A DNA stretch of 56,615 bases, the filler included, from Dimargaris cristalligena (lineage: Eukaryota), in assembly GCA_003614675.1 (NCBI GenBank). It is 3 parts of 3 records of this genome, joined end to end, with 100 filler letters (N's around TTAATTAATTAA, not from the genome) between each part and the next. Parts side by side here need not be neighbours in the genome. Positions count along the whole stretch, not along the records: positions 1 to 18,829 come from ML002752.1; positions 18,930 to 37,745 come from ML002753.1; 1 more part is not named here. One strand, 5' to 3'. Below the pieces are notes generated by a model that saw nothing but the letters and a program-made list of their open reading frames with translations, was not told the DNA's origin and searched no databases. Each line of letters begins with the position of its first letter. Positions within the stretch are counted from its first letter, which is position 1. Below are positions 1 through 56,615 of this stretch, piece by piece. Position numbers and translations under genes: made by a program.

Positions 1-994
1 CATTAACTGTTTAGGTTCGGGAGGAAAAAATGGCTGACCAACTTTCATCTTAACCAGCTACCGGGGGTCCTTTTCATCCCTTTGAGGAATTTACTTTTGG
101 GGTTGGTGGGGGGGGGGCATACAAGGAGGGGTCGGTAGTCGGTCAGTCGCTCCTCCCTCCTTCCATCCTCCGTATACAACTTCCATAAGGCCCTAGAGCG
201 AATGCGACGGCTGACCTACGTTTTTTAGTCATCGGGAGGTGAGCCCCGATTACTAAATCATGATTGCCCGGAGGGCTGTTGGGCATTTGAATCCTAGAAA
301 CAGTCTGTTAGGGGTAAGGATGTCAAGGCTGAGACCCGACCATCGAGACCAGAGTTGAGTGTCCCTCTCGTAACCAGTGTCAGAATTATTGTAGACATCA
401 TAAGTGGAGCATAAGTGAGGTTCATTAATTTCATAATATCGGACATATTTTTTGAATAACCCATCTTTTGATATCTATAATTTAACAGTTCGGAGGTAGT
501 TAGCCGCCTAATAAACCATGACCTACATGTTTTCCTCCTATCCAGTCGGTTTACTAAAGAGGCATTGCTCTCAATTTCCAATGGTGCGATTGCCTTATTT
601 GATCCTACTTGAGTAGGGTGCTTGTCTTTTACAGATTTGAGCCAACATAATGTAATTTAAAACCTAAAAGAGTCCACATCCACGACCCCGGTGGGGTAAC
701 TAGAAAAAGGCTGATATGCTAATAGTCCAGGACAGCTTGGATTACTAGTGTGGTGGGGTCTATATCGATGTTTCCGGGGCAGTGATATGCTGGTCCTGGT
801 GATTCACTTATTTAATACCAGACAGGAGTATTGATATAAGTATACGCCTACCCCTGTGGTGATATTAAAGGGTAATATTACGGATCATTATCCCACTAAA
901 TAACTGGTCATTGAGAAACGACCTCAAAGGATTTATATTTTAAAAAAGTTGAAGTTGTATGTACTTAGGCTAATCCAATTGTATAAAATGCTCG

Positions 995-2122
995 ATTTCT
1001 AGTGTTGTGATATAGGTATTGCACACAATGACAATCAGTATACCATAAATTACAATGGCATGGACATGTGCAGAATGCACATTTTATGATCATACAATCA
1101 TGCAGTGGTGTAAGAGATCTGTTGAAGAATATGTTCCTACATGTTCTTTATCCTACCCTGTTTTACACAATTATGTTAGTTTATTCTGCTATCATGAGAT
1201 TATTTATGTTAGCTACTTATGTTTCACTCTATTGAAATTACAGTTCAATAAAACTAACTACCTAAAGGCACCTACTATCCTCCAGCTGCTTTCTTCCTTT
1301 ACTCCCAGTTTTATATTCTTTATATCCTTAGTATTCCAATAATGACTATATCTAATTTTAGTGGATGGTATTTTTTAATTAGCCCAACCCATTATACTTT
1401 TGCCTGGGTTAACTACTCTTAGTCCATTAAAAGATTTGAGGATAGGTTTTCAATGGAGGTGGGGCTTAGGCTCAGCCAAGTAAGCTACTAGTAGCAGGTA
1501 TAGGATACAGTACTAACTAATAAAGGCTACTGCAGGTATATACAAGGGATATGTAGTAGGTACACTTCCTAGTTAGTATAAGGGGGAGTAAGAATATATA
1601 GAGTTTATTGGGGGTAACCTAAGGGGATGGATAAGTGAAGGACTCTAACTGGTCATAACAGAGCTTGGCTATATATATGTAGAGATAAATCCAGAGGGAG
1701 GTCCTAAGGGAAGGATACTACTAAGACTAAGGTATAGATCAATGGGCTGGCCAGGTGGTCACAGATATCTGGAAGACACTAATGGTAACTAGAAGAGTCT
1801 ATTAGATCAGTACTTGAGTGATTAGTGTGAATAGATGGAGTCTAGAAGGGGAAGGGTTATATTATAAGGGATTCTCCCATAGTACTAGGTGTGACTATGG
1901 GAAAACTAATAAAGTACTATAAGGCCTAATGTAGTCAGATGTCTAAGCTGGTTGGATTAAAGTAGATTAGATGGTCCAACAGTAGGTATTATAGCTATTA
2001 CTAGTACTTTCCCCTACAATATTTTTTAGTAATAGATATATTTAATAGTGTATATAGGAGTGGAGGAAGGGAGTATTGATTAGAATGCTAGTAAATTGAA
2101 GAAATATCAACCTGGTAAGTAG
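995..2122. other. CpG-free, TpA-rich tract; probable hypermutated repeat/gene relic
   Basis: Manual scan finds no CG dinucleotide between the CG at 993-994 and the CG at 2123-2124. TAG/CTA/TAA are abundant and there is no credible ORF. Confidence 0.6.
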
Positions 2123-3178
2123 CGCCCCCTTTATATTTAGTCGGTACTAGTTCTATCATACACTGTAGTTAATGCCTAATAGGCACACTGATCGCCCTAT
2201 TAAGAATGGAGGCCTTGAGAAGGGCTTAGGAAGACCGTGTAATAATGTCCAGAATGCTTCGGATAACAATTATAAGGTATCAGAGACTGCGGGCATTGTT
2301 GATAATGAACGGGATATTCACTGCCCGTGGCCAGGGTATCTGAATGGCCAGGTCCCCGGCCATACTATCCTCAGCCAAGGGTGACGACACATTGGTATTT
2401 GTGGGACTGTATCCAGCCGCTGGGGTACAAGTAACACATATCTAAAGTATATTATTTAATTGTGCTAGATTTACACCAAAAAATTACATAACTCTCTAAG
2501 GGGTGTATTGGTAAATATGTCCCAGGTTCAAAAATGCAATGTTCGGCCGCATGCTATGCATAATGAAATATCCATCAATAGGTCTATATTGGCAGTCGGT
2601 AGCATGGTAAAACTTTATAATGCCCGTAAAAGACCTCGATAGGGTTATTCAGGGCGCTCCTATTTGGGCTCCTATACTCATATCAAAATTGACGAGAATG
2701 GGCTAATGTTGTTTAACAAATCAAGAGAAAGTAGCTTGTAAAAGAAAATATTATTATTTCCACAGTACGTTGGTTCTTTTAGGATCGTCTGCTTTAAAGT
2801 TGCTTAATGAACAAGATAAACCGATTTGTTCGTACTATGGATTAGGGCGGTGTGGCATATGCCTGGAGGGAGGGTAACAGGTGTCTGTGACAGTTTTGAT
2901 GCTGATGGCTAGGCCTCAAACAACGCCACCAATCGGGGCAATGCCAAATATTGCTTAGGGGCTAGATATGGGGGGCAGGCATATTCAAGGCCGCAGGATA
3001 CTGTATTCATTTCTAGACAGTGGCTATTTTCTCAAATAAATAAATTAAAGCGCTTGTGGAGTATGGTGTGGCATGCTAATTGTTCGATACAGCCGGCTAC
3101 AAAGAGGGTAGAAACGTTAAAAATCTAATAATTACAATAGTCTATATCAAACATTGGTTCAGCGGGATGCCGCCGACA

Positions 3179-5479
3179 TTAAAGAAGATGCTCAATACTC
3201 AAGGTCCGCCTAGTGAAGGGAGAGTTGCGCATCTGCCGAATTTCATCCACGATTGTAAGGTTAGCTTGCCACAAATCCCCGAAGGTTCCCAAGGCATGTA
3301 CGATTTCGTCTATAAAGCGGTTCGCCAATTGGCGGTCGGCGAGTTCAACTGGGGTGGGGTACACCGCGCCCATACCGTGGGCGCGTTCGTGACAAATGAC
3401 GGCGGCCGGGTACAGGGCCGCCAGGAATAGTGTATTAAAGATAATGGCGGGCGGGAAAACGGATTCAATGACGAGCGCGCGGAGACGGACGACGTATAGC
3501 CAGCACCGCTCGTGGCATTCCGCTAGCGTACGGTCGGTGATATCTCCCGTAGTCTCTTGGAGTACCTCGCGCAGGGCCGAGCCGGGGAAGGGTTCAGCAC
3601 TCGTGGTAGGGGTGGAGGAGTGACCGTCGAAATGGTTAAGGAACAGCACAAGCACAATACACATCACCTGCGCTTGGAAGGAGGAGGTGGTGTTATCTTT
3701 TAGTGATGATGAGTCTTCGGTTGGGGTGGTGTCCTCAACCCGGTGGCTCGGCACTATCAGTCGATTGTACCACCGCTCTAATTCGTAGTTCAGGCCCGGC
3801 AAGGCCCGAACCCAGGCCGCCGGATCAGTCGCCTGTCGTGATCGCAGCTGAGCAATGTGGTGGCCCAGAATGGCAATTTCTACTCTAACTATCAGTCCAT
3901 TATTTTTGATGCGACTGTTACTTAAAAACGCGGGGTACATTCGGTCATGGTGGATATCCAGCGATGGGGCGCTTAACAGCTCGGCATCCAGCCGGGATTC
4001 CAAATCCACACCCGCCTGAGGCAAATTGACGAAACAGTCGTCCAGGTCCACTAGTGGTTTATGGCCAAACAGCAAAGCGGCGAGCACATCGGTGTGGAAG
4101 AAGGCCCACCACGTCACCCGGTAGTATTCCCGTAGAAATTCATTTTGAATGGTCGGTACATCCACCAGCAGGTCTTTTCCTACACCAAGGTGCAGGGGCC
4201 TCGGGGGTGGGTTAGGATGGTCCATGAGATAAACACGGGCGGATTGGTGTTTACGAAAGGAGATGGTAGTCAGCATTTGGTGCAGGGCAAAGCGGCCCAG
4301 GCTTAGCGTGACCTCCGTCAACATGCTAAGTGCGGCGAACATGTCAGGAGCGGGGTCGGCCAGGCACTGGGGCAATTCGTGCAGCAGTCGGGTGTGGTAC
4401 TCCGAGCTCACTTCGTACGGCGAAAAGTGCTCAAAAATGGGGTGGTTGGAAAAGGGGGCCGCAGCCATCATAATGGCCAGTTGGAAGGCCTCCGGAACGA
4501 GCTGGTTATCTAGGCGATAGATAATCCGGAGGGAATGGATGGGGCTGGTATCCTTAAGGGCTAGGCTGCAAAACCCGTTGAGTACAAAGCGAACTACGCC
4601 GGAATGGTACATCAGGTCGGCAGGGACAAACAAGGGTCGTAACCCAGGGAGCTGGTACCGGTGGGTTTGCTGTACCGCATCTGGGTCGAGGTGCTCACCT
4701 CCATACGGCGGTATATATCCATTCCAGCTATCATAAGTGGTTAAACCCGCCACAGAGTCCTCGTCCCCCCGGGGTGGGCGGCACAATCTCCGGTATCGCT
4801 TCAGCCGCACTAGCAAGCGCATAGTCCATTCACTAAAAGTATCTTCTAGGGGAATATTTGAGCGCTGTTTCATGATGCATATCCTTAGCCACATGGGCAA
4901 TTGCGGGGTTGTAGTCATGGCTGTGGCTGAGTTTACGAGGTTCGGTGACGATGGTAGAGAGGATGGAATAAGGGCTCTCTCACTGCTGGGTGTCCCTGGT
5001 ATCTCTACTACGACAGTCTCGGCCGAGGCAGCCGGGAGGGTTGGAGGCAGCGGGCCCGCGGGGTTGTCGGGTCTGACCGACGCCATGCAAGTTTCCCGAC
5101 CTTCTATCGGCGGCACCAGTTGCTCTGTAGTCAACGTAGGAGGAGGAGGTAAGGAAACCCGGGGCGATGGTAGAAAGGAGGGGGTCGTTGTGGATGTGGT
5201 CGTGGTCATCGCCATTTCAACGGGACGTATCCGGACGGGCCTCCCTCCTTTACCCTGACTGGACTTGGCTAGGGCTTTCCGGAGGCGACTGGGTGTGAGT
5301 TGGTATTGGCATTCGGTGTTCCATTTCTGACAGTTACTGCAGCTGGGCAGAAGGCGGTTACAACCCACTTTACGATTGCGACAGGCGACACAGGAACTCC
5401 GGTAGCGTTCAGGGGCGAGGCGGGGCTTAAGTGCAGTAATGGGCCGGTGAAGTTCGGAGGCAGCGGTAGGTCTCTCCAT
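3179..5479 (-). CDS. Zn(II)2Cys6 (GAL4-type) transcription factor with fungal TF middle-homology-like region, paralog 1 (766 aa, intronless)
   Basis: CVACRNRKVGCNRLLPSCSNCQKWNTEC fits C-x2-C-x6-C-x6-C-x2-C-x6-C. A Pro/Ser/Thr linker follows, then 'REYYRVTWWAFFHTDVLAALLFGHKPLV..VNLP', resembling the Fungal_trans core motif. Confidence 0.93.
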   Translation of the reverse strand: MERPTAASELHRPITALKPRLAPERYRSSCVACRNRKVGCNRLLPSCSNCQKWNTECQYQLTPSRLRKALAKSSQGKGGRPVRIRPVEMAMTTTTSTTTPSFLPSPRVSLPPPPTLTTEQLVPPIEGRETCMASVRPDNPAGPLPPTLPAASAETVVVEIPGTPSSERALIPSSLPSSPNLVNSATAMTTTPQLPMWLRICIMKQRSNIPLEDTFSEWTMRLLVRLKRYRRLCRPPRGDEDSVAGLTTYDSWNGYIPPYGGEHLDPDAVQQTHRYQLPGLRPLFVPADLMYHSGVVRFVLNGFCSLALKDTSPIHSLRIIYRLDNQLVPEAFQLAIMMAAAPFSNHPIFEHFSPYEVSSEYHTRLLHELPQCLADPAPDMFAALSMLTEVTLSLGRFALHQMLTTISFRKHQSARVYLMDHPNPPPRPLHLGVGKDLLVDVPTIQNEFLREYYRVTWWAFFHTDVLAALLFGHKPLVDLDDCFVNLPQAGVDLESRLDAELLSAPSLDIHHDRMYPAFLSNSRIKNNGLIVRVEIAILGHHIAQLRSRQATDPAAWVRALPGLNYELERWYNRLIVPSHRVEDTTPTEDSSSLKDNTTSSFQAQVMCIVLVLFLNHFDGHSSTPTTSAEPFPGSALREVLQETTGDITDRTLAECHERCWLYVVRLRALVIESVFPPAIIFNTLFLAALYPAAVICHERAHGMGAVYPTPVELADRQLANRFIDEIVHALGTFGDLWQANLTIVDEIRQMRNSPFTRRTLSIEHLL

Positions 5480-5748
5480 GCCAGGGCGGGGGAGGGGAGG
5501 CGTGTATGAACTTTATGGGGGGGATGGCGGCTTGGTCAACGAAACAGGTCTAATGGAGCAACTGGATATAGATTAAGAAAAGCCTTGGCAGGAATGGTTC
5601 AAAGGGTCAGGGGCGGCAGTCATAGCGTCTAAAGTGTTCAAAGCATTTGGACCAACTAAGTAAAAATAAGCTAAGGGGTTCGGCTGGTGGACTGCGCATT
5701 TCAAAATGAGAGCAAAGATGGTTAGGTGGGAGGGTGTCAGTGTTGTAG

Positions 5749-5892
5749 ATGTGGGAGGAGTTCAACCAGGCCGTATAACGAAAAATCCGTTGGATGAGGC
5801 AATTACTACAAGTTGAAAATAAACATCCCGCCTATTTTCCTGTACACATATCATTTAAGACCTTATACAGCTGGGCCGAATTCCACCCATAT
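5749..5892 (+). mobile_element. 144-bp MITE-like element, copy 1
   Basis: Aligns by eye with 36439-36581, 47132-47275 and 47272-47415. Imperfect ~30-bp terminal inverted repeats (ATGTGGGAGGAGTTCAACCAGGCCGTATAA ... TTATACAGCTGGGCCGAATTCCACCCATAT). Confidence 0.75.
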
Positions 5893-6586
5893 ACAAGATA
5901 ATATGAAGGCCATTTGAATATAGATAGGTAAATGGTGAAATAGAAGTTGGTTGGTTTACGTTAATGAATATTGCCGAGGACTCCAGATTGGCGGTGAAGT
6001 GTGTATTTGGGAAGTATGCATGTAAAAAGAATAGAGTGAAGGGGGCACTTAAGGGGAATGGTGACAACAGGGGCTTTTAATGGTCCGAAGGCTATTCGAC
6101 ATGCGAAATAGTTAAGAAAGTTCAGTGTTCTTAATTGATTTTCCAATACATTGATTCCATTTATTCAAAACATTAGACTATAACTAAACGAGAAAGTGTT
6201 GCATTGACACACATTGGCCCAGGCGAGCAATGGTTAAAACGAAAAACTAATCCGAATATAAGGGCCAGGTGTCCTCATGTGGGGGGCCAGCTGCGGGGTA
6301 TTATTCAAACGCTGCTAGAGATCAAGCATAGCCCGAAGCCACCTTAGAAGGTCGAACTATAGCCGCCGATTCGGCTGGCCCCCAATACTTTGGCATAGTA
6401 GTTTTTTTTTGGTGAGTGAAGTAATATATCTCATCCACCTTGGTGGAAATAAACAAGGGTAATTTAGTGGACTATTCGTGGTACAGCATAGCCAAGCTAA
6501 GGCGGCTTGCAGTTCAGAAAAGTGGAGGCCGGGTGGTGCAGTAGTCATGGGGGATATTGGGGTGTATCCACTACGAATGGGATGGT

Positions 6587-8475
6587 CTAAAATTCCTCCG
6601 GAACGTTCACTTGGCCCCGCAAAATGGCATGTTCGGCAATACTAAGTTTGCTGGGTAGCTGCCCCAGAGATTGCAAGTAGGCGCCCTGCCGGACATATCG
6701 GTGAAAATTAGGGTCATTCAGGTACGCATCAAAACCCCAGAACTCGGTATCGAATGTCTTGGGGGTCGTATCCACCGAAGGTTTTTGCTGGCCTGTACCA
6801 AATTCGGGAGTGACCACGGCTATTTCCATTTGGAATTTACCCTGGTCGTCGCTATCCGTGAGTCGCAAGTTCTGCAAATACAAATCCAATTTGCAATACA
6901 CGGATAACACCTCTTGTTTAAATCCTTCTTGGATAGCCAGTGCAGCGCAGCCCAGGGCCTTTTCCACGAACTCAGCGCCGCGAACGAAACCCTTATTTCG
7001 CATAAACTCGGCCAGGATACACTTGCTGGCGATGTCTTTAGTCTGCGGCTCTGCCCAAGGCATCCCAGGAAACAGGCCCGGCAGGCTTTCCAATAGGGCT
7101 ATATTTTGGCCCAGGGCAGCCAGCACGACCGCCAGCTGTCCCTCCATTGGGGTATAAATGGAGCGCTTTCGCCAATCGGGATCCTTACGCAGTAGCGCTA
7201 GATCATCCATGAATTGCTGTAGACGGTCGAACCGGTCGGTAGTAGCCAGGCGAGCCATGATCATCCCCGCGGTATTATGTAACAGTTCACTATAAAACAT
7301 GCTTATTCCATCCGCCTGGGCTTGGTCTGCCATGAATCGGAACATGGTTTGTAATACGTGGCTTAGTGGGCTGAACCCGGGCGAACGATCGCTGGGTTGG
7401 GAGGAGGAGGAGATAGCGGTGCTGGTGGTGGCCGGCATTTCCGAAACCTCGCTCATGAATCGGCGGCCAAGTGTTTCCATGGAAGGGTCCAGGAAATTTT
7501 TCAGAATCTCCACGGCACCCATACCGCGCGGCGGGTTGTCCACCAGGACTAGTAAGGGCAGGTCCGTGGCTAAATCCCGGGGGTCCATGGTTTTGGGATT
7601 GACAAACTGCCAGTTCTTTTTCTCATACAGTGGTTGGTTACCAGAATAGGTCAGAGCCCGATAGGCAGGAGTCAGCAGACTCGAATACATTACGACTTCT
7701 GCATTCAGAGCAGCTCTGTTATATACAGTCTGCCAGGTGCTGCACTGATAGATGACTGTGGTTAGTAATCCAAACGAAATCTGGTGGTGAAGTAACTGGT
7801 CCCAGCCTTGCAGTACCCGCTGCATATTATAGATGGAGTTCTGTTTGGCTGATGGGTTGGAAAGTGGTTTTGGTAAGGTAGGTTGCTTGTCGTTTACTTT
7901 TCCCGTGGGGTTGCTACCATCTTTAATCCACTCATTACCTTGACGAACCCAGTTGAATGGGACCTATGTAGTAAGGTGGAACGTGGAAGGAGGAGGTCAA
8001 AGGTCCGGAGATTAGTAAATTAGCCATAGGTTATCCAGGGAATGGTCGTAGTTAATGAGACTGGTCTTATGTATAATTGTACAATGGAATATGCAAATTG
8101 AGCTAGATTTGGACAAGCATGCGACAAAAAGAGGTCTGTAATGGCTAGAAGCACCACCGGTCAAGGTGTGGAGTGACATGGGCCACACTATTGTTCCTTC
8201 TTATCACTGAATTTCAAATTTACCTCGAATTTCTCCTTGGGATTATTGCCAGTAATTTCATGAAAACTTTTACTGGTACTCAATAGTTGATGACGAATTT
8301 GGGGATCGTAGGCCTTATCGATGATATTTTGAAATAGCTCCATGGGAAAAATGGCCTCATTTTGTTTTGAATTGGAGGTGTCCAAGGGGTTGGAGGCCAT
8401 GCCGAATTGTACACTGTGGTCCAAGGCAAGGCTAAGGGCGACCAGGCCGAGCGTGTTCCGACGGAGCGCCTGCAT
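6587..8475 (-). CDS. Putative secreted protein with N-terminal F-box-like motif (2 exons: 8475-8224, 7963-6587; 542 aa)
   Basis: A phase-0 intron at 7964-8223 (GAG|GTAAAT ... TACATAG|GTC) joins ORF 8188..8577 to ORF 6587..7825 in frame (..KEKFE|VPFNW..SIYNMQRV). N-terminus MQALRRNTLGLVALSLALDHSVQFGMAS is signal-peptide-like. IFPMELFQNIIDKAYDPQIRHQLLSTSKSFHEI resembles the F-box consensus. Confidence 0.75.
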
Positions 8476-8633
8476 GGCGAAGAGAGTGGAATTGGTGGAA
8501 AGGGTAAGAAAGAAAGAGAGAGAGAGAGAGGGAAAGGACAGGTTAAGTAATGTCCAATATTTTATTTTTGACTTCAATTGAAAATATACACATGAAAAGG
8601 ATTGGTGTACGAAAATAGGGGAAATGGCAAGTC

Positions 8634-8641
8634 TTTATATA
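8634..8641 (-). promoter_or_regulatory. TATA-like box (TATATAAA) upstream of the secreted F-box-like gene
   Basis: TATATAAA on the minus strand ~160 bp upstream of ATG 8475, followed by a pyrimidine-rich (CT)n leader. Confidence 0.4.
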
Positions 8642-10898
8642 TATGTGTGTGTACATTTACGGACTCTCAATTTGTCAACGTAGGTAAGCCAGCATGATAG
8701 TCGCTCTGAGGACCAAGAAAAAAAGGGCGAGGGGCCCCGATAAAATATATTAAACCGCGAATTCTATTCGCACTCTCGCCAACCCTAGCTACCACTAGCG
8801 CTGCAGCCGTTGTACAACCTCTGATGCCATTCTTGGTACTTTTTTGATGGAGGTAACTAGGGATGTGGTATGTGGCGCTCAGGCCCAATGGCTAGAGTTT
8901 ATTCGCGGATCACTTGTCACTACTATTCATCATCTCTTCAATTAGCCAGCGCGCCTGTTCACCCTCTCCCTCTCCCCTTTCTAGCCATTCTACCATTGGG
9001 GGGTACGCTGTCCCATCCGAGCCACCAACCATAATCGAGATGGGTTTACACAGGGCCCGGCTGTTCGTCGCATGGGCCCTGGTGGATAATCGCCGGTCGT
9101 ATCTAAGGGGGGGGGGGCTTCTCTTATCCCCCGACACCTACCCAATTGCCTTATCTGACATATGCTGCTGCTACCCTGGCAGCAATGTGTGATTTAATCC
9201 TGCCCAGTAACTATCCCGGGGCGAGTGACGAACAGGGCCAACTCATATGCAGGGATAGAATAGACACTTACCTATAGTGCAAACCTTCAACCGATAAAAA
9301 TCACCACCTTACTCTGGTTCAGCTGACTGTCCATAGAGGTTAGCATTCTAGGTGGCAGAACATAGCTACTTGTGGATATCTGTTTTTTACCTCCCTATTT
9401 CGCCCAACAGCCCCGTTATAGTCATGGACGGATGGAACAAGTATTAGTTAGTTATTTTGTAAAATATAAGCCGAGTAGAGCAGCAGAATCTTTGACGCTG
9501 AGCAAGGAATTTTAAATGTATATTGGATTATTATTATGAGACAGAGGGCTGGGGGGATACGTACCATTCTTCGCTTTACATTTCCTACGCCTCTCTACAG
9601 CCCTGGATTGAAACAGCGATAGTGTGCCGTTTGGGTGAAAAAGGTCGACAGCCATTACTTCGCAATTGAATATTTGGGAACGGGGCATTTCGCCAATATG
9701 GTGACCAGTGTAACAACCAGCTGAACGAAAGGGTATATACCAGTTGATTTCTATCAAAACCAACCGCACCCGCCATCTCCTTGTCCAGGGAAGTCACTTT
9801 TTCTTAGCCATGTCCTTTTCAAAAAGTAGGTGCGCTACGTCCCCCTATTGCCCTCTCTAGTTAATGCCATATGTGAGAGGGCTCAACATATATATATATA
9901 TATATATTAAATTAGGCATGCATGAAGGGGATGATAGGAGCGAAACTTAACTAGCCCAAGCCCGCCAATAAAGTTTTTATATAAGAGGCGATTTAAATCC
10001 GCCGTATAGTTAAAACTACATTTCTAGCCACATCTACTGGGATGTGCAATGGTAGAGGTTTTTATGGACAACCTGAAATAATAAGCGAGATCCTGTCAAT
10101 AAGAGATATGTATGCTTGGAAGTTAGCGAAGGGCACTCAGCGATATAGGTAAGTATAGTGAACAACTCGGGTGGACGATAGTCTGTCTGGCAAAAAAGGC
10201 CAACCCCGAATTCGACAACAACCATGGTGAATTAGGCTGATCCCTTTTGTTCATCGGGGAAGTATGTTTAGCACAATCGCCAGGCTAAACCCCCCACAGC
10301 AGCAACACCAACACTGGGCCAACTCTGTTCCTATTATCGCCGCTCCTTTTCCAAATGCACTCGCCAACGTGAAGCACCTTCTTTTGTAAAACGCCCCATT
10401 TTATTCCTTCATTTTGGAGTCATATCAGTTGCCTTATATGGCTGCGGAACTACTTGATGTACCCATCGAGTTCACGATAATTAAACTCGAGACCCGCGTA
10501 TCACGGCCAGGTGCAACTATTACCCTTGAGCTTAGGTTGCTCCATAACGGAGGCGAGAAATGTGGCTTATTTAGTAAGGCCACTTAGGAAAAAGAAATAA
10601 AGGGGAATTATATAGGGGGGGGGGCGAGGTTTGGTCAATGGCTTATTGTGCAATTGTGGACCACTCTACTCAACAGAGGCGGGGAAGCGAGAGTTATTAG
10701 TGTATTGATTGGGGGTATGAAGCGCAACTGATACCCCATTCCATACCATACATCAACAACTAGGCTGTGGGAGATTAGGTTGTCAATTGGCCTACTGTAT
10801 AATCAACTAAATGAGGGGCCATCGAGTATATATATATACATATGTTTTTATATCCCATAGGATTAATGAAATCGTCTGGAGTTCATTGAAAAAGCCAT

Positions 10899-11619
10899 TC
10901 CCATATCGGCATGGTCTAACCATCAGCGAGCATGGTCGTTTTTATAATGGCCTTAAGACCCCCATGTGCTATGGTAGATGGATCATTATCGGACAAATGT
11001 ATCAGTCGTAATGGAAAGGATTTAGGGGCCGTCTACATTGAGCGTACCGGCCAATCAGGTGCCCTACACGGTTAGGTGTTGCACCATGGCAAGCAACACA
11101 CAACTTCTTATATATAGATATAATTAAAAATAAGCCCTACTCTTGATATAGAAATTATATTACAGGAAGAGACAAATGTATTGGTATGGCTAAAGGGGCA
11201 CCCGCTAAGGCTAAGAGAAATGATAATCGTAGTATGTCGTTTTATATATATAAAAGACGGGGGATTAAGGACATTATAAAAACGACCATGCTCGCTGATG
11301 GTTAGACCATGCCGATATGGGAGATGGATCATTATCGGACAAATGTATCAGTCGTAATGGAAAGGATTTAGGGGCCGTCTACATTGAGCGTACCGGCCAA
11401 TCAGGTGCCCTACACGGTTAGGTGTTGCACCATGGCAAGCAACACACAACTTCTTATATATAGATATAATTAAAAATAAGCCCTACTCTTGATATAGAAA
11501 TTATATTACAGGAAGAGACAAATGTATTGGTATGGCTAAAGGGGCACCCGCTAAGGCTAAGAGAAATGATAATCGTAGTATGTCGTTTTATATATATAAA
11601 AGACGGGGGATTAAGGACA
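10899..11619. repeat. 298-bp exact direct duplication (10976-11273, 11322-11619) separated by an inverted 51-bp copy (11272-11322) of 10899-10949
   Basis: Both direct copies run AGATGGATCATTATCGGAC...GGGGATTAAGGACA. The spacer is the reverse complement of TCCCATATCGGCATGG...TTTATAATG. Confidence 0.95.
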
Positions 11620-11643
11620 GATAACAATTGGCCTAGACGGTTT

Positions 11644-13857
11644 CTATTCACAGTTGACGAGGTGTTCGATACTTAGACGTCGCCTCATGAATGGGGAGTC
11701 CCGGATCTTGCGAATTTCAGCTATGATGGTAGAGTTTACCATCCATACGTCACTGAAACTCGTCAGAATTTGCATAATTTCTTCGATGAAGCGCACAGCC
11801 GGTTGCCGTTCACCTTCCCGCACCACTGGGGATGAGTGGCCGCAGTCTAGGATATGGATTTGCTCTGTACACACAATGGCGGCCGAATACAAGGCCGAGA
11901 TAAACAGACCGGTATTGATAAACGCGGGTGGGGTGGCTAAATGCACGATGACCTCGTGAAGCCGGTCCGTGTAGAGCCAACACCGCTCGTGACACTCGCT
12001 TAACGTACGGCCCGTTGAGTCGCCAGCGGCCCGGAGGGCGCTATTCAACGCCGACCCGGGAAAGGGTTCGGAACTGTCCGGTGAATGTCCGTCAAAATGA
12101 TTAAGATAAATTGCCAACATGGCACACGTCACCCGGGCCTGGAAACATATGGTTTTTGCTTCGGCTGAAGCGGGGGGAACCGGGTGGGACTGGGGATTAA
12201 CTCTGTCCAAGTCGGACCAATGGGTAAAGTGGTTGTACCACTGGTCGAGCTCTCGATTAAGTCCGGGTAGAGCTTTAAGCCAAGCCGTAGGGTCGGAGGC
12301 TTGCCGAGCTCGAAGCCTGGCTACTTGATGCCCCAGAATAGTCACCTCGGCCCTGGCAACGATCGTCATATTCTTAATGCGCGCCTTATTGATAAGCGTT
12401 GGGTATAGCTGGCTAGTAAAAATGTCCGAATGGGGGGTGGCGAGCTCGGCATCCAATCGGGCTTCGGCGTCATGGTCAGAACAGGGCAGGTTGACAAAAC
12501 AATCGTCTAAATCGACCAGTGGCATGTGGCCAAATACTAGGGCGCTATTCATGTCCTTGTGAACGAAGGCCCACCACGCTACCCGGTAGTACTCGCGCAA
12601 AATCTCGTTTGATAAAGTGGGTGCGTCCAGTCCCGAATCCGGGTCGAGGGTGCGGTGGGCGGGCCGTGGGGGTGGATGGGGGTGGTCCATCAGATGGATC
12701 CGTGCTACTTGCTGCTTGCGCAAAACGACGGCAATTAGGGATTGGTGCAAGGAGAAGCGACCGAGGCCTAGGCTGGTCTCGGAAAGTATACCCAAGAGGG
12801 GTAGCATATCCGGATTCGAATCCTCCAAGCAAAAGGGGATCATGGAATGAAGCCGAGCGAGATATTGCAGACTCACCGCGTGGGCCGAAAGGTGTTTGAA
12901 GGCGGGGTGGTCGGAAAAAGGGGCTACGGCCAACATGGTAGCCAACTGGAAGGACTTGGGGATTAGTTGGTTATCCAGTCGAAATAATACCCGGGCGCTA
13001 TTCAAGGGGTTGCAGTTTTGGTAAATGAACGAACAGAAATTCGCGATGGAATGGCGCACTACACTAGAGTGGTACAGTAGGTCCGTGGGTACAACCAAGG
13101 AGCGGAGGCTTGTAATGCCAAGCCCACGGCCGGCGGGTTCATTAAACGAAGGGGCGGTCATCCCTTGATTACCCGTGGCCGAAAGTGGGTTAAAGCCCAC
13201 ATGGCCTTCGGGGGTTGGTGGTTGCTTCCCCATGGAGTTGAGCAGCCATTTCGAGGTTATGTGGTTCACATTATTACCCTCCGGGCCAGCTATGTCCGAG
13301 TATGACGTAGGCGTCGCAGTCAAAAGCATTGCTATTATATCATCTGTACCATCGCAGGATTCGGGACTGTTCATTAGAATACCGTCCAGGAGGGGCTGAG
13401 TGAAGAGGCCACCTATACCCAGACCGTCCAGGCCCGGAATATTTCCTGGGATATCCGGTAAAGTCGCTGATTCTGGAGTGAGATATCGGGATTCTGCTGG
13501 TTTTACTATCGTTGCGAGGGATAGGTCTTTCGGTTGGGAAATTGAAGTGGTCGTCGTGGGCGGGCTACTGGAGCCGGTAGGAGAAGTCGACGAGTAGACC
13601 AGGGCTGGACGGACCGGGACGAAATAGGCAGCATTATAGGGGTTTGAGACCAGGGTCTTGCGTAGACGAGCCGGGGTGAGCTGGTACTGGCATTCGACCT
13701 TCCATTGCTGACATGTCGTGCACTGGGGCACTAGTCGGTCGCAGCGGACCTTGCGTGTACGGCAGCTGAGGCAGTTAAAGCGGGAACGGTCGGAAGGAGG
13801 AGGAGGCCCCTCCAAAGGACCGGGGGGCAATGGTAGGCTAAGGGCAGCAGGTCCCAT
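11644..13857 (-). CDS. Zn(II)2Cys6 transcription factor, paralog 2 (737 aa from ATG 13857, intronless)
   Basis: CLSCRTRKVRCDRLVPQCTTCQQWKVEC cluster. Shares QLTPxRLRK, RLDNQL, YYRxxWWA, LNHFDGHS and RTLxECHERCWLY with paralogs 1 and 3. The ORF-track start at 13875 is TTG; the first ATG is 13857. Confidence 0.93.
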   Translation of the reverse strand: MGPAALSLPLPPGPLEGPPPPSDRSRFNCLSCRTRKVRCDRLVPQCTTCQQWKVECQYQLTPARLRKTLVSNPYNAAYFVPVRPALVYSSTSPTGSSSPPTTTTSISQPKDLSLATIVKPAESRYLTPESATLPDIPGNIPGLDGLGIGGLFTQPLLDGILMNSPESCDGTDDIIAMLLTATPTSYSDIAGPEGNNVNHITSKWLLNSMGKQPPTPEGHVGFNPLSATGNQGMTAPSFNEPAGRGLGITSLRSLVVPTDLLYHSSVVRHSIANFCSFIYQNCNPLNSARVLFRLDNQLIPKSFQLATMLAVAPFSDHPAFKHLSAHAVSLQYLARLHSMIPFCLEDSNPDMLPLLGILSETSLGLGRFSLHQSLIAVVLRKQQVARIHLMDHPHPPPRPAHRTLDPDSGLDAPTLSNEILREYYRVAWWAFVHKDMNSALVFGHMPLVDLDDCFVNLPCSDHDAEARLDAELATPHSDIFTSQLYPTLINKARIKNMTIVARAEVTILGHQVARLRARQASDPTAWLKALPGLNRELDQWYNHFTHWSDLDRVNPQSHPVPPASAEAKTICFQARVTCAMLAIYLNHFDGHSPDSSEPFPGSALNSALRAAGDSTGRTLSECHERCWLYTDRLHEVIVHLATPPAFINTGLFISALYSAAIVCTEQIHILDCGHSSPVVREGERQPAVRFIEEIMQILTSFSDVWMVNSTIIAEIRKIRDSPFMRRRLSIEHLVNCE

Positions 13858-15282
13858 GAACAAGGCACCCACCAATAAAGTGGCCGGGAGTAGTGTAAAT
13901 GAGAAGAGAAATAAGATGGTTGGAGGAAAGGGAATGGGGACAGTTGGAAAACATTAACTCCGGCGCAGGCCACCGCTCGAGGCCCACGGGTTCCACCAGG
14001 GTGGTTCAGGGTGGGAATACATCTCAAAAGGCGGGGGTTGTTTAAGGTGCGCCAGCCAAGCGGCTCTCGGCATGGTGGGCAATATTATCAATGAAGAACC
14101 CGAAAGGGGAAGCTGATAAACAATTCGCCGGAGGAGAAAAGTTGGGAAGGAGAAAAATGTACTGCCCCTCTAGTACTCTCCTCCCCTGCATATCACACCA
14201 CCCGCTGAATATAGTGAAAAGCCAGCATTAATCTGACCCTAAGCTGGGTGGCATAACGGGGCGGGCCTATGACCAAGTTACCAACGGTTCTGTAACGAAG
14301 GGCTGTGCGATTACCTTGATACGACCAACTATTAGGGGGATCCGATTTGCAGTGTAGTTTAGATAACCAAAATTCAATCAGATGGAGTGAGCAAGTCAAG
14401 GCCCCCCATAATCGGCAATACATGGGGGGGATGGGCGATTTCTCCTGGAAGAGCAGCATAACAGAAGACCACTTCGCTCTACTAATCAGGGGCATCTATT
14501 GTTACGAATGGTCTATGTCATGGCTCCTTTGGAGTGAAAGGGGTGCTGTCTCATCCTAGTTACCGGGCCGCAGTATTGTGTATTGAACAATGTGGGAATG
14601 GCCGACTTGGTGACATCAAGCTAACAGGCCATATACTATTCACAAGTGGCGGGTATTTGGGGTAGGGCATTCAATAAAGAGCTGGAATGGGTTCTCCGCC
14701 CCCCGGCATTGACGGAATGGTTGTCTTTACGGCTATTAAAAGTATTCGGTGGCGGATAATATAACCGACCAGCTCGAGAACACATCAGATATATGTCCCT
14801 TATCAAGCAGCACTATCACTTGCCCAATAAGACAGTAGTGTAGTGGGCCAATAATCAAATAGCCCTCCCATTGGTGATGTCGGTGGTGTGGAATGGGAAG
14901 AGGAAGTAGTAGTACACTACTGCCTCATCACTATTGTCCCCCCCATGCTTACCCACCCACACCACCCCACAGGGCAGGGTAGCTTCTTACCCTAAAATGA
15001 TTATCCTAGCCGTTTTTGTCTCGTTTGTCCCTTGGCTCTGCGCATGTTGTTTCCTCTACTCCAAGGCTTTTCTTTTTCGATAAACTGCAGCATTCTCCCT
15101 ACTTAGCCCTTTTATACCTGTCCGAAATGCCTGACCCTCGGCCAGCTGCCACTTTTGCCCTGAACCACTGTGTCCATTTCCACTGATAAGACTCTCGCCC
15201 ATTCCTTTTATTCTTCCGTTTCGTTTATATTCTTCTAAATTGTACATTGGCCCGGTTTGCCTAACACAGAGCCAGCTATCCC

Positions 15283-17613
15283 ATGAGGCCTGCCACTTCA
15301 AGCCACACGCCACTAACCCTTATTCCTGCCGCCCCCAAGCCCAACCCAGCCGCGGAGCGCTCCCGCTACTCGTGTCTCGGCTGTCGCAAACGTAAGGTCC
15401 GTTGCGACCGGCTACTGCCTCGCTGTCATACCTGCCAGCTATGGAATTCCGACTGTCGATACCAGCTTACGCCCGCTCGTCTCCGCAAGGCCCTGGCCCG
15501 GTTGCCCGGAAACAATAGCCCTAGTAGTGCTTCCGACGACTCCACGCCCGAAGCGTCGTCCCTTTCACCTACGTCGGTTCCACTTTCCCAACCAGTCCCC
15601 TGTGACGATGCGGTGGATACCCACTGGGAAACCCCCGCGCCTACCGATGAGGACGTATCCCCCTTGGACCCGAGTCAGGCTGTCGACCTACCACCGGCTG
15701 CATATATTGACTCGGCGAGGGACCAGCTCGGTTCAGACGGTCCCGTATATATACCCGTGGACTCGCTGTTGGATTTCTCTGCCAACGCTCTGGATTTCCT
15801 AGACTTCGATTTCGACTACAGTGTATCGCCGGGCGCTGTTCTGGACTCGTCATCCTCGACAGCAATATCCCCCTCCTCCACATTAGTCCCACCCGAATGG
15901 AATCTGCTGCCGAACTGGCTAGTGGCGGGTATGAAACAGCTCAACGTGAATAGTCCAGCGGAGGACACGCTCACCCAGCGGACCGCCCGGTCGATATTCA
16001 AGCTAATAGGCAATTCAACGACTTCCTCGTCCCCAAGTGATTCCTATTTTAGTCGCCCTTCGTCCATGGTTAACCTAGCCGCAAAAGACCATAGGCCAGA
16101 GAAAAATGACATCCCCTGGTACGCTCGATTGTCGGATTTCAGTGGGGACTCTTCCAGCTTCCGTTCACTATTTTCCCCCGTCGACCTACTGTTCCATTCC
16201 AGCGTGGTGCGCCACTCGATGGATGATTTTTACTCGCTAATGTACCGGGACTCCAACCCCCTGCACCGGCATCGGATCCTTTATCGGCTGGATAACCAAT
16301 TAGTCCCCGAAGCCTACCAGCTGGCCGCTATGATGACGGTGGCCCCCTTCTCCAACCATCCCGCCTTTGAACATTTATTGCCCCATATGATCAACGGCGA
16401 GTACCATTCACGGCTTATTGCTATGTTGCCGCATTGCCTGGCCGATCCTAACCCAGACATGCATTCGGTTTTGGGCATGCTGGCCGAGGCGACTCTAAGT
16501 CTGGGCCTTCTGTCCCTCCACCAAAGCATACTCGCCGCTTCCATCCGCAAGCAACATGGTATCCGCTCCTATCTGATTGATCACCCGAACCCACCCCCGC
16601 GACCGATTTGTCTTAACACGGGCCCCGATATTACAGTGGATGTACCTACCTTACGCAATGAATATTTACGGGTCTACTACCGGACTTCATGGTGGGCCCA
16701 CTTTGCTAAGGACATGGTGGCCGCACTAATCTTTGGCCAGAAACCGTTGATCGATATGGATACTTGCTATGTCAATCTGCCCTACTATGACCGGGATATC
16801 GAAACCCATCTAGAAGCCGAATTGGCGAACCCCGAGTCCGATGTATTCTCCGGTAAGGACTACCCGACGATGGTCAAGGACTCCCAAATCAAAAACACGG
16901 GGGTCATTGTCAATGCCGAAATATCTATTATCGGCCACCGAATCGCCCAACTCCGCGCGCGCCAGGCGAGGGATCCTGCGGCCTGGCTTCAAGCCCTGCC
17001 CCGGCTTAATAAGGAACTCGAGCAGTGGTATAATCGCTTCACTGAACTGAGTGAAAAAGACTGGCGTGATTCTCCCTATACATCCGCACTACCCTCCCAG
17101 AGTGAGGCCGAATCCTTCTGTAACCGGGTCCGAGTCATGTGTTCCATGCTGGCTATCTATCTCAATCATTTCGACGGCCACTCCCCGGACAACGCAACCG
17201 ATTCCTATCCCGGTGCGGCCCTGAACCAGGCCCTCTCAGCTGCCGGCGACTCCATGGGTCGCACCCTCGCGGAATGCCACGAACGGTGTTGGCTCTACAT
17301 TGTCCGGCTTCGGGAATTGATGATCCAGTCCTTTACGCCACCCGCTTTCATCAACAACTCCATGTTCACCTCCGCCCTGTATCCCGCCGCCATCGTGTGT
17401 AGCGAGCGGATCCACGGTATGGGGTCCGCCTACCCCGGGCCGGTGGACCCAGCCGACCAGAAATTGGCTACCCTGTTCATTGATGAAATTATCCAGGTAT
17501 TGTCGGGTATCGGTCGACTCTGGAATGTCAACCTTACTTTGGTTGAAGAGATCCAGAATATTCGGGATGCCCCCTTTTCCAGACGCAATTTAGGTTTAGC
17601 GCATCTTTTGTAG
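15283..17613 (+). CDS. Zn(II)2Cys6 transcription factor, paralog 3 (776 aa, intronless), divergent from paralog 2
   Basis: CLGCRKRKVRCDRLLPRCHTCQLWNSDC cluster, with the same conserved C-terminal blocks as paralogs 1 and 2. Confidence 0.93.
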   Translation: MRPATSSHTPLTLIPAAPKPNPAAERSRYSCLGCRKRKVRCDRLLPRCHTCQLWNSDCRYQLTPARLRKALARLPGNNSPSSASDDSTPEASSLSPTSVPLSQPVPCDDAVDTHWETPAPTDEDVSPLDPSQAVDLPPAAYIDSARDQLGSDGPVYIPVDSLLDFSANALDFLDFDFDYSVSPGAVLDSSSSTAISPSSTLVPPEWNLLPNWLVAGMKQLNVNSPAEDTLTQRTARSIFKLIGNSTTSSSPSDSYFSRPSSMVNLAAKDHRPEKNDIPWYARLSDFSGDSSSFRSLFSPVDLLFHSSVVRHSMDDFYSLMYRDSNPLHRHRILYRLDNQLVPEAYQLAAMMTVAPFSNHPAFEHLLPHMINGEYHSRLIAMLPHCLADPNPDMHSVLGMLAEATLSLGLLSLHQSILAASIRKQHGIRSYLIDHPNPPPRPICLNTGPDITVDVPTLRNEYLRVYYRTSWWAHFAKDMVAALIFGQKPLIDMDTCYVNLPYYDRDIETHLEAELANPESDVFSGKDYPTMVKDSQIKNTGVIVNAEISIIGHRIAQLRARQARDPAAWLQALPRLNKELEQWYNRFTELSEKDWRDSPYTSALPSQSEAESFCNRVRVMCSMLAIYLNHFDGHSPDNATDSYPGAALNQALSAAGDSMGRTLAECHERCWLYIVRLRELMIQSFTPPAFINNSMFTSALYPAAIVCSERIHGMGSAYPGPVDPADQKLATLFIDEIIQVLSGIGRLWNVNLTLVEEIQNIRDAPFSRRNLGLAHLL

Positions 17614-18663
17614 AGTATATAGAGGCGGTGGTCCCTAGTGTATTAGGTGTAGTATCTTCACAAGTCAGCGAGAGCCCGTCTACTTCGATTCATACTATTC
17701 GAACCAATCTTTATCGTTGCTTAGATTGTATGTATTTAAATAAATTGCTTCAAGTAGATAATCCCTCAGTAGATTGTTCATCTATTTAATTCAAGAATGT
17801 GGTAATCGGGTGCTTCGTTCAATGACCAGCTTACACTAACTATTAGCTATTCCATATACATAGATTTTTTTTCCGCTAGAAAAGCCTGGTAATTGGAATA
17901 CCGAATTAAAAAGACTCGGCGCAGTATTCATAGGAAGTCACCTACTCCTGTAAACTCTGGTCTGGTATTAGAGGGGTTAGCCACCGCGATAACTTGATTG
18001 ACACAGTATCCATGTGCTGAGATAGGTTGATACCTCTCATCCGTTATAATGTTTTTGTACTGACACCATTAATCATTACGCCCATCCATTGCCTTTAGTT
18101 TGATGTTTAATCATATTTATATATTGGCAATAACCACACAGTGTTTATTGAATTTTTCAAAAAGAATAGAAATGGAGATACATTGGTTGAGGCATACGGT
18201 GGCGAATAAATAGAGATACTACAATGGCATTCGACCGGAAATGATCAACAAAATTGATTATTGTACCTCAAGCCGACACCCAGTGCCGGGAGGACTAGTT
18301 AAGCCACAAATCAATCCACCCCAATACATAAAGTCGTAATTGTATAATACAAGTAAAAAATATGACTATAGAATACATGCTAATTAGATAGCCAGCTAAA
18401 GGTTGATAGTTCCGCCAGGGAAAAATAACCTAGATAGGTAGCAAAGTGTCCATAAAAAAGTGAAAAAAATAATAATCGGATGCCCATTGAATCGTCGAAC
18501 GGGCGAAAATGCCATCCAACAATCGACCGATACATTTTGAAGAAGTGTATCGAAAGCCTAGGGATCTGTCCTTTCAACTTTTTTTACACAAGTCCTTGCC
18601 CTTGTTTTGGTGTCTCTTAATAATCTGAGCTAAGTAGTCATCACCAGCGAACTGAGCTTCAGC

Positions 18664-18828
18664 TTAGGCAGCCACTGGTTGGACAACAGCGGGCTGGACT
18701 TCAGGTTGAGTTGCCAGAGTGGGGGAAGGGACGGGGGCGGGCAGAGCCGCTTGAACGGGGGCCGGAGTGAGAGGGGCCGCCGCTACGGCTCCGAACGTCT
18801 TGTGCTCGCCCTTGACAGCATCCGCATC
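18664..18828 (-). CDS. 3' fragment of a gene truncated by the contig end (Ala/Pro/Val-rich C-terminus)
   Basis: Open frame from the contig edge, DADAVKGEHKTFGAVAAAPLTPAPVQAALPAPVPSPTLATQPEVQPAVVQPVAA*, GC-rich and followed by AT-rich 3' sequence. Confidence 0.55.
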   Translation of the reverse strand, partial: DADAVKGEHKTFGAVAAAPLTPAPVQAALPAPVPSPTLATQPEVQPAVVQPVAA

Positions 18829-18829
18829 G

Positions 18830-18929
18830 NNNNNNNNNNNNNNNNNNNNNNNNNNNNNNNNNNNNNNNNNNNNTTAATTAATTAANNNNNNNNNNNNNNN
18901 NNNNNNNNNNNNNNNNNNNNNNNNNNNNN
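18830..18929. other. Artificial contig linker N44-TTAATTAATTAA-N44
   Basis: Exactly 100 bp with a central six-frame stop sequence; identical to the linker at 37746-37845. Confidence 0.98.
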
Positions 18930-18989
18930 TTATTACTGTTTAAACTTTCCTTTTCACTATTCTCCTGCCATACCACAACAATTATAGCT

Positions 18990-19063
18990 GTCAGGATGGT
19001 GTAGTTGGTTATCACATGCGCCTCACACGCGCAAGGTCTCCGGTTCGATCCCGGATCTTGACA
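18990..19063 (+). tRNA. tRNA-Val(CAC)
   Basis: Acceptor stem GTCAGGA/TCTTGAC, D-arm TGGTGTAGTTGGTTATCAC, anticodon arm TGCGC-CT[CAC]AC-GCGCA, T-arm TCCGG-TTCGATC-CCGGA, followed by T-runs (Pol III terminator). Confidence 0.96.
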
Positions 19064-20894
19064 TTCTTTTGAATTTTTTTCTGACCAAAAATCCTGACTA
19101 TTTACTGCATATTAGTACTTACATACTGAATCTGTTTCTATAGCTGGTTCGTATTGTAATGCGTATATGGACTGTATAACTTACCCGACTGCTGTTTTAG
19201 AAGACATAGCAAAGCCACATAATACAACCACAGTATATTTATTTAAATTCTATGCAGATGTGCCATTTCCAACTAATAGCTTGGGAGGTTAGCTGGTTAA
19301 TTATTTTAGGGGTTGGGTTGGGGCGGTACCAAGCCAGATGTATACGCATGAGCTGTATTCCCATGCCACCCAGCCTTTCCGGTTTTTGCTATATTTTTTG
19401 GCTATTTGAGTGCTTGTATAGTCTTCATAATTCTGTACGGTGTGTGTATAAGGCTAGTATGTGAATGATAAAGGCGAAAAATTCGCCAGTTACTGATGGC
19501 AGCTGGGACAGAGTTCCACGGCCCAGTTGATAGAATGATGACCAATTATATATCACGTGTGAGGTATATCTATAGGCGTGCCAAGCAGCCCAACATGCCA
19601 TCCAGCCCAATGAGGGAGCATTTGCGAAAAATGGAAAGTAAGGAGGAACAGTGAATTGCAAATATAACCATTGGGAGTGTGGAAGGTAAAGAAGGACACC
19701 AACCAATATTCCTAGAAGCAAATGTGGATGATTGGATCATTCCCGGTGGATTCGTTCGTAGTGGGGCGGAGCTTCCCTTCTCCCCTTATTTCTGTATTTA
19801 AGTTCTTGGCTTATTCTCTAATGCTATGCCGTTCACTATGGTCGTGATCGTCGGAATGATCATAAAAAAATCCACCTATCCCAGTTGAGCATTAGTTGAC
19901 AGAACGCAACAAAGGGTGTGCTCGCTTAGGCGAGAGGATCGACCAAGCCCCCCCCCCCGCAAATGTCACTAGTAGTAGTTCATTGACCATTGGAGTCAGG
20001 CCACCTTCTTTCCCTCGCTAACCTCGGCTAGCAGCAAAGGCGCCGTCGCCTGATTGAAGATAATTTCACTGGTTGGGGATAACTAGCCGAGGCCGTTTAA
20101 ATTAATAATCCTTGGGGAAGTTATAGGTTCATTCGACGATGGCCAAGCCCATTCGCATAGCTGATTGAGTAGTGTAGGCCATACGTAGATACTTGATCTA
20201 ATCCTTGAATGACACTATCTTTAATAAGGTGATTGTACGGGAATGGTGCTATTGCCGTGAAGATGGGATGGGGAAATAAAGCGAACAGCGCCAGGCAGTC
20301 AAAAGCGGAGGTAGCCTGCTACGTCAAAAGTATATAGGCTAGGGGGCAGTGTAGGAAGAGGGGTGATATTATTAGATGTTGACATAAAAGGGGTGGTATA
20401 TGTAGCCAAAAAAATAATTACTAGTCGGGCTGGTAATTACAACGCTGGTAAAAAAGAAAGGGAGGTCCGTAAGTATAGAGAGGGGGCCTAGGATTCAAGT
20501 GCGAAGTGGATGGTGAATAGGTATTATCAAGTATATAGGAGTGTGGGAGCAAAGCTGCTAACGGAGGGGCGAAATCAGCTGGAAGTGGAGGCAGGAGTGT
20601 GTTTGTGTGTGGAAAAGAGAGCGGGGAGGGAAATATGTGAGTGTATTAAGCATGAAGTGATTAGGGTACGAAGCGTAGAACTGAAATGGGGTCAACGGAA
20701 CTGAGCGCTTCAAGGGTGTGAAGTGAACAAGACCGAAGTCCTGCGGACGCTCTACGGTGTAAGTACCACTGGTGGTCTATAAATAAATATATATGTGTGG
20801 AAGTACATATATGAATATATATAGGGTATGCAAGTAGGTAGTAAGGGGGAGAGACAGGGATATTTGTCAGGGGAAGAAGGGGGTGGGGGTGGAC

Positions 20895-21557
20895 TTAAGC
20901 CAGCACCGAAATAAGGCCAGAGAGGGCGGCGACCAGACCCAAGGAATAGGTCAGAGAGGCAGCAGCGTTAGTGGGGTCCCCGGACAAGTATGGGCGAGGC
21001 TGCTGACCGATGGAGGTCGAAGTGGGAGCAGAAGCGGACTGGTTATTGGCGGGCGTATTGACAGTAGCCGTGACAGTGGAGGTCGCAGTTGACTTGGGGG
21101 TCGTGGTGGTGGTCGTACTGCTTGAACTACTCTTAGTAGAGGTAGAGGTCGTCGTGTCTTTATCATCATCGTCGTCGTCGCTGGTTGAGGTTGGCTTGGC
21201 TGTGGTGGAGTCCTTCGTCGGGGTAGGAGTAGAAGTCGACGACTTGGTTGGGGAGGGTGTGGCTTTAGCAGAAGAAGTGGTAGTGTGCTTGTTATCATCC
21301 TTGTCCTTGTCGTCGTCATCATCATTATCTTTGTCGTCGTCATCATTGTTGACAGCGCGGTTCATCAACCCTTGAACGCTGTCGGATATACTTCTTCTTG
21401 AGAGGTTCTCCAGGACGGCACGGACATCGTCGCGCTTAACGAGGTGGCGACGAAGCGGTGTTGTGCGAAGGTCTCGGCCAGTATCATAAGGGCCAGCCGA
21501 CGCCGGAGCAGCGGTGTAAAACAGGGAGGTGACAGCAACTAAAATGCAGAGCTTCAT
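20895..21557 (-). CDS. GPI-anchored Ser/Thr- and Asp-rich cell-surface protein (220 aa)
   Basis: Signal peptide MKLCILVAVTSLFYTAAPASA, dibasic KR site, Asp-rich tracts, Ser/Thr stalk, and C-terminal NAAA + hydrophobic tail (SLTYSLGLVAALSGLISVLA*). Confidence 0.85.
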   Translation of the reverse strand: MKLCILVAVTSLFYTAAPASAGPYDTGRDLRTTPLRRHLVKRDDVRAVLENLSRRSISDSVQGLMNRAVNNDDDDKDNDDDDDKDKDDNKHTTTSSAKATPSPTKSSTSTPTPTKDSTTAKPTSTSDDDDDDKDTTTSTSTKSSSSSTTTTTTPKSTATSTVTATVNTPANNQSASAPTSTSIGQQPRPYLSGDPTNAAASLTYSLGLVAALSGLISVLA

Positions 21558-24500
21558 GGTGACCGAGATAATAGGGGAAGCGAATATCAATAGTAGCCAC
21601 AAAGGGGATAAAAGTAGGGAATGAAAGAGAGAGATACAAAAATAGATATTAAGGCGAAAGAAATACGCAATGTGTCGATAATAAAGTAGAGCCAACCGAC
21701 AAAAATACACGCAAAGCTGCACAATGTGAAAAGTGGGGAGCGCTGTGGGGTGCTTATATAATTATGGAAACACTGGTAATTCAGGTACGATTGGGCCAGC
21801 GAGGGGAGGGGCGAACCCAAGGAAAGCCTTGATGCTAAATATGGTAAGGATAATCAGTGAGCGCACAGTTGGGCTATACAGCACCCGAGCGAGATGAGAG
21901 GTTTGCTGTGAGAGCTTCGGAGTGTGTTGGTGCGAGGGGAAAACGATTGACGTGGACATGCACGCCGCTTGGCCCATTCAAAACACTGGGGCGAAGGAGA
22001 TGGCCAGTGAGGCAACAATAAAAGGAAAAAGAAGGAGCAAGACCAATTGGAAACCCGTTTAAGTTTAAACGGCTGGGGTTGATCAGAGAAGAAAGTGGGG
22101 CCGAAGTAAGGAGAAAGGGGTCGTCGAGACACGGCGGAGAATATCAATCGGAGACCAACTATAACCGGACGCAGGAGAGAGCTAAGGCAGGGGCAACTTC
22201 AATAGTTCCAACGGAGCAAGAATAGACAGCGAGGACAGGGGCGTTGACTAAACAGCCACAAAAACAAGGCGGGGTGGTAAATCACGCTGCTGAGCAAGAG
22301 ACCAGGGCTTAATCTGGAATATGTAATGGTGTGTCAATAAATCAAGGAATAAGTGACTCAAGGTTATGGGGCGGGCTTGGGTTTATATCCACGGCAGCCG
22401 TGTAGTTTTAGTTGGGTCCGGTTCAGCCCGAAGGACGTATCTGAGGAAAGAAAACGTCTGGGATGGTACAGAAACGCGCTACTGTCCTGTATGTGTGCCA
22501 GGGTAATGGTAGCTTTCATTGGCAGACCCTTGGTTTGCGGTACCTTCCCATGGGCCAGTCACCGCGTCGCCAGCTACACCATTGGCCTTACCGCTGCGCG
22601 TAACGGCAGTGAAGTTTTCGGTATTTGGGGTGCACAACCGCGGCAAGGTGGCCAGACTATTAATACCATCGAATCACCAGGGTGAGGTGGATGGGTATCG
22701 AACACAACGCCCAGCTAGATCCACAATTGGACCTAGGCAGCGCGTTAAGGCCAAGCTTATGTACGACTACCGCCTAGTCCATTACACCTACTCTAGAAGC
22801 CATATAGGTAGCTTGGTCTAGTTATCTATCTGTAGGTTTCCCCTTTCCTGCTCGGCCAAGTCCCAACTGCACCAACATTCTTGGACTCACCCTCGGGATA
22901 GCTGGTTACAGCCGATAGTCATAATGATTTGACAAGCTCCGGGCCGGTACCATTGTATAAAAACGTTGTCACTAGACCGACGGGCAATCGCACTGCTCCG
23001 ACTTTTCAGGCGTGTTGCGAATCGACCGCCTAAAACCCGTAAAATACTATGAATACATTCTGAAACAAGCGGATACCCCTTCTATTAAAAGACCACTTTC
23101 CCCCCATGATCCGGCCTTTGGCTTTGGGTTGCACAGCGGGGGCATGTGGTATTATTTTCTTCCAATCATACCGTAACCTCAGGACACTTCAGCTTTATCA
23201 TTTTAAGACCATAGCCAAGCCAATAGCCCCATCAACCAACTAACCTTGGGTGGAGCCAACCGAACCCGCACCCCGGTGCCAAACCGCTCGGAAGTTGAAC
23301 CACATAAAGCACCTTTTAATCGGATGGCTTTGAGAGCAATATTGCACCTTACAAAGTAAGTGCAAGTTCCGTGCAGGCTGAAATGTTCCGAGGTCCAGCC
23401 ACAGTTAATTAATATTGTCGTGGCACCCGTGCCTAACTATACCGCCCTTTGGTCGACGGAGGTTTCGCTGATTGAATTCGGAATATTCTGGAGCCTAGAT
23501 TTAATCCCTTGGAAAAATCCATGGAAAAGAAGGGGTGAGGGGAAAGAGGTGTTATTGAAAGGTACATGCCCCTCCCTTCTTCTCAGAAGGGTTAGCCATA
23601 GGATTGGTCGACAAGCCCCCTAACTCGATTCTCCGAGTATTCACCGCCCCTTACCGTCTACTGTTAGCTACAAGGGAGCTTTTTGCCGGAAATATTTCTG
23701 GTTAATAGGTATAGGTGTATACTAACGAGAAAATGAAAAAATACGCCAGGTACATTTAATACGGGTCTGAGAGGAAATGGCCCGCAGTTCAAGCTGAGCT
23801 ATTTTCTATTTACATTATCAGTATGGTCGTCCAATACTGTAATGGAGGGGAAATCCTTGGGGTGCTTACCCAAACGGTTACTAATGCCCAATTGACCGTA
23901 TTCCGCTCTGGTAATGACGTCGTTCTAGGTGGCGATAGTTTTCAATGTAAATATTGTGCCTCAAAACTTAGTATTGCAGGGGTTTAAATGACAATCCTAA
24001 CAAACCACCCCATGCCTCCAATTTTACCAAAAGTGGGTTAGTGGGAAAGTAATTAATGCCAGCTGATGATGTGGAATGGAGGTTTTCGACTGACCAACAC
24101 ATTTGGCCGATTTAGGCCAATGGCTAGGAAATGTTCATAAATTAAATCTACCCACACTCGTCAGTTATTTAGGGAAAGCAGATGTGAAGTATCGCCCTCA
24201 CACCCACTTTATTCCCATACACTGCTTAATATATGTACATTGCGCCATTGGGGCCGCTCAGCAGGAAGTGCACAGCACACAGTTCAAGGCGGGAAGACAC
24301 CGATTCTGAACTTCCATAGTCCCAATTATACCCACCCAAGTTGCGATTTTCGAATTATGATTCAGGTGTTTTTTGTATGTTCACGAATCGTCGGCAATGG
24401 ATGGGTGTAGACAAGTCTTACTACGCAGATCATCTACTGAGGAGACGGAGAGACGATCCTACAGCATTGCTACCCGTTTATTCCTTCTTGGAAAGGTGAA

Positions 24501-26108
24501 AGCCAATCCCCATATAGAAAGCGTACTTGTCTCCATGTGCCGTCGATCCCATAGCAGCGCGTTGAGCCACCGTTGGTTACCCCGCTGATCAGGTGGGGTT
24601 ATACATGGACGAAATAGCTCACTGTAAAAGGGCGCACGGCGGATGCCTATACCCATAAATAAACCTCCGATTTAAGGGGAGCATAAACAAATCGGCAGAA
24701 CTCCAGAAGGGATATTGCAATTGCATAATGCCGATGAGTATTATGGGTGACCCGTAGCTCAGCCAGTCTCGTCGCTGGTAATGTGTTATTATTATCGTTT
24801 TCCTTAAGTGAGAATCAATAAAAGGAGCCTAGCTAAGTTATATATGGAAAACATAATACGTTTACTGTACTGGACTATATCGATTAGTCATGTATTACCA
24901 CCTAATTTGCCGTATCGGGCTAGGCCGTCACGGACGACTGTTTTGCTAATCGGCTGAATTTTGATTCAAAACTCCGCTCATTTCCCAAGGTCTGCTATTC
25001 TTGAAAAAGGTGGGCAATGTATACGATGTTCTAGGGAATGGGCATTGCTTAATTTATTCACAGTCAAATATCTTTTAAAATACTCAACGGTATTCACTAC
25101 CGACACGCTAGTAAGCCTAGTTCCCAACTATATTTGCATTGCAATTGTCACCAAATGGGTTACTTTATGCACCCCTCAGTATCCACTGAAATGTACCAGG
25201 ATACTCTAGCCTGAAAAGAATGAACCGCTGTCGATTTCGGTGAGTCGCGGTTTTTCCACGCCTACCTTTTTAATCGCTTTACCTGGGAGTGCACGGCAAT
25301 TAGGACCTTGCAAGATCTCCAACCCTCAAAAAGTCAAGACTATGGGCTTGGTCGAGTGAACCATCCATTTTTACTTGAATCCGATTGCCAAATTATAAGG
25401 GTGAGTGAGGGAATGAGGCTTTACTGCGGAGGCCTTCCATATATCTTCCGATATTATTTGGAGTCCAATATGAAGGCTATAGTATCCTAACTATTTCCGG
25501 TAGTGGATAACCAGTATATTTGAATGTCTGGGGTGTTGATCAAAATGGGCCAGACACGTTCCACATAGGATGCCTATAAATGATTACGAGATCCTATATT
25601 AATCGATCATCATTTCCAGCAGGGCGTTTGAGACTTGGGGTGGTGTTTGTATGGGTCGTGTGTGGTTTATAATGCATCCGAATCAACTTTATAACGCAGG
25701 TCGTGGTTGGCGAGCGCAAGGGCCTCGGTACATCGGCTTTTAAAGCCATTTCCTTTTGATGGAAATTAAAGAAAGCTTCGGTGTTAACATTAAGAAGGGT
25801 TTCAAGCTATAATGAATCTGCGCCGTGGTATGACTATCAACCTTCCCTTTAGAGCCAAAGTACCATATCAACGTGCTTTGAAGTGATCATTAACCCGGGT
25901 AACCAAAAACATAAGTATTTTCAGTCGTAGTACTATGAAATAACGGGCTATTTTTATATAGTCAATAAAAGTCCTGGCAATACCCTGGCGTATATATGAG
26001 GCTAGTTAGGGTTAGCTCGATACCTGCAAGGTATGCGATAATAAATAATACTAAAAAAAGAATCAACAACTGGCGTCTTGTAGCCAACGGTAGAGGGGGG
26101 CTAGACTT

Positions 26109-27461
26109 CTAGTTTTGAAGGTATTCGTAGAGTCGGAGCAGGTTGCGCTGAAGCATGGCCACCGTTACCTTACCGACCGACGGCACGTAGATGGAGGCCT
26201 TTTGCTTGACATCATCCTCGAAGTTCTTGAATGTGGAAAAGTTAATGGCCACCACTCCGTCCTTCAGCAAGCGGGTGGGCAGTTTGTACTGGGCGACGGG
26301 TACACCGGTAATCACCACATCCGAAAGGGGCACGCACTCCTCCAGTCGTTGCTGGGTTTCAAACACTTCGTGTTTTTTGAGTTGGATACCTTCACCGCGG
26401 TGGAATTCCAGGACGTTGTGGATATCGATGGAGTAGACCTTGGCGCCGTCGTTGGCCAGAAGAGCCGCTAGGGGACGGCCCACCACTTCACTTCGGTTGA
26501 TGATCGTGATGGTGCGTCCGTGGAGGCGGTTGCCATACGGGAGAATTTTGTTGTAGACTCCAACGTGCTCCAGGACCTGCAAGGGAAACGTATAGGGCAG
26601 TACATTGAACGTACATGGGGGATGAGTCGATACAAGGTAAGAATACGCCCATTGCGGGAGGCCACCAACAGTCCCGACTACCACTGGCAATAGTACTATT
26701 TACATAATTCGGTATGATGAAGCTGAGCAAATGGGACCCCGGTTTTAGATTATTACCTTCACAACGGCCAACGGAGTGCAGGGAATAATGCACTTCCGGG
26801 ACTCGGCCTCGTCCAGGTACCGAACGTTGTGGTACATGTTGTAACAGTAGATATGGCACAGTCCCTCGACGTCCTTTTGGGGGCTCACCACATTCTGGAT
26901 GTACTGATCCTGGCGGTCGCCGAAGACGGGGTAGTAGACCAGAATGCCATGAACAGAGGGGTCCTCGTTGGCTTCAACCACCTTGTTTTCGAGCAGGTTA
27001 CGGTCCACCTGGCGAAGCTCAAACTCCACCCTCGTTTCGGCACAGGTTTTAGCGGTCCATTCGGCATACTTGGCCGCGGCCGGATCGCTGTTGGCCAAAA
27101 AACCCACCAGCTTGGGGTGCAGACCGTCGACTTCGATGGCCTTTTTGAGCTGCTCCCTATTAGGTGGAAAATTATTGATCAAAAAGTGGGGTGGATAGTA
27201 GTCACAATTAATACGGGTGGGCTATTTAGCAGGGTCGAGCCTAGTTGCGTTGGCCCGTTGGGACTATCGCTTGGTCCCTAGGTCAAAGTTGGGTCTATAT
27301 TCAAAAACTATTGCTATGCAGCCTAATAGGAGTGTAACCGCCGGAGACAGAACGAGCTGCCGACCATGTGAACCCTAGTCTGTGCATATATACATGGGTG
27401 GGGGGGTTACCTACACGAAGGGCTTGGCAATTTCGGAGGCAAGTACAGTTTTTCCGGGCAT
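26109..27461 (-). CDS. MTD1: NAD-dependent methylenetetrahydrofolate dehydrogenase (exons 27461-27415, 27156-26757, 26576-26109; 304 aa)
   Basis: Motifs LVGFLANSDPAA, KDVEGL, PCTPLAVVK, INRSEVVGRPLAALLANDGA, DVVITGVP and VGKVTVAML match yeast Mtd1 as I recall it. GT-AG introns keep the frame. Confidence 0.95.
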
Positions 27462-28699
27462 GGTGGGCGGTCAAGGGTAGTTAGAAAGGGGGGTGGATGA
27501 ATGGGTTGAGGGAGAATCGGGAAAGAAGCTAGCAGTGTGCGGCTTTGTCTAGGGTCAACCAGTAGGTTCGTAGTGCTCGCTAGCCAAGAAAGGTGGACAA
27601 ATATGCTTATTGCAACAGGGGTATACAGGTGGGTAGCACAGAAGAGAGAGAGGGGTGTCTGGGAATGCTCTTTCCTCAGCAGAAGGGTTCTAATAGATAC
27701 AGCTGGTGGCGAAGAGGCGATCTCTCTCTCTCTCTCTCTCTCTCTTGCATACTAGGGCAAGTGTGTCCATCCATTGCCTCTCACCGATACTGCTTTGTAA
27801 AAAAACCAACCGAGGCTGCTTAACTAGGAACGGACCTATCAGCAAAAGACCCATTTATCATACTTCGCCGTGGTTGGCCAGCAATTTTTATCCACTGCCC
27901 TTTCCATGCACATGTTGTTTGGTTTGGCTTGTTTGGGTTGGTTCCCAACCCCAATTATACCGTCTCCCCCAATTCCCCGAAAATATGGGGCAATCAGCTA
28001 ATATCTAGCGGTCTAAACATTTAGTGTGGTGGATGGGGTGATTCTCTTGGATTATTATTAGCGTAGAGGTCATTATATTTAGTTGTATTCTGCTAGGGAT
28101 TGCAGCTGTCAACCGAGGAGGCAGCGCTTATTAGATCTTATTGGGGAATCTCTATTTTACATACCGAGATTGAAGATTTCTAGCAGAACCACCGAAATGA
28201 ATACTAGGATGCGGTTGGTTCGGATCGAACTGGAGTCTAGCTGAAAAAAATTGGTTGTTGCATCAGGTGTTGCTAATAAATAGCATAATTCGGGCTTAAG
28301 TATACCCCACCCGTTACTGTAGATCATTTTAATCAGCACTAGTGCATAGTAGCAGCATTAGCATCCAATACCTCTGTGCCCAGAATAAGCATGCAATACC
28401 CTCGAATTCTCGCACTAGTCCCATGGTAGGTGTATCCAAGGCCCTTTTTAGCTATTACAGGAGGATCAGCTCTACTGAACATGGCCTAGAAAAGCAAAGA
28501 ATTGATTCGCATCCAGACTATGTTGCTTATTAGCTGGCCATTAATCACAAATAAGCAATATTCTTATAAGGTTTATAACTTCGATGTACCATCTTGTAGC
28601 AATCAGATGGCCATTTAGAGGGCAAGTAAGAGACAACAAGGTATATTATGTTTTTTAAAGCCCCCATGCTTCTCTCGTTCACTCTCTCTAGCAAGCTCG

Positions 28700-31600
28700 T
28701 CAAGTTTGGGCCAGAATCACATGTCCCAAGAGATTATACGCCGCGGGTAAACAAGTCATGGCCAAGGGGCCTAGCAATAGACCATGGGGACCAAAAGCCC
28801 AGAGTCCCAGAAGGATGCTAAGGGCGGCGAAGAAAGGGTTGGTGTCAGGGATCGCGGCGTAGAATACGGGATCCACGAACCAACCGATGGCGACGTGAGC
28901 GCCCAGCAGGGTGATGGCATTTAGCAGTTGGCCCTGGGCCAGGAGCCATAGCGTAGGCGGGACAGCGATGCACCAGGGAGAAACCATGGGTACTACCGCG
29001 ATGACGCCTGATACGAGGGCGCACGTATACCGCAGGGTATCGATGCCCCAGTAGCGGAACGTCACCCACGTCCAACCGATATGGAACAGTCCCATTTGAA
29101 GGGAACATAGAAGAATACCGCCGATACTCCGTTCGAGGGCGCGGCGAATCTGTTGTTCACGGTCCACAAATACCAGAACCCGCCCAAGAGAGTGTAGCAC
29201 CGACTGCTCCTGCACTACCAGAGAATAGAGGGTAAAGAAGAAGAGGAGGAGTTGGAAAAGGACATCAAACCCTACCGTGAAAATATGCAACAGGGTTAAC
29301 AAACTCAGACTAAGGGCCCGGAGGGCTTCGTTCCCCAATGCGGCTAGTTGGGCCAGAGTGGCCGCCCGGGCGGCCTCAATGCCCAGGTGGAGGGCTCGGT
29401 AGCGTTCACTGACCTGGGTGGCTAGGTAGTGGCCCAACTCTTGGGTCGCCCGCCAGTAGTGCACGGGGTATAACCAGTAGGTCCAGTCACTACGGAGCAG
29501 GGTTAACTTGAATTGGCCCAAGTGGTGTAATGGATCCGGTGGAGGAGGGCATAATAATTTGGCGCATTCCGAAATGGCGGCAGTGGGAGTGCCAAATGGG
29601 GCGTCCGAATGTGGGGTACATATCGCACAAGACGGGGGAGCCGCCGTGGTGGACGCACCCGTGGGATTGGCCGTGGTATCACCGTCTAACGAATCCCGGG
29701 CATTGCTCAACCGAGGAACGGCCGGTAGGTTAATCGGGGTAAATTTCTGGCCCAACGCAGCAGGTTCACCACCCCCCCCCTCCTCCTCCAGGACGAGAAT
29801 GGGCCGCTCCAAGAGTGGATGGTTTATTCTTGCCACCAATGATAGAGCCAAGATGTTTTAGGGCCATAATATGACTTTGGCTGTAATCCCGGTAGGGCTT
29901 AGATTGCTCAGCATCGGTTACGGGAACCAGTGGGTCTGTTGACGATAGGGGGGACGAGGCCCAGGGCGCCCGACCGGCATTCAAAATGATGGTATTATCG
30001 AAGGTCTCCCCTTTGAAGGCCAGGTATTGCTGCCGGAATCGCTCATAGAGGGTGGCGGCAGTGAGGTTAGAATCGGGGTAGTATTCCACCAATTTGGTAT
30101 TGACCCAAGTCGATAGCTCGCCCTGCACCGCGATGGATAGCGTAATGAGATGTCGGCTTAAAGTTTCGGAGACCCCCGTAAAATTGTTATTGCCCGATAA
30201 CCAGGGATGGGTGGAGGCTACCGAATCAGCGCCTCCAAAACCTCCCCCCACTGCCAACGAATTACCACCGCTGTTTACCCGGGCCTCGAGAGCACTGATT
30301 TCGGTCATGAAATTGTAGGAATCATCCAGGAACTGGGCCGTTTCTTCAGCGGTTTTGTAAAGTAGATAACCCATGATAACTACCGTGGCCGTCGTCATGC
30401 CACAGATAAGAAACGTCGTGACAATCTCATTGAGATTGGCGATTACAGTAGATTTAACATAGCGATTGCAGTATTTTGTAAACAGGTAGATAGAGTGCCC
30501 TACCAGGCCCACAGCCAGACTGCATTGGCAAAGTAGGGAGTAGGGGATACCCAAGACGAGTGCACCCAGTCGAATCAGGGCAGATCCCAAAGAAGCGAAA
30601 AGGGAGCGCGAAGTCGGTTCTGAGGTCTGAGGCTCCGTTGGATCATTCAACACGGCTGATTCAGGGATTTCGGGATTTTCGGGGTTTTGCTGAAGCACCG
30701 GGGTTTGGGTGTCCGGGATGTCTGTAGTGTCAGAGAGGAGTGGCGACGGGAAGGGAGATGGACTGCTCATTACGCCAGTCATGGCCCGTGGGCGGCGGTA
30801 GGCCTTAATACGGCGGGCGCTCCGGCAACTGTCATCGGAAAAAAAGGCACTCTCGTCATCACTCATAGCCGAAGTGGACGGAGGTTCCGGTGGAAGTACC
30901 GGGGACTTCTCCGGACTGGACTGGCATGTCAAGCAAACCGATGACGGGGCTAATCCGGGTATGGCCCTTTGGCGACGAACCACCCTTAGACACCCACGGA
31001 GGGACCATGATCCCGCCTGGGACAGCCGGGTCTGCATGTGGGCAATATGGGACCGAAGCATATACCCGATAAAATGGTAGGTGGAGTGCATGACCAATAC
31101 CAGGCAAAGCCCCATGAAGACCATCTGCAATTGCGTGAGGGTGACAAGGGACCGACTGAGTATGTCGTACGCGATGGTGAATATACAAAGGCGGAAGACT
31201 AAGCTAATCCACCACCATGACTCGCCCCAACTACCATCATGTATATCCTGGGGCCAAGTGTCGGAGATGGGAGTGCTGGCAGTAAAATTTGAGTTACTGG
31301 GCGCAGTGTGGGTCGCCCCTGCGGTGCCGGCTTTGGGAAACAATCGCTGGGGACCACGGGGGAAGGGCGAGCCGGTGGATCGGAACTGATCCCCGAATGT
31401 AAATGGGGGGATATTAGGGGTGCGAAAAATAATAGGGGAAATCCGGTCCAAGAACCGCCGTTTAACGCTGTAAAGTCCCTTGGAATGGGAGTCCGCCAAG
31501 TAGGACGAGTTTCGCATGGGGGTGTGCGGAGTTGCAAAGGGGTGGGGACTGTGTGTGGCTAGGTTCTGACCTGGAGTACCGCTAAGCTTGGACCGGTTCA

Positions 31601-33057
31601 TCAGAGGGGTTTGGTGTCGAAACGTCGTGGCAGTATTGGCGAGAGGGGCAGAGGGGGTGCTGCTACTCAGTCGGGGACTGTTATTATTGGCCACAAGGGA
31701 ATTGGAGTGGAGATGGCGCGGTGGGCCCCTGGTGGACCGAGAGAGTGTTCCCGGTAGGTGACTGGATCCCAATGTAGTGGAAGCCGTTGGAGTAGCACCC
31801 ACGGCGAATTCGATTTTACCGACTATGGCGGGCCGACTGGGCGGGATACTGGGTGTTGTTAATAACTCGTCGATTGATGGAGTGGGTCTTTCGGTGATGG
31901 TATCCTGTATTTTCCGAGATGGGGTCTCCTCCATCAGGGAGGCCGTGGTAGGGCCCCCTTTGAATTGGAAGGGTGGTGGTTGTGAGGCTGGAGTAGCCGA
32001 ATCTAACTGAAAATCGCCTTGTTGAGTAGGGCTCATACTGCTAAAGTAGCCGTCCTCACTCCCCGCATCCAACTCGCTTTCCTCGATATCAGTACTGTCC
32101 GGATGGGGTTGCGGGGTCGGGGAGCCCCCAAAGGACTGGGCGATGGGGGATGGACCATTCGCATGGGCGGCATTAAACCGAGGTAAATTCTCCTCTTGGA
32201 CCACTGGGTTTTCCTTACGCTTGGTCGGCCCGGATTTTGCCCAGGCGGTAGGTGAAGCCTTATCAGTGGGTGGTGGCCGGCACTGGCATCGGGCATTGAC
32301 CGGTTTCTTGGCGGCCTCCTCATCTGATACGGTAGGAGGAAGTCCAGCGGACTCGGCTAGCCCACGGATCAACTCCATGTATTCGTGGGCTACCGCAACG
32401 AGCAATTCATACACTGTCTGACCAAGTAGAGTCGTGAGAATGAAATGTAATTGCTTGGTGACTAGCCAGGGGCCAATGGAGGCGTCAGTCGCCGCCAATT
32501 CCTCCCGAAGGTAGGCGACGATATGCTTTTTGAGGGCGTGCATAGGCACGGATAGGGCAGCCGCCCAAAATAGAGCGGAGAAATAGGGCTGGAGTCTGTG
32601 GGTGTATGGTTATGGTCAATTCCGCCCATAGAATGGAATAGAATCGGAATGGAGTTAAATATGGGCTTAGTTATCAAAACTCACTGCTATAGCGGTCAGC
32701 CAGTGGCGGTGGAGTTAAATGATGAATGATAGTGGAGTCCCGCAAGCATGTGGGTATTATTTATACCGTGGTCACTGTAAAGCCTCACTGTTTAGGGAAC
32801 ACACCAGAGCGTACATTGCGGGGAGAAGGGAGTACTTACAGGACATAATTGAGCCAAACGGCAATGAGTACGGCCAGACCCACAACATTGACAATGAAGT
32901 GGAGGACGGCGATTTTAAGCTGCTCCCGGTCTACGAGCGGGTGATTCAAAAGCAGGGCTCGGGTCGTGGGGCTGTTGGCGTTGAGTCCAAGGCCTGGGTA
33001 CGATTGCTTGAGTGGGGTGGGCGGAAGTTTGGCCGAGGCCAAAGGAGTGGTCTTCAT
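28700..33057 (-). CDS. TMEM245-like / AI-2E (UPF0118) family multi-pass membrane protein; exon 33057-32840, exon 32595-28700 with an apparent 1-nt frameshift at 29772-29780 (~1370 aa if corrected)
   Basis: The spliced N-terminus ..WLNYVLLQPYFSALFWAAALSVPMHALK and C-terminus SILLGLWAFGPHGLLLGPL resemble TMEM245/AI-2E. Intron CT|GTAAGT..CACAG|A. ORFs 29766..32549 and 28700..29851 fuse if one G is removed from a G9 run. Confidence 0.8.
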
Positions 33058-34536
33058 GGCTGGTTCATAGACTTGAGCGGGAAGTGTTAAAAAGGTATGC
33101 AGGGCTAAATAAGAAAGATGTCGTGGAAAGGGCAATGGGAACTTCGGAGTGAGAAATGCGCAATCGGGACTTGGGGTTTGGTAGGAAAGGAAATTAGGCT
33201 AAAAACTCCGCGGGAAAGTAGGGAATGTCAAGTACATGCGGAACCAAGAAAAACTTAGAATAAGATAAAATACGAGGAACAGTAAAACTCCCGACAACTG
33301 TCAGTATAGATTGATAAGCAGACAGTAAAGTACCGCGGTATTACATATATAGGGAGAGGGTTTATCTCATAAAACTGTTAAATCCCTCTAAACATTTCCT
33401 ACTAGCAGGTCTACTATTCACTCTAACCTTGCATCAACCTACTCATTGATTAACAATTAGACCACTGTTCGTCTACAGCAATGGTAGTTCGCAAAACCCT
33501 TACTTGTTGGGGAGGACATGGGTTATAAAGACGACCAGGTTCATAGTGACCGCCATTACCTGTTTAAATGCCCTAAAGGTATCCTTCTATATCCGTAGAA
33601 CTGAGTAGATTGGGGCGAAGGGGCACAGTACTTCTGTGCGTAGCGAGCCCCCTTGAGTCAGCGTATCCCAATGATCAATTGGTCCAACTAAATCAGGGCA
33701 TAATGAGCCCCTTCTGTACTAACAGAATTGGCACACAATTTATGTTCTGAACCACTATTATTGAAACACAACACCAACAACCCATTGACTTCCTATTCAT
33801 GTGTCTTCGCATGGGCAGTGATGGGAAACTAAACAGTGGAATGCGCACAAAGTAAATCAGTAAATCCCAACTATGCTACAAATATTAGTGGCAATATTTT
33901 ACTTTGGACGAGCCCAGAGAGGGCAGAAAAGCGCAGCTGTTATTCCATAAAGTACCAGCCAAGTCGGAGAGCTTTATTCATATATATATAACTAGCCCCG
34001 GAATGTATCAATGTCCCGCCCTTATCACCCCGTCCTGGTACGTCTTCACTAACTCTTTAACCGGCCTCTAAAAATAAAATAAGATCCAGTAAAAGGCACC
34101 GAACTGTAAAAAGGAAGTGTCAATTGGCAAATCGAAGCCTTAACCAAAACCAAATTCGAAAGGAAATAAAGATTTCCCAATGGAGTGCTCACCATTTTAC
34201 AGTGTGGTTGTAATCCATCTTAGGCTGATAGGGTTTACCTATACATTCCCCAAGATAATAAGACCAGTATACATGGATTGTATTCTCATAAAATAATATG
34301 GCAAATGAAGATAGGAGGTCTAGGTCCCCTTTTGGATGTAGGCATATGCCATCATGTCCTTTATTCGACGAAATGGGTCAGAAAAAATGAGTTTAATAAA
34401 AGGGAAGAGATCGGGGGAATCAATGATCTTATGGCAATGTCTCCGTTCAAATATACTATACCAATGTCAGTAGGTGAGAATGTCAGAGAATGGGGCGGGT
34501 CAGAGTTCAACCAAATTAACCCGCTGGTGATTGGAA

Positions 34537-35250
34537 TCATCCATTGGTAGAGGGCCCTTTGGCACCTTGTTTATGACACGAATTTCTCTCATGGACTGTC
34601 CGGTTATCTGGACGGTTAAATTTCCTACCACACCGTTTACAGGCGAACGGCTTTGCATTTACGTGTATATTCATATGTCTTTGGAGGTGATCCCGGCGGA
34701 TGAATGATTTAGAGCATTTTGAACAACTAAATTTTGTCTCCTTACAATCCTTGCCCCGATATACCCGGCTGCTTTTGGGTACCTGCGGTTGTTTCACGTT
34801 GGTGTTGTGTAGATTTATTGGCACCTGGATGGAGAACTGGTTCGCTAGAGGGGGGAGGCTACCACTTCTTGAGCCGGAACTACTAACCTCATTAAAGGGG
34901 CTGGACCCTGTAGACTCGGAGCCTGGGGTGGACTGGTCAATGATGGTCGGTTGTTCATTAGCTTGAGCATATCCAATGCCCTCATTGTTCAAGGGGAATC
35001 CGAGACTGGCATAGTGGTTCATAAACTCTTCACCATCGAGCTGACCGATATACGCTAGATACTGCACCATTGACCAAGTCTGGAAAAAAGGATCCTTGGC
35101 TGGATTCAAACCTTCTTCCTCAAAACCGCCATCGGGGTTGTTGGCATCAAGTATGTCGTTGAGATGATTGAGACGGTAATCTTGCTTGGAGGCCCAGCTG
35201 GCAGCGAGTGAGCCCAGTAAAAAAAGACAAACGGCTCCAACGAAACGCAT
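34537..35250 (-). CDS. Signal-peptide-bearing protein with two C-terminal C2H2-type zinc fingers (237 aa)
   Basis: N-terminus MRFVGAVCLFLLGSLAASWAS. Fingers FSCSKCSKSFIRRDHLQRHMNIH and FACKRCGRKFNRPDNRTVHERNSC are joined by the linker VNAKP. Start context ACAATG. Confidence 0.88.
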   Translation of the reverse strand: MRFVGAVCLFLLGSLAASWASKQDYRLNHLNDILDANNPDGGFEEEGLNPAKDPFFQTWSMVQYLAYIGQLDGEEFMNHYASLGFPLNNEGIGYAQANEQPTIIDQSTPGSESTGSSPFNEVSSSGSRSGSLPPLANQFSIQVPINLHNTNVKQPQVPKSSRVYRGKDCKETKFSCSKCSKSFIRRDHLQRHMNIHVNAKPFACKRCGRKFNRPDNRTVHERNSCHKQGAKGPSTNG

Positions 35251-35268
35251 TGTGTTGATAAAGAATAG

Positions 35269-35469
35269 CTGGAGATTAAGTACTAAACCAAACCACGTCA
35301 GACTGGTGTGGATTCCTGTCTTACAATAATAAACTTACTCAATGGCCGAATACACCAATTGGCGGTGAGGATGTGATGGAATGGATAATGTATCTGTAAT
35401 GAAATAGGTCAATATATATCCGAAACGTAATGGATGGCAGATATAGAGGCGAGGCTATACCTATTTATA
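35269..35469 (-). promoter_or_regulatory. TATA box (TATAAATA, 35462-35469) and probable 70-bp 5'UTR intron (35338-35269) of the secreted zinc-finger gene
   Basis: Minus-strand TTTATAAATAGG; GA|GTAAGT donor and CTCCAG acceptor 18 nt upstream of the ATG; no ATG seen in the leader just upstream of the donor. Confidence 0.5.
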
Positions 35470-36438
35470 AAGGCTCAAAAATAGCACCCATTTGGCTGGC
35501 GACACTGGTCAGCGCAAATACGGATTGATAATCATTACGCCGCAGGCATTGGACGTCCTCGTTTATCCTAAAGATTCGAAAGGGCACTATGCACCATTTT
35601 TCTGCGTGGCTATGATTTTGGTTAGGGTTACACTAATTATTCGGTTTCACACATGGTCCAATGAGTGGCAACCCCCCATCGAGGCACTGTATAATATGGC
35701 TACCATACTAGGGTGGATTATTCACCATAAAAATATCCACCATCTCCGTGTTGCCAATGAAAGTCTCGTTTCATAATGGGACATTTCTCCCACCCACTCG
35801 TCAATGACCGGATAGTCGTACCACACCACAGTCATGTATGGCAGACCAACAAGCCAGGCTACCTGTACTCCTGTGACATCCTCGACTATCCACTTAAAAT
35901 GGTCCCCCTCGTCATTGAAGCGGCCCTATTTTATAATTAGTATTGGGCTTCAAGTCATCCAGGCGTTTTATCGTCCATACGAGCGAACATTACATTGTAT
36001 TGTATGGAAAACATCAAATTCTTGCATTGGCCACTTCATTATCTTTTAAGCCGAGGCGTCTGATTTGGTATCAAATTCTCTGTTGTTCTGCTATGGGTTG
36101 AACAATTCTCCCTAATAGCAATGTTTTGGAAGTACAGAGTAATGTTAGCCTGTGGTCACAGATTGAGATCCACTGATATCAATTGGGAACTGATGAACGT
36201 GCACGTGATGACCATGGGAAACGTGCACCATAGACGCATTGGTCCAGTTGTTACCAAGTGACTGTATAACCCTTGCGCTAAAGCAAAACAATCCGGGGTG
36301 GGAGGGGTGTCCCTCAAGTATGTGTATCAGTGAATAAGCATCAATACATTGGCCAACTAAAGGTTCGATCAATTACCATTTAAGGGGGGGGGGTAGGTAG
36401 CTAAAATAATATACAACTATAGACCCATTATTTTATTA

Positions 36439-36581
36439 AATGAGAGAGGTTCAACCAAGCTGTATAATTAAAAATCTGTTGGATGAAGCAAATATTACTG
36501 GTTAAAAATAAATCCCCCATATATTATCACATACACTTACTATTTAAAACCTTATGCAGCTGGGTCAGATTTCACCCATAT
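36439..36581 (+). mobile_element. MITE-like element, copy 2 (CpG-eroded)
   Basis: GGTTCAACCAAGCTGTATAATTAAAAATCTGTTGGATG...CTTATGCAGCTGGGTCAGATTTCACCCATAT aligns with the other copies. Several CG sites of copy 1 read TG here. Confidence 0.75.
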
Positions 36582-37745
36582 GTAGATATCAGCCATAATA
36601 CAAAGGTGCCTTCAGGCAGTTTCAAGCAGTCCACAAGTATAACAGAACTGCCAGGTAGGGCTATTGTCACCCAGATTTGGCAAAAATGACAAATTTTATG
36701 AGAATACTAAATAATTTGCTAAACCTAACTTGTTAAATTCTTCATTCTTGACTTGATGAGCCATGTTTGACTATACAGATGATTCTAACTGACACCTCTC
36801 AGCCAGCAGTTCCCATACCATCCCAACCATTTCAATAAACAAAAGGGTTAAGTAGTCTTCCAAATTTACCTGCTCAATACCCTTATTCCATAAACACTTA
36901 CCCGGTATTCACTTTATATATAATATCATTTATTAGTGTCCTTTAGTATTGTCTTAGTTACTTCTGTAATCCAATACTACTGGTCTGCTCTGCCAAAAAA
37001 AATCAGACTTATTACTTACAATAATTAATCAGTTACCTAGGCATTCAATCAACTCCCCTTCACTAACCAGCCTACTTACTGTATGTCCCAAGTTGATTAT
37101 TACATATGTTTTATAAAAGTGATATTTTCTACACTATATTAGGGGCTCCTCAATATACTCTTCTGTGGTGCAGGCTACCCCAGCATATTCTGGACCTTCA
37201 ACCTATGCTATATTAGTATAACTAGTAATTACAAGAATATGGGAGATAAATTATTAACCAGGGGTTTTTGTCTTATCCAACGGATATGTTGTTAGATGTA
37301 CTACCAAGGGTCAGGACAATTTTCCCTTTCCATGAGACTAACTGGTTATTATACTCCACCCCATGATACCTGCACACTCTAGGGCCGTAGTTATGCCTTT
37401 GCTGCAAACAGTGCTCACACTGGGATGAGTGAGCGACATTGAAGTCTTCCATATCTGTCATGACTGGTTAATTTGAGCTACAAGAATAACCAGCCATATA
37501 AGTAAAAAAACCCATACTAATAAATGGGTAAAATTAATATTTAATATTATCACAATATATACCCATTATCCTACTGTGTTTTATTCCCATTGTTTTATTC
37601 CCTGTATTACCTAGTTATTGATTTGTATTTATTAGTTGTTGTCATTCTTCTCCTGCCCCTTGAGTTTAGATATAACCCCAACCATTCCCCCTGTAAAGAA
37701 CTGAAATCAAATCCTTGAAAACTGAACTTTATTTGAAAAGATAGG
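36582..37745. other. CpG-depleted, TpA-rich non-genic tract at contig end (probable decayed repeat)
   Basis: Only four CG dinucleotides found by eye in ~1.16 kb; no credible ORF. Confidence 0.45.
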
Positions 37746-37845
37746 NNNNNNNNNNNNNNNNNNNNNNNNNNNNNNNNNNNNNNNNNNNNTTAATTAATTA
37801 ANNNNNNNNNNNNNNNNNNNNNNNNNNNNNNNNNNNNNNNNNNNN
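37746..37845. other. Artificial contig linker N44-TTAATTAATTAA-N44
   Basis: Same 100-bp structure as 18830-18929. Confidence 0.98.
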
Positions 37846-38418
37846 ATTGGGAGATAGTTTAGTTGTTGGTGTTGTTACCATTGAGCCCCTCTCGGGTTTT
37901 GGTGTGGCAATGTGAATATTTACTTAATAATGTATGGAGCATCAGCATGCCCGCCCAAAGTTAGTACCTGGCTATGGGATTGGAATATATAAATGAATTG
38001 GCCTTGCCTATGGTAAATATTTAATTTAGTAGAGTTTGCCTAGCTCGGACTATGCAGCAAATAGCTGCAACTTTAATAAACCTAGGTTTTCCGTGCTAAC
38101 CTGCTTTCAGCGACTCCAGAGCAAGGCAATAACGGACTACATTGCTTTAATGTGAGGATACAGAGGAAAGAGGGGCGAGAAGCGCGCATACTTCCCTAAT
38201 TTCGCGCGTCCCCATTGCCAACTGAAAAGCCGCTTGGATTGGCCTACATTCGCTCACGTTAAATCCACCATTCCTTTACTCTGATTATTATAGCATTGTC
38301 ATTTTCGCCACCATTCCGCGAAACTAAGACGTCGATTGTATTTCATTTGTCGTGGCTACTCGCATGTTCCCAAACCAGCCCACCTGTATTCTATCCCTAT
38401 ATTTTTTATTTCATTCCG

Positions 38419-40308
38419 ATGGTTCCCAGCAATTCCAATGACATGGATCTCGATCCCCAACAGTCTACCCGCCCCTGGCCTCAGTATGCGCCAATGGCGA
38501 GCAGCGACGATAACGCTCCCCAGACGGTGCCTACTACTACTACTAATACTACTACTGTAACCCAGCGTCACCAGCCTCTCTATCCCATGGAGGTTAGCCA
38601 GGACCTTTTCGCGCTCATTGGAGGAGCCCCCACCGTTCTGATTCACAAGCCCAGTGCCAGGCCTAAACCAAAACCGGACGACACCCAGGCGGCCCAATGG
38701 GTATGGCGGGGCTTCACGAGTAGTGCCCGCAACGACGACTTGGTCCTCTACCATTGGGTTAAGGCCGACGAGGACCCTTCAGGTAAATAAACGTAACCCA
38801 TGCGATTATAATGTATTACACGCGTCCTGATACTTGGACCATATGGCATGCCAGTGGGTTAGGGGCAGGAACCCGTCCTCGGTATGGATTAAATTCCATT
38901 GGCATCTGCTAATTATCATCCTCCCATTTTCCATCCCACCCTGCCCCTTATGGTATGCACCCAATGTGTACCCGTGTCAGACTACCACTTCGCGCCCTTT
39001 AACCAGATGATTGATGTGGGTGAATACACCGAAGTCGAATACGACCTCTATCTACGCGACGATGACTGGACCAAGGCCGAGACGGCCTATCTAATGGATT
39101 TGTGCCGGCAGTTTGACCTACGCTTTGTGGTGGTTGCCGACCGCTATGAATTCCCGGATAAATCCCGAAGCATGGAAGATCTTAAAGAGCGCTACTACTC
39201 GGTCCAGCAGAAACTCCTACGGGGTCGACACACGGCAGGTCCCATCAACGACCCCGGTTTGCAGCGGGACTTGGCCGTTTATGATTACAACAAGGACCGC
39301 GAAATTGAGCGTAAGAGTTACTTGGAGGTCCTCTACCGGCGCACGCGGGCCCAGGTCCAGGAGGAGGAGGCCCTCTACATTGAAGCCCGACGTCTGGACC
39401 AAAACGAGAAACGCCTGACCCATGAGCGTAATGCCTTACTGCGTCTACTTAATGCCCACGAAACTAACCTACTCCTGCGTCAGGCCGGTCGCAAAGCCCG
39501 TCGCAGCGGCCAGCCGTCGAACCTGGCTATAGGGACGGGCAGTGCCGCCCATCACCTTCGTCTCGGGGGTGACGTCCCCGCCCACCTACATCTGTCCTCC
39601 CCTTTGACTGGGACTATTCCGCCGGGGTCCGACGATCCCGGGGCGGCGGGTTTGGTGGACCCCGCGGGATTGGACTCGTCTACTTCCTTCGGCGACGACT
39701 TTGCCACCCCTTTCCAGTCTAAGAAACGCAAATTCCTCAAGAAACACAAATCGGATACGCCGGGTACGCCCCGGGGAGGGGGGGGTCCCCTCGGCAGCAG
39801 CCCGGGTTCGCTCTCCCCCGTTCGGTCCCTGTTTCCCGGTACTCCTACCCCATCATCGGGCCTGGCGGCCGGTGGTGGTGGTGGCCATACGGGCTATGCC
39901 TTAGAAGGTCGGGAATTTGCCGATGGGGATCACCCCGGTTCAACCGGCACCGGCACCGGCTCCTCTTCATCAGCTGCTGCGGCGGTAGCGACCGGTTCGG
40001 CCCTGGTTACCCGGGTCGCCAGTCGCGACCGACAACCCCCCGGGGCCTTTATCCGTAGTACCCGGATTGCCCCCGTCAAGATCAGTATGAGCCAAAAAGT
40101 CCTAGCGTATCTGGATGAACTTAACGTACCTCCCCGGCCGGTGATGGCGACCGGTCCCATTTGCGCGGAATTCGACCGGCTCCAGGCGAATATTCTGGCC
40201 CTGTTGGAACTGAAGAAGCACGCGGATAAACTGGAAGCCGATGTCAAACAAGCGACGGCCCGGAAGGCCCAGTTATTGGGCCAGGATGCTTCTGCGACGG
40301 GCCACTAA
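38419..40308 (+). CDS. SWC4: SWR1/NuA4 complex subunit Swc4/Eaf2 (DMAP1 homolog), SANT domain (exons 38419-38782, 38981-40308; 563 aa)
   Basis: WVWRGFTSSARNDDLVLYHWVK, Y.FA.FN and WTKAETAYLMDLCRQFDLRFVVVADRY..RSMEDLKERYY are typical Swc4/DMAP1 motifs. Phase-1 intron G|GTAAAT..TCAG|AC. Confidence 0.93.
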
Positions 40309-40935
40309 TCTGAATGGCCCAACAACGGGGGAATGGCGCTGGGCTTCATTGCAACTAATTCTAATAACCGTGGCCTATAGAGGTTTGTTTTTTATATATA
40401 TACGACTAATAAACCGCTATTTTGTAAATATAAATATGTATTTTCTCACTGCATAACATTCAAGTGGCCTGAGTGGGCAATGAAAAGGCATACTGGCTAG
40501 CGGTTCTAATAATTATGCTTATCTATGCGTATTATAAGCTGATCGATGCCCTCGACTGCCATAAATAAAGGCATCTAGTATGGCCTGAATGTATCTATTT
40601 AAATTGCATGTTATTGTTGCAGTTGCTCACAAGCTGTTCACAACCATTGGCCATATGTTCCAGGGAATGAGCTTTATAGTGAAAGATAGAAATTTGTATT
40701 CGAGTATATGTATGAGAAGCCAGTGGGGGGAGAGAAAAAATAAGAAGCGAAACAAGGTACAGGGTGTAGACAAGCATGAATCCAGAATGTGAAAGGTTTC
40801 GGGTCAACAGTCGAAGGCTGACATTAATAGGGGAGCAGAGTGACAAAGTAGGGAAAACGAAAAGGCAATAATAATAGGCCAATGGGAATAGATGGCGGAT
40901 GGGTGAAGAGAGAGAGAGAGATAGGAGGGACGGAA

Positions 40936-42106
40936 TTATTTTGAGCCAGGGGTGATGGAATTTACGAGCCTGGTTAAGGTGGAGGAGATGATTGCGGGCC
41001 GGGTCGCAAATGTTCGTTAGATTAGGGAAATATTTGGGAAGGCAGATTTTATAAATCGAAGGTTAGTCGGGTTAATAGGGGTGGTGGGTGTTCCATGTGC
41101 CGTTTGTTTGCACATGTGCTTGTGCTGCAGATTAATACAATCCAGCCCGGTGTATCCAGTAGCCTGAACACAAATGATACCGATTATTATAATAATTGTC
41201 CCGCTAAATGGGGTCCCACTTACCAGTCGAGCCCTTCGTCTAGGCCTTCTCCTTTCACCGCACTTGTTTTATAAATCGACCACTGCCGGTCACGCAACCG
41301 ACTGAGTCCCAGACTCTCGGACACCTCGGCCGGGGTCATGGCGTTGGGTTGGTCCTGCTTATTAGCGAACACCAACAGTACCGCATCCCGTAACTCCTCC
41401 TCTTCAATCATACTGATGAGCTCGTCCCGACTGGTGCCGATACGATCCCGGTCCGCACTGTCAACCACGTAGATAATGGCGTCGGTATTGGCGTAGTAGC
41501 ACCGCCAGTAGGGGCGGATACTGGTTTGGCCGCCCAGGTCCCACACCTGGAATTTGACATTCTTGTAAGCTACGGTTTCGACATTGAAGCCGATGGTGGG
41601 AATGGTCGATACGACTTCGCCGAGCTGCATGCGGTAGAGGATCGTGGTTTTGCCTGCCCCGTCCAGACCTAATATAAGAATGCGGACTTCGCGTTCGCCC
41701 CATAGACGGGTGAATAGTTTAGTGAAGGCTTGCCCTGTGGGATAGGATGGGTTTGGAGAGTGGGTTAGGGTGGGGAGGAATGCATACAGACGTACGTAAA
41801 AAGGGGGTTAGTGAATCCGGGTGGGTTTGAGCAGTTAACCTCCCGTTTGGCCGAAAAGGCCGCCACAGGAACTAGATAAGACTCATCTCACACGAACAAG
41901 CCCCGTATATCAGACAGCTGGGGGCGGTGAGAAGGCGAGTGAACTCGGTTCAATGACAGCGGGGATAGGGCAGGATGGCAGCAGGTCAAGAGCTGACGCG
42001 GCCCCTTCCCGGAACGTACGCAGGAAGGCGACCCTTCCCCCCCCCCGTTCCACGCTAGATTAGGACGAGCTATAAAACTGCATATTTGGCAAGTGAACGT
42101 ACCCAT
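40936..42106 (-). CDS. ARL1: ADP-ribosylation factor-like GTPase Arl1 (exons 42106-42103, 41734-41224, 40969-40936; 182 aa)
   Basis: MG myristoylation start via a 4-nt ATGG coding exon. GLDGAGKT P-loop, [17 protein letters not shown] (Arl1-specific), NKQD, TSA; ends [11 protein letters not shown]. Confidence 0.95.
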
Positions 42107-43029
42107 TGTATAGTGAATACGTGGGGTCGATGGGTGATGAATGAGAGTAGAATAGGACCGCAGGTATACACAAGGGATGGACTACTGGACTGGACTAAGT
42201 TATAAAAGATAAAGGGATAGAACAGCAAGTGAAGTATAGTCGGTAAGCAATGTGGACCGTAAGGATAAGTTAGAAAGCAAGACCAATGAGACGCACTGGT
42301 GGACCACAATGAAGAGGGATACAGAAGTTGACGTAACTTCAGCAACCAAAGAAAAGGGGATGAGGAGGAATAGAGTGAGACGGAATTCCACACAAAGTAT
42401 CATTGATTATAGAGTTCCTTCTTTCTCTTTCTCTCTTCCTTGCTCTCTTTATATATAACAGCCCAAGAAGGGCATTACGCAGCTAATATACCTTTACTTC
42501 CACACTCACACTAATGCTTGGCTAAAGTATAGGCACAAAAGGAGGGGGGGGCTATTACTAAGAGACGCGCTAGTAATAGTATTAAGGATTATTTGATTCA
42601 CATCCAATATAGACAGCTGGTTATGGAGAGTGCCGGCCAATTACCATAGGTTTGGCTTGTTCAGATATTCAAAACCTTTTATTTGCCAAGCCTCCCCCAG
42701 CCGCGCATACCCCAAAAAGCAGCTAGAGTGGCTTCTTTGGATTGTGCAGCCAGCACAATTAATATCACACTAGACGCTCTCGGCCTTTGGAATAAAAGTC
42801 AGCCGCATTACACAGTAGAGGGGGGGGGTTTCGTGGCCCAGGCCCCTACGACTATCCCTCTTCTTGAGTAAAACAATGCCATTCCTATTTGATGTTTTAT
42901 TGATTCACACAAACCAGCGGAGCGTGGTAATGCTATAATGATAAACGATAGTAACAATGGGGGGTGGTGAACCTGACCCGGCATAAACAATCGAGGGACC
43001 GGGGTTATCGACAATAGATCCTAAATGGT

Positions 43030-46000
43030 TTATTCGTCTGCGTTGAGTGTCCGGAGTCGCTTCTGTCTTTCAGACAACAGTTCGCCCATGGCCTTGGTCT
43101 TCTTAAACCTATAAAGTGAAGGGGGAAAATTAGCAACAGGTGGGGGGGGGAGAGTCCACATATATAATATACAAACATCACCGGTTAGCGATCAGATAAA
43201 AATCACTCACTCACTCGCTTGGACTACAGAGGGCGGGTCACTACTATCTTACAAAGGATCAAAATATGTGGAGTTACTTACCGAGGATTAGTCGGATCAA
43301 TCGCGAACATGTGTGACTCATGCACCGCCGAGAAACGCGAGTCGCCCACATTAATCTTGAAGTCCTCTTGCAGATCGCGCAGTTCCTCGGCCTTATTCTT
43401 TCCGGGCGTCTTGCGGCGCCGGCGGCCCTTACGCTTCTCACTCTTGACAATTTCGTTCATGTCGAAGTGACGCTCGTCGTTGGCCTCTTCGTCCATCAAC
43501 AGCAGGTCCAGATTGGCCTGTTCACGCTGTTGTTCGGCCTCCTCCAGAGCGGCCTTGCGGGCCCGAGACTTCTTGGGGTCTTCGTCTGTAGATTATGGGT
43601 ATGGGAGAGGGGGTGGTTCGGATTATCCAATATAGATTTAAAAAATAACAGAGAAATTAGCATCCTATATCGACAGCCAAGTCGGGTATAGTCCCATTCA
43701 ATTGAAGACTGGTGAAAACATAAAGTACACGCGGCGAACACCCGCTATGGGGGGGTATAGAGAGACACGCTATTCAACCCCCTGTAAGCAAATCAGGCGC
43801 CCGTTAACTCCAGTTCCTATAAAAAACCAAAGCCATAATATAATGTAATACTTACCCTCGGAGGATTCGTCGTCTTCTCCAGTGGCAGCCATTTCAGTCT
43901 TGCGGCGCATTTTGCGTTCCAAATGCTTGCGGCGGTAGGCTTCCAGAGTGGTTTCGTTCTCCTTCTAGAATGGTTGAAATTAGGAACCATGGCGTCAACG
44001 TAGTCAGACCAGCCGCTCGGTTAGTTAGCATAAAATCAACAATACCCCAATTGAAGTATAGGAACAAGACCATGTGGTGCGAAAAATCAATTATACGGTG
44101 ATGGTTAATACTTACTGCCTCTTCACCACCATCGGCCTTGAAGTCTGGCTCCATTTCGTTCATGGCGGGTTTAAATGTAATTTGCATCTCTTGGTCTACA
44201 TCACCGTCGCTACCGTCGTCGTCCAAAAAGCTGGTTGAAGTCTTATTTTGGAGTAGGGCCAGGTACTTCTCCCGGAGTTTCTTGGACTTGGACCGACCCT
44301 TCAGGGCGGATTTCTTGGATTTCGGGGCCGGGACCGTTGATTTACGAGCGTCGCCGGCGTTGTCGTCACCGTCGCTATCACTACTTCCGGCCACTAGTCC
44401 CGAATTATCAATCTCGTCGTCATCATCATCCTCGGAACTATCATCGGAGTGGTCCGATGCCAAATAGGCCGAAAAGTCCATCGCTTCCACGTCCTCTTTG
44501 GTGAACGTCCGCCGCATCGCGCGCACCCGCTCCGGGTCATCCTCGTCCCAGTTCACCTTGATACGGGAATGACGCAGATTGCCCGAACTGAGGGATCCGG
44601 GCACGTAATGTTCGTCCCCTTTGGTCACACCGTCTTTTACATCGGCTTCATTGAACTGGGTCTCGTCAGGAATGTAGCGCAGATCAAAGGTAAGCCCCGA
44701 TTCCTCGAACTCAACGCCGTCGCAGTGCTCGTAGATAACCTGGGCGGTGACCACCGAGTCGCACTCTACCACACCGTAGTAGAAGTTGCGCTTGTCCACT
44801 TCGTATTGGCGCGCGGCGTTATGGTCGACTTCCTGGCCGTCGTTCTCTGTAAAGAGCGAACGAGGGAATAGGTCGCCGGTGTCACTATCTTCGGATCCAT
44901 CGCTGTCTTGGTCGGACTCGCCGGCGACTTCTTGGGGAATGCCTTCTTCTTCGGACTCCTCCAGCACCGCCTCTTCCTCTTCGGACTCCTCTTCGGAAAC
45001 ATCGGATTCCTCTACGTCACTACCGGATAGTCGGGATTTTCCCATTTGGGGGCCACTGACCGCTTCCTATAAATGGTTAAATGGGGCAAGCAGAAGAGAA
45101 TACACAAACGAATATATGAAAAAAAATACCCAGTATGTTAGGTTAGTAGGGTTACTAGGATGTGACTTTAGGGTATTATGATCTTGGGCGCCAGGGGGGA
45201 TAAAGGGGTTGATCCAAGAAACAGCGACAAAAATATCGTTTGGGGCACCGTGCCGTTATATCAACGGCGGAATAATTTGGCTATCTAAACTCACCTTGGC
45301 CATTCTCTGTTTACCGAATTCAGAGGGGTATATTTTAACGGACAGGATTGATCCCCCTGTGGGCTTCACCGTGGTAAAGACCTTGAATAAATCGCGGCAC
45401 TATTGGTATATAACGCAGGGGTATAGGGTGGGGATTATACATTAGCAACTTGCTTGGGCAATTGGACAAGACTCGAATAAAAACTATATACTCTGTATTG
45501 GCCCAAATAGTCCAGTGCAGTAAATTGCCGGGACCATTTCGACACGGGGGCTCAGGAAAGTTGAGATACTTACTTTGACATGCGACCAGTCCATTTGGAG
45601 AACAGCGAACCGTTTGGTGGGCTCCCCGAGTGGGATGGGTTCTGCTTCTTGTTCCTCTTCCTCGGGAACCTCGAGGTCCGACTCCTCCGAGGAGGATACC
45701 AGCCCGATACCACGTGCCGGGTCGTATTCCCCCGACACTGCCGGGTTGTCGGCGTCGTCGTCATCATCGGAGGCATCGTCATCGGATTCCGACTGACCCT
45801 TCTCAAATGCATCCATGTTGTAGAAGCGGCGGAGCATGCCCTTTTCCCGGTTAACATGGACTTCCCGACCATATTTATCGAATTTGGCTAAATAGGGAGA
45901 GGGTGGTCAAAATATTAAGGCGGGTAATAAAAGGCACCAGTGGTTAGCATCGGCAATATTCCTATATGTGAAGAGACCGGTATTAATGAATAATCGGGGA

Positions 46001-46375
46001 CTGGCAGACGTTTTAGCAGCCTAGGTCGCGCCAACTGCCCAACTTGGCTTATTACAAAAAGACCGGGAGGTCGTACTTACCTACGGAAGTGAAGTCCTTA
46101 TCTTTCAGCATGCGGGAGAAGCGCTCGTCCACCTTTACCTTGAGGCTATTTTTGCTGGGACGGTCGAACCGGGAGTCGTACATCACCCGGTTGAAACGGC
46201 TATCATTGCGGTCCCCCTTCATGCCAATGGCCCCCGATTTCAGGACCCGGGGGGCTGCTGCTTTGCCCTTGCCATCCCCGTTGGAGGCGGAGGGGTTTTT
46301 TCCACCATTCGGCTTTCCATTCTTGCCCTTTTGATGGTTGGGCTTGCGCGTGTCGTCCTTTTTCTTGTCGGCCAT
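43030..46375 (-). CDS. ESF1: Pre-rRNA processing protein Esf1 (exons 46375-46081, 45887-45574, 45399-45295, 45066-44116, 43964-43856, 43585-43282, 43108-43030; 718 aa)
   Basis: DSRF..DSRF, VKVDERF, DKYGR, YDPARG, TKRFAVLQMDW, SVKIYPSEFGKQRM, DLRYIPD and the NUC153-like DSRFSAVHESHMFAIDPTNPRFKKT. All six introns are GT-AG and frame-consistent. Confidence 0.93.
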
Positions 46376-46474
46376 GGCTGCTACACTGCAAAGTCAGGGA
46401 ATGGGGCCCGGGGTTCTTTGAAATGCGGTTAAAACTTTTGGGAGGGCGGCAATGCAAGGTTTAGAAGAAAGAGC

Positions 46475-46476
<2 letters not shown>

Positions 46477-46505
<29 letters not shown>
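46477..46505. repeat. (AT)n microsatellite upstream of ESF1
   Basis: Run of alternating A/T; similar short SSRs at ~9888-9906 (TA), ~27721-27745 (TC) and ~49265-49282 (TAA). Confidence 0.85.
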
Positions 46506-46508
<3 letters not shown>

Positions 46509-47067
46509 CTACTAGTAAGGCTCCGTGGGTTCAAGGCAGCAATGTTGTGGGTAGAGCAACGAAGGTCAAAAGGCAATGGTAAGCTCCTTTGGGCATGGAC
46601 AATACTTTAGTAATGTGGTGAATTTACTAACGGTCCCTTTTCCATAGTGTGTTGAGCAAGAAAATTTCGGCCCTGGCTATATAGAGTGGTTCGAGTGGAA
46701 TTTTTCTTTTCTTAATCAATGTGTGAGGGGGTGATTATGACACGTGACTCGACTGGCGGTCCAGAGTGAAAGGGAAAAGGGAGTGCCCGGTTTACTTTAC
46801 CAATAGGGCCTTGCTAATTAATGGGGTAATTAGAATCCACTGGTGGATTCGGAGTAATATTCAATGAAATTACGGGTTAAGTGAAAAAAGGACCACGATG
46901 ATACATTACCGAAGTGGGGGAATATTAGATTTCCATTATAATTAAATATAATATAAGTGAAATCCAACCCTACTATGCAGGTAGGGCTTCGAATGAAATA
47001 TACCCGATACAGTTTAGTGGTTTGTGCATTTCTCTACCCAGCGAAACCGGGGTTATACCAAACATAA

Positions 47068-47415
47068 TTTTCGTTATACGGCTAGGCTAAAGAACTCTCC
47101 CGTATGCGACTTCCAGCTCAAATGGTGATAGATATGGGTGAAGTTCATTCAGGCTGTGCAACGAAAAACCCATTAGATGGGGTCAATATTACTGGTTAAA
47201 AACTACTCACCCACATATTCTCCCGTACACGTATTATGTAAAACTTTATATAGCTGGTTTGAGTTTCATCCATATGGGAGTAGTTCATTCAGGCTGTATA
47301 ACGAAAAATCCATTAGATGGGGCCAATATTACTGGTTAAAAGCTACTCACCCACATACTCTCCCATACACAAATCATGTAAAACTTTATACAGTTGGCTT
47401 GAATTTCACCCATAT
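47068..47415 (+). mobile_element. Tandem pair of MITE-like elements (47132-47275, 47272-47415) plus an inverted left-end fragment (47068-47105)
   Basis: Two 144-bp units overlap at ATAT. TIRs ATATGGGTGAAGTTCA..CTGT / ACAG..TGAATTTCACCCATAT. 47068-47105 reverse-complements to ATACGGGAGAGTTC..GCCGTATAACGAAAA. Confidence 0.8.
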
Positions 47416-48492
47416 GGAGGGACATCTACTACGCCCATTAATGTGGTGGATATATACCTTAAATAGTACGCCTCCCACCAAATAGGGGCTATTTTGAATC
47501 ACGTGATAGATGTTTGTTTAACTGGGCCTGTTTTCGTTTAGCTGAATGCTGCACAGGGCTTGTTTAGTAACTAGTCCAACTACCCACCGGGCCTGCAGGT
47601 CAGTGCGAATTCCGGAAAGGGCAATAGGAGCCATCTATTTACGTTTCGGTGGAATAGTAAATACCATGTCCGTTCTACCGTCAGCAACTTCTAGCCGGTA
47701 GTTATTTATGAAACCATCGGAGTTTGATCGGGGGATTCACCACCCCGCGGTAGGATACGACGGATGACGATTCGAAGTGCATCGGACAATTACCGCAGTG
47801 AGTAATTAAATTAAGTCCGGCCACTAAATAGGGAAGGGTGAATGTATCGGGGAGAGGCCGGTGGGGTAAGAAACGGTAATGATGCAGGATAATAAAGGGA
47901 AAATAATAGGTGTAATGGGCGAGATCCCGTGTAATTGGCGGGTGAGGGGTCTTTGTAGCCGGCCTCGTCGTTGGTCCTCTTCCCCCCTTTTCCATGATGT
48001 ACCTCTTACACACCCTCTTGCTCAGCCACTGCCACTGCCGCTGAACGCGTTGGTGGTCTTGGACACCTCGCTGGGCCGCTTTGTTTTGCTCCTCCTTTCG
48101 CCTCTTTCTCTCCCTCCTTCCCTTCCACTTTCCCTGTGTTCGTTTCTGCTTTTCGAACCACGTCTCCCTCAGTAGATCCCTTTCCCAACCTTCATTTCCA
48201 CCTCGTTCCGTCGACGAACTTGTCCACCGTTGGCCACTCAACCCTTTCCAGCCTTGGTTACCTCCACCCCAAGCCCATTAATACCTCTACTGGGCGCATA
48301 TCGCTCCCAAACACTCTGGCGGCCGGTGAGACTGTATCCCTTGGTTTGTGTTGTTGTCGAACCCCGGCTCATCCTCCCCCATTCGAGTGCGTCAGCTCTT
48401 TTCACGCTTCTCAGTCCTCCTACTTTTATAGTCAAGGCCCCCTTCCCCCAAAACCCTCCCCTCCCCACCGTCGCCCCACTCGCCGTAACACC

Positions 48493-51400
48493 ATGCCCGT
48501 CTTAAATCGCGAGATTTACCAGCCGCAGCCTCCCCCCGACCCGGAAGTCCTGTCCGGCAAGAGCCAAAAGGTGTTCTACCTACCCATCACCAATGAAATC
48601 TCCCTCACCTACCCGGAACATGTGGACCGTTACATGGCCTGTCGGCGTCCCATGTGGCAATGCGCCACCACCGGTAAAACCGGCCTGACCTACCGGGAGG
48701 CGTGCGAGTCCGAGGCGGAGGCCCGTCGTTCTAGCGAAGTTCGATTCAACGACGACCTCAAAAGGGAAATTCTGGTACTCGCCCACGGAAGTAAGTGTCT
48801 GCTGTCGCTATAGGGGCCAGCATGTACATATCGTGGGTTGCCTAACTAATCCACGCTTACCACAAGCGAGGTTTCGGCTATATAGCTTGTGGATCATCAT
48901 TGCACCCGTAATCTTTGGCCGCGGCTCTCACCATGTCGATCGTTACTAACCCTGCACGGCATTTCCACTATTTTTTTCTCCTCCGTGTATAGAAACCACC
49001 CCGATGCGTGCGGTCGTGTCATGGATTATTGACCTCCTCCGTCACGTTTTCTACATCGGTGAATTCGTTCATTACAACCCTCCCGAGTTTAAACGCACTC
49101 TGTAAGTTATTATCCTAACCATACTAAGCACAATTACTTATTCTCGTACCTCGGCGTGCCTTGTTCGTCCGATCCCTAGCCCCACCTTATCGAATGTTGA
49201 AATTATACTAGACCCCTAAAACTCTCGACCACCCGCTTATTCCCCTACCCTCTCTCTTGTTACTAATAATAATAATAATAATATTATTATTGCCCAATAC
49301 CCAGAAGGCACGCCCGTATCGTACAGCGGGTATTCAAGGATCCCAGCGACGATCCTGCCCAAGAATTTAGAGTAGAGACCCCTTCCCACTATAAGATCCA
49401 GATTCTCAACGACAGTGGGCATCCCATTAAAGACTCAGAGCGTGAAGTGGCGGCCCATGAACTATGGCGCCCCCGTACAAGCATGACTCGGGACCATGTC
49501 CGCGAACTAATCAAGGCCAACTCGACCCGCGCGACTTCCACCAATGCACCTATTCTACTGAAGGTATGCGGAGTGTACTCGCCAGAGACTATTGTTGGAC
49601 TGGATTGACCTTGTAGAATTTATTGGTTTTGGCAGTTTACTGCCCGATCTACTCAATTAACCGTTTTCAATGTCCCATGTATTGTATTTCGCCCCAATTC
49701 CCCGGGTTTGAACGGGTGATGTCTTTACACCATTCCTACAGGCATCATTGCGTCAACAGTACGACGTAGTTGACCAGGAGGTGTACGATTATTCGGAGCA
49801 AGAAGGTGTCTCGGCAACCCCCCGGGAACGGTCTACTCCTGAGCCCACTGGGGCTAACAAGCGCAAGGTAAGCCTTTCTACTTCTCACTGGCAGTATCTG
49901 GGCCATCAATCCATCTCAGTTGATCTTTCCTATACGAATTGCCGATTCCATTCCGTATATAGCACCCAGGTTTGCTTTGGATTCTAAACGAAGTGCCCCG
50001 TTTTTCTATGATACCGTCTGCTATACCTTTTTTGTAGAGTCTTGCGGGGACCCCCGCTGGTCTAAATACCAAGAGTTCCAAACGGGAACATCTATTTGAT
50101 GGAATGGAATTCACTCGGTCGCCAACTTCGGGGCGCATTATTCCTCCTTATGGTAAGTCACCGGACCTAGCCCAATCCGCCTAAATAACTATCCTTTAAA
50201 ATTGCCTCATTTAGGAGGGGAGGTCATGCCTTATTTGCCACTGACCATCTGGTCCCCGAGTTACATTTTGGATAAAAACGGCAATTGATCAGATATTAAC
50301 CCGCTCACTATATCCCCTTATTCTTTACAGGAAAATCATTGTCGGTTCCCGGATCACCCCGAAAAGGGAAGAAAGCGGTCACTAAGGCCAGTCGTGCTGG
50401 AAGTCCGGCCCCGCTAGCCAAAGCTCGGGAACCCACTCCCAAGCCCCCACCGATTAAATACCCCATTGAGGATCTTTTGCTTTTGACGCTATCGAACAAG
50501 AAACCCCACGGGCAGACTAAATTGAACTTGTCGATGGGCCAATTAGCCTTATCGACTCCCAACGGCAATGAGGCTACCTCCGAGTCCGTCCCTGAATGGC
50601 CTATGCCGAGCTTTGACTACATCATTCCAGCCGCTGATGTTGAGGGCGCCATCAATACCTGGTCGTTTCTCAACATTTTTAGCAAACCCCTCTACCTGAG
50701 TCCATTCTCTTTTGACGACTTCGAACAGGCCCTGCAGCACCGGTCGGATAGTCACGATGGGCTGGTGTGTGATCTTCTGACCGAGGTTCTATGCTCCTGT
50801 CTCAATGCCATCATTGATAATTTGCATGCCGAGAACAAGGTGGGCGAACTGACTAATTCGAATGCCATGTTGGTGGACGACGAAGACGACAGCAGCAACG
50901 AAGACGCCAATGTCGGAGAGGTCGATGGTACCGATGCATCCGTAGGAAGCGAGAGAAAGCCCAGCCGCCTAAGCCGTTCACGTACCCGTAACGGCGGGGG
51001 TCCCCGATCCACCCGATCATCGAGTCCCGAAGACGAAGTGAGCGACGACACAGCCATTCAACCGCAGTCTGAAAAGGCTCAGTCGGTGACCGGGACGGCT
51101 GATCACAATCCACCCCAGTCGGCCCAGAGCGATAGTGATCACAGTAAGAAGGATTCCCATTCGGTGCTTCGTAAAACCAAACTGAAGCTCAGCCAGGAGT
51201 GGTTCAAAACCCTGATTCCGTCTAGCCGAGCCAATTGGACTTCCGTTCTTTTGGGTTGGCTTTTACATGTAAGTTTCGTATTCGCTTACAATATAACCGT
51301 TGGCTTAAAACCCCCCCGGTTTTGTATTTTCTAGTATCCCCCACTCTCTTGGTCGTATGGTGTGCAATCATCAAATTTCATACCCTGGCTGTGTTTCCCT

Positions 51401-52797
51401 AACTAATCTTAATCAAAATGCGTGCCGATTTTGAATTACTTGGTTGTTGGATTTTAGACTTCGGAGCTCTATCCGGAGTTGGCCCAGCTCACCGCTCATC
51501 TCTGTGAGGTTTTTGTTCGATCACCCACCGATTTTATCGCCGCTCTGGAAACTATGTCGGTGTCGGAGAAACTGATTATATTGGACCATCTCACCACCAC
51601 CGCAACGGGGTCTTGGGCCATTCGGTAAGTAATCCATGGTTGGGCCATCGTATCTCGGACAAGTATGTGGTATCCAATTCAATCAGACGACCCCAATGGA
51701 TCATACTAATTACATGCATGCATGCCTACCGATTTATTGCCCCATTACGGTACCTAGGGATTATATTGAAGAGTGCCACGAGCACCTGAGTATAATGCGC
51801 AAAGAACGAATCGATATCAACCGCGAAAGCAAAAAGATAGCGGAAGAGCAGGCCCAAATAACCAAATCAATGGACGTCAATGATTCCGATGAGACCGCTG
51901 AGGCGACCTCTTTGAGTTCAGCCGATGTCCGGAAAGCAGCCCGCGAACGGGCACAGGAACAGCAGGAGCAACAAAAGGCATTGCGTAAATTACAAGAGCA
52001 AGCTGATCGTAATGCGCGAAAAGTAGGATATTTGACCATCTATGATAATTTGACTTTTAGCAGTGTACCAACCGATTGAGGCCGTTCGTTCGAATATTCT
52101 ATACTTGTAGGCCATGTCCATCTAGAGACATCTCCTATTTCTAAATGCTAACTATTTTTTTTTACTTGGTATGGATTTACCCAACTTCTCACTGACATTT
52201 TGAACCCGGTAGCTGGAGCAACTAGAAAAGGATACCCGGAAATTCAACGTATTCGGAGTGAGCCCGCTCGGCAGAGACCGGTTTTATTCCACCTATTGGT
52301 ATTTCGATGGCATCGGTGGTACCGTCATTAGCGGCTCGGGTCGTTTATTTGTGCGCTTCACTAGCCCCCATGACCCGGCACTACTGGCTGATGGCCGGAC
52401 CTGGGACCAGTTAGTTGCCTATTTACCCCCCGACTATCCCGCCCTTCAATCGGCCACCGAGGCCAAAGCACCGAAATCGGCAACCACGCCCCCCTCGTCC
52501 AACCCTTCGCCGGCCTCATCCCCGTCCTTTTGCTGGGGCTACTACACGCAGCCGGACCAGGTCGATCAGCTCCTCAAGTGGCTCAATACCAAAGGCAACC
52601 GGGAGTTGGCTCTATCGAGTCAATTGGAGGGTGTCTACCGCCTGGTCACCAATAGTATGAAGCGTCGCCAGCAGGACTTGAATGCTATTTTACGTAATGA
52701 GGGTCAACGGAAAATCACCCGGCTACGTGGTCAGAACCCCGCTTCGGCGCTGCCTCGGCCGGCTTATTTGACCTACAAGAATAAGCTTGCCCCATAA
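48493..52797 (+). CDS. ITC1: ISWI-complex subunit Itc1/ACF1-like, WAC-DDT-WHIM-WSD (exons 48493-48790, 48993-49101, 49305-49563, 49742-49867, 50038-50152, 50331-51268, 51458-51624, 51758-52022, 52213-52797; 953 aa)
   Basis: WAC motif VFYLPITNE..Y..Y..RRPMWQCATTGKTGLTYREACESE; KYPIEDL; DDT motif WSFLNIFSKPLYLSPFSFDDFEQAL; WSD motif PLGRDRFYSTYWYFD..WGYY..LLKWLNTKGNRELAL. All splice phases are consistent. Confidence 0.9.
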
Positions 52798-55700
52798 ATC
52801 GGCAACTTGCCTCTCCCCTCGAGAATTTGCCGCTGTTGGTGACACGACCTGTTGCTTTATTTAAGTTATTGCATGCCTCTTATCCTAACCCTTATAATCA
52901 TACCTTATCATCCGTCTGTTTTACATATGATCCCCAGTATAGCTATTTGGCAAGCTATAGAGCTAGCTAGTCAAAAGTCTTAGAGATAACCGGCCATTTA
53001 TTTATTCGCTTTACTGATGCGTCGTTCCACTCGCCCAATGTCTCTTTACCATATATAATTTCATTTGAATTCTTATCAGTTGACTTGATAGGCTCCCTAA
53101 ACCACCTCCCATATAGTTTATCTAGTTGTTTAGTTAGTACCCCTTTAACCCCGGGATTTAAGGACCCCCCTATACCTCCCTCGCTTCTTTTCTTAATCCA
53201 CCTGTTTTGTGAATATCCCTTTATTACTAAAATTAAATTACCGTGAAAATCCGACTCTTTGCGCATGTCGCTTTCTTTTTATTATTGATTGGTGTTGGTC
53301 AGATAGTAGGAGGTATATATAGCTCCTAACACCTAACTAGTGAGGCAAAGTGATCCGTAGGCTGTAAAATTGTGTATAGTTCCCTTTTTTTTAATAGGAT
53401 CAGACCATTAAAATATGGATTATATTACCAAAACTGTGCCATACGCAGCATCGATTACCCAAGAGCTACAGCAGGCCACATATCTAAATTCACCCCACCC
53501 CCATCATCATCCCCCATGTTCCAACTAGTGTAAATACCTGGGATAACAACATACTTAGCTTTCTGAAGAGGATATGGCATATTCAAACCCAGTAAACGAG
53601 ACTAGGGATTGCCACGGTATGCTCCTGATAGTGCGAGAGAAAGTTAGTTATAAAAACTCATTATGTTACTAAAGGGAACATAAGTTCGTAAAAACACTAT
53701 TTTCCTTGAAGTAGAGGGAGGAAACTTAAGTATTAAAATTTATCATGTCTTTTGCCTCGTTCTATCCCTTTCTACTAACCGGCCTTATATAGTTATATCC
53801 TAATAGTCTTTTATATACCCATCCCTAGTGAATGCGTGCGTGCTTAGCATCTATTGTCTATTTCTCCTATTACCATACTCTCTCGAGTAAGTGCTGGCTG
53901 TGCTAATTCATGATGTTGCATTCGATAAAAACCTACCCATATGATCCCTTATCAGTATAAGCGATTAACCACTACGCCAAACAATATAATTTACTAGCCA
54001 ACTCGGTTACATTTAGCTATTCTATTTAATCGGGGAGTATAGCTGTTAGTGGTGTTAATGCCCAAAAATCTTGACATGCTGAATTTAAAAGAAATATTAA
54101 TAGGCATTATTATTTTGAACATTACTATATCTATAGTCATTAGATGCTAGTTTGCTGACGGGTAGGACTAGTCACAATAATCAAATTTGGTGCCAGCCAT
54201 GATAGCAAATTAAGAGTTTCACAAGAAAGAGAAATGTGATGGTTATGAGATTAGTCACCTAAGAGTAGTTGATGGTTTTAGTTTTATATGATGTCCATAA
54301 AGCTATCCAGAAGAGAATATAGGGGCTGAAAATAGAGGTAATCATACTACATAAAAAACATGTTATAGTACCACCATCCAACAGTATATACGCTTCTTTG
54401 GTCAAATGTCTATATAGTGAAGTGCCCTAGCAGTAAAACTAAGTAACCATGGTCAAGTCACTGTGACCACCTTTTGCTATTGTCTGGTTTCAACTAACAT
54501 ATTCAGTCTTTTAAAACTCAGCACTCAACACTCAACACTCAACATTCAATATCCAATTTATGATGTCAAGCACCGATAATACAAGCATATTCCACTAAGC
54601 GCAACATATATGTTTCAAAAAGAATAATTACATTATATATTGGACCTTTCATGGATCAATAATATGAATATTCCCGACAAAAAGTGGCTTTCAGTTGTTA
54701 TGGCACATTCTTAATTATGATGACCATACTAAATTCTCCTGAACAACGAGAAGTGGGACTATACCCTGAAGGAACAAAACCATTGGCAATGCATCTAGTC
54801 ATTGGATTAAGAAAATGGGGATGGTAGAAAAGGGTAGCGTAGGTGGCAAGGTATTGTTAGTACAGGGAATAAAAGTGGAAATAAGGGGGGGGGGGGTAAG
54901 AACGAATGAAGGATCACATTAAGAATTAACGAAGAGAAAATTGATCATTCCCTTTGTATTTTAATAATTCAAAGTATAGGGAATATGACTGTGTTGCCCT
55001 TGACTACCACGGGGGTAGGTGTTCATATTTGTACTAACATGAATACTTCAGAAAATGGGTGGAAAAAACCATTGGCAGTGGATAAGCGACCAACTGTAGG
55101 GATACAATGTATACTTTCTATAAGGGCCTGTAAACGCACCGTGTAAAGTGAATTCAATAGGACTTAATCAGAAGGGAAAACACAATTGCAATGCTAAACA
55201 ATGCTAAACCCCAGCATGCTGATTTAGTTTTAGAAATAGGCCAAAGCCACCAGCACCCCCTTGTTTTATCTTAATTGGTAAGGGGAATTCAATGTCTGAA
55301 GCTACATTGTGAGCCATTACTACCATTTTGGGATATAGTAGCTGCCTTTTATTTAGTCCAGGTTGGTGGCTAGTGCCATGACCCTCGTACTTCATTAAAA
55401 ATACTGTTTTTTTTTCCACAGTTAGGATTTTTTATTTAGCTTCATTATGCAATGGGTCAATGGCATCCCTTATGCTACACTTGACAGCCTCAGTTTCATG
55501 GGCCAGTTGGGTTTTCATCTCCCCTATAAAAACCAGTCGGTCCCTCCCCTCTGGGTTGCACCAATTTTACAGTTAAAGTCATATATATCCTCAAAATGAC
55601 ATTCATACACAAGCTATTTACTAATGGCCGGGATCGGCCCAGTAGGGACTACCCTACGGCTGATCCCAAGGCCCCTATTGTCAGACCCATTCATTAGGTT

Positions 55701-56615
55701 CTGCAAAAGGTAAGTTTCACTTATATGATTTATATATATTGTTTATATTTGATTTCTAGCGCAGCCATTCTCCCTTTATATGCTGCTCCATTGGCAACTA
55801 TTCAACTGGCATATGGTAGCTGCAATGTTCCACATTGATATTGTTGTTAGTTAAAGGGCGGATGTAATGATAATTGGGGTGGTGGCTCTTTGTGTCCAAG
55901 TATTTATACTGACCCTTGTCCCCTTTGCCACAACTGCCACTTACGTATTCCCTGTGTATTAGTGGTTAGAATACCATGGTCTCTTTCAAATGTGTAATGG
56001 TTTCTAACTAATATTGCTATATCTATTGTTTCTAATACTATATACCCTCAATGCAGATTAAACATGCACTACAGTCTCGGAAATAGTCAACCTTAAAGTA
56101 CAATAATTATGCCTCCCCGCCTTTCCACCTGGCCCATATTGTGTCAATTGGGCTAGTAAACCCTCAGAACATGGACTTTTTGTCACTCATACCCAGACAT
56201 TCCCTCCTGGGCACAGATGCCATCACCAAATGTTCACCAGGGATGTTTCCTGTGTTTTTCTATCAGTCATCCATTTATTCTTTATGGACATGGTTGTTTA
56301 CCATTTTCTCTCTTGGTGGCATTGATACTGTATTGCCTAGGGTACCCTGTATTAGCCAGGTAACTGAGATAATTGAGGATAGAATTAGGCCACTACAGGT
56401 GGTTACCATTCCCTTGGCCAGTGCACCCCTTGACAGATCAACAGGGACACCAATTAAGACATACCTTGCCATATGTGGTGAACTTACCACATTTTTTACC
56501 TACTTTTATTTTTATCTATTTTTCGCACTTATCGGAAGTACGCCCCTGACGAGTGAATGAGCCCCTGCCCCTGATGAGTATGGTCATTTTTCCTTCATTT
56601 TCATTATTATATTGT

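Follow-up and report, generated by a model that had tools for sequence, protein, structure and literature searches.

Candidate host-delivered proteins of the mycoparasite Dimargaris cristalligena: an F-box-like family and a C2H2 finger pair with signal-peptide-like starts

The two loci and their surroundings

The 56,615-nt stretch of Dimargaris cristalligena DNA analysed here (the window) contains two genes of interest, referred to as gene 1 and gene 2. N-run linkers at 18830-18929 and 37746-37845 divide the window into three contigs, and because these linkers part their contigs the two genes are physically unlinked, as the first-pass annotation had stated. That annotation also took the source organism for a haustorial mycoparasite, which agreed with the species name carried by the proteins and with the haustorium description in PMC9866270; in the available text of that source, the Dimargaritales are parasites of fungi acting via an appressorium and a haustorium. 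Both genes lie on the minus strand, with the following features.

8475-6590, minus strand: gene 1 (BJ085DRAFT_28390, P0047), 542 aa, one intron
8637-8643, minus strand: TATA-like word of gene 1, 5' of ATG 8475, with an upstream ATG (8593) in between
8224-8475, minus strand: gene 1 exon 1, 84 codons, containing the signal-peptide-like start and the F-box-like motif; 100% identical to P0047 residues 1-85 (tblastn)
8395-8475, minus strand: signal-peptide-like segment of gene 1, about aa 1-27, cleavage before S28 read by eye
8224-8352, minus strand: F-box-like motif of gene 1, aa 42-84, FPMEL ... L..SK...
7964-8223, minus strand: gene 1 intron, GT...AG, phase 0, 260 nt; the splice join gives P0047 exactly
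6587-7963, minus strand: gene 1 exon 2, 458 codons and stop, coding for the conserved all-helical domain with the C-terminal end ...VPEEF
34537-35250, minus strand: gene 2, single-exon CDS, 237 codons and stop, ATG 35250, unannotated in the public collection
35463-35469, minus strand: TATA-like word TATAAAT of gene 2, about 215 nt 5' of the ATG, with no ATG between
35191-35250, minus strand: gene 2 signal peptide (putative), aa 1-20: MR, hydrophobic core, SWA, then S21 (SKQ)
34573-34731, minus strand: two tandem C2H2 fingers of gene 2, aa 174-226, PF00096

Exon 1 of gene 1 opened at ATG 8475 (minus strand) and held the F-box-like word FPMEL...SKSF. Paralogue alignments reached to about 7846 and covered a W..LLHHQ motif, which the H4R33_005787 model splices out. 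A gene 1 model that included a second intron, ending in tactaac...cag, besides a 25-nt micro-exon was rejected, because the stretch concerned codes for this family-conserved motif and the two-exon model equals P0047.

Both genes had been described as having TATA-type promoters, as lying within about 1.2 kb of a copy of one MITE, and as sitting in gene-sparse DNA. The repeat occurred in four copies of 142-144 bp in the window.

5749-5892: repeat copy 1, MITE-like, 144 bp, 0.7 kb from the 3' end of gene 1, inverted ends 22/30
36440-36581: repeat copy 2, 142 bp, 1.19 kb upstream of the gene 2 ATG
47134-47415: tandem pair of repeat copies (3 and 4), housekeeping contig, flanked by the ESF1-like and WAC/DDT ORFs

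It was short, non-coding and multi-copy, and had defined ends, as is usual for a MITE; for contigs with further copies, similarity to the window broke off precisely at 36440 and 36581. The inverted ends matched at 22/30, 20/28, 12/14, and 11/14 positions, with scores not above the maximum of 500 shuffles, and no target-site duplication was seen in the repeat flanks. The stated distances to the two genes were right (0.7 kb and 1.19 kb), but the association was not specific: since the tandem copies sit on the third, housekeeping contig, which carries the ESF1-like and WAC/DDT ORFs, the repeat is not a marker of genes 1 and 2. TATA words were likewise present upstream of both genes (8643 and 35469). 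The TATAWAW frequency in the window was 1.56 per kb per strand, so chance alone will often put such a word no further than about 250 nt from a start, and no specific link to the two genes remained. The gene-sparse flanks held in a relative sense only (1-3 kb around genes 1 and 2 versus 0.2-1.5 kb on the third contig). A GPI-type wall protein at 20898-21557 showed, by eye, the same n-h-c start layout as genes 1 and 2.

The gene 1 family and its F-box-like motif

Gene 1 had been called an orphan, which it is not. A phmmer search of 1.84 billion representative proteins gave 26 relatives at E ≤ 1e-3 (17 at E ≤ 1e-10); all 26 of the 26 looked up were from D. cristalligena, and none came from any other organism in that collection. 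P0020 and P0023 were identical at 111 of 112 residues and thus represent one locus, giving a family of about 25 loci, five of them fragments. The family is restricted to D. cristalligena, which may reflect the sampling of other Dimargaritales proteomes. The lack of relatives elsewhere is in the direction expected under enrichment over saprotrophs. The earlier extrapolation from two genes in 56 kb to a large genome-wide class was invalid; about 25 loci plus two gene 2-type loci can be demonstrated.

Family members shared one architecture: the signal-peptide-like start is followed by a low-complexity linker that varies, then by a divergent F-box-like motif, and finally by the all-helical domain, which is conserved. 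Tallies refer to the 20 loci with usable models, the five fragment loci being left out. A signal-peptide-like start was found in 17/20 and the LPxE motif in 14/20 (absent in six), with both together in 12/20, so for gene 1 the recurring design proposed at first pass holds. These signal-peptide calls are heuristic, made from Kyte-Doolittle hydropathy and reading by eye. Sixteen starts had a 10-residue maximum (KD10) of at least 1.79; P0024 (1.46) was added by eye, and P0014 (1.50) was left out as an R interrupts its core, joining P0043 and P0040 as the usable models without such a start.

The gene 1 N-terminus has a basic n-region with two R, an 11-residue uncharged core (Kyte-Doolittle 10-residue maximum 2.56, at residue 9), and small residues ahead of S28. 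By eye, the starts showed the Sec-type n-h-c layout, with a basic beginning, an uncharged core of 7-15 residues, and small residues at −3/−1. Across the family, the cores spanned 10-13 residues, with K or R before and small residues (SAP, ATP, VSA) after; this combination is more like that of a cleaved signal than that of a membrane anchor. The persistence of both signal-peptide-like starts in paralogues, claimed at first pass for gene 1 and gene 2 alike, was confirmed.

Genes 1 and 2 could also encode intracellular regulators of the parasite itself, with gene 1 belonging to an enlarged family of F-box adaptors and gene 2 being a small transcription factor; their hydrophobic N-termini would then be either untranslated, owing to a downstream start, or membrane or organelle tethers. 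The second in-frame Met of gene 1 is residue 26, and translation from there would lose the signal; the upstream ATG at 8593, the three usable family models without a hydrophobic start, and several H4R33 models of the same kind point the same way. The start is, however, retained in 17/20 usable loci despite an overall identity of only 20-35%, and between gene 1 and P0006 it is more conserved than the body (57.6% over the 33 N-terminal aa versus 33.9%). Loci whose H4R33 models lack the start have it in their BJ085 models. As for tethers, with a short core that follows K or R the remainder of the protein would be lumenal either way. Taken with the gene 2 data below, this makes an intracellular role improbable.

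Of 18 strain-to-strain pairs of family proteins, 15 showed 0-3 differences and three showed 11-20, and the gene models also differed. Because they are confounded by the differing models, these differences were not used as a sign of diversifying selection.

The first-pass reading of gene 1 as a signal peptide plus an F-box is supported in its first half by a signal-peptide-like start; for the second half, the F-box assignment is weak. Thirteen paralogues have an LPxE[IL] motif that aligns with the motif of gene 1. Gene 1 itself gave no Pfam F-box match up to E 10, and so no score at the gathering level of PF00646 or PF12937. F-box-like matches at the aligned motif were obtained for 3 of 22 paralogues (E 0.0068, 0.13, and 0.18), all below the cut-off, the best reaching 16.6 bits against 24.3; the other 19 gave none. 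Five loci carried the UniRef label 'F-box domain-containing protein'. In a protein-atlas search with aa 30-110 of gene 1, an F-box cluster was the best feature match (0.93), with 115 of 256 features in common, and 7 of 10 structure rows were F-box clusters or F-box receptors (TM 0.45-0.51), all rows being marked 'under the bar'.

Structural evidence was mixed. The AlphaFold model of the paralogue P0011 showed helices at 96-105, 109-118, and 120-128, directly after the motif. The isolated motif folded into two helices rather than three (pTM 0.33) and gave no Foldseek match. Family profiles searched against all PDB sequences returned 2 and 13 weak matches, with no F-box protein among them. Foldseek found no match to the whole P0011 model at E ≤ 1e-3, and the highest VIA Z, 7.0, was to designed helical repeats; judged from this model, the large helical domain is without a clear solved relative. 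An NCBIfam search gave nothing meaningful. The leucine-rich repeats (LRR) of F-box-LRR effectors were not found in Pfam scans of gene 1 and 22 paralogues, and the model is all-helical.

Canonical cellular F-box proteins (PF00646, PF12937) resemble the gene 1 family in having LPxE[IL] followed by L..SK-type positions, N-terminal to a larger domain. They differ in being cytosolic or nuclear without a signal peptide, whereas 17/20 usable family loci have a signal-peptide-like start, and the family scores under the Pfam cut-offs, although five paralogues bear the F-box name in UniRef.

The two-finger C2H2 gene and its paralogue

The combination of signal peptide and C2H2 fingers proposed for gene 2 was borne out. 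By eye and hydropathy, the start is a canonical n-h-c signal (KD10 2.93, at residue 3), and the zf-C2H2 model of Pfam scored 36.2 bits against a cut-off of 25.2 (E 6.2e-9). The zinc ligands are C176, C179, H192, and H196 in the first finger and C204, C207, H220, and H226 in the second; both fingers have the classical C-x2-C-x12-H-x3-5-H spacing of PF00096. Searched with phmmer against the PDB, gene 2 matched Zif268 (E 4.1e-17) and ZNF568 (E 4.4e-39), and the atlas placed it with C2H2 clusters (score 0.96). Its two-finger C-terminal layout presumably resembles that of fungal Msn2/Mig1-type factors. No longer protein with the gene 2 finger region was found, which is weak evidence.

The only relative at E ≤ 1e-3 was the paralogue P0003, with 54% identity over 237 of 237 residues and one 1-residue gap. 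P0003 retained the start Met, a near-identical signal peptide, and both fingers, and a conserved N-terminal block followed the signal peptide in the two proteins. They kept the first Met and the hydrophobic core with no internal Met in common, and from the gene 2 TATA word to the start codon there is no ATG; both observations argue against a downstream start and hence against an intracellular role.

The exact gene 2 sequence was missing from a collection of 15 billion proteins, and no RNA run was listed for the locus. Both facts would suit a decaying duplicate of BJ085DRAFT_30773 that makes no product, and decay would explain why no annotation calls gene 2. The locus was nevertheless present in sequencing runs of two studies; a 15.5-kb contig of X5, the run of the second study, spans gene 2 with no indel listed within the gene. 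With a 237-codon frame that is fully open and collinear with the paralogue apart from the single 1-residue gap, and with zinc ligands and signal peptide all retained, decay appears highly improbable.

Possible delivery into a host fungus

Genes 1 and 2 are good candidates for host-delivered proteins. That both are real and secreted, carry modules suited to cytosol or nucleus, and are delivered at the haustorium into the host fungus is a proposal for which we see the case as evenly balanced. From the N-terminal sequences we infer that both products enter the secretory pathway through a cleavable signal peptide. They would then be secreted at the haustorium and, conjecturally, taken up by the host fungus. 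Inside the host, the F-box-like family might stand in for substrate adaptors of the Skp1-cullin ligase or work as sponges for Skp1, and the finger proteins would move to the host nucleus and bind promoters.

The main competitor is secretion without host delivery; the proteins would work outside cells, whether in the wall, in the matrix of the haustorium, or in the medium. In that case LPxE would belong to a secreted helical domain, and the fingers of gene 2 would either bind some target that is not host DNA or represent a relic. The signal-peptide evidence serves this explanation equally well, the F-box fails every threshold-based test, and a large domain without a recognised fold (Foldseek and VIA results above) suits it too. 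It accounts less well for the composition of the mature family proteins, whose low Cys content (0-1.2%) gives no sign of disulfide-rich stabilisation, and for gene 2, where all eight zinc ligands and the strong match to DNA-binding fingers occur in both paralogues, zinc fingers being unexpected outside cells. The F-box leads, moreover, recur independently in sub-threshold Pfam matches, the atlas, and UniRef names. We consider a purely extracellular role unlikely, if less so than an intracellular one.

Returning to host delivery, parallels exist in other parasites. According to the available text of PMC4617103, Hessian fly SSGP-71 proteins and the Ralstonia RipG/GALA type III F-box effectors bind host Skp1-like proteins. 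In these effectors the F-box is followed by a target-binding domain, and they are presumed to commandeer the SCF ligase of the host via Skp1. Like the gene 1 family, they form expanded families of exported parasite proteins with an N-terminal F-box or F-box-like part before a larger domain. In contrast to them, the gene 1 family has an all-helical rather than LRR C-terminal part, a motif below the Pfam cut-offs with putative Skp1 binding, and a producer and presumed host that are both fungi; no sequence relationship was found, all 26 gene 1 relatives being from D. cristalligena.

For gene 2, the nearest parallels are MoHTR1 and MoHTR2 of Magnaporthe oryzae, described in the available text of PMC7672089 as secreted C2H2 effectors that reach rice nuclei; the Magnaporthe work identified 20 candidate secreted proteins that carry a DNA-binding domain, which in half of the cases is of the C2H2 type. 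MoHTR1, MoHTR2, and MoHTR3 resemble gene 2 in being small and lineage-restricted and in joining a signal peptide to a C2H2 module (PMC7672089; PMC10189765). Gene 2 differs in its two tandem C-terminal fingers and conserved post-signal block, in its presumed fungal rather than plant host, and in that translocation and DNA binding are putative; no homology was detected, the paralogue being its only relative at E ≤ 1e-3.

Secreted F-box-like and C2H2 effectors therefore already have precedents in SSGP-71, GALA, and MoHTR, while the gene 1 family seems not to be in print. Among the papers in the library searched, none pairs Dimargaris with F-box. The main text of the genome paper (PMC6784888) contains no secreted/secretome, effector, signal peptide, or F-box terms, and that of the zygomycete secretome paper (PMC9391592) mentions neither Dimargaris, F-box, nor zinc finger, though the supplements of both could list the proteins described here.

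A more specific proposal is a host-delivered effector repertoire of about 25 secreted F-box-like adaptors and two secreted two-finger C2H2 proteins, which would be the first in fungus-on-fungus biotrophy; this is tentative, and we lean against it in so complete a form. The new helical domain of the adaptors would bind targets and load host proteins onto the host Skp1-cullin ligase, and the secreted C2H2 pair would rewire host transcription. A role in uptake or docking could fall, as a signal, to the [VI]P.[DE]F tail conserved at the C-terminus or to the conserved post-signal block of gene 2. As SCF and transcription machinery are common to host and parasite, a signal peptide keeping both protein types away from the parasite's own cytosol would explain how self-harm is avoided.

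Host-entering effectors are well studied in parasites of plants and animals and, to our knowledge, nearly unknown in haustorial fungus-feeding fungi. The gene 1 family and the putatively secreted finger proteins are concrete, clonable candidates for the means by which a mycoparasite may reprogram its fungal host from within.

Gene content and source of the window

The contigs of the window and the N runs between them were as follows:

1-18829: contig 1, with three Zn2Cys6 factors among its ORFs
18830-18929: N run
18930-37745: contig 2, with an MTD1-type dehydrogenase and an AI-2E-type transporter among its ORFs
37746-37845: N run
37846-56615: contig 3, with DMAP1/SWC4, ARL1, ESF1 and a WAC/DDT/WSD gene among its ORFs

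This ORF content indicated that the source was a fungus. The protein matches name Dimargaris cristalligena, and the Dimargaritales are described in PMC9866270 as parasites of other fungi that use an appressorium and a haustorium. With the species name and this habit taken together, the first-pass guess of a haustorial mycoparasite was correct.

The Zn2Cys6 transcription-factor genes at 3182-5512 (-), 11647-13953 (-) and 15265-17610 (+) lay on one 18.8-kb contig, flanking gene 1; the first two were clear paralogues, alike in their N-terminal cluster and Fungal_trans domains. Upstream of gene 1, in a gap of 3.2 kb, a 346-bp unit was repeated 1.9 times at 99% identity (10899-11619), with 64-nt inverted arms at 10899-10962 and 11259-11322 (95% complementary).

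On contig 2, a 220-aa ORF lay at 20898-21557 (-). Besides a canonical signal peptide and a hydrophobic C-terminal tail, it had an Asp/Lys-rich block, for which a 24-nt tandem repeat codes (21294-21346), and a long run of Ser/Thr-rich sequence. It matched no Pfam family, and its product resembles a GPI-anchored protein of the wall or of mucin type. The AI-2E-transporter-like gene at 28703-32609 (-) was broken up into two ORFs, 28703-29857 and 29769-32609, which overlap in different frames. One base in the overlap, at 29772, was missing in X5, the sequencing run of the second study, and the cause of the split may be faulty assembly or variation between strains instead of an intron. At the ends of contig 2 (18930-19557 and 37142-37745) the summed X5 contig depths were 7272 and 51192, respectively, against about 178 in the interior. 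These values are 40 to nearly 300 times the interior depth, and many loose ends occur there; it is at high-copy repeats that the contig breaks.

Gene 1, its family and the F-box-like motif

Gene 1 was read on the minus strand as two exons:

8475 (-): ATG of exon 1, 84 codons ending ...KEKFE, followed by GT at 8223
7965-7964 (-): AG ahead of exon 2
7963 (-): start of exon 2, open to the stop codon at 6587-6589

The joined exons gave 542 residues, identical to P0047 (BJ085DRAFT_28390); in public data the gene 1 product stands as hypothetical protein H4R33_005787 / BJ085DRAFT_28390, the two prefixes marking two assemblies of the species. The H4R33_005787 model (428 aa) takes 114 codons as an intron, in the region 7640-7963 (-); it is wrong, because the removed stretch holds the family-conserved W..LLHHQ and the paralogues align across it. 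A micro-exon model was rejected on the same stretch conserved in paralogues. Many H4R33 models of the paralogues are without the N-terminal exon present in the BJ085 models. The gene 1 N-terminus consisted of two arginines, an uncharged 11-residue core and small residues ahead of S28, and residues 43-70 held an FPMEL...L..SK stretch.

Gene 1 had been described as an orphan, which did not hold. With the 388-residue gene 1 body as query, phmmer searched 1.84 billion representatives and returned 26 relatives at E <= 1e-3; 17 of them passed E <= 1e-10 and 2 passed E <= 1e-30. All 26 bore D. cristalligena names. Two representatives were one locus (111/112 identical), leaving 25 loci, of which the 5 present as fragments only were left out; for each of the 20 usable loci, whichever assembly had the longer model supplied it. 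A signal-peptide-like start was observed in 17/20, with a 10-residue hydropathy maximum of at least 1.79 in 16. Among these proteins P0024 (hydropathy 1.46) was counted as signal-peptide-like by reading, and P0014 (1.50), with its core broken by arginine, was not; the hydrophobic start was absent in P0043, P0040 and P0014. The [LIMF][PS]xE motif occurred in 14/20 loci (13 by pattern, plus P0040, whose model begins at the motif), and start and motif occurred together in 12.

The family alignment began with the signal, a variable Ser/Thr/Pro/Gln-rich linker and L..LP.E[IL]...I followed by L..SK. It continued with W..LLHHQ, NP.FQ..AWRFVNP...LPLLALVD, MARLATT.RF and RLA[IV].LAA, and closed with C.L...MR..GL..GA.FL, L.LTD..QMGV and, at the end of many members, [VI]P.[DE]F. 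Gene 1 and its paralogue P0006 shared 57.6% identity in the first 33 residues versus 33.9% in the body. In the wider form [VIL]P.[DEQY]F, the tail stood at the extreme C-terminus of no fewer than 11 of the 25 loci (PEEF, PPDF, PSDF, PEYF, PLQF and PDDF, for example; 6590-6604 in gene 1), and its conservation suggests a docking or sorting signal. The public model of P0042 (BJ085DRAFT_36318) runs at its C-terminus into part of a cytochrome P450 (residues 622-683; Pfam p450, E 1.8e-7) and is probably a merged gene model. Two family members lay on one 33984-base contig (P0023 and P0028 in BJ085) and carried the consecutive locus tags H4R33_004153 and _004154 (P0020 and P0046 in H4R33); part of the family is therefore probably in tandem.

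The F-box ascribed to gene 1 was a weak call. Gene 1 itself gave no Pfam match, even at E up to 10. Pfam F-box-like was detected in 3 of 22 paralogues (16.6 bits with E 0.0068, E 0.13 and E 0.18); none reached the cut-off of 24.3 bits, and the three matches coincided at the same aligned motif. Family profiles against all PDB sequences found no F-box protein, the 2 and 13 weak matches being all non-F-box. Folded alone, the motif gave a two-helix hairpin (pTM 0.33), for which Foldseek found no match. On the other side, five loci carry the UniRef name 'F-box domain-containing protein', and for gene 1 residues 30-110 the top ESM Atlas feature match was an F-box cluster (0.93, 115/256 features shared), with further F-box clusters in the rows below. 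The Atlas structure search placed F-box clusters or F-box receptors in 7/10 rows at TM 0.45-0.51, all 'under the bar'. On balance, we lean modestly towards a true, divergent F-box, with gene 1 a putative member of the F-box family.

The full-length AlphaFold model of family member P0011 (mean pLDDT 74, pTM 0.73) showed three short helices at 96-128, directly after the motif, which also speaks for an F-box; residues 1-80 were disordered and the remainder all-helical. Foldseek gave no PDB match to it at E <= 1e-3. VIA-align against 48,161 chains gave none at Z >= 8, and the best value, 7.0 for designed helical repeats, is of a size common for helical proteins; the fold is unassigned and need not be new.

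Gene 2 and its zinc fingers

Gene 2 was read as a single frame:

35250 (-): ATG, followed by 237 residues
34537-34539 (-): stop codon

The product started with MR, a hydrophobic core and SWA ahead of S21. Then came a conserved block (NNPDGGFEE, AKDPFFQTW), a middle part rich in Ser and two tandem fingers with 8/8 zinc ligands. The proposed C2H2 fingers were confirmed by Pfam zf-C2H2 (36.2 bits vs a cut-off of 25.2) and by phmmer against the PDB, where Zif268 matched at E 4.1e-17 among 168 finger chains in all; the Atlas features gave C2H2 clusters at 0.96.

Among 5.8 billion clusters, the only relative of 130-415 residues at E <= 1e-3 was BJ085DRAFT_30773 (54% identity over full length), and no longer protein with the gene 2 finger region was found. 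The exact gene 2 sequence was absent from the public protein collection, so gene 2 is called by no public annotation. Its locus was present in runs of two studies (word shares 0.99-1.00 and 0.90), which makes BJ085DRAFT_30773 a same-genome paralogue, not a diverged orthologue.

Promoters, repeat and proposed export

TATA-like words were present upstream of gene 1 (8643, -) and gene 2 (35469, -), as the first-pass annotation had it, but they say little about promoter type because TATAWAW has a frequency of 1.56 per kb and strand. From word to start codon there was no ATG for gene 2 and one for gene 1, at 8593. The MITE-like repeat tied to both genes was real, with four copies:

5749-5892: contig 1
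36440-36581: contig 2
47134-47275: contig 3
47274-47415: contig 3

Contigs from other genome places matched 36440-36581 only, diverging exactly at both ends. The inverted ends were imperfect (22/30, 20/28, 12/14 and 11/14 positions), with scores that the top one of 500 shuffles equalled or exceeded, and no target-site duplication was seen at the copies. The repeat is not a mark of effector-like genes, since the tandem pair lies between housekeeping genes on contig 3.

A short core with K or R ahead places the rest of each protein, by expectation, in the lumen or extracellularly. We know of no role there for either module, F-box adaptor or DNA-binding finger. The most economical reading would be that both proteins are exported and go on to act in the cytoplasm of another cell, the host fungus. 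For both genes we infer all steps past translation. The cysteine content was 0-1.2% in the mature parts of the gene 1 family, which fits proteins for a reducing compartment.

Three other explanations jointly hold about half of the probability: secretion with a purely extracellular role, intracellular proteins whose first Met is unused, and gene 2 as a silent duplicate. BJ085DRAFT_30773 kept the first Met of gene 2, a near letter-for-letter hydrophobic core and both fingers, and the two had no common internal Met. In run X5, 19948-35420 was covered by a 15,487-base contig that differed by 60 substitutions and 15 gap letters. Four indels are listed, all of them outside gene 2; a stop codon in the X5 copy may exist, since the listed substitutions are 40 of 84.

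As for export with action in the host, the rice blast fungus has C2H2 effectors (MoHTR) that are described in PMC7672089 as exported and then acting in the host, and the F-box effectors SSGP-71 and GALA are thought, according to PMC4617103, to act after export in the host. The design proposed here, an exported F-box or C2H2 protein, is already known from other parasites. The gene 1 family differs from SSGP-71 and GALA in its domain, which is helical and non-LRR. Our literature search found no account joining Dimargaris with F-box, or haustorial mycoparasite with effector, and such proteins were absent from the main texts of PMC9866270, PMC6784888 and PMC9391592. What is new here is the gene 1 family, the helical, non-LRR domain of its members and the proposed setting of one fungus acting on another.

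Follow-up and report, generated by a model that had tools for sequence, protein, structure and literature searches.

A two-finger C2H2 protein with a signal-peptide-like leader in the mycoparasite Dimargaris cristalligena, probably hidden by a fused gene model: a candidate host-nucleus effector

The window analysed here, 56,615 nt of Dimargaris cristalligena DNA, holds an intact single-exon ORF (34537..35250, minus strand) that runs from ATG to TGA and encodes 237 aa plus stop, and that very probably is a gene standing alone, encoding in one product a secretory-type leader and a pair of classical zinc fingers. The deposited models of the locus, RKP35936.1 and KAJ1979213.1, probably fuse two genes and thereby hide the zinc-finger protein, as judged from the comparisons below. 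Dimargaritales are described as parasites of Mucoromycota and Ascomycota that feed via an appressorium and haustorium (PMC9866270), and an order of haustorial mycoparasites gives the idea of an effector a concrete host; for a haustorial biotroph the obvious destination of a secreted finger protein would be the nucleus of that host. Taken whole, such a host-nucleus effector model is one that we hold tentatively, on the strength of sequence comparison, as possible but somewhat short of an even chance.

The window joins three separate contigs through artificial spacers at 18830-18929 and 37746-37845 (each 44 N, TTAATTAATTAA, 44 N), so that gene order across the joints carries no information; the real context of the zinc-finger gene is 18930-37745 alone. 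On the first contig piece we noted three Zn2Cys6/fungal-specific transcription-factor ORFs within 15 kb (3179-5512, minus; 11644-13953, minus; 15265-17613, plus), which may be a paralogue cluster, and on the third piece SANT/DMAP1-like, ESF1 RRM and DDT-domain ORFs of housekeeping type (38893-40308, plus; 43894-45066, minus; 50300-51334, plus). The features of the zinc-finger locus itself are as follows.

35464..35469, minus strand: TATAAA, 214-219 nt 5' of the ATG (from the sequence).
35269..35338, minus strand: candidate 70-nt 5'UTR intron, GTAAGT...CAG (from reading of the sequence alone).
34537..35250, minus strand: ORF in one exon (237 aa and stop), collinear over its whole length with the 238-aa paralogue RKP37639.1.
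35191..35250, minus strand: signal-peptide-like leader MRFVGAVCLFLLGSLAASWA, aa 1-20, likely cleavage after A20 (from hydropathy and conservation in the paralogue); identity to the paralogue 14/20.
34921..35190, minus strand: acidic/aromatic region, aa 21-110, net charge -11; identity to the paralogue 50/90.
34732..34920, minus strand: linker rich in Ser/Pro, then a basic stretch (TNVKQPQVPKSSRVYRGKDCKETK), aa 111-173; identity to the paralogue 33/63.
34663..34731, minus strand: C2H2 finger 1, aa 174-196, C-x2-C-x12-H-x3-H, helix RRDHLQR (best Pfam stretch, PDB alignments, AF2 beta-beta-alpha, pLDDT ~65-70); identity to the paralogue 10/23.
34573..34647, minus strand: C2H2 finger 2, aa 202-226, C-x2-C-x12-H-x5-H (or H-x4-C), helix RPDNRTV (second Pfam stretch, PDB alignments, AF2 pLDDT ~65-75); identity to the paralogue 11/25.
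34360..34365, minus strand: AATAAA, 172-177 nt past the stop, candidate polyadenylation signal (from the sequence).
33105..34745, minus strand: 1641-nt 'intron' of the fused models, donor T/GTAAGG at 34745 and acceptor AG at 33106-33105, read here as a prediction artefact.
33055..33057, minus strand: in-frame ATG (gccATGaag), likely true start of the AI-2E-family membrane protein gene (from the sequence).

The order of parts given by the original prediction, namely leader, acidic region, linker and two fingers, is borne out by the 237-aa translation, and every string that it quoted is found in the ORF (MRFVGAVCLFLLGSLAASWA, DILDANNPDGGFEEEG, DPFFQTW, DGEEF and the helices RRDHLQR and RPDNRTV). 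An upstream coding exon, which would make the leader internal, was looked for and none is visible. The ATG at 35250 is the first downstream of the TATAAA (35469) and has A at -3; no ATG was found between 35491 and 35250 on the minus strand, and none of the frames that open at the upstream ATGs (35491, 35535, 35549) exceeds nine codons (read by eye). Nor does the candidate 5'UTR intron add an upstream coding exon, since its putative first exon is without ATG. The 2.5 kb or so from the ORF upstream to the contig end (35251-37745) are AT-rich (GC 0.34-0.45) and contain no stop-to-stop frame longer than 101 aa, which places the gene in a gene-poor stretch; downstream of the ORF lies a further AT-rich spacer of about 1.5 kb.

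Beyond that spacer is a gene for an AI-2E-family (PF01594) membrane protein, and it is with this gene that the deposited models conflict with ours. RKP35936.1 (Dimargaris cristalligena) begins with the same 168 residues as the ORF, and the neighbouring exons of that model map to the window at 99-100% identity. Both RKP35936.1 (1491 aa) and KAJ1979213.1 (1554 aa) use aa 1-168 of the zinc-finger ORF only, then splice over 1641 nt into the downstream gene, dropping both fingers. The membrane protein gene itself spans 28703-33104 on the minus strand and probably starts from ATG 33057; there is a 63-aa difference between the two models, one reading through the other's ~175-nt intron near 29699-29873. 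Were the deposited structure right, the leader and acidic region would be exon 1 of a 1491-aa AI-2E-family protein, and the fingers would fall in an intron, as a remnant in decay or as an alternative last exon. That structure is given by two deposited annotations, its donor T/GTAAGG and acceptor ttatttAG match consensus well, and a multi-pass membrane protein with a signal peptide needs no special explanation. The finger part also has weaker codon bias than the N part: its codon score, synonymous and overall, is -0.19 with GC3 0.40, the best of six frames yet negative (over 68 codons of unusual amino-acid make-up), whereas the N part scores +0.19 and nine reference ORFs lie between +0.21 and +0.32. 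At the amino-acid level the two deposited alleles differ at 2 of 168 positions in the leader exon and at 6 of 1323 elsewhere, not a significant contrast (Fisher p=0.23).

Several observations nonetheless lead us to read the junction as a mis-fusion. The frame stays open for 69 further codons beyond the supposed donor and runs through two intact, Pfam-significant fingers to the stop; the sole relative found, RKP37639.1, has the same layout to its stop at 238 aa and is annotated on its own; the intron that removes the fingers is 1641 nt long vs. ~244 and ~175 nt for the other two of the fused model; the AI-2E-family gene has its own in-frame ATG at 33057, 16 codons past the acceptor; and an AATAAA lies ~175 nt past the stop of the zinc-finger ORF. 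The agreement of the two annotations may moreover not be independent, as the ab initio models behind Funannotate, which was applied to low-coverage genomes, are described as trained on BUSCO (PMC9866270). We thus consider it highly improbable that the deposited model is correct.

The paralogue, also from D. cristalligena, is 54% identical overall and collinear to the stop, which indicates that the fingers are coding and that the gene ends at 34537. It was the sole relative found by word-indexed searches (run with the whole protein, with a profile of aa 1-170, and with that profile against longer proteins), which returned nothing else except the fused model of the zinc-finger locus itself; a metagenome scan with the N-terminal profile yielded 175 pattern matches, none of them confirmed. 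An exhaustive search of representative sequences gave 63023 matches at E<=0.001, dominated by polydactyl zinc-finger proteins, and among the best 150 of these 63023 the N-terminal part was matched by RKP35936.1 only; swamped by polydactyl proteins, this search is uninformative on distant relatives of aa 1-170. Within the sensitivity of these searches the family looks species- or lineage-restricted, a distribution that is typical of effectors.

Conservation between the two copies is uneven. The best conserved part is the leader (14/20 identical, vs. 24/53 for the fingers); the recognition helices differ at four of seven positions in each finger (RRDHLQR here vs. RWNDLDR in the paralogue for finger 1, RPDNRTV vs. 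RSDNLKR for finger 2). All zinc ligands but one are kept in both copies: the final His of finger 2 is shifted here to give H-x5-H, vs. H-x3-H in the paralogue. Each copy has also lost one hydrophobic-core residue of finger 2, Leu being replaced by Arg217 here and Phe by Ser in RKP37639.1. That is, going by this one pairwise alignment, the leader and N-terminal module are conserved and the DNA-reading surface has diverged between the paralogues. Each copy also carries a single N-X-S/T sequon, in finger 2 in both though at different positions (N216 here, N212 in RKP37639.1).

The leader is the sole hydrophobic segment of the protein: the best 15-aa Kyte-Doolittle window reaches 2.37 over residues 3-17, and the best such window starting past residue 30 reaches 0.63. 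It shows the full n/h/c layout, with small residues at -3 and -1 of the predicted cleavage site (S18, A20), and it is kept in the only relative known (14 of 20 residues identical). In a rough control with 149 other zinc-finger proteins, among the matches listed by the representative search, just one has an N-terminal window of at least 2.0. By the positive-inside rule, flank charge sets the orientation of a segment in the membrane; here the charge is +2 on the N side of the leader and -1 over the 15 residues that come after it (in the paralogue, +1 and -1), which predicts an N-in/C-out orientation with everything past the leader directed into the ER lumen. Neither an ER-retention tail, a second hydrophobic segment nor a GPI-type tail is present in the 237-aa protein. 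In the paralogue the leader has Asn at -3 and an n-region without charge, making its cleavage site less canonical. Weighing these features, we think it likely that the leader works as a signal peptide, with a fair margin for error. By eye, no classical NLS is seen in the whole protein, and no RXLR-like or other uptake motif is conserved in both copies.

Between leader and fingers, the acidic region retains the strings NNPDGGFEE, AKDPFFQTW and IIDQSTPG in both copies and has no match to a Pfam family, and aa 21-170 gave no usable ESM Atlas match. An AF2 run on the two-row alignment returned a mean pLDDT of 41.8, with values below 50 for residues 5-171 and no confident fold outside the fingers, which alone reach 65-75; on this model the acidic region is probably disordered.

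The presence of tandem C2H2 fingers, claimed at the outset together with a TGEKP-like linker, is well supported. Pfam zf-C2H2 (PF00096) matches two stretches at E=5.1e-9 (36.5 bits vs. a cut-off of 25.2), and the pair aligns to the DNA-binding fingers of Zif268/EGR1 (E ~1e-18), of ZNF568 and of the designed protein Aart in the PDB; with the whole protein, the ESM Atlas offered only generic small C2H2 clusters (EGR1-like, YPR015C, MOT3), which we treat as leads. The linker fits the claim in part: it reads H-VNAKP-F here and H-TNEKP-F in the paralogue, so that the K-P-F core is kept and T-G-E is not, and exact TGEKP is absent. Finger 1 is fully canonical against the PF00096 pattern C-x2-4-C-x12-H-x3-5-H with its Phe and Leu core. 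Finger 2 keeps the core Phe, with Arg217 in place of the conserved Leu, and its base-contacting Asn216 lies inside an N-R-T glycosylation sequon; glycosylation of Asn216 in the ER is possible and would block DNA contact by this finger. The finger region (residues 171-237) has a net charge of +12.

Under the canonical C2H2 code, helices RRDHLQR and RPDNRTV would read 5'-nAGGGG-3'. The AGGGG reading of the original prediction thus holds as an application of that code to the copy here; it does not carry over to the paralogue, and each copy has a core substitution in finger 2. With helices that differ at four of seven positions per finger, AGGGG would at best be specific to the copy here, and the paralogue helices RWNDLDR and RSDNLKR predict some other site, GAG-GCG-like under the code. 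The atypical finger 2 further weakens the prediction, and we regard AGGGG specificity as rather doubtful.

If the leader does act as predicted, a working secreted DNA binder has to be reconciled with three awkward features: the sequon at Asn216, the RR (185-186) and KR (205-206) pairs inside the fingers, which are potential Kex2 sites, and a redox problem, as the oxidising environment of the ER may cause fingers rich in Cys to misfold. These same features count in favor of an ordinary endogenous nuclear factor with two fingers, in which the hydrophobic N-terminus would be inefficient, skipped because translation starts at Met61 or Met77, or used in some other role such as dual targeting or dimerisation. 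An acidic region followed by two C-terminal C2H2 fingers is, besides, the standard layout of small fungal activators, and the Atlas neighbours (the EGR1-like, YPR015C and MOT3 clusters, as leads) are ordinary small C2H2 factors. Such a reading must nevertheless explain why conservation is highest in the leader when the paralogues are only 54% identical overall, why it has the full n/h/c layout behind a first AUG in good context, and what use a nuclear protein would have for a 15-residue apolar leader, for which none is obvious; N-termini of this kind are rare (the 1 of 149 above, among the matches listed). We rate the endogenous factor as unlikely, if a serious contender. A membrane-tethered factor, its N-terminal segment an uncleaved anchor and its release due to regulated proteolysis, would account for the one apolar segment, 15-18 residues long, at the N-terminus, and tethered transcription factors do exist in fungi (SREBP, Mga2/Spt23). 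The flank charges, however, put the fingers in the lumen and not the cytosol, so that a cytosol-facing tethered factor is unlikely. The apolar segment is also on the short side for a membrane-spanning helix and closes with a cleavage motif of small residues; we find the tethered reading scarcely credible.

The protein could also be secreted and have fingers that bind a host protein or RNA, or that act outside cells, in place of a DNA-reading head. Substitutions in the core of finger 2 in both copies, the fast evolution of the helices, and a sequon on the base-contacting Asn216 would all suit such a role. Against it stand the canonical Krueppel-type tandem with its TGEKP-like linker, the net charge of +12 over the finger region, and the retention of Arg at -1 in both fingers and of Asp2 in finger 2 (in finger 1, position 2 is Asp here and Asn in the paralogue); Arg at -1 and Asp at 2 are hallmarks of DNA-reading fingers under the C2H2 code. 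Precedents are on record: secreted effectors of zinc-finger fold that bind host proteins have been described (PMC9618136, PMC11213319), as has an AVR-Pii-like C2H2 small secreted protein (PMC4759460). On balance a secreted protein whose fingers do something other than read DNA seems to us quite unlikely.

The effector model that we prefer would run as follows. A stand-alone, single-exon D. cristalligena gene would send its 237-aa product into the secretory pathway by means of a cleavable signal peptide (aa 1-20), leaving a mature protein of ~24 kDa in which an acidic region, probably disordered, and a Ser/Pro linker precede a basic, classical C2H2 pair. After its release at the haustorial interface, this protein would be taken up into the host fungus and reach the nucleus there by diffusion or via the basic finger region. 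There the fingers would bind a short G-rich site in host DNA, by the canonical code approximately 5'-nAGGGG-3' for the copy here, and the acidic region would serve as an activation or protein-recruiting module. We infer each of these steps (signal-peptide function, secretion, host uptake, nuclear entry, DNA binding with its specificity, and transcriptional effect) from the layout and comparisons given above.

Similar logic is known from the TAL effectors of Xanthomonas, which are pathogen-made DNA-binding activators that work in the host nucleus; the likeness ends with that logic, in that the DNA-binding fold, type III delivery and kingdom all differ. In architecture the protein also resembles the fungal STRE (AGGGG) factors of the Msn2/Msn4 type, with two C-terminal C2H2 fingers after an acidic N-terminal part, and the Msn2 helices follow the same contact pattern found here, R-1/H3/R6 and then R-1/N3. 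Msn2/4 are not known to carry a signal peptide. The contact pattern is, moreover, absent from the paralogue (RWNDLDR/RSDNLKR), and finger 2 here differs in its H-x5-H spacing and in the Arg at the core Leu position; outside the fingers, the N-terminal 170-aa profile found only the paralogue and the fused model of the zinc-finger locus, with no Atlas lead, and so gave no sign of Msn2/Msn4 orthology. AVR-Pii, for its part, is a much smaller protein with a single non-classical finger. The ZiF-fold AVR-Pii family of Magnaporthe oryzae shares with our protein, by description, that secreted fungal effectors are built on a zinc-finger fold, and differs in that AVR-Pii is reported to bind host Exo70 and not DNA (PMC9618136, PMC11213319).

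The closest parallels in architecture are the MoHTR proteins of M. oryzae. MoHTR1 and MoHTR2 are reported as secreted C2H2 proteins that enter rice nuclei and bind effector-binding promoter elements (PMC7672089), and MoHTR3 as a secreted protein that reaches rice nuclei and is laid out, in an order of parts like that here, as signal peptide, then NLS in the middle, then C2H2 finger at the C-terminus (PMC10189765); the concept of a secreted C2H2 nuclear effector is thus already established, via MoHTR1-3. As described there, these proteins are small and lineage-specific, with an N-terminal signal peptide (the leader here being predicted) and a C-terminal C2H2 finger, all of which they have in common with ours. 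For MoHTR1/2 the modelling template was the GAGA factor, a single finger with basic flanks, unlike the two tandem fingers and long acidic region of the D. cristalligena protein, and the MoHTR host is a plant, vs. a presumed fungal host here. The likeness is one of architecture: word-indexed searches with the D. cristalligena protein returned none of MoHTR1-3. For M. oryzae, 20 secreted transcription factors were predicted (PMC7672089), of which three are characterised in PMC7672089 and PMC10189765; many of the 'secreted transcription factors' of fungal secretome predictions have never been validated. The present protein differs from known effectors in several respects: its fingers form a Krueppel-type tandem, its acidic module is long, its lineage is early-diverging, and its presumed host is a fungus and not a plant. 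The R. irregularis nuclear-effector paper has zinc fingers in host preys only. A literature search for a nuclear effector of a mycoparasite found none, and a search by the accessions and locus tags of this locus found no citing paper.

The split between a conserved leader and diverged helices invites a wider and more speculative reading, which we consider unlikely as it stands: D. cristalligena may make a small family of host-delivered transcription factors, in which a shared leader and acidic module would provide for secretion, uptake and activation, and in which the heads would have diversified at four of seven helix positions per finger, each paralogue switching on a different set of host genes (for the copy here, an AGGGG stress-response regulon). 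Apart from any function, censuses of the secretome and of the transcription factors of D. cristalligena would miss a zinc-finger protein that is hidden in a probable fusion. The effectors of haustorial mycoparasites are essentially uncharted; if this wider reading is true, the protein would be the first nuclear effector described from one fungus parasitising another, and the first from an early-diverging lineage of fungi, and one whose target site is readable from its sequence. A secreted two-finger protein would have a measurable DNA site that can be searched for in host (Mucorales) promoters, and would in this way make reprogramming of the host by the parasite testable.
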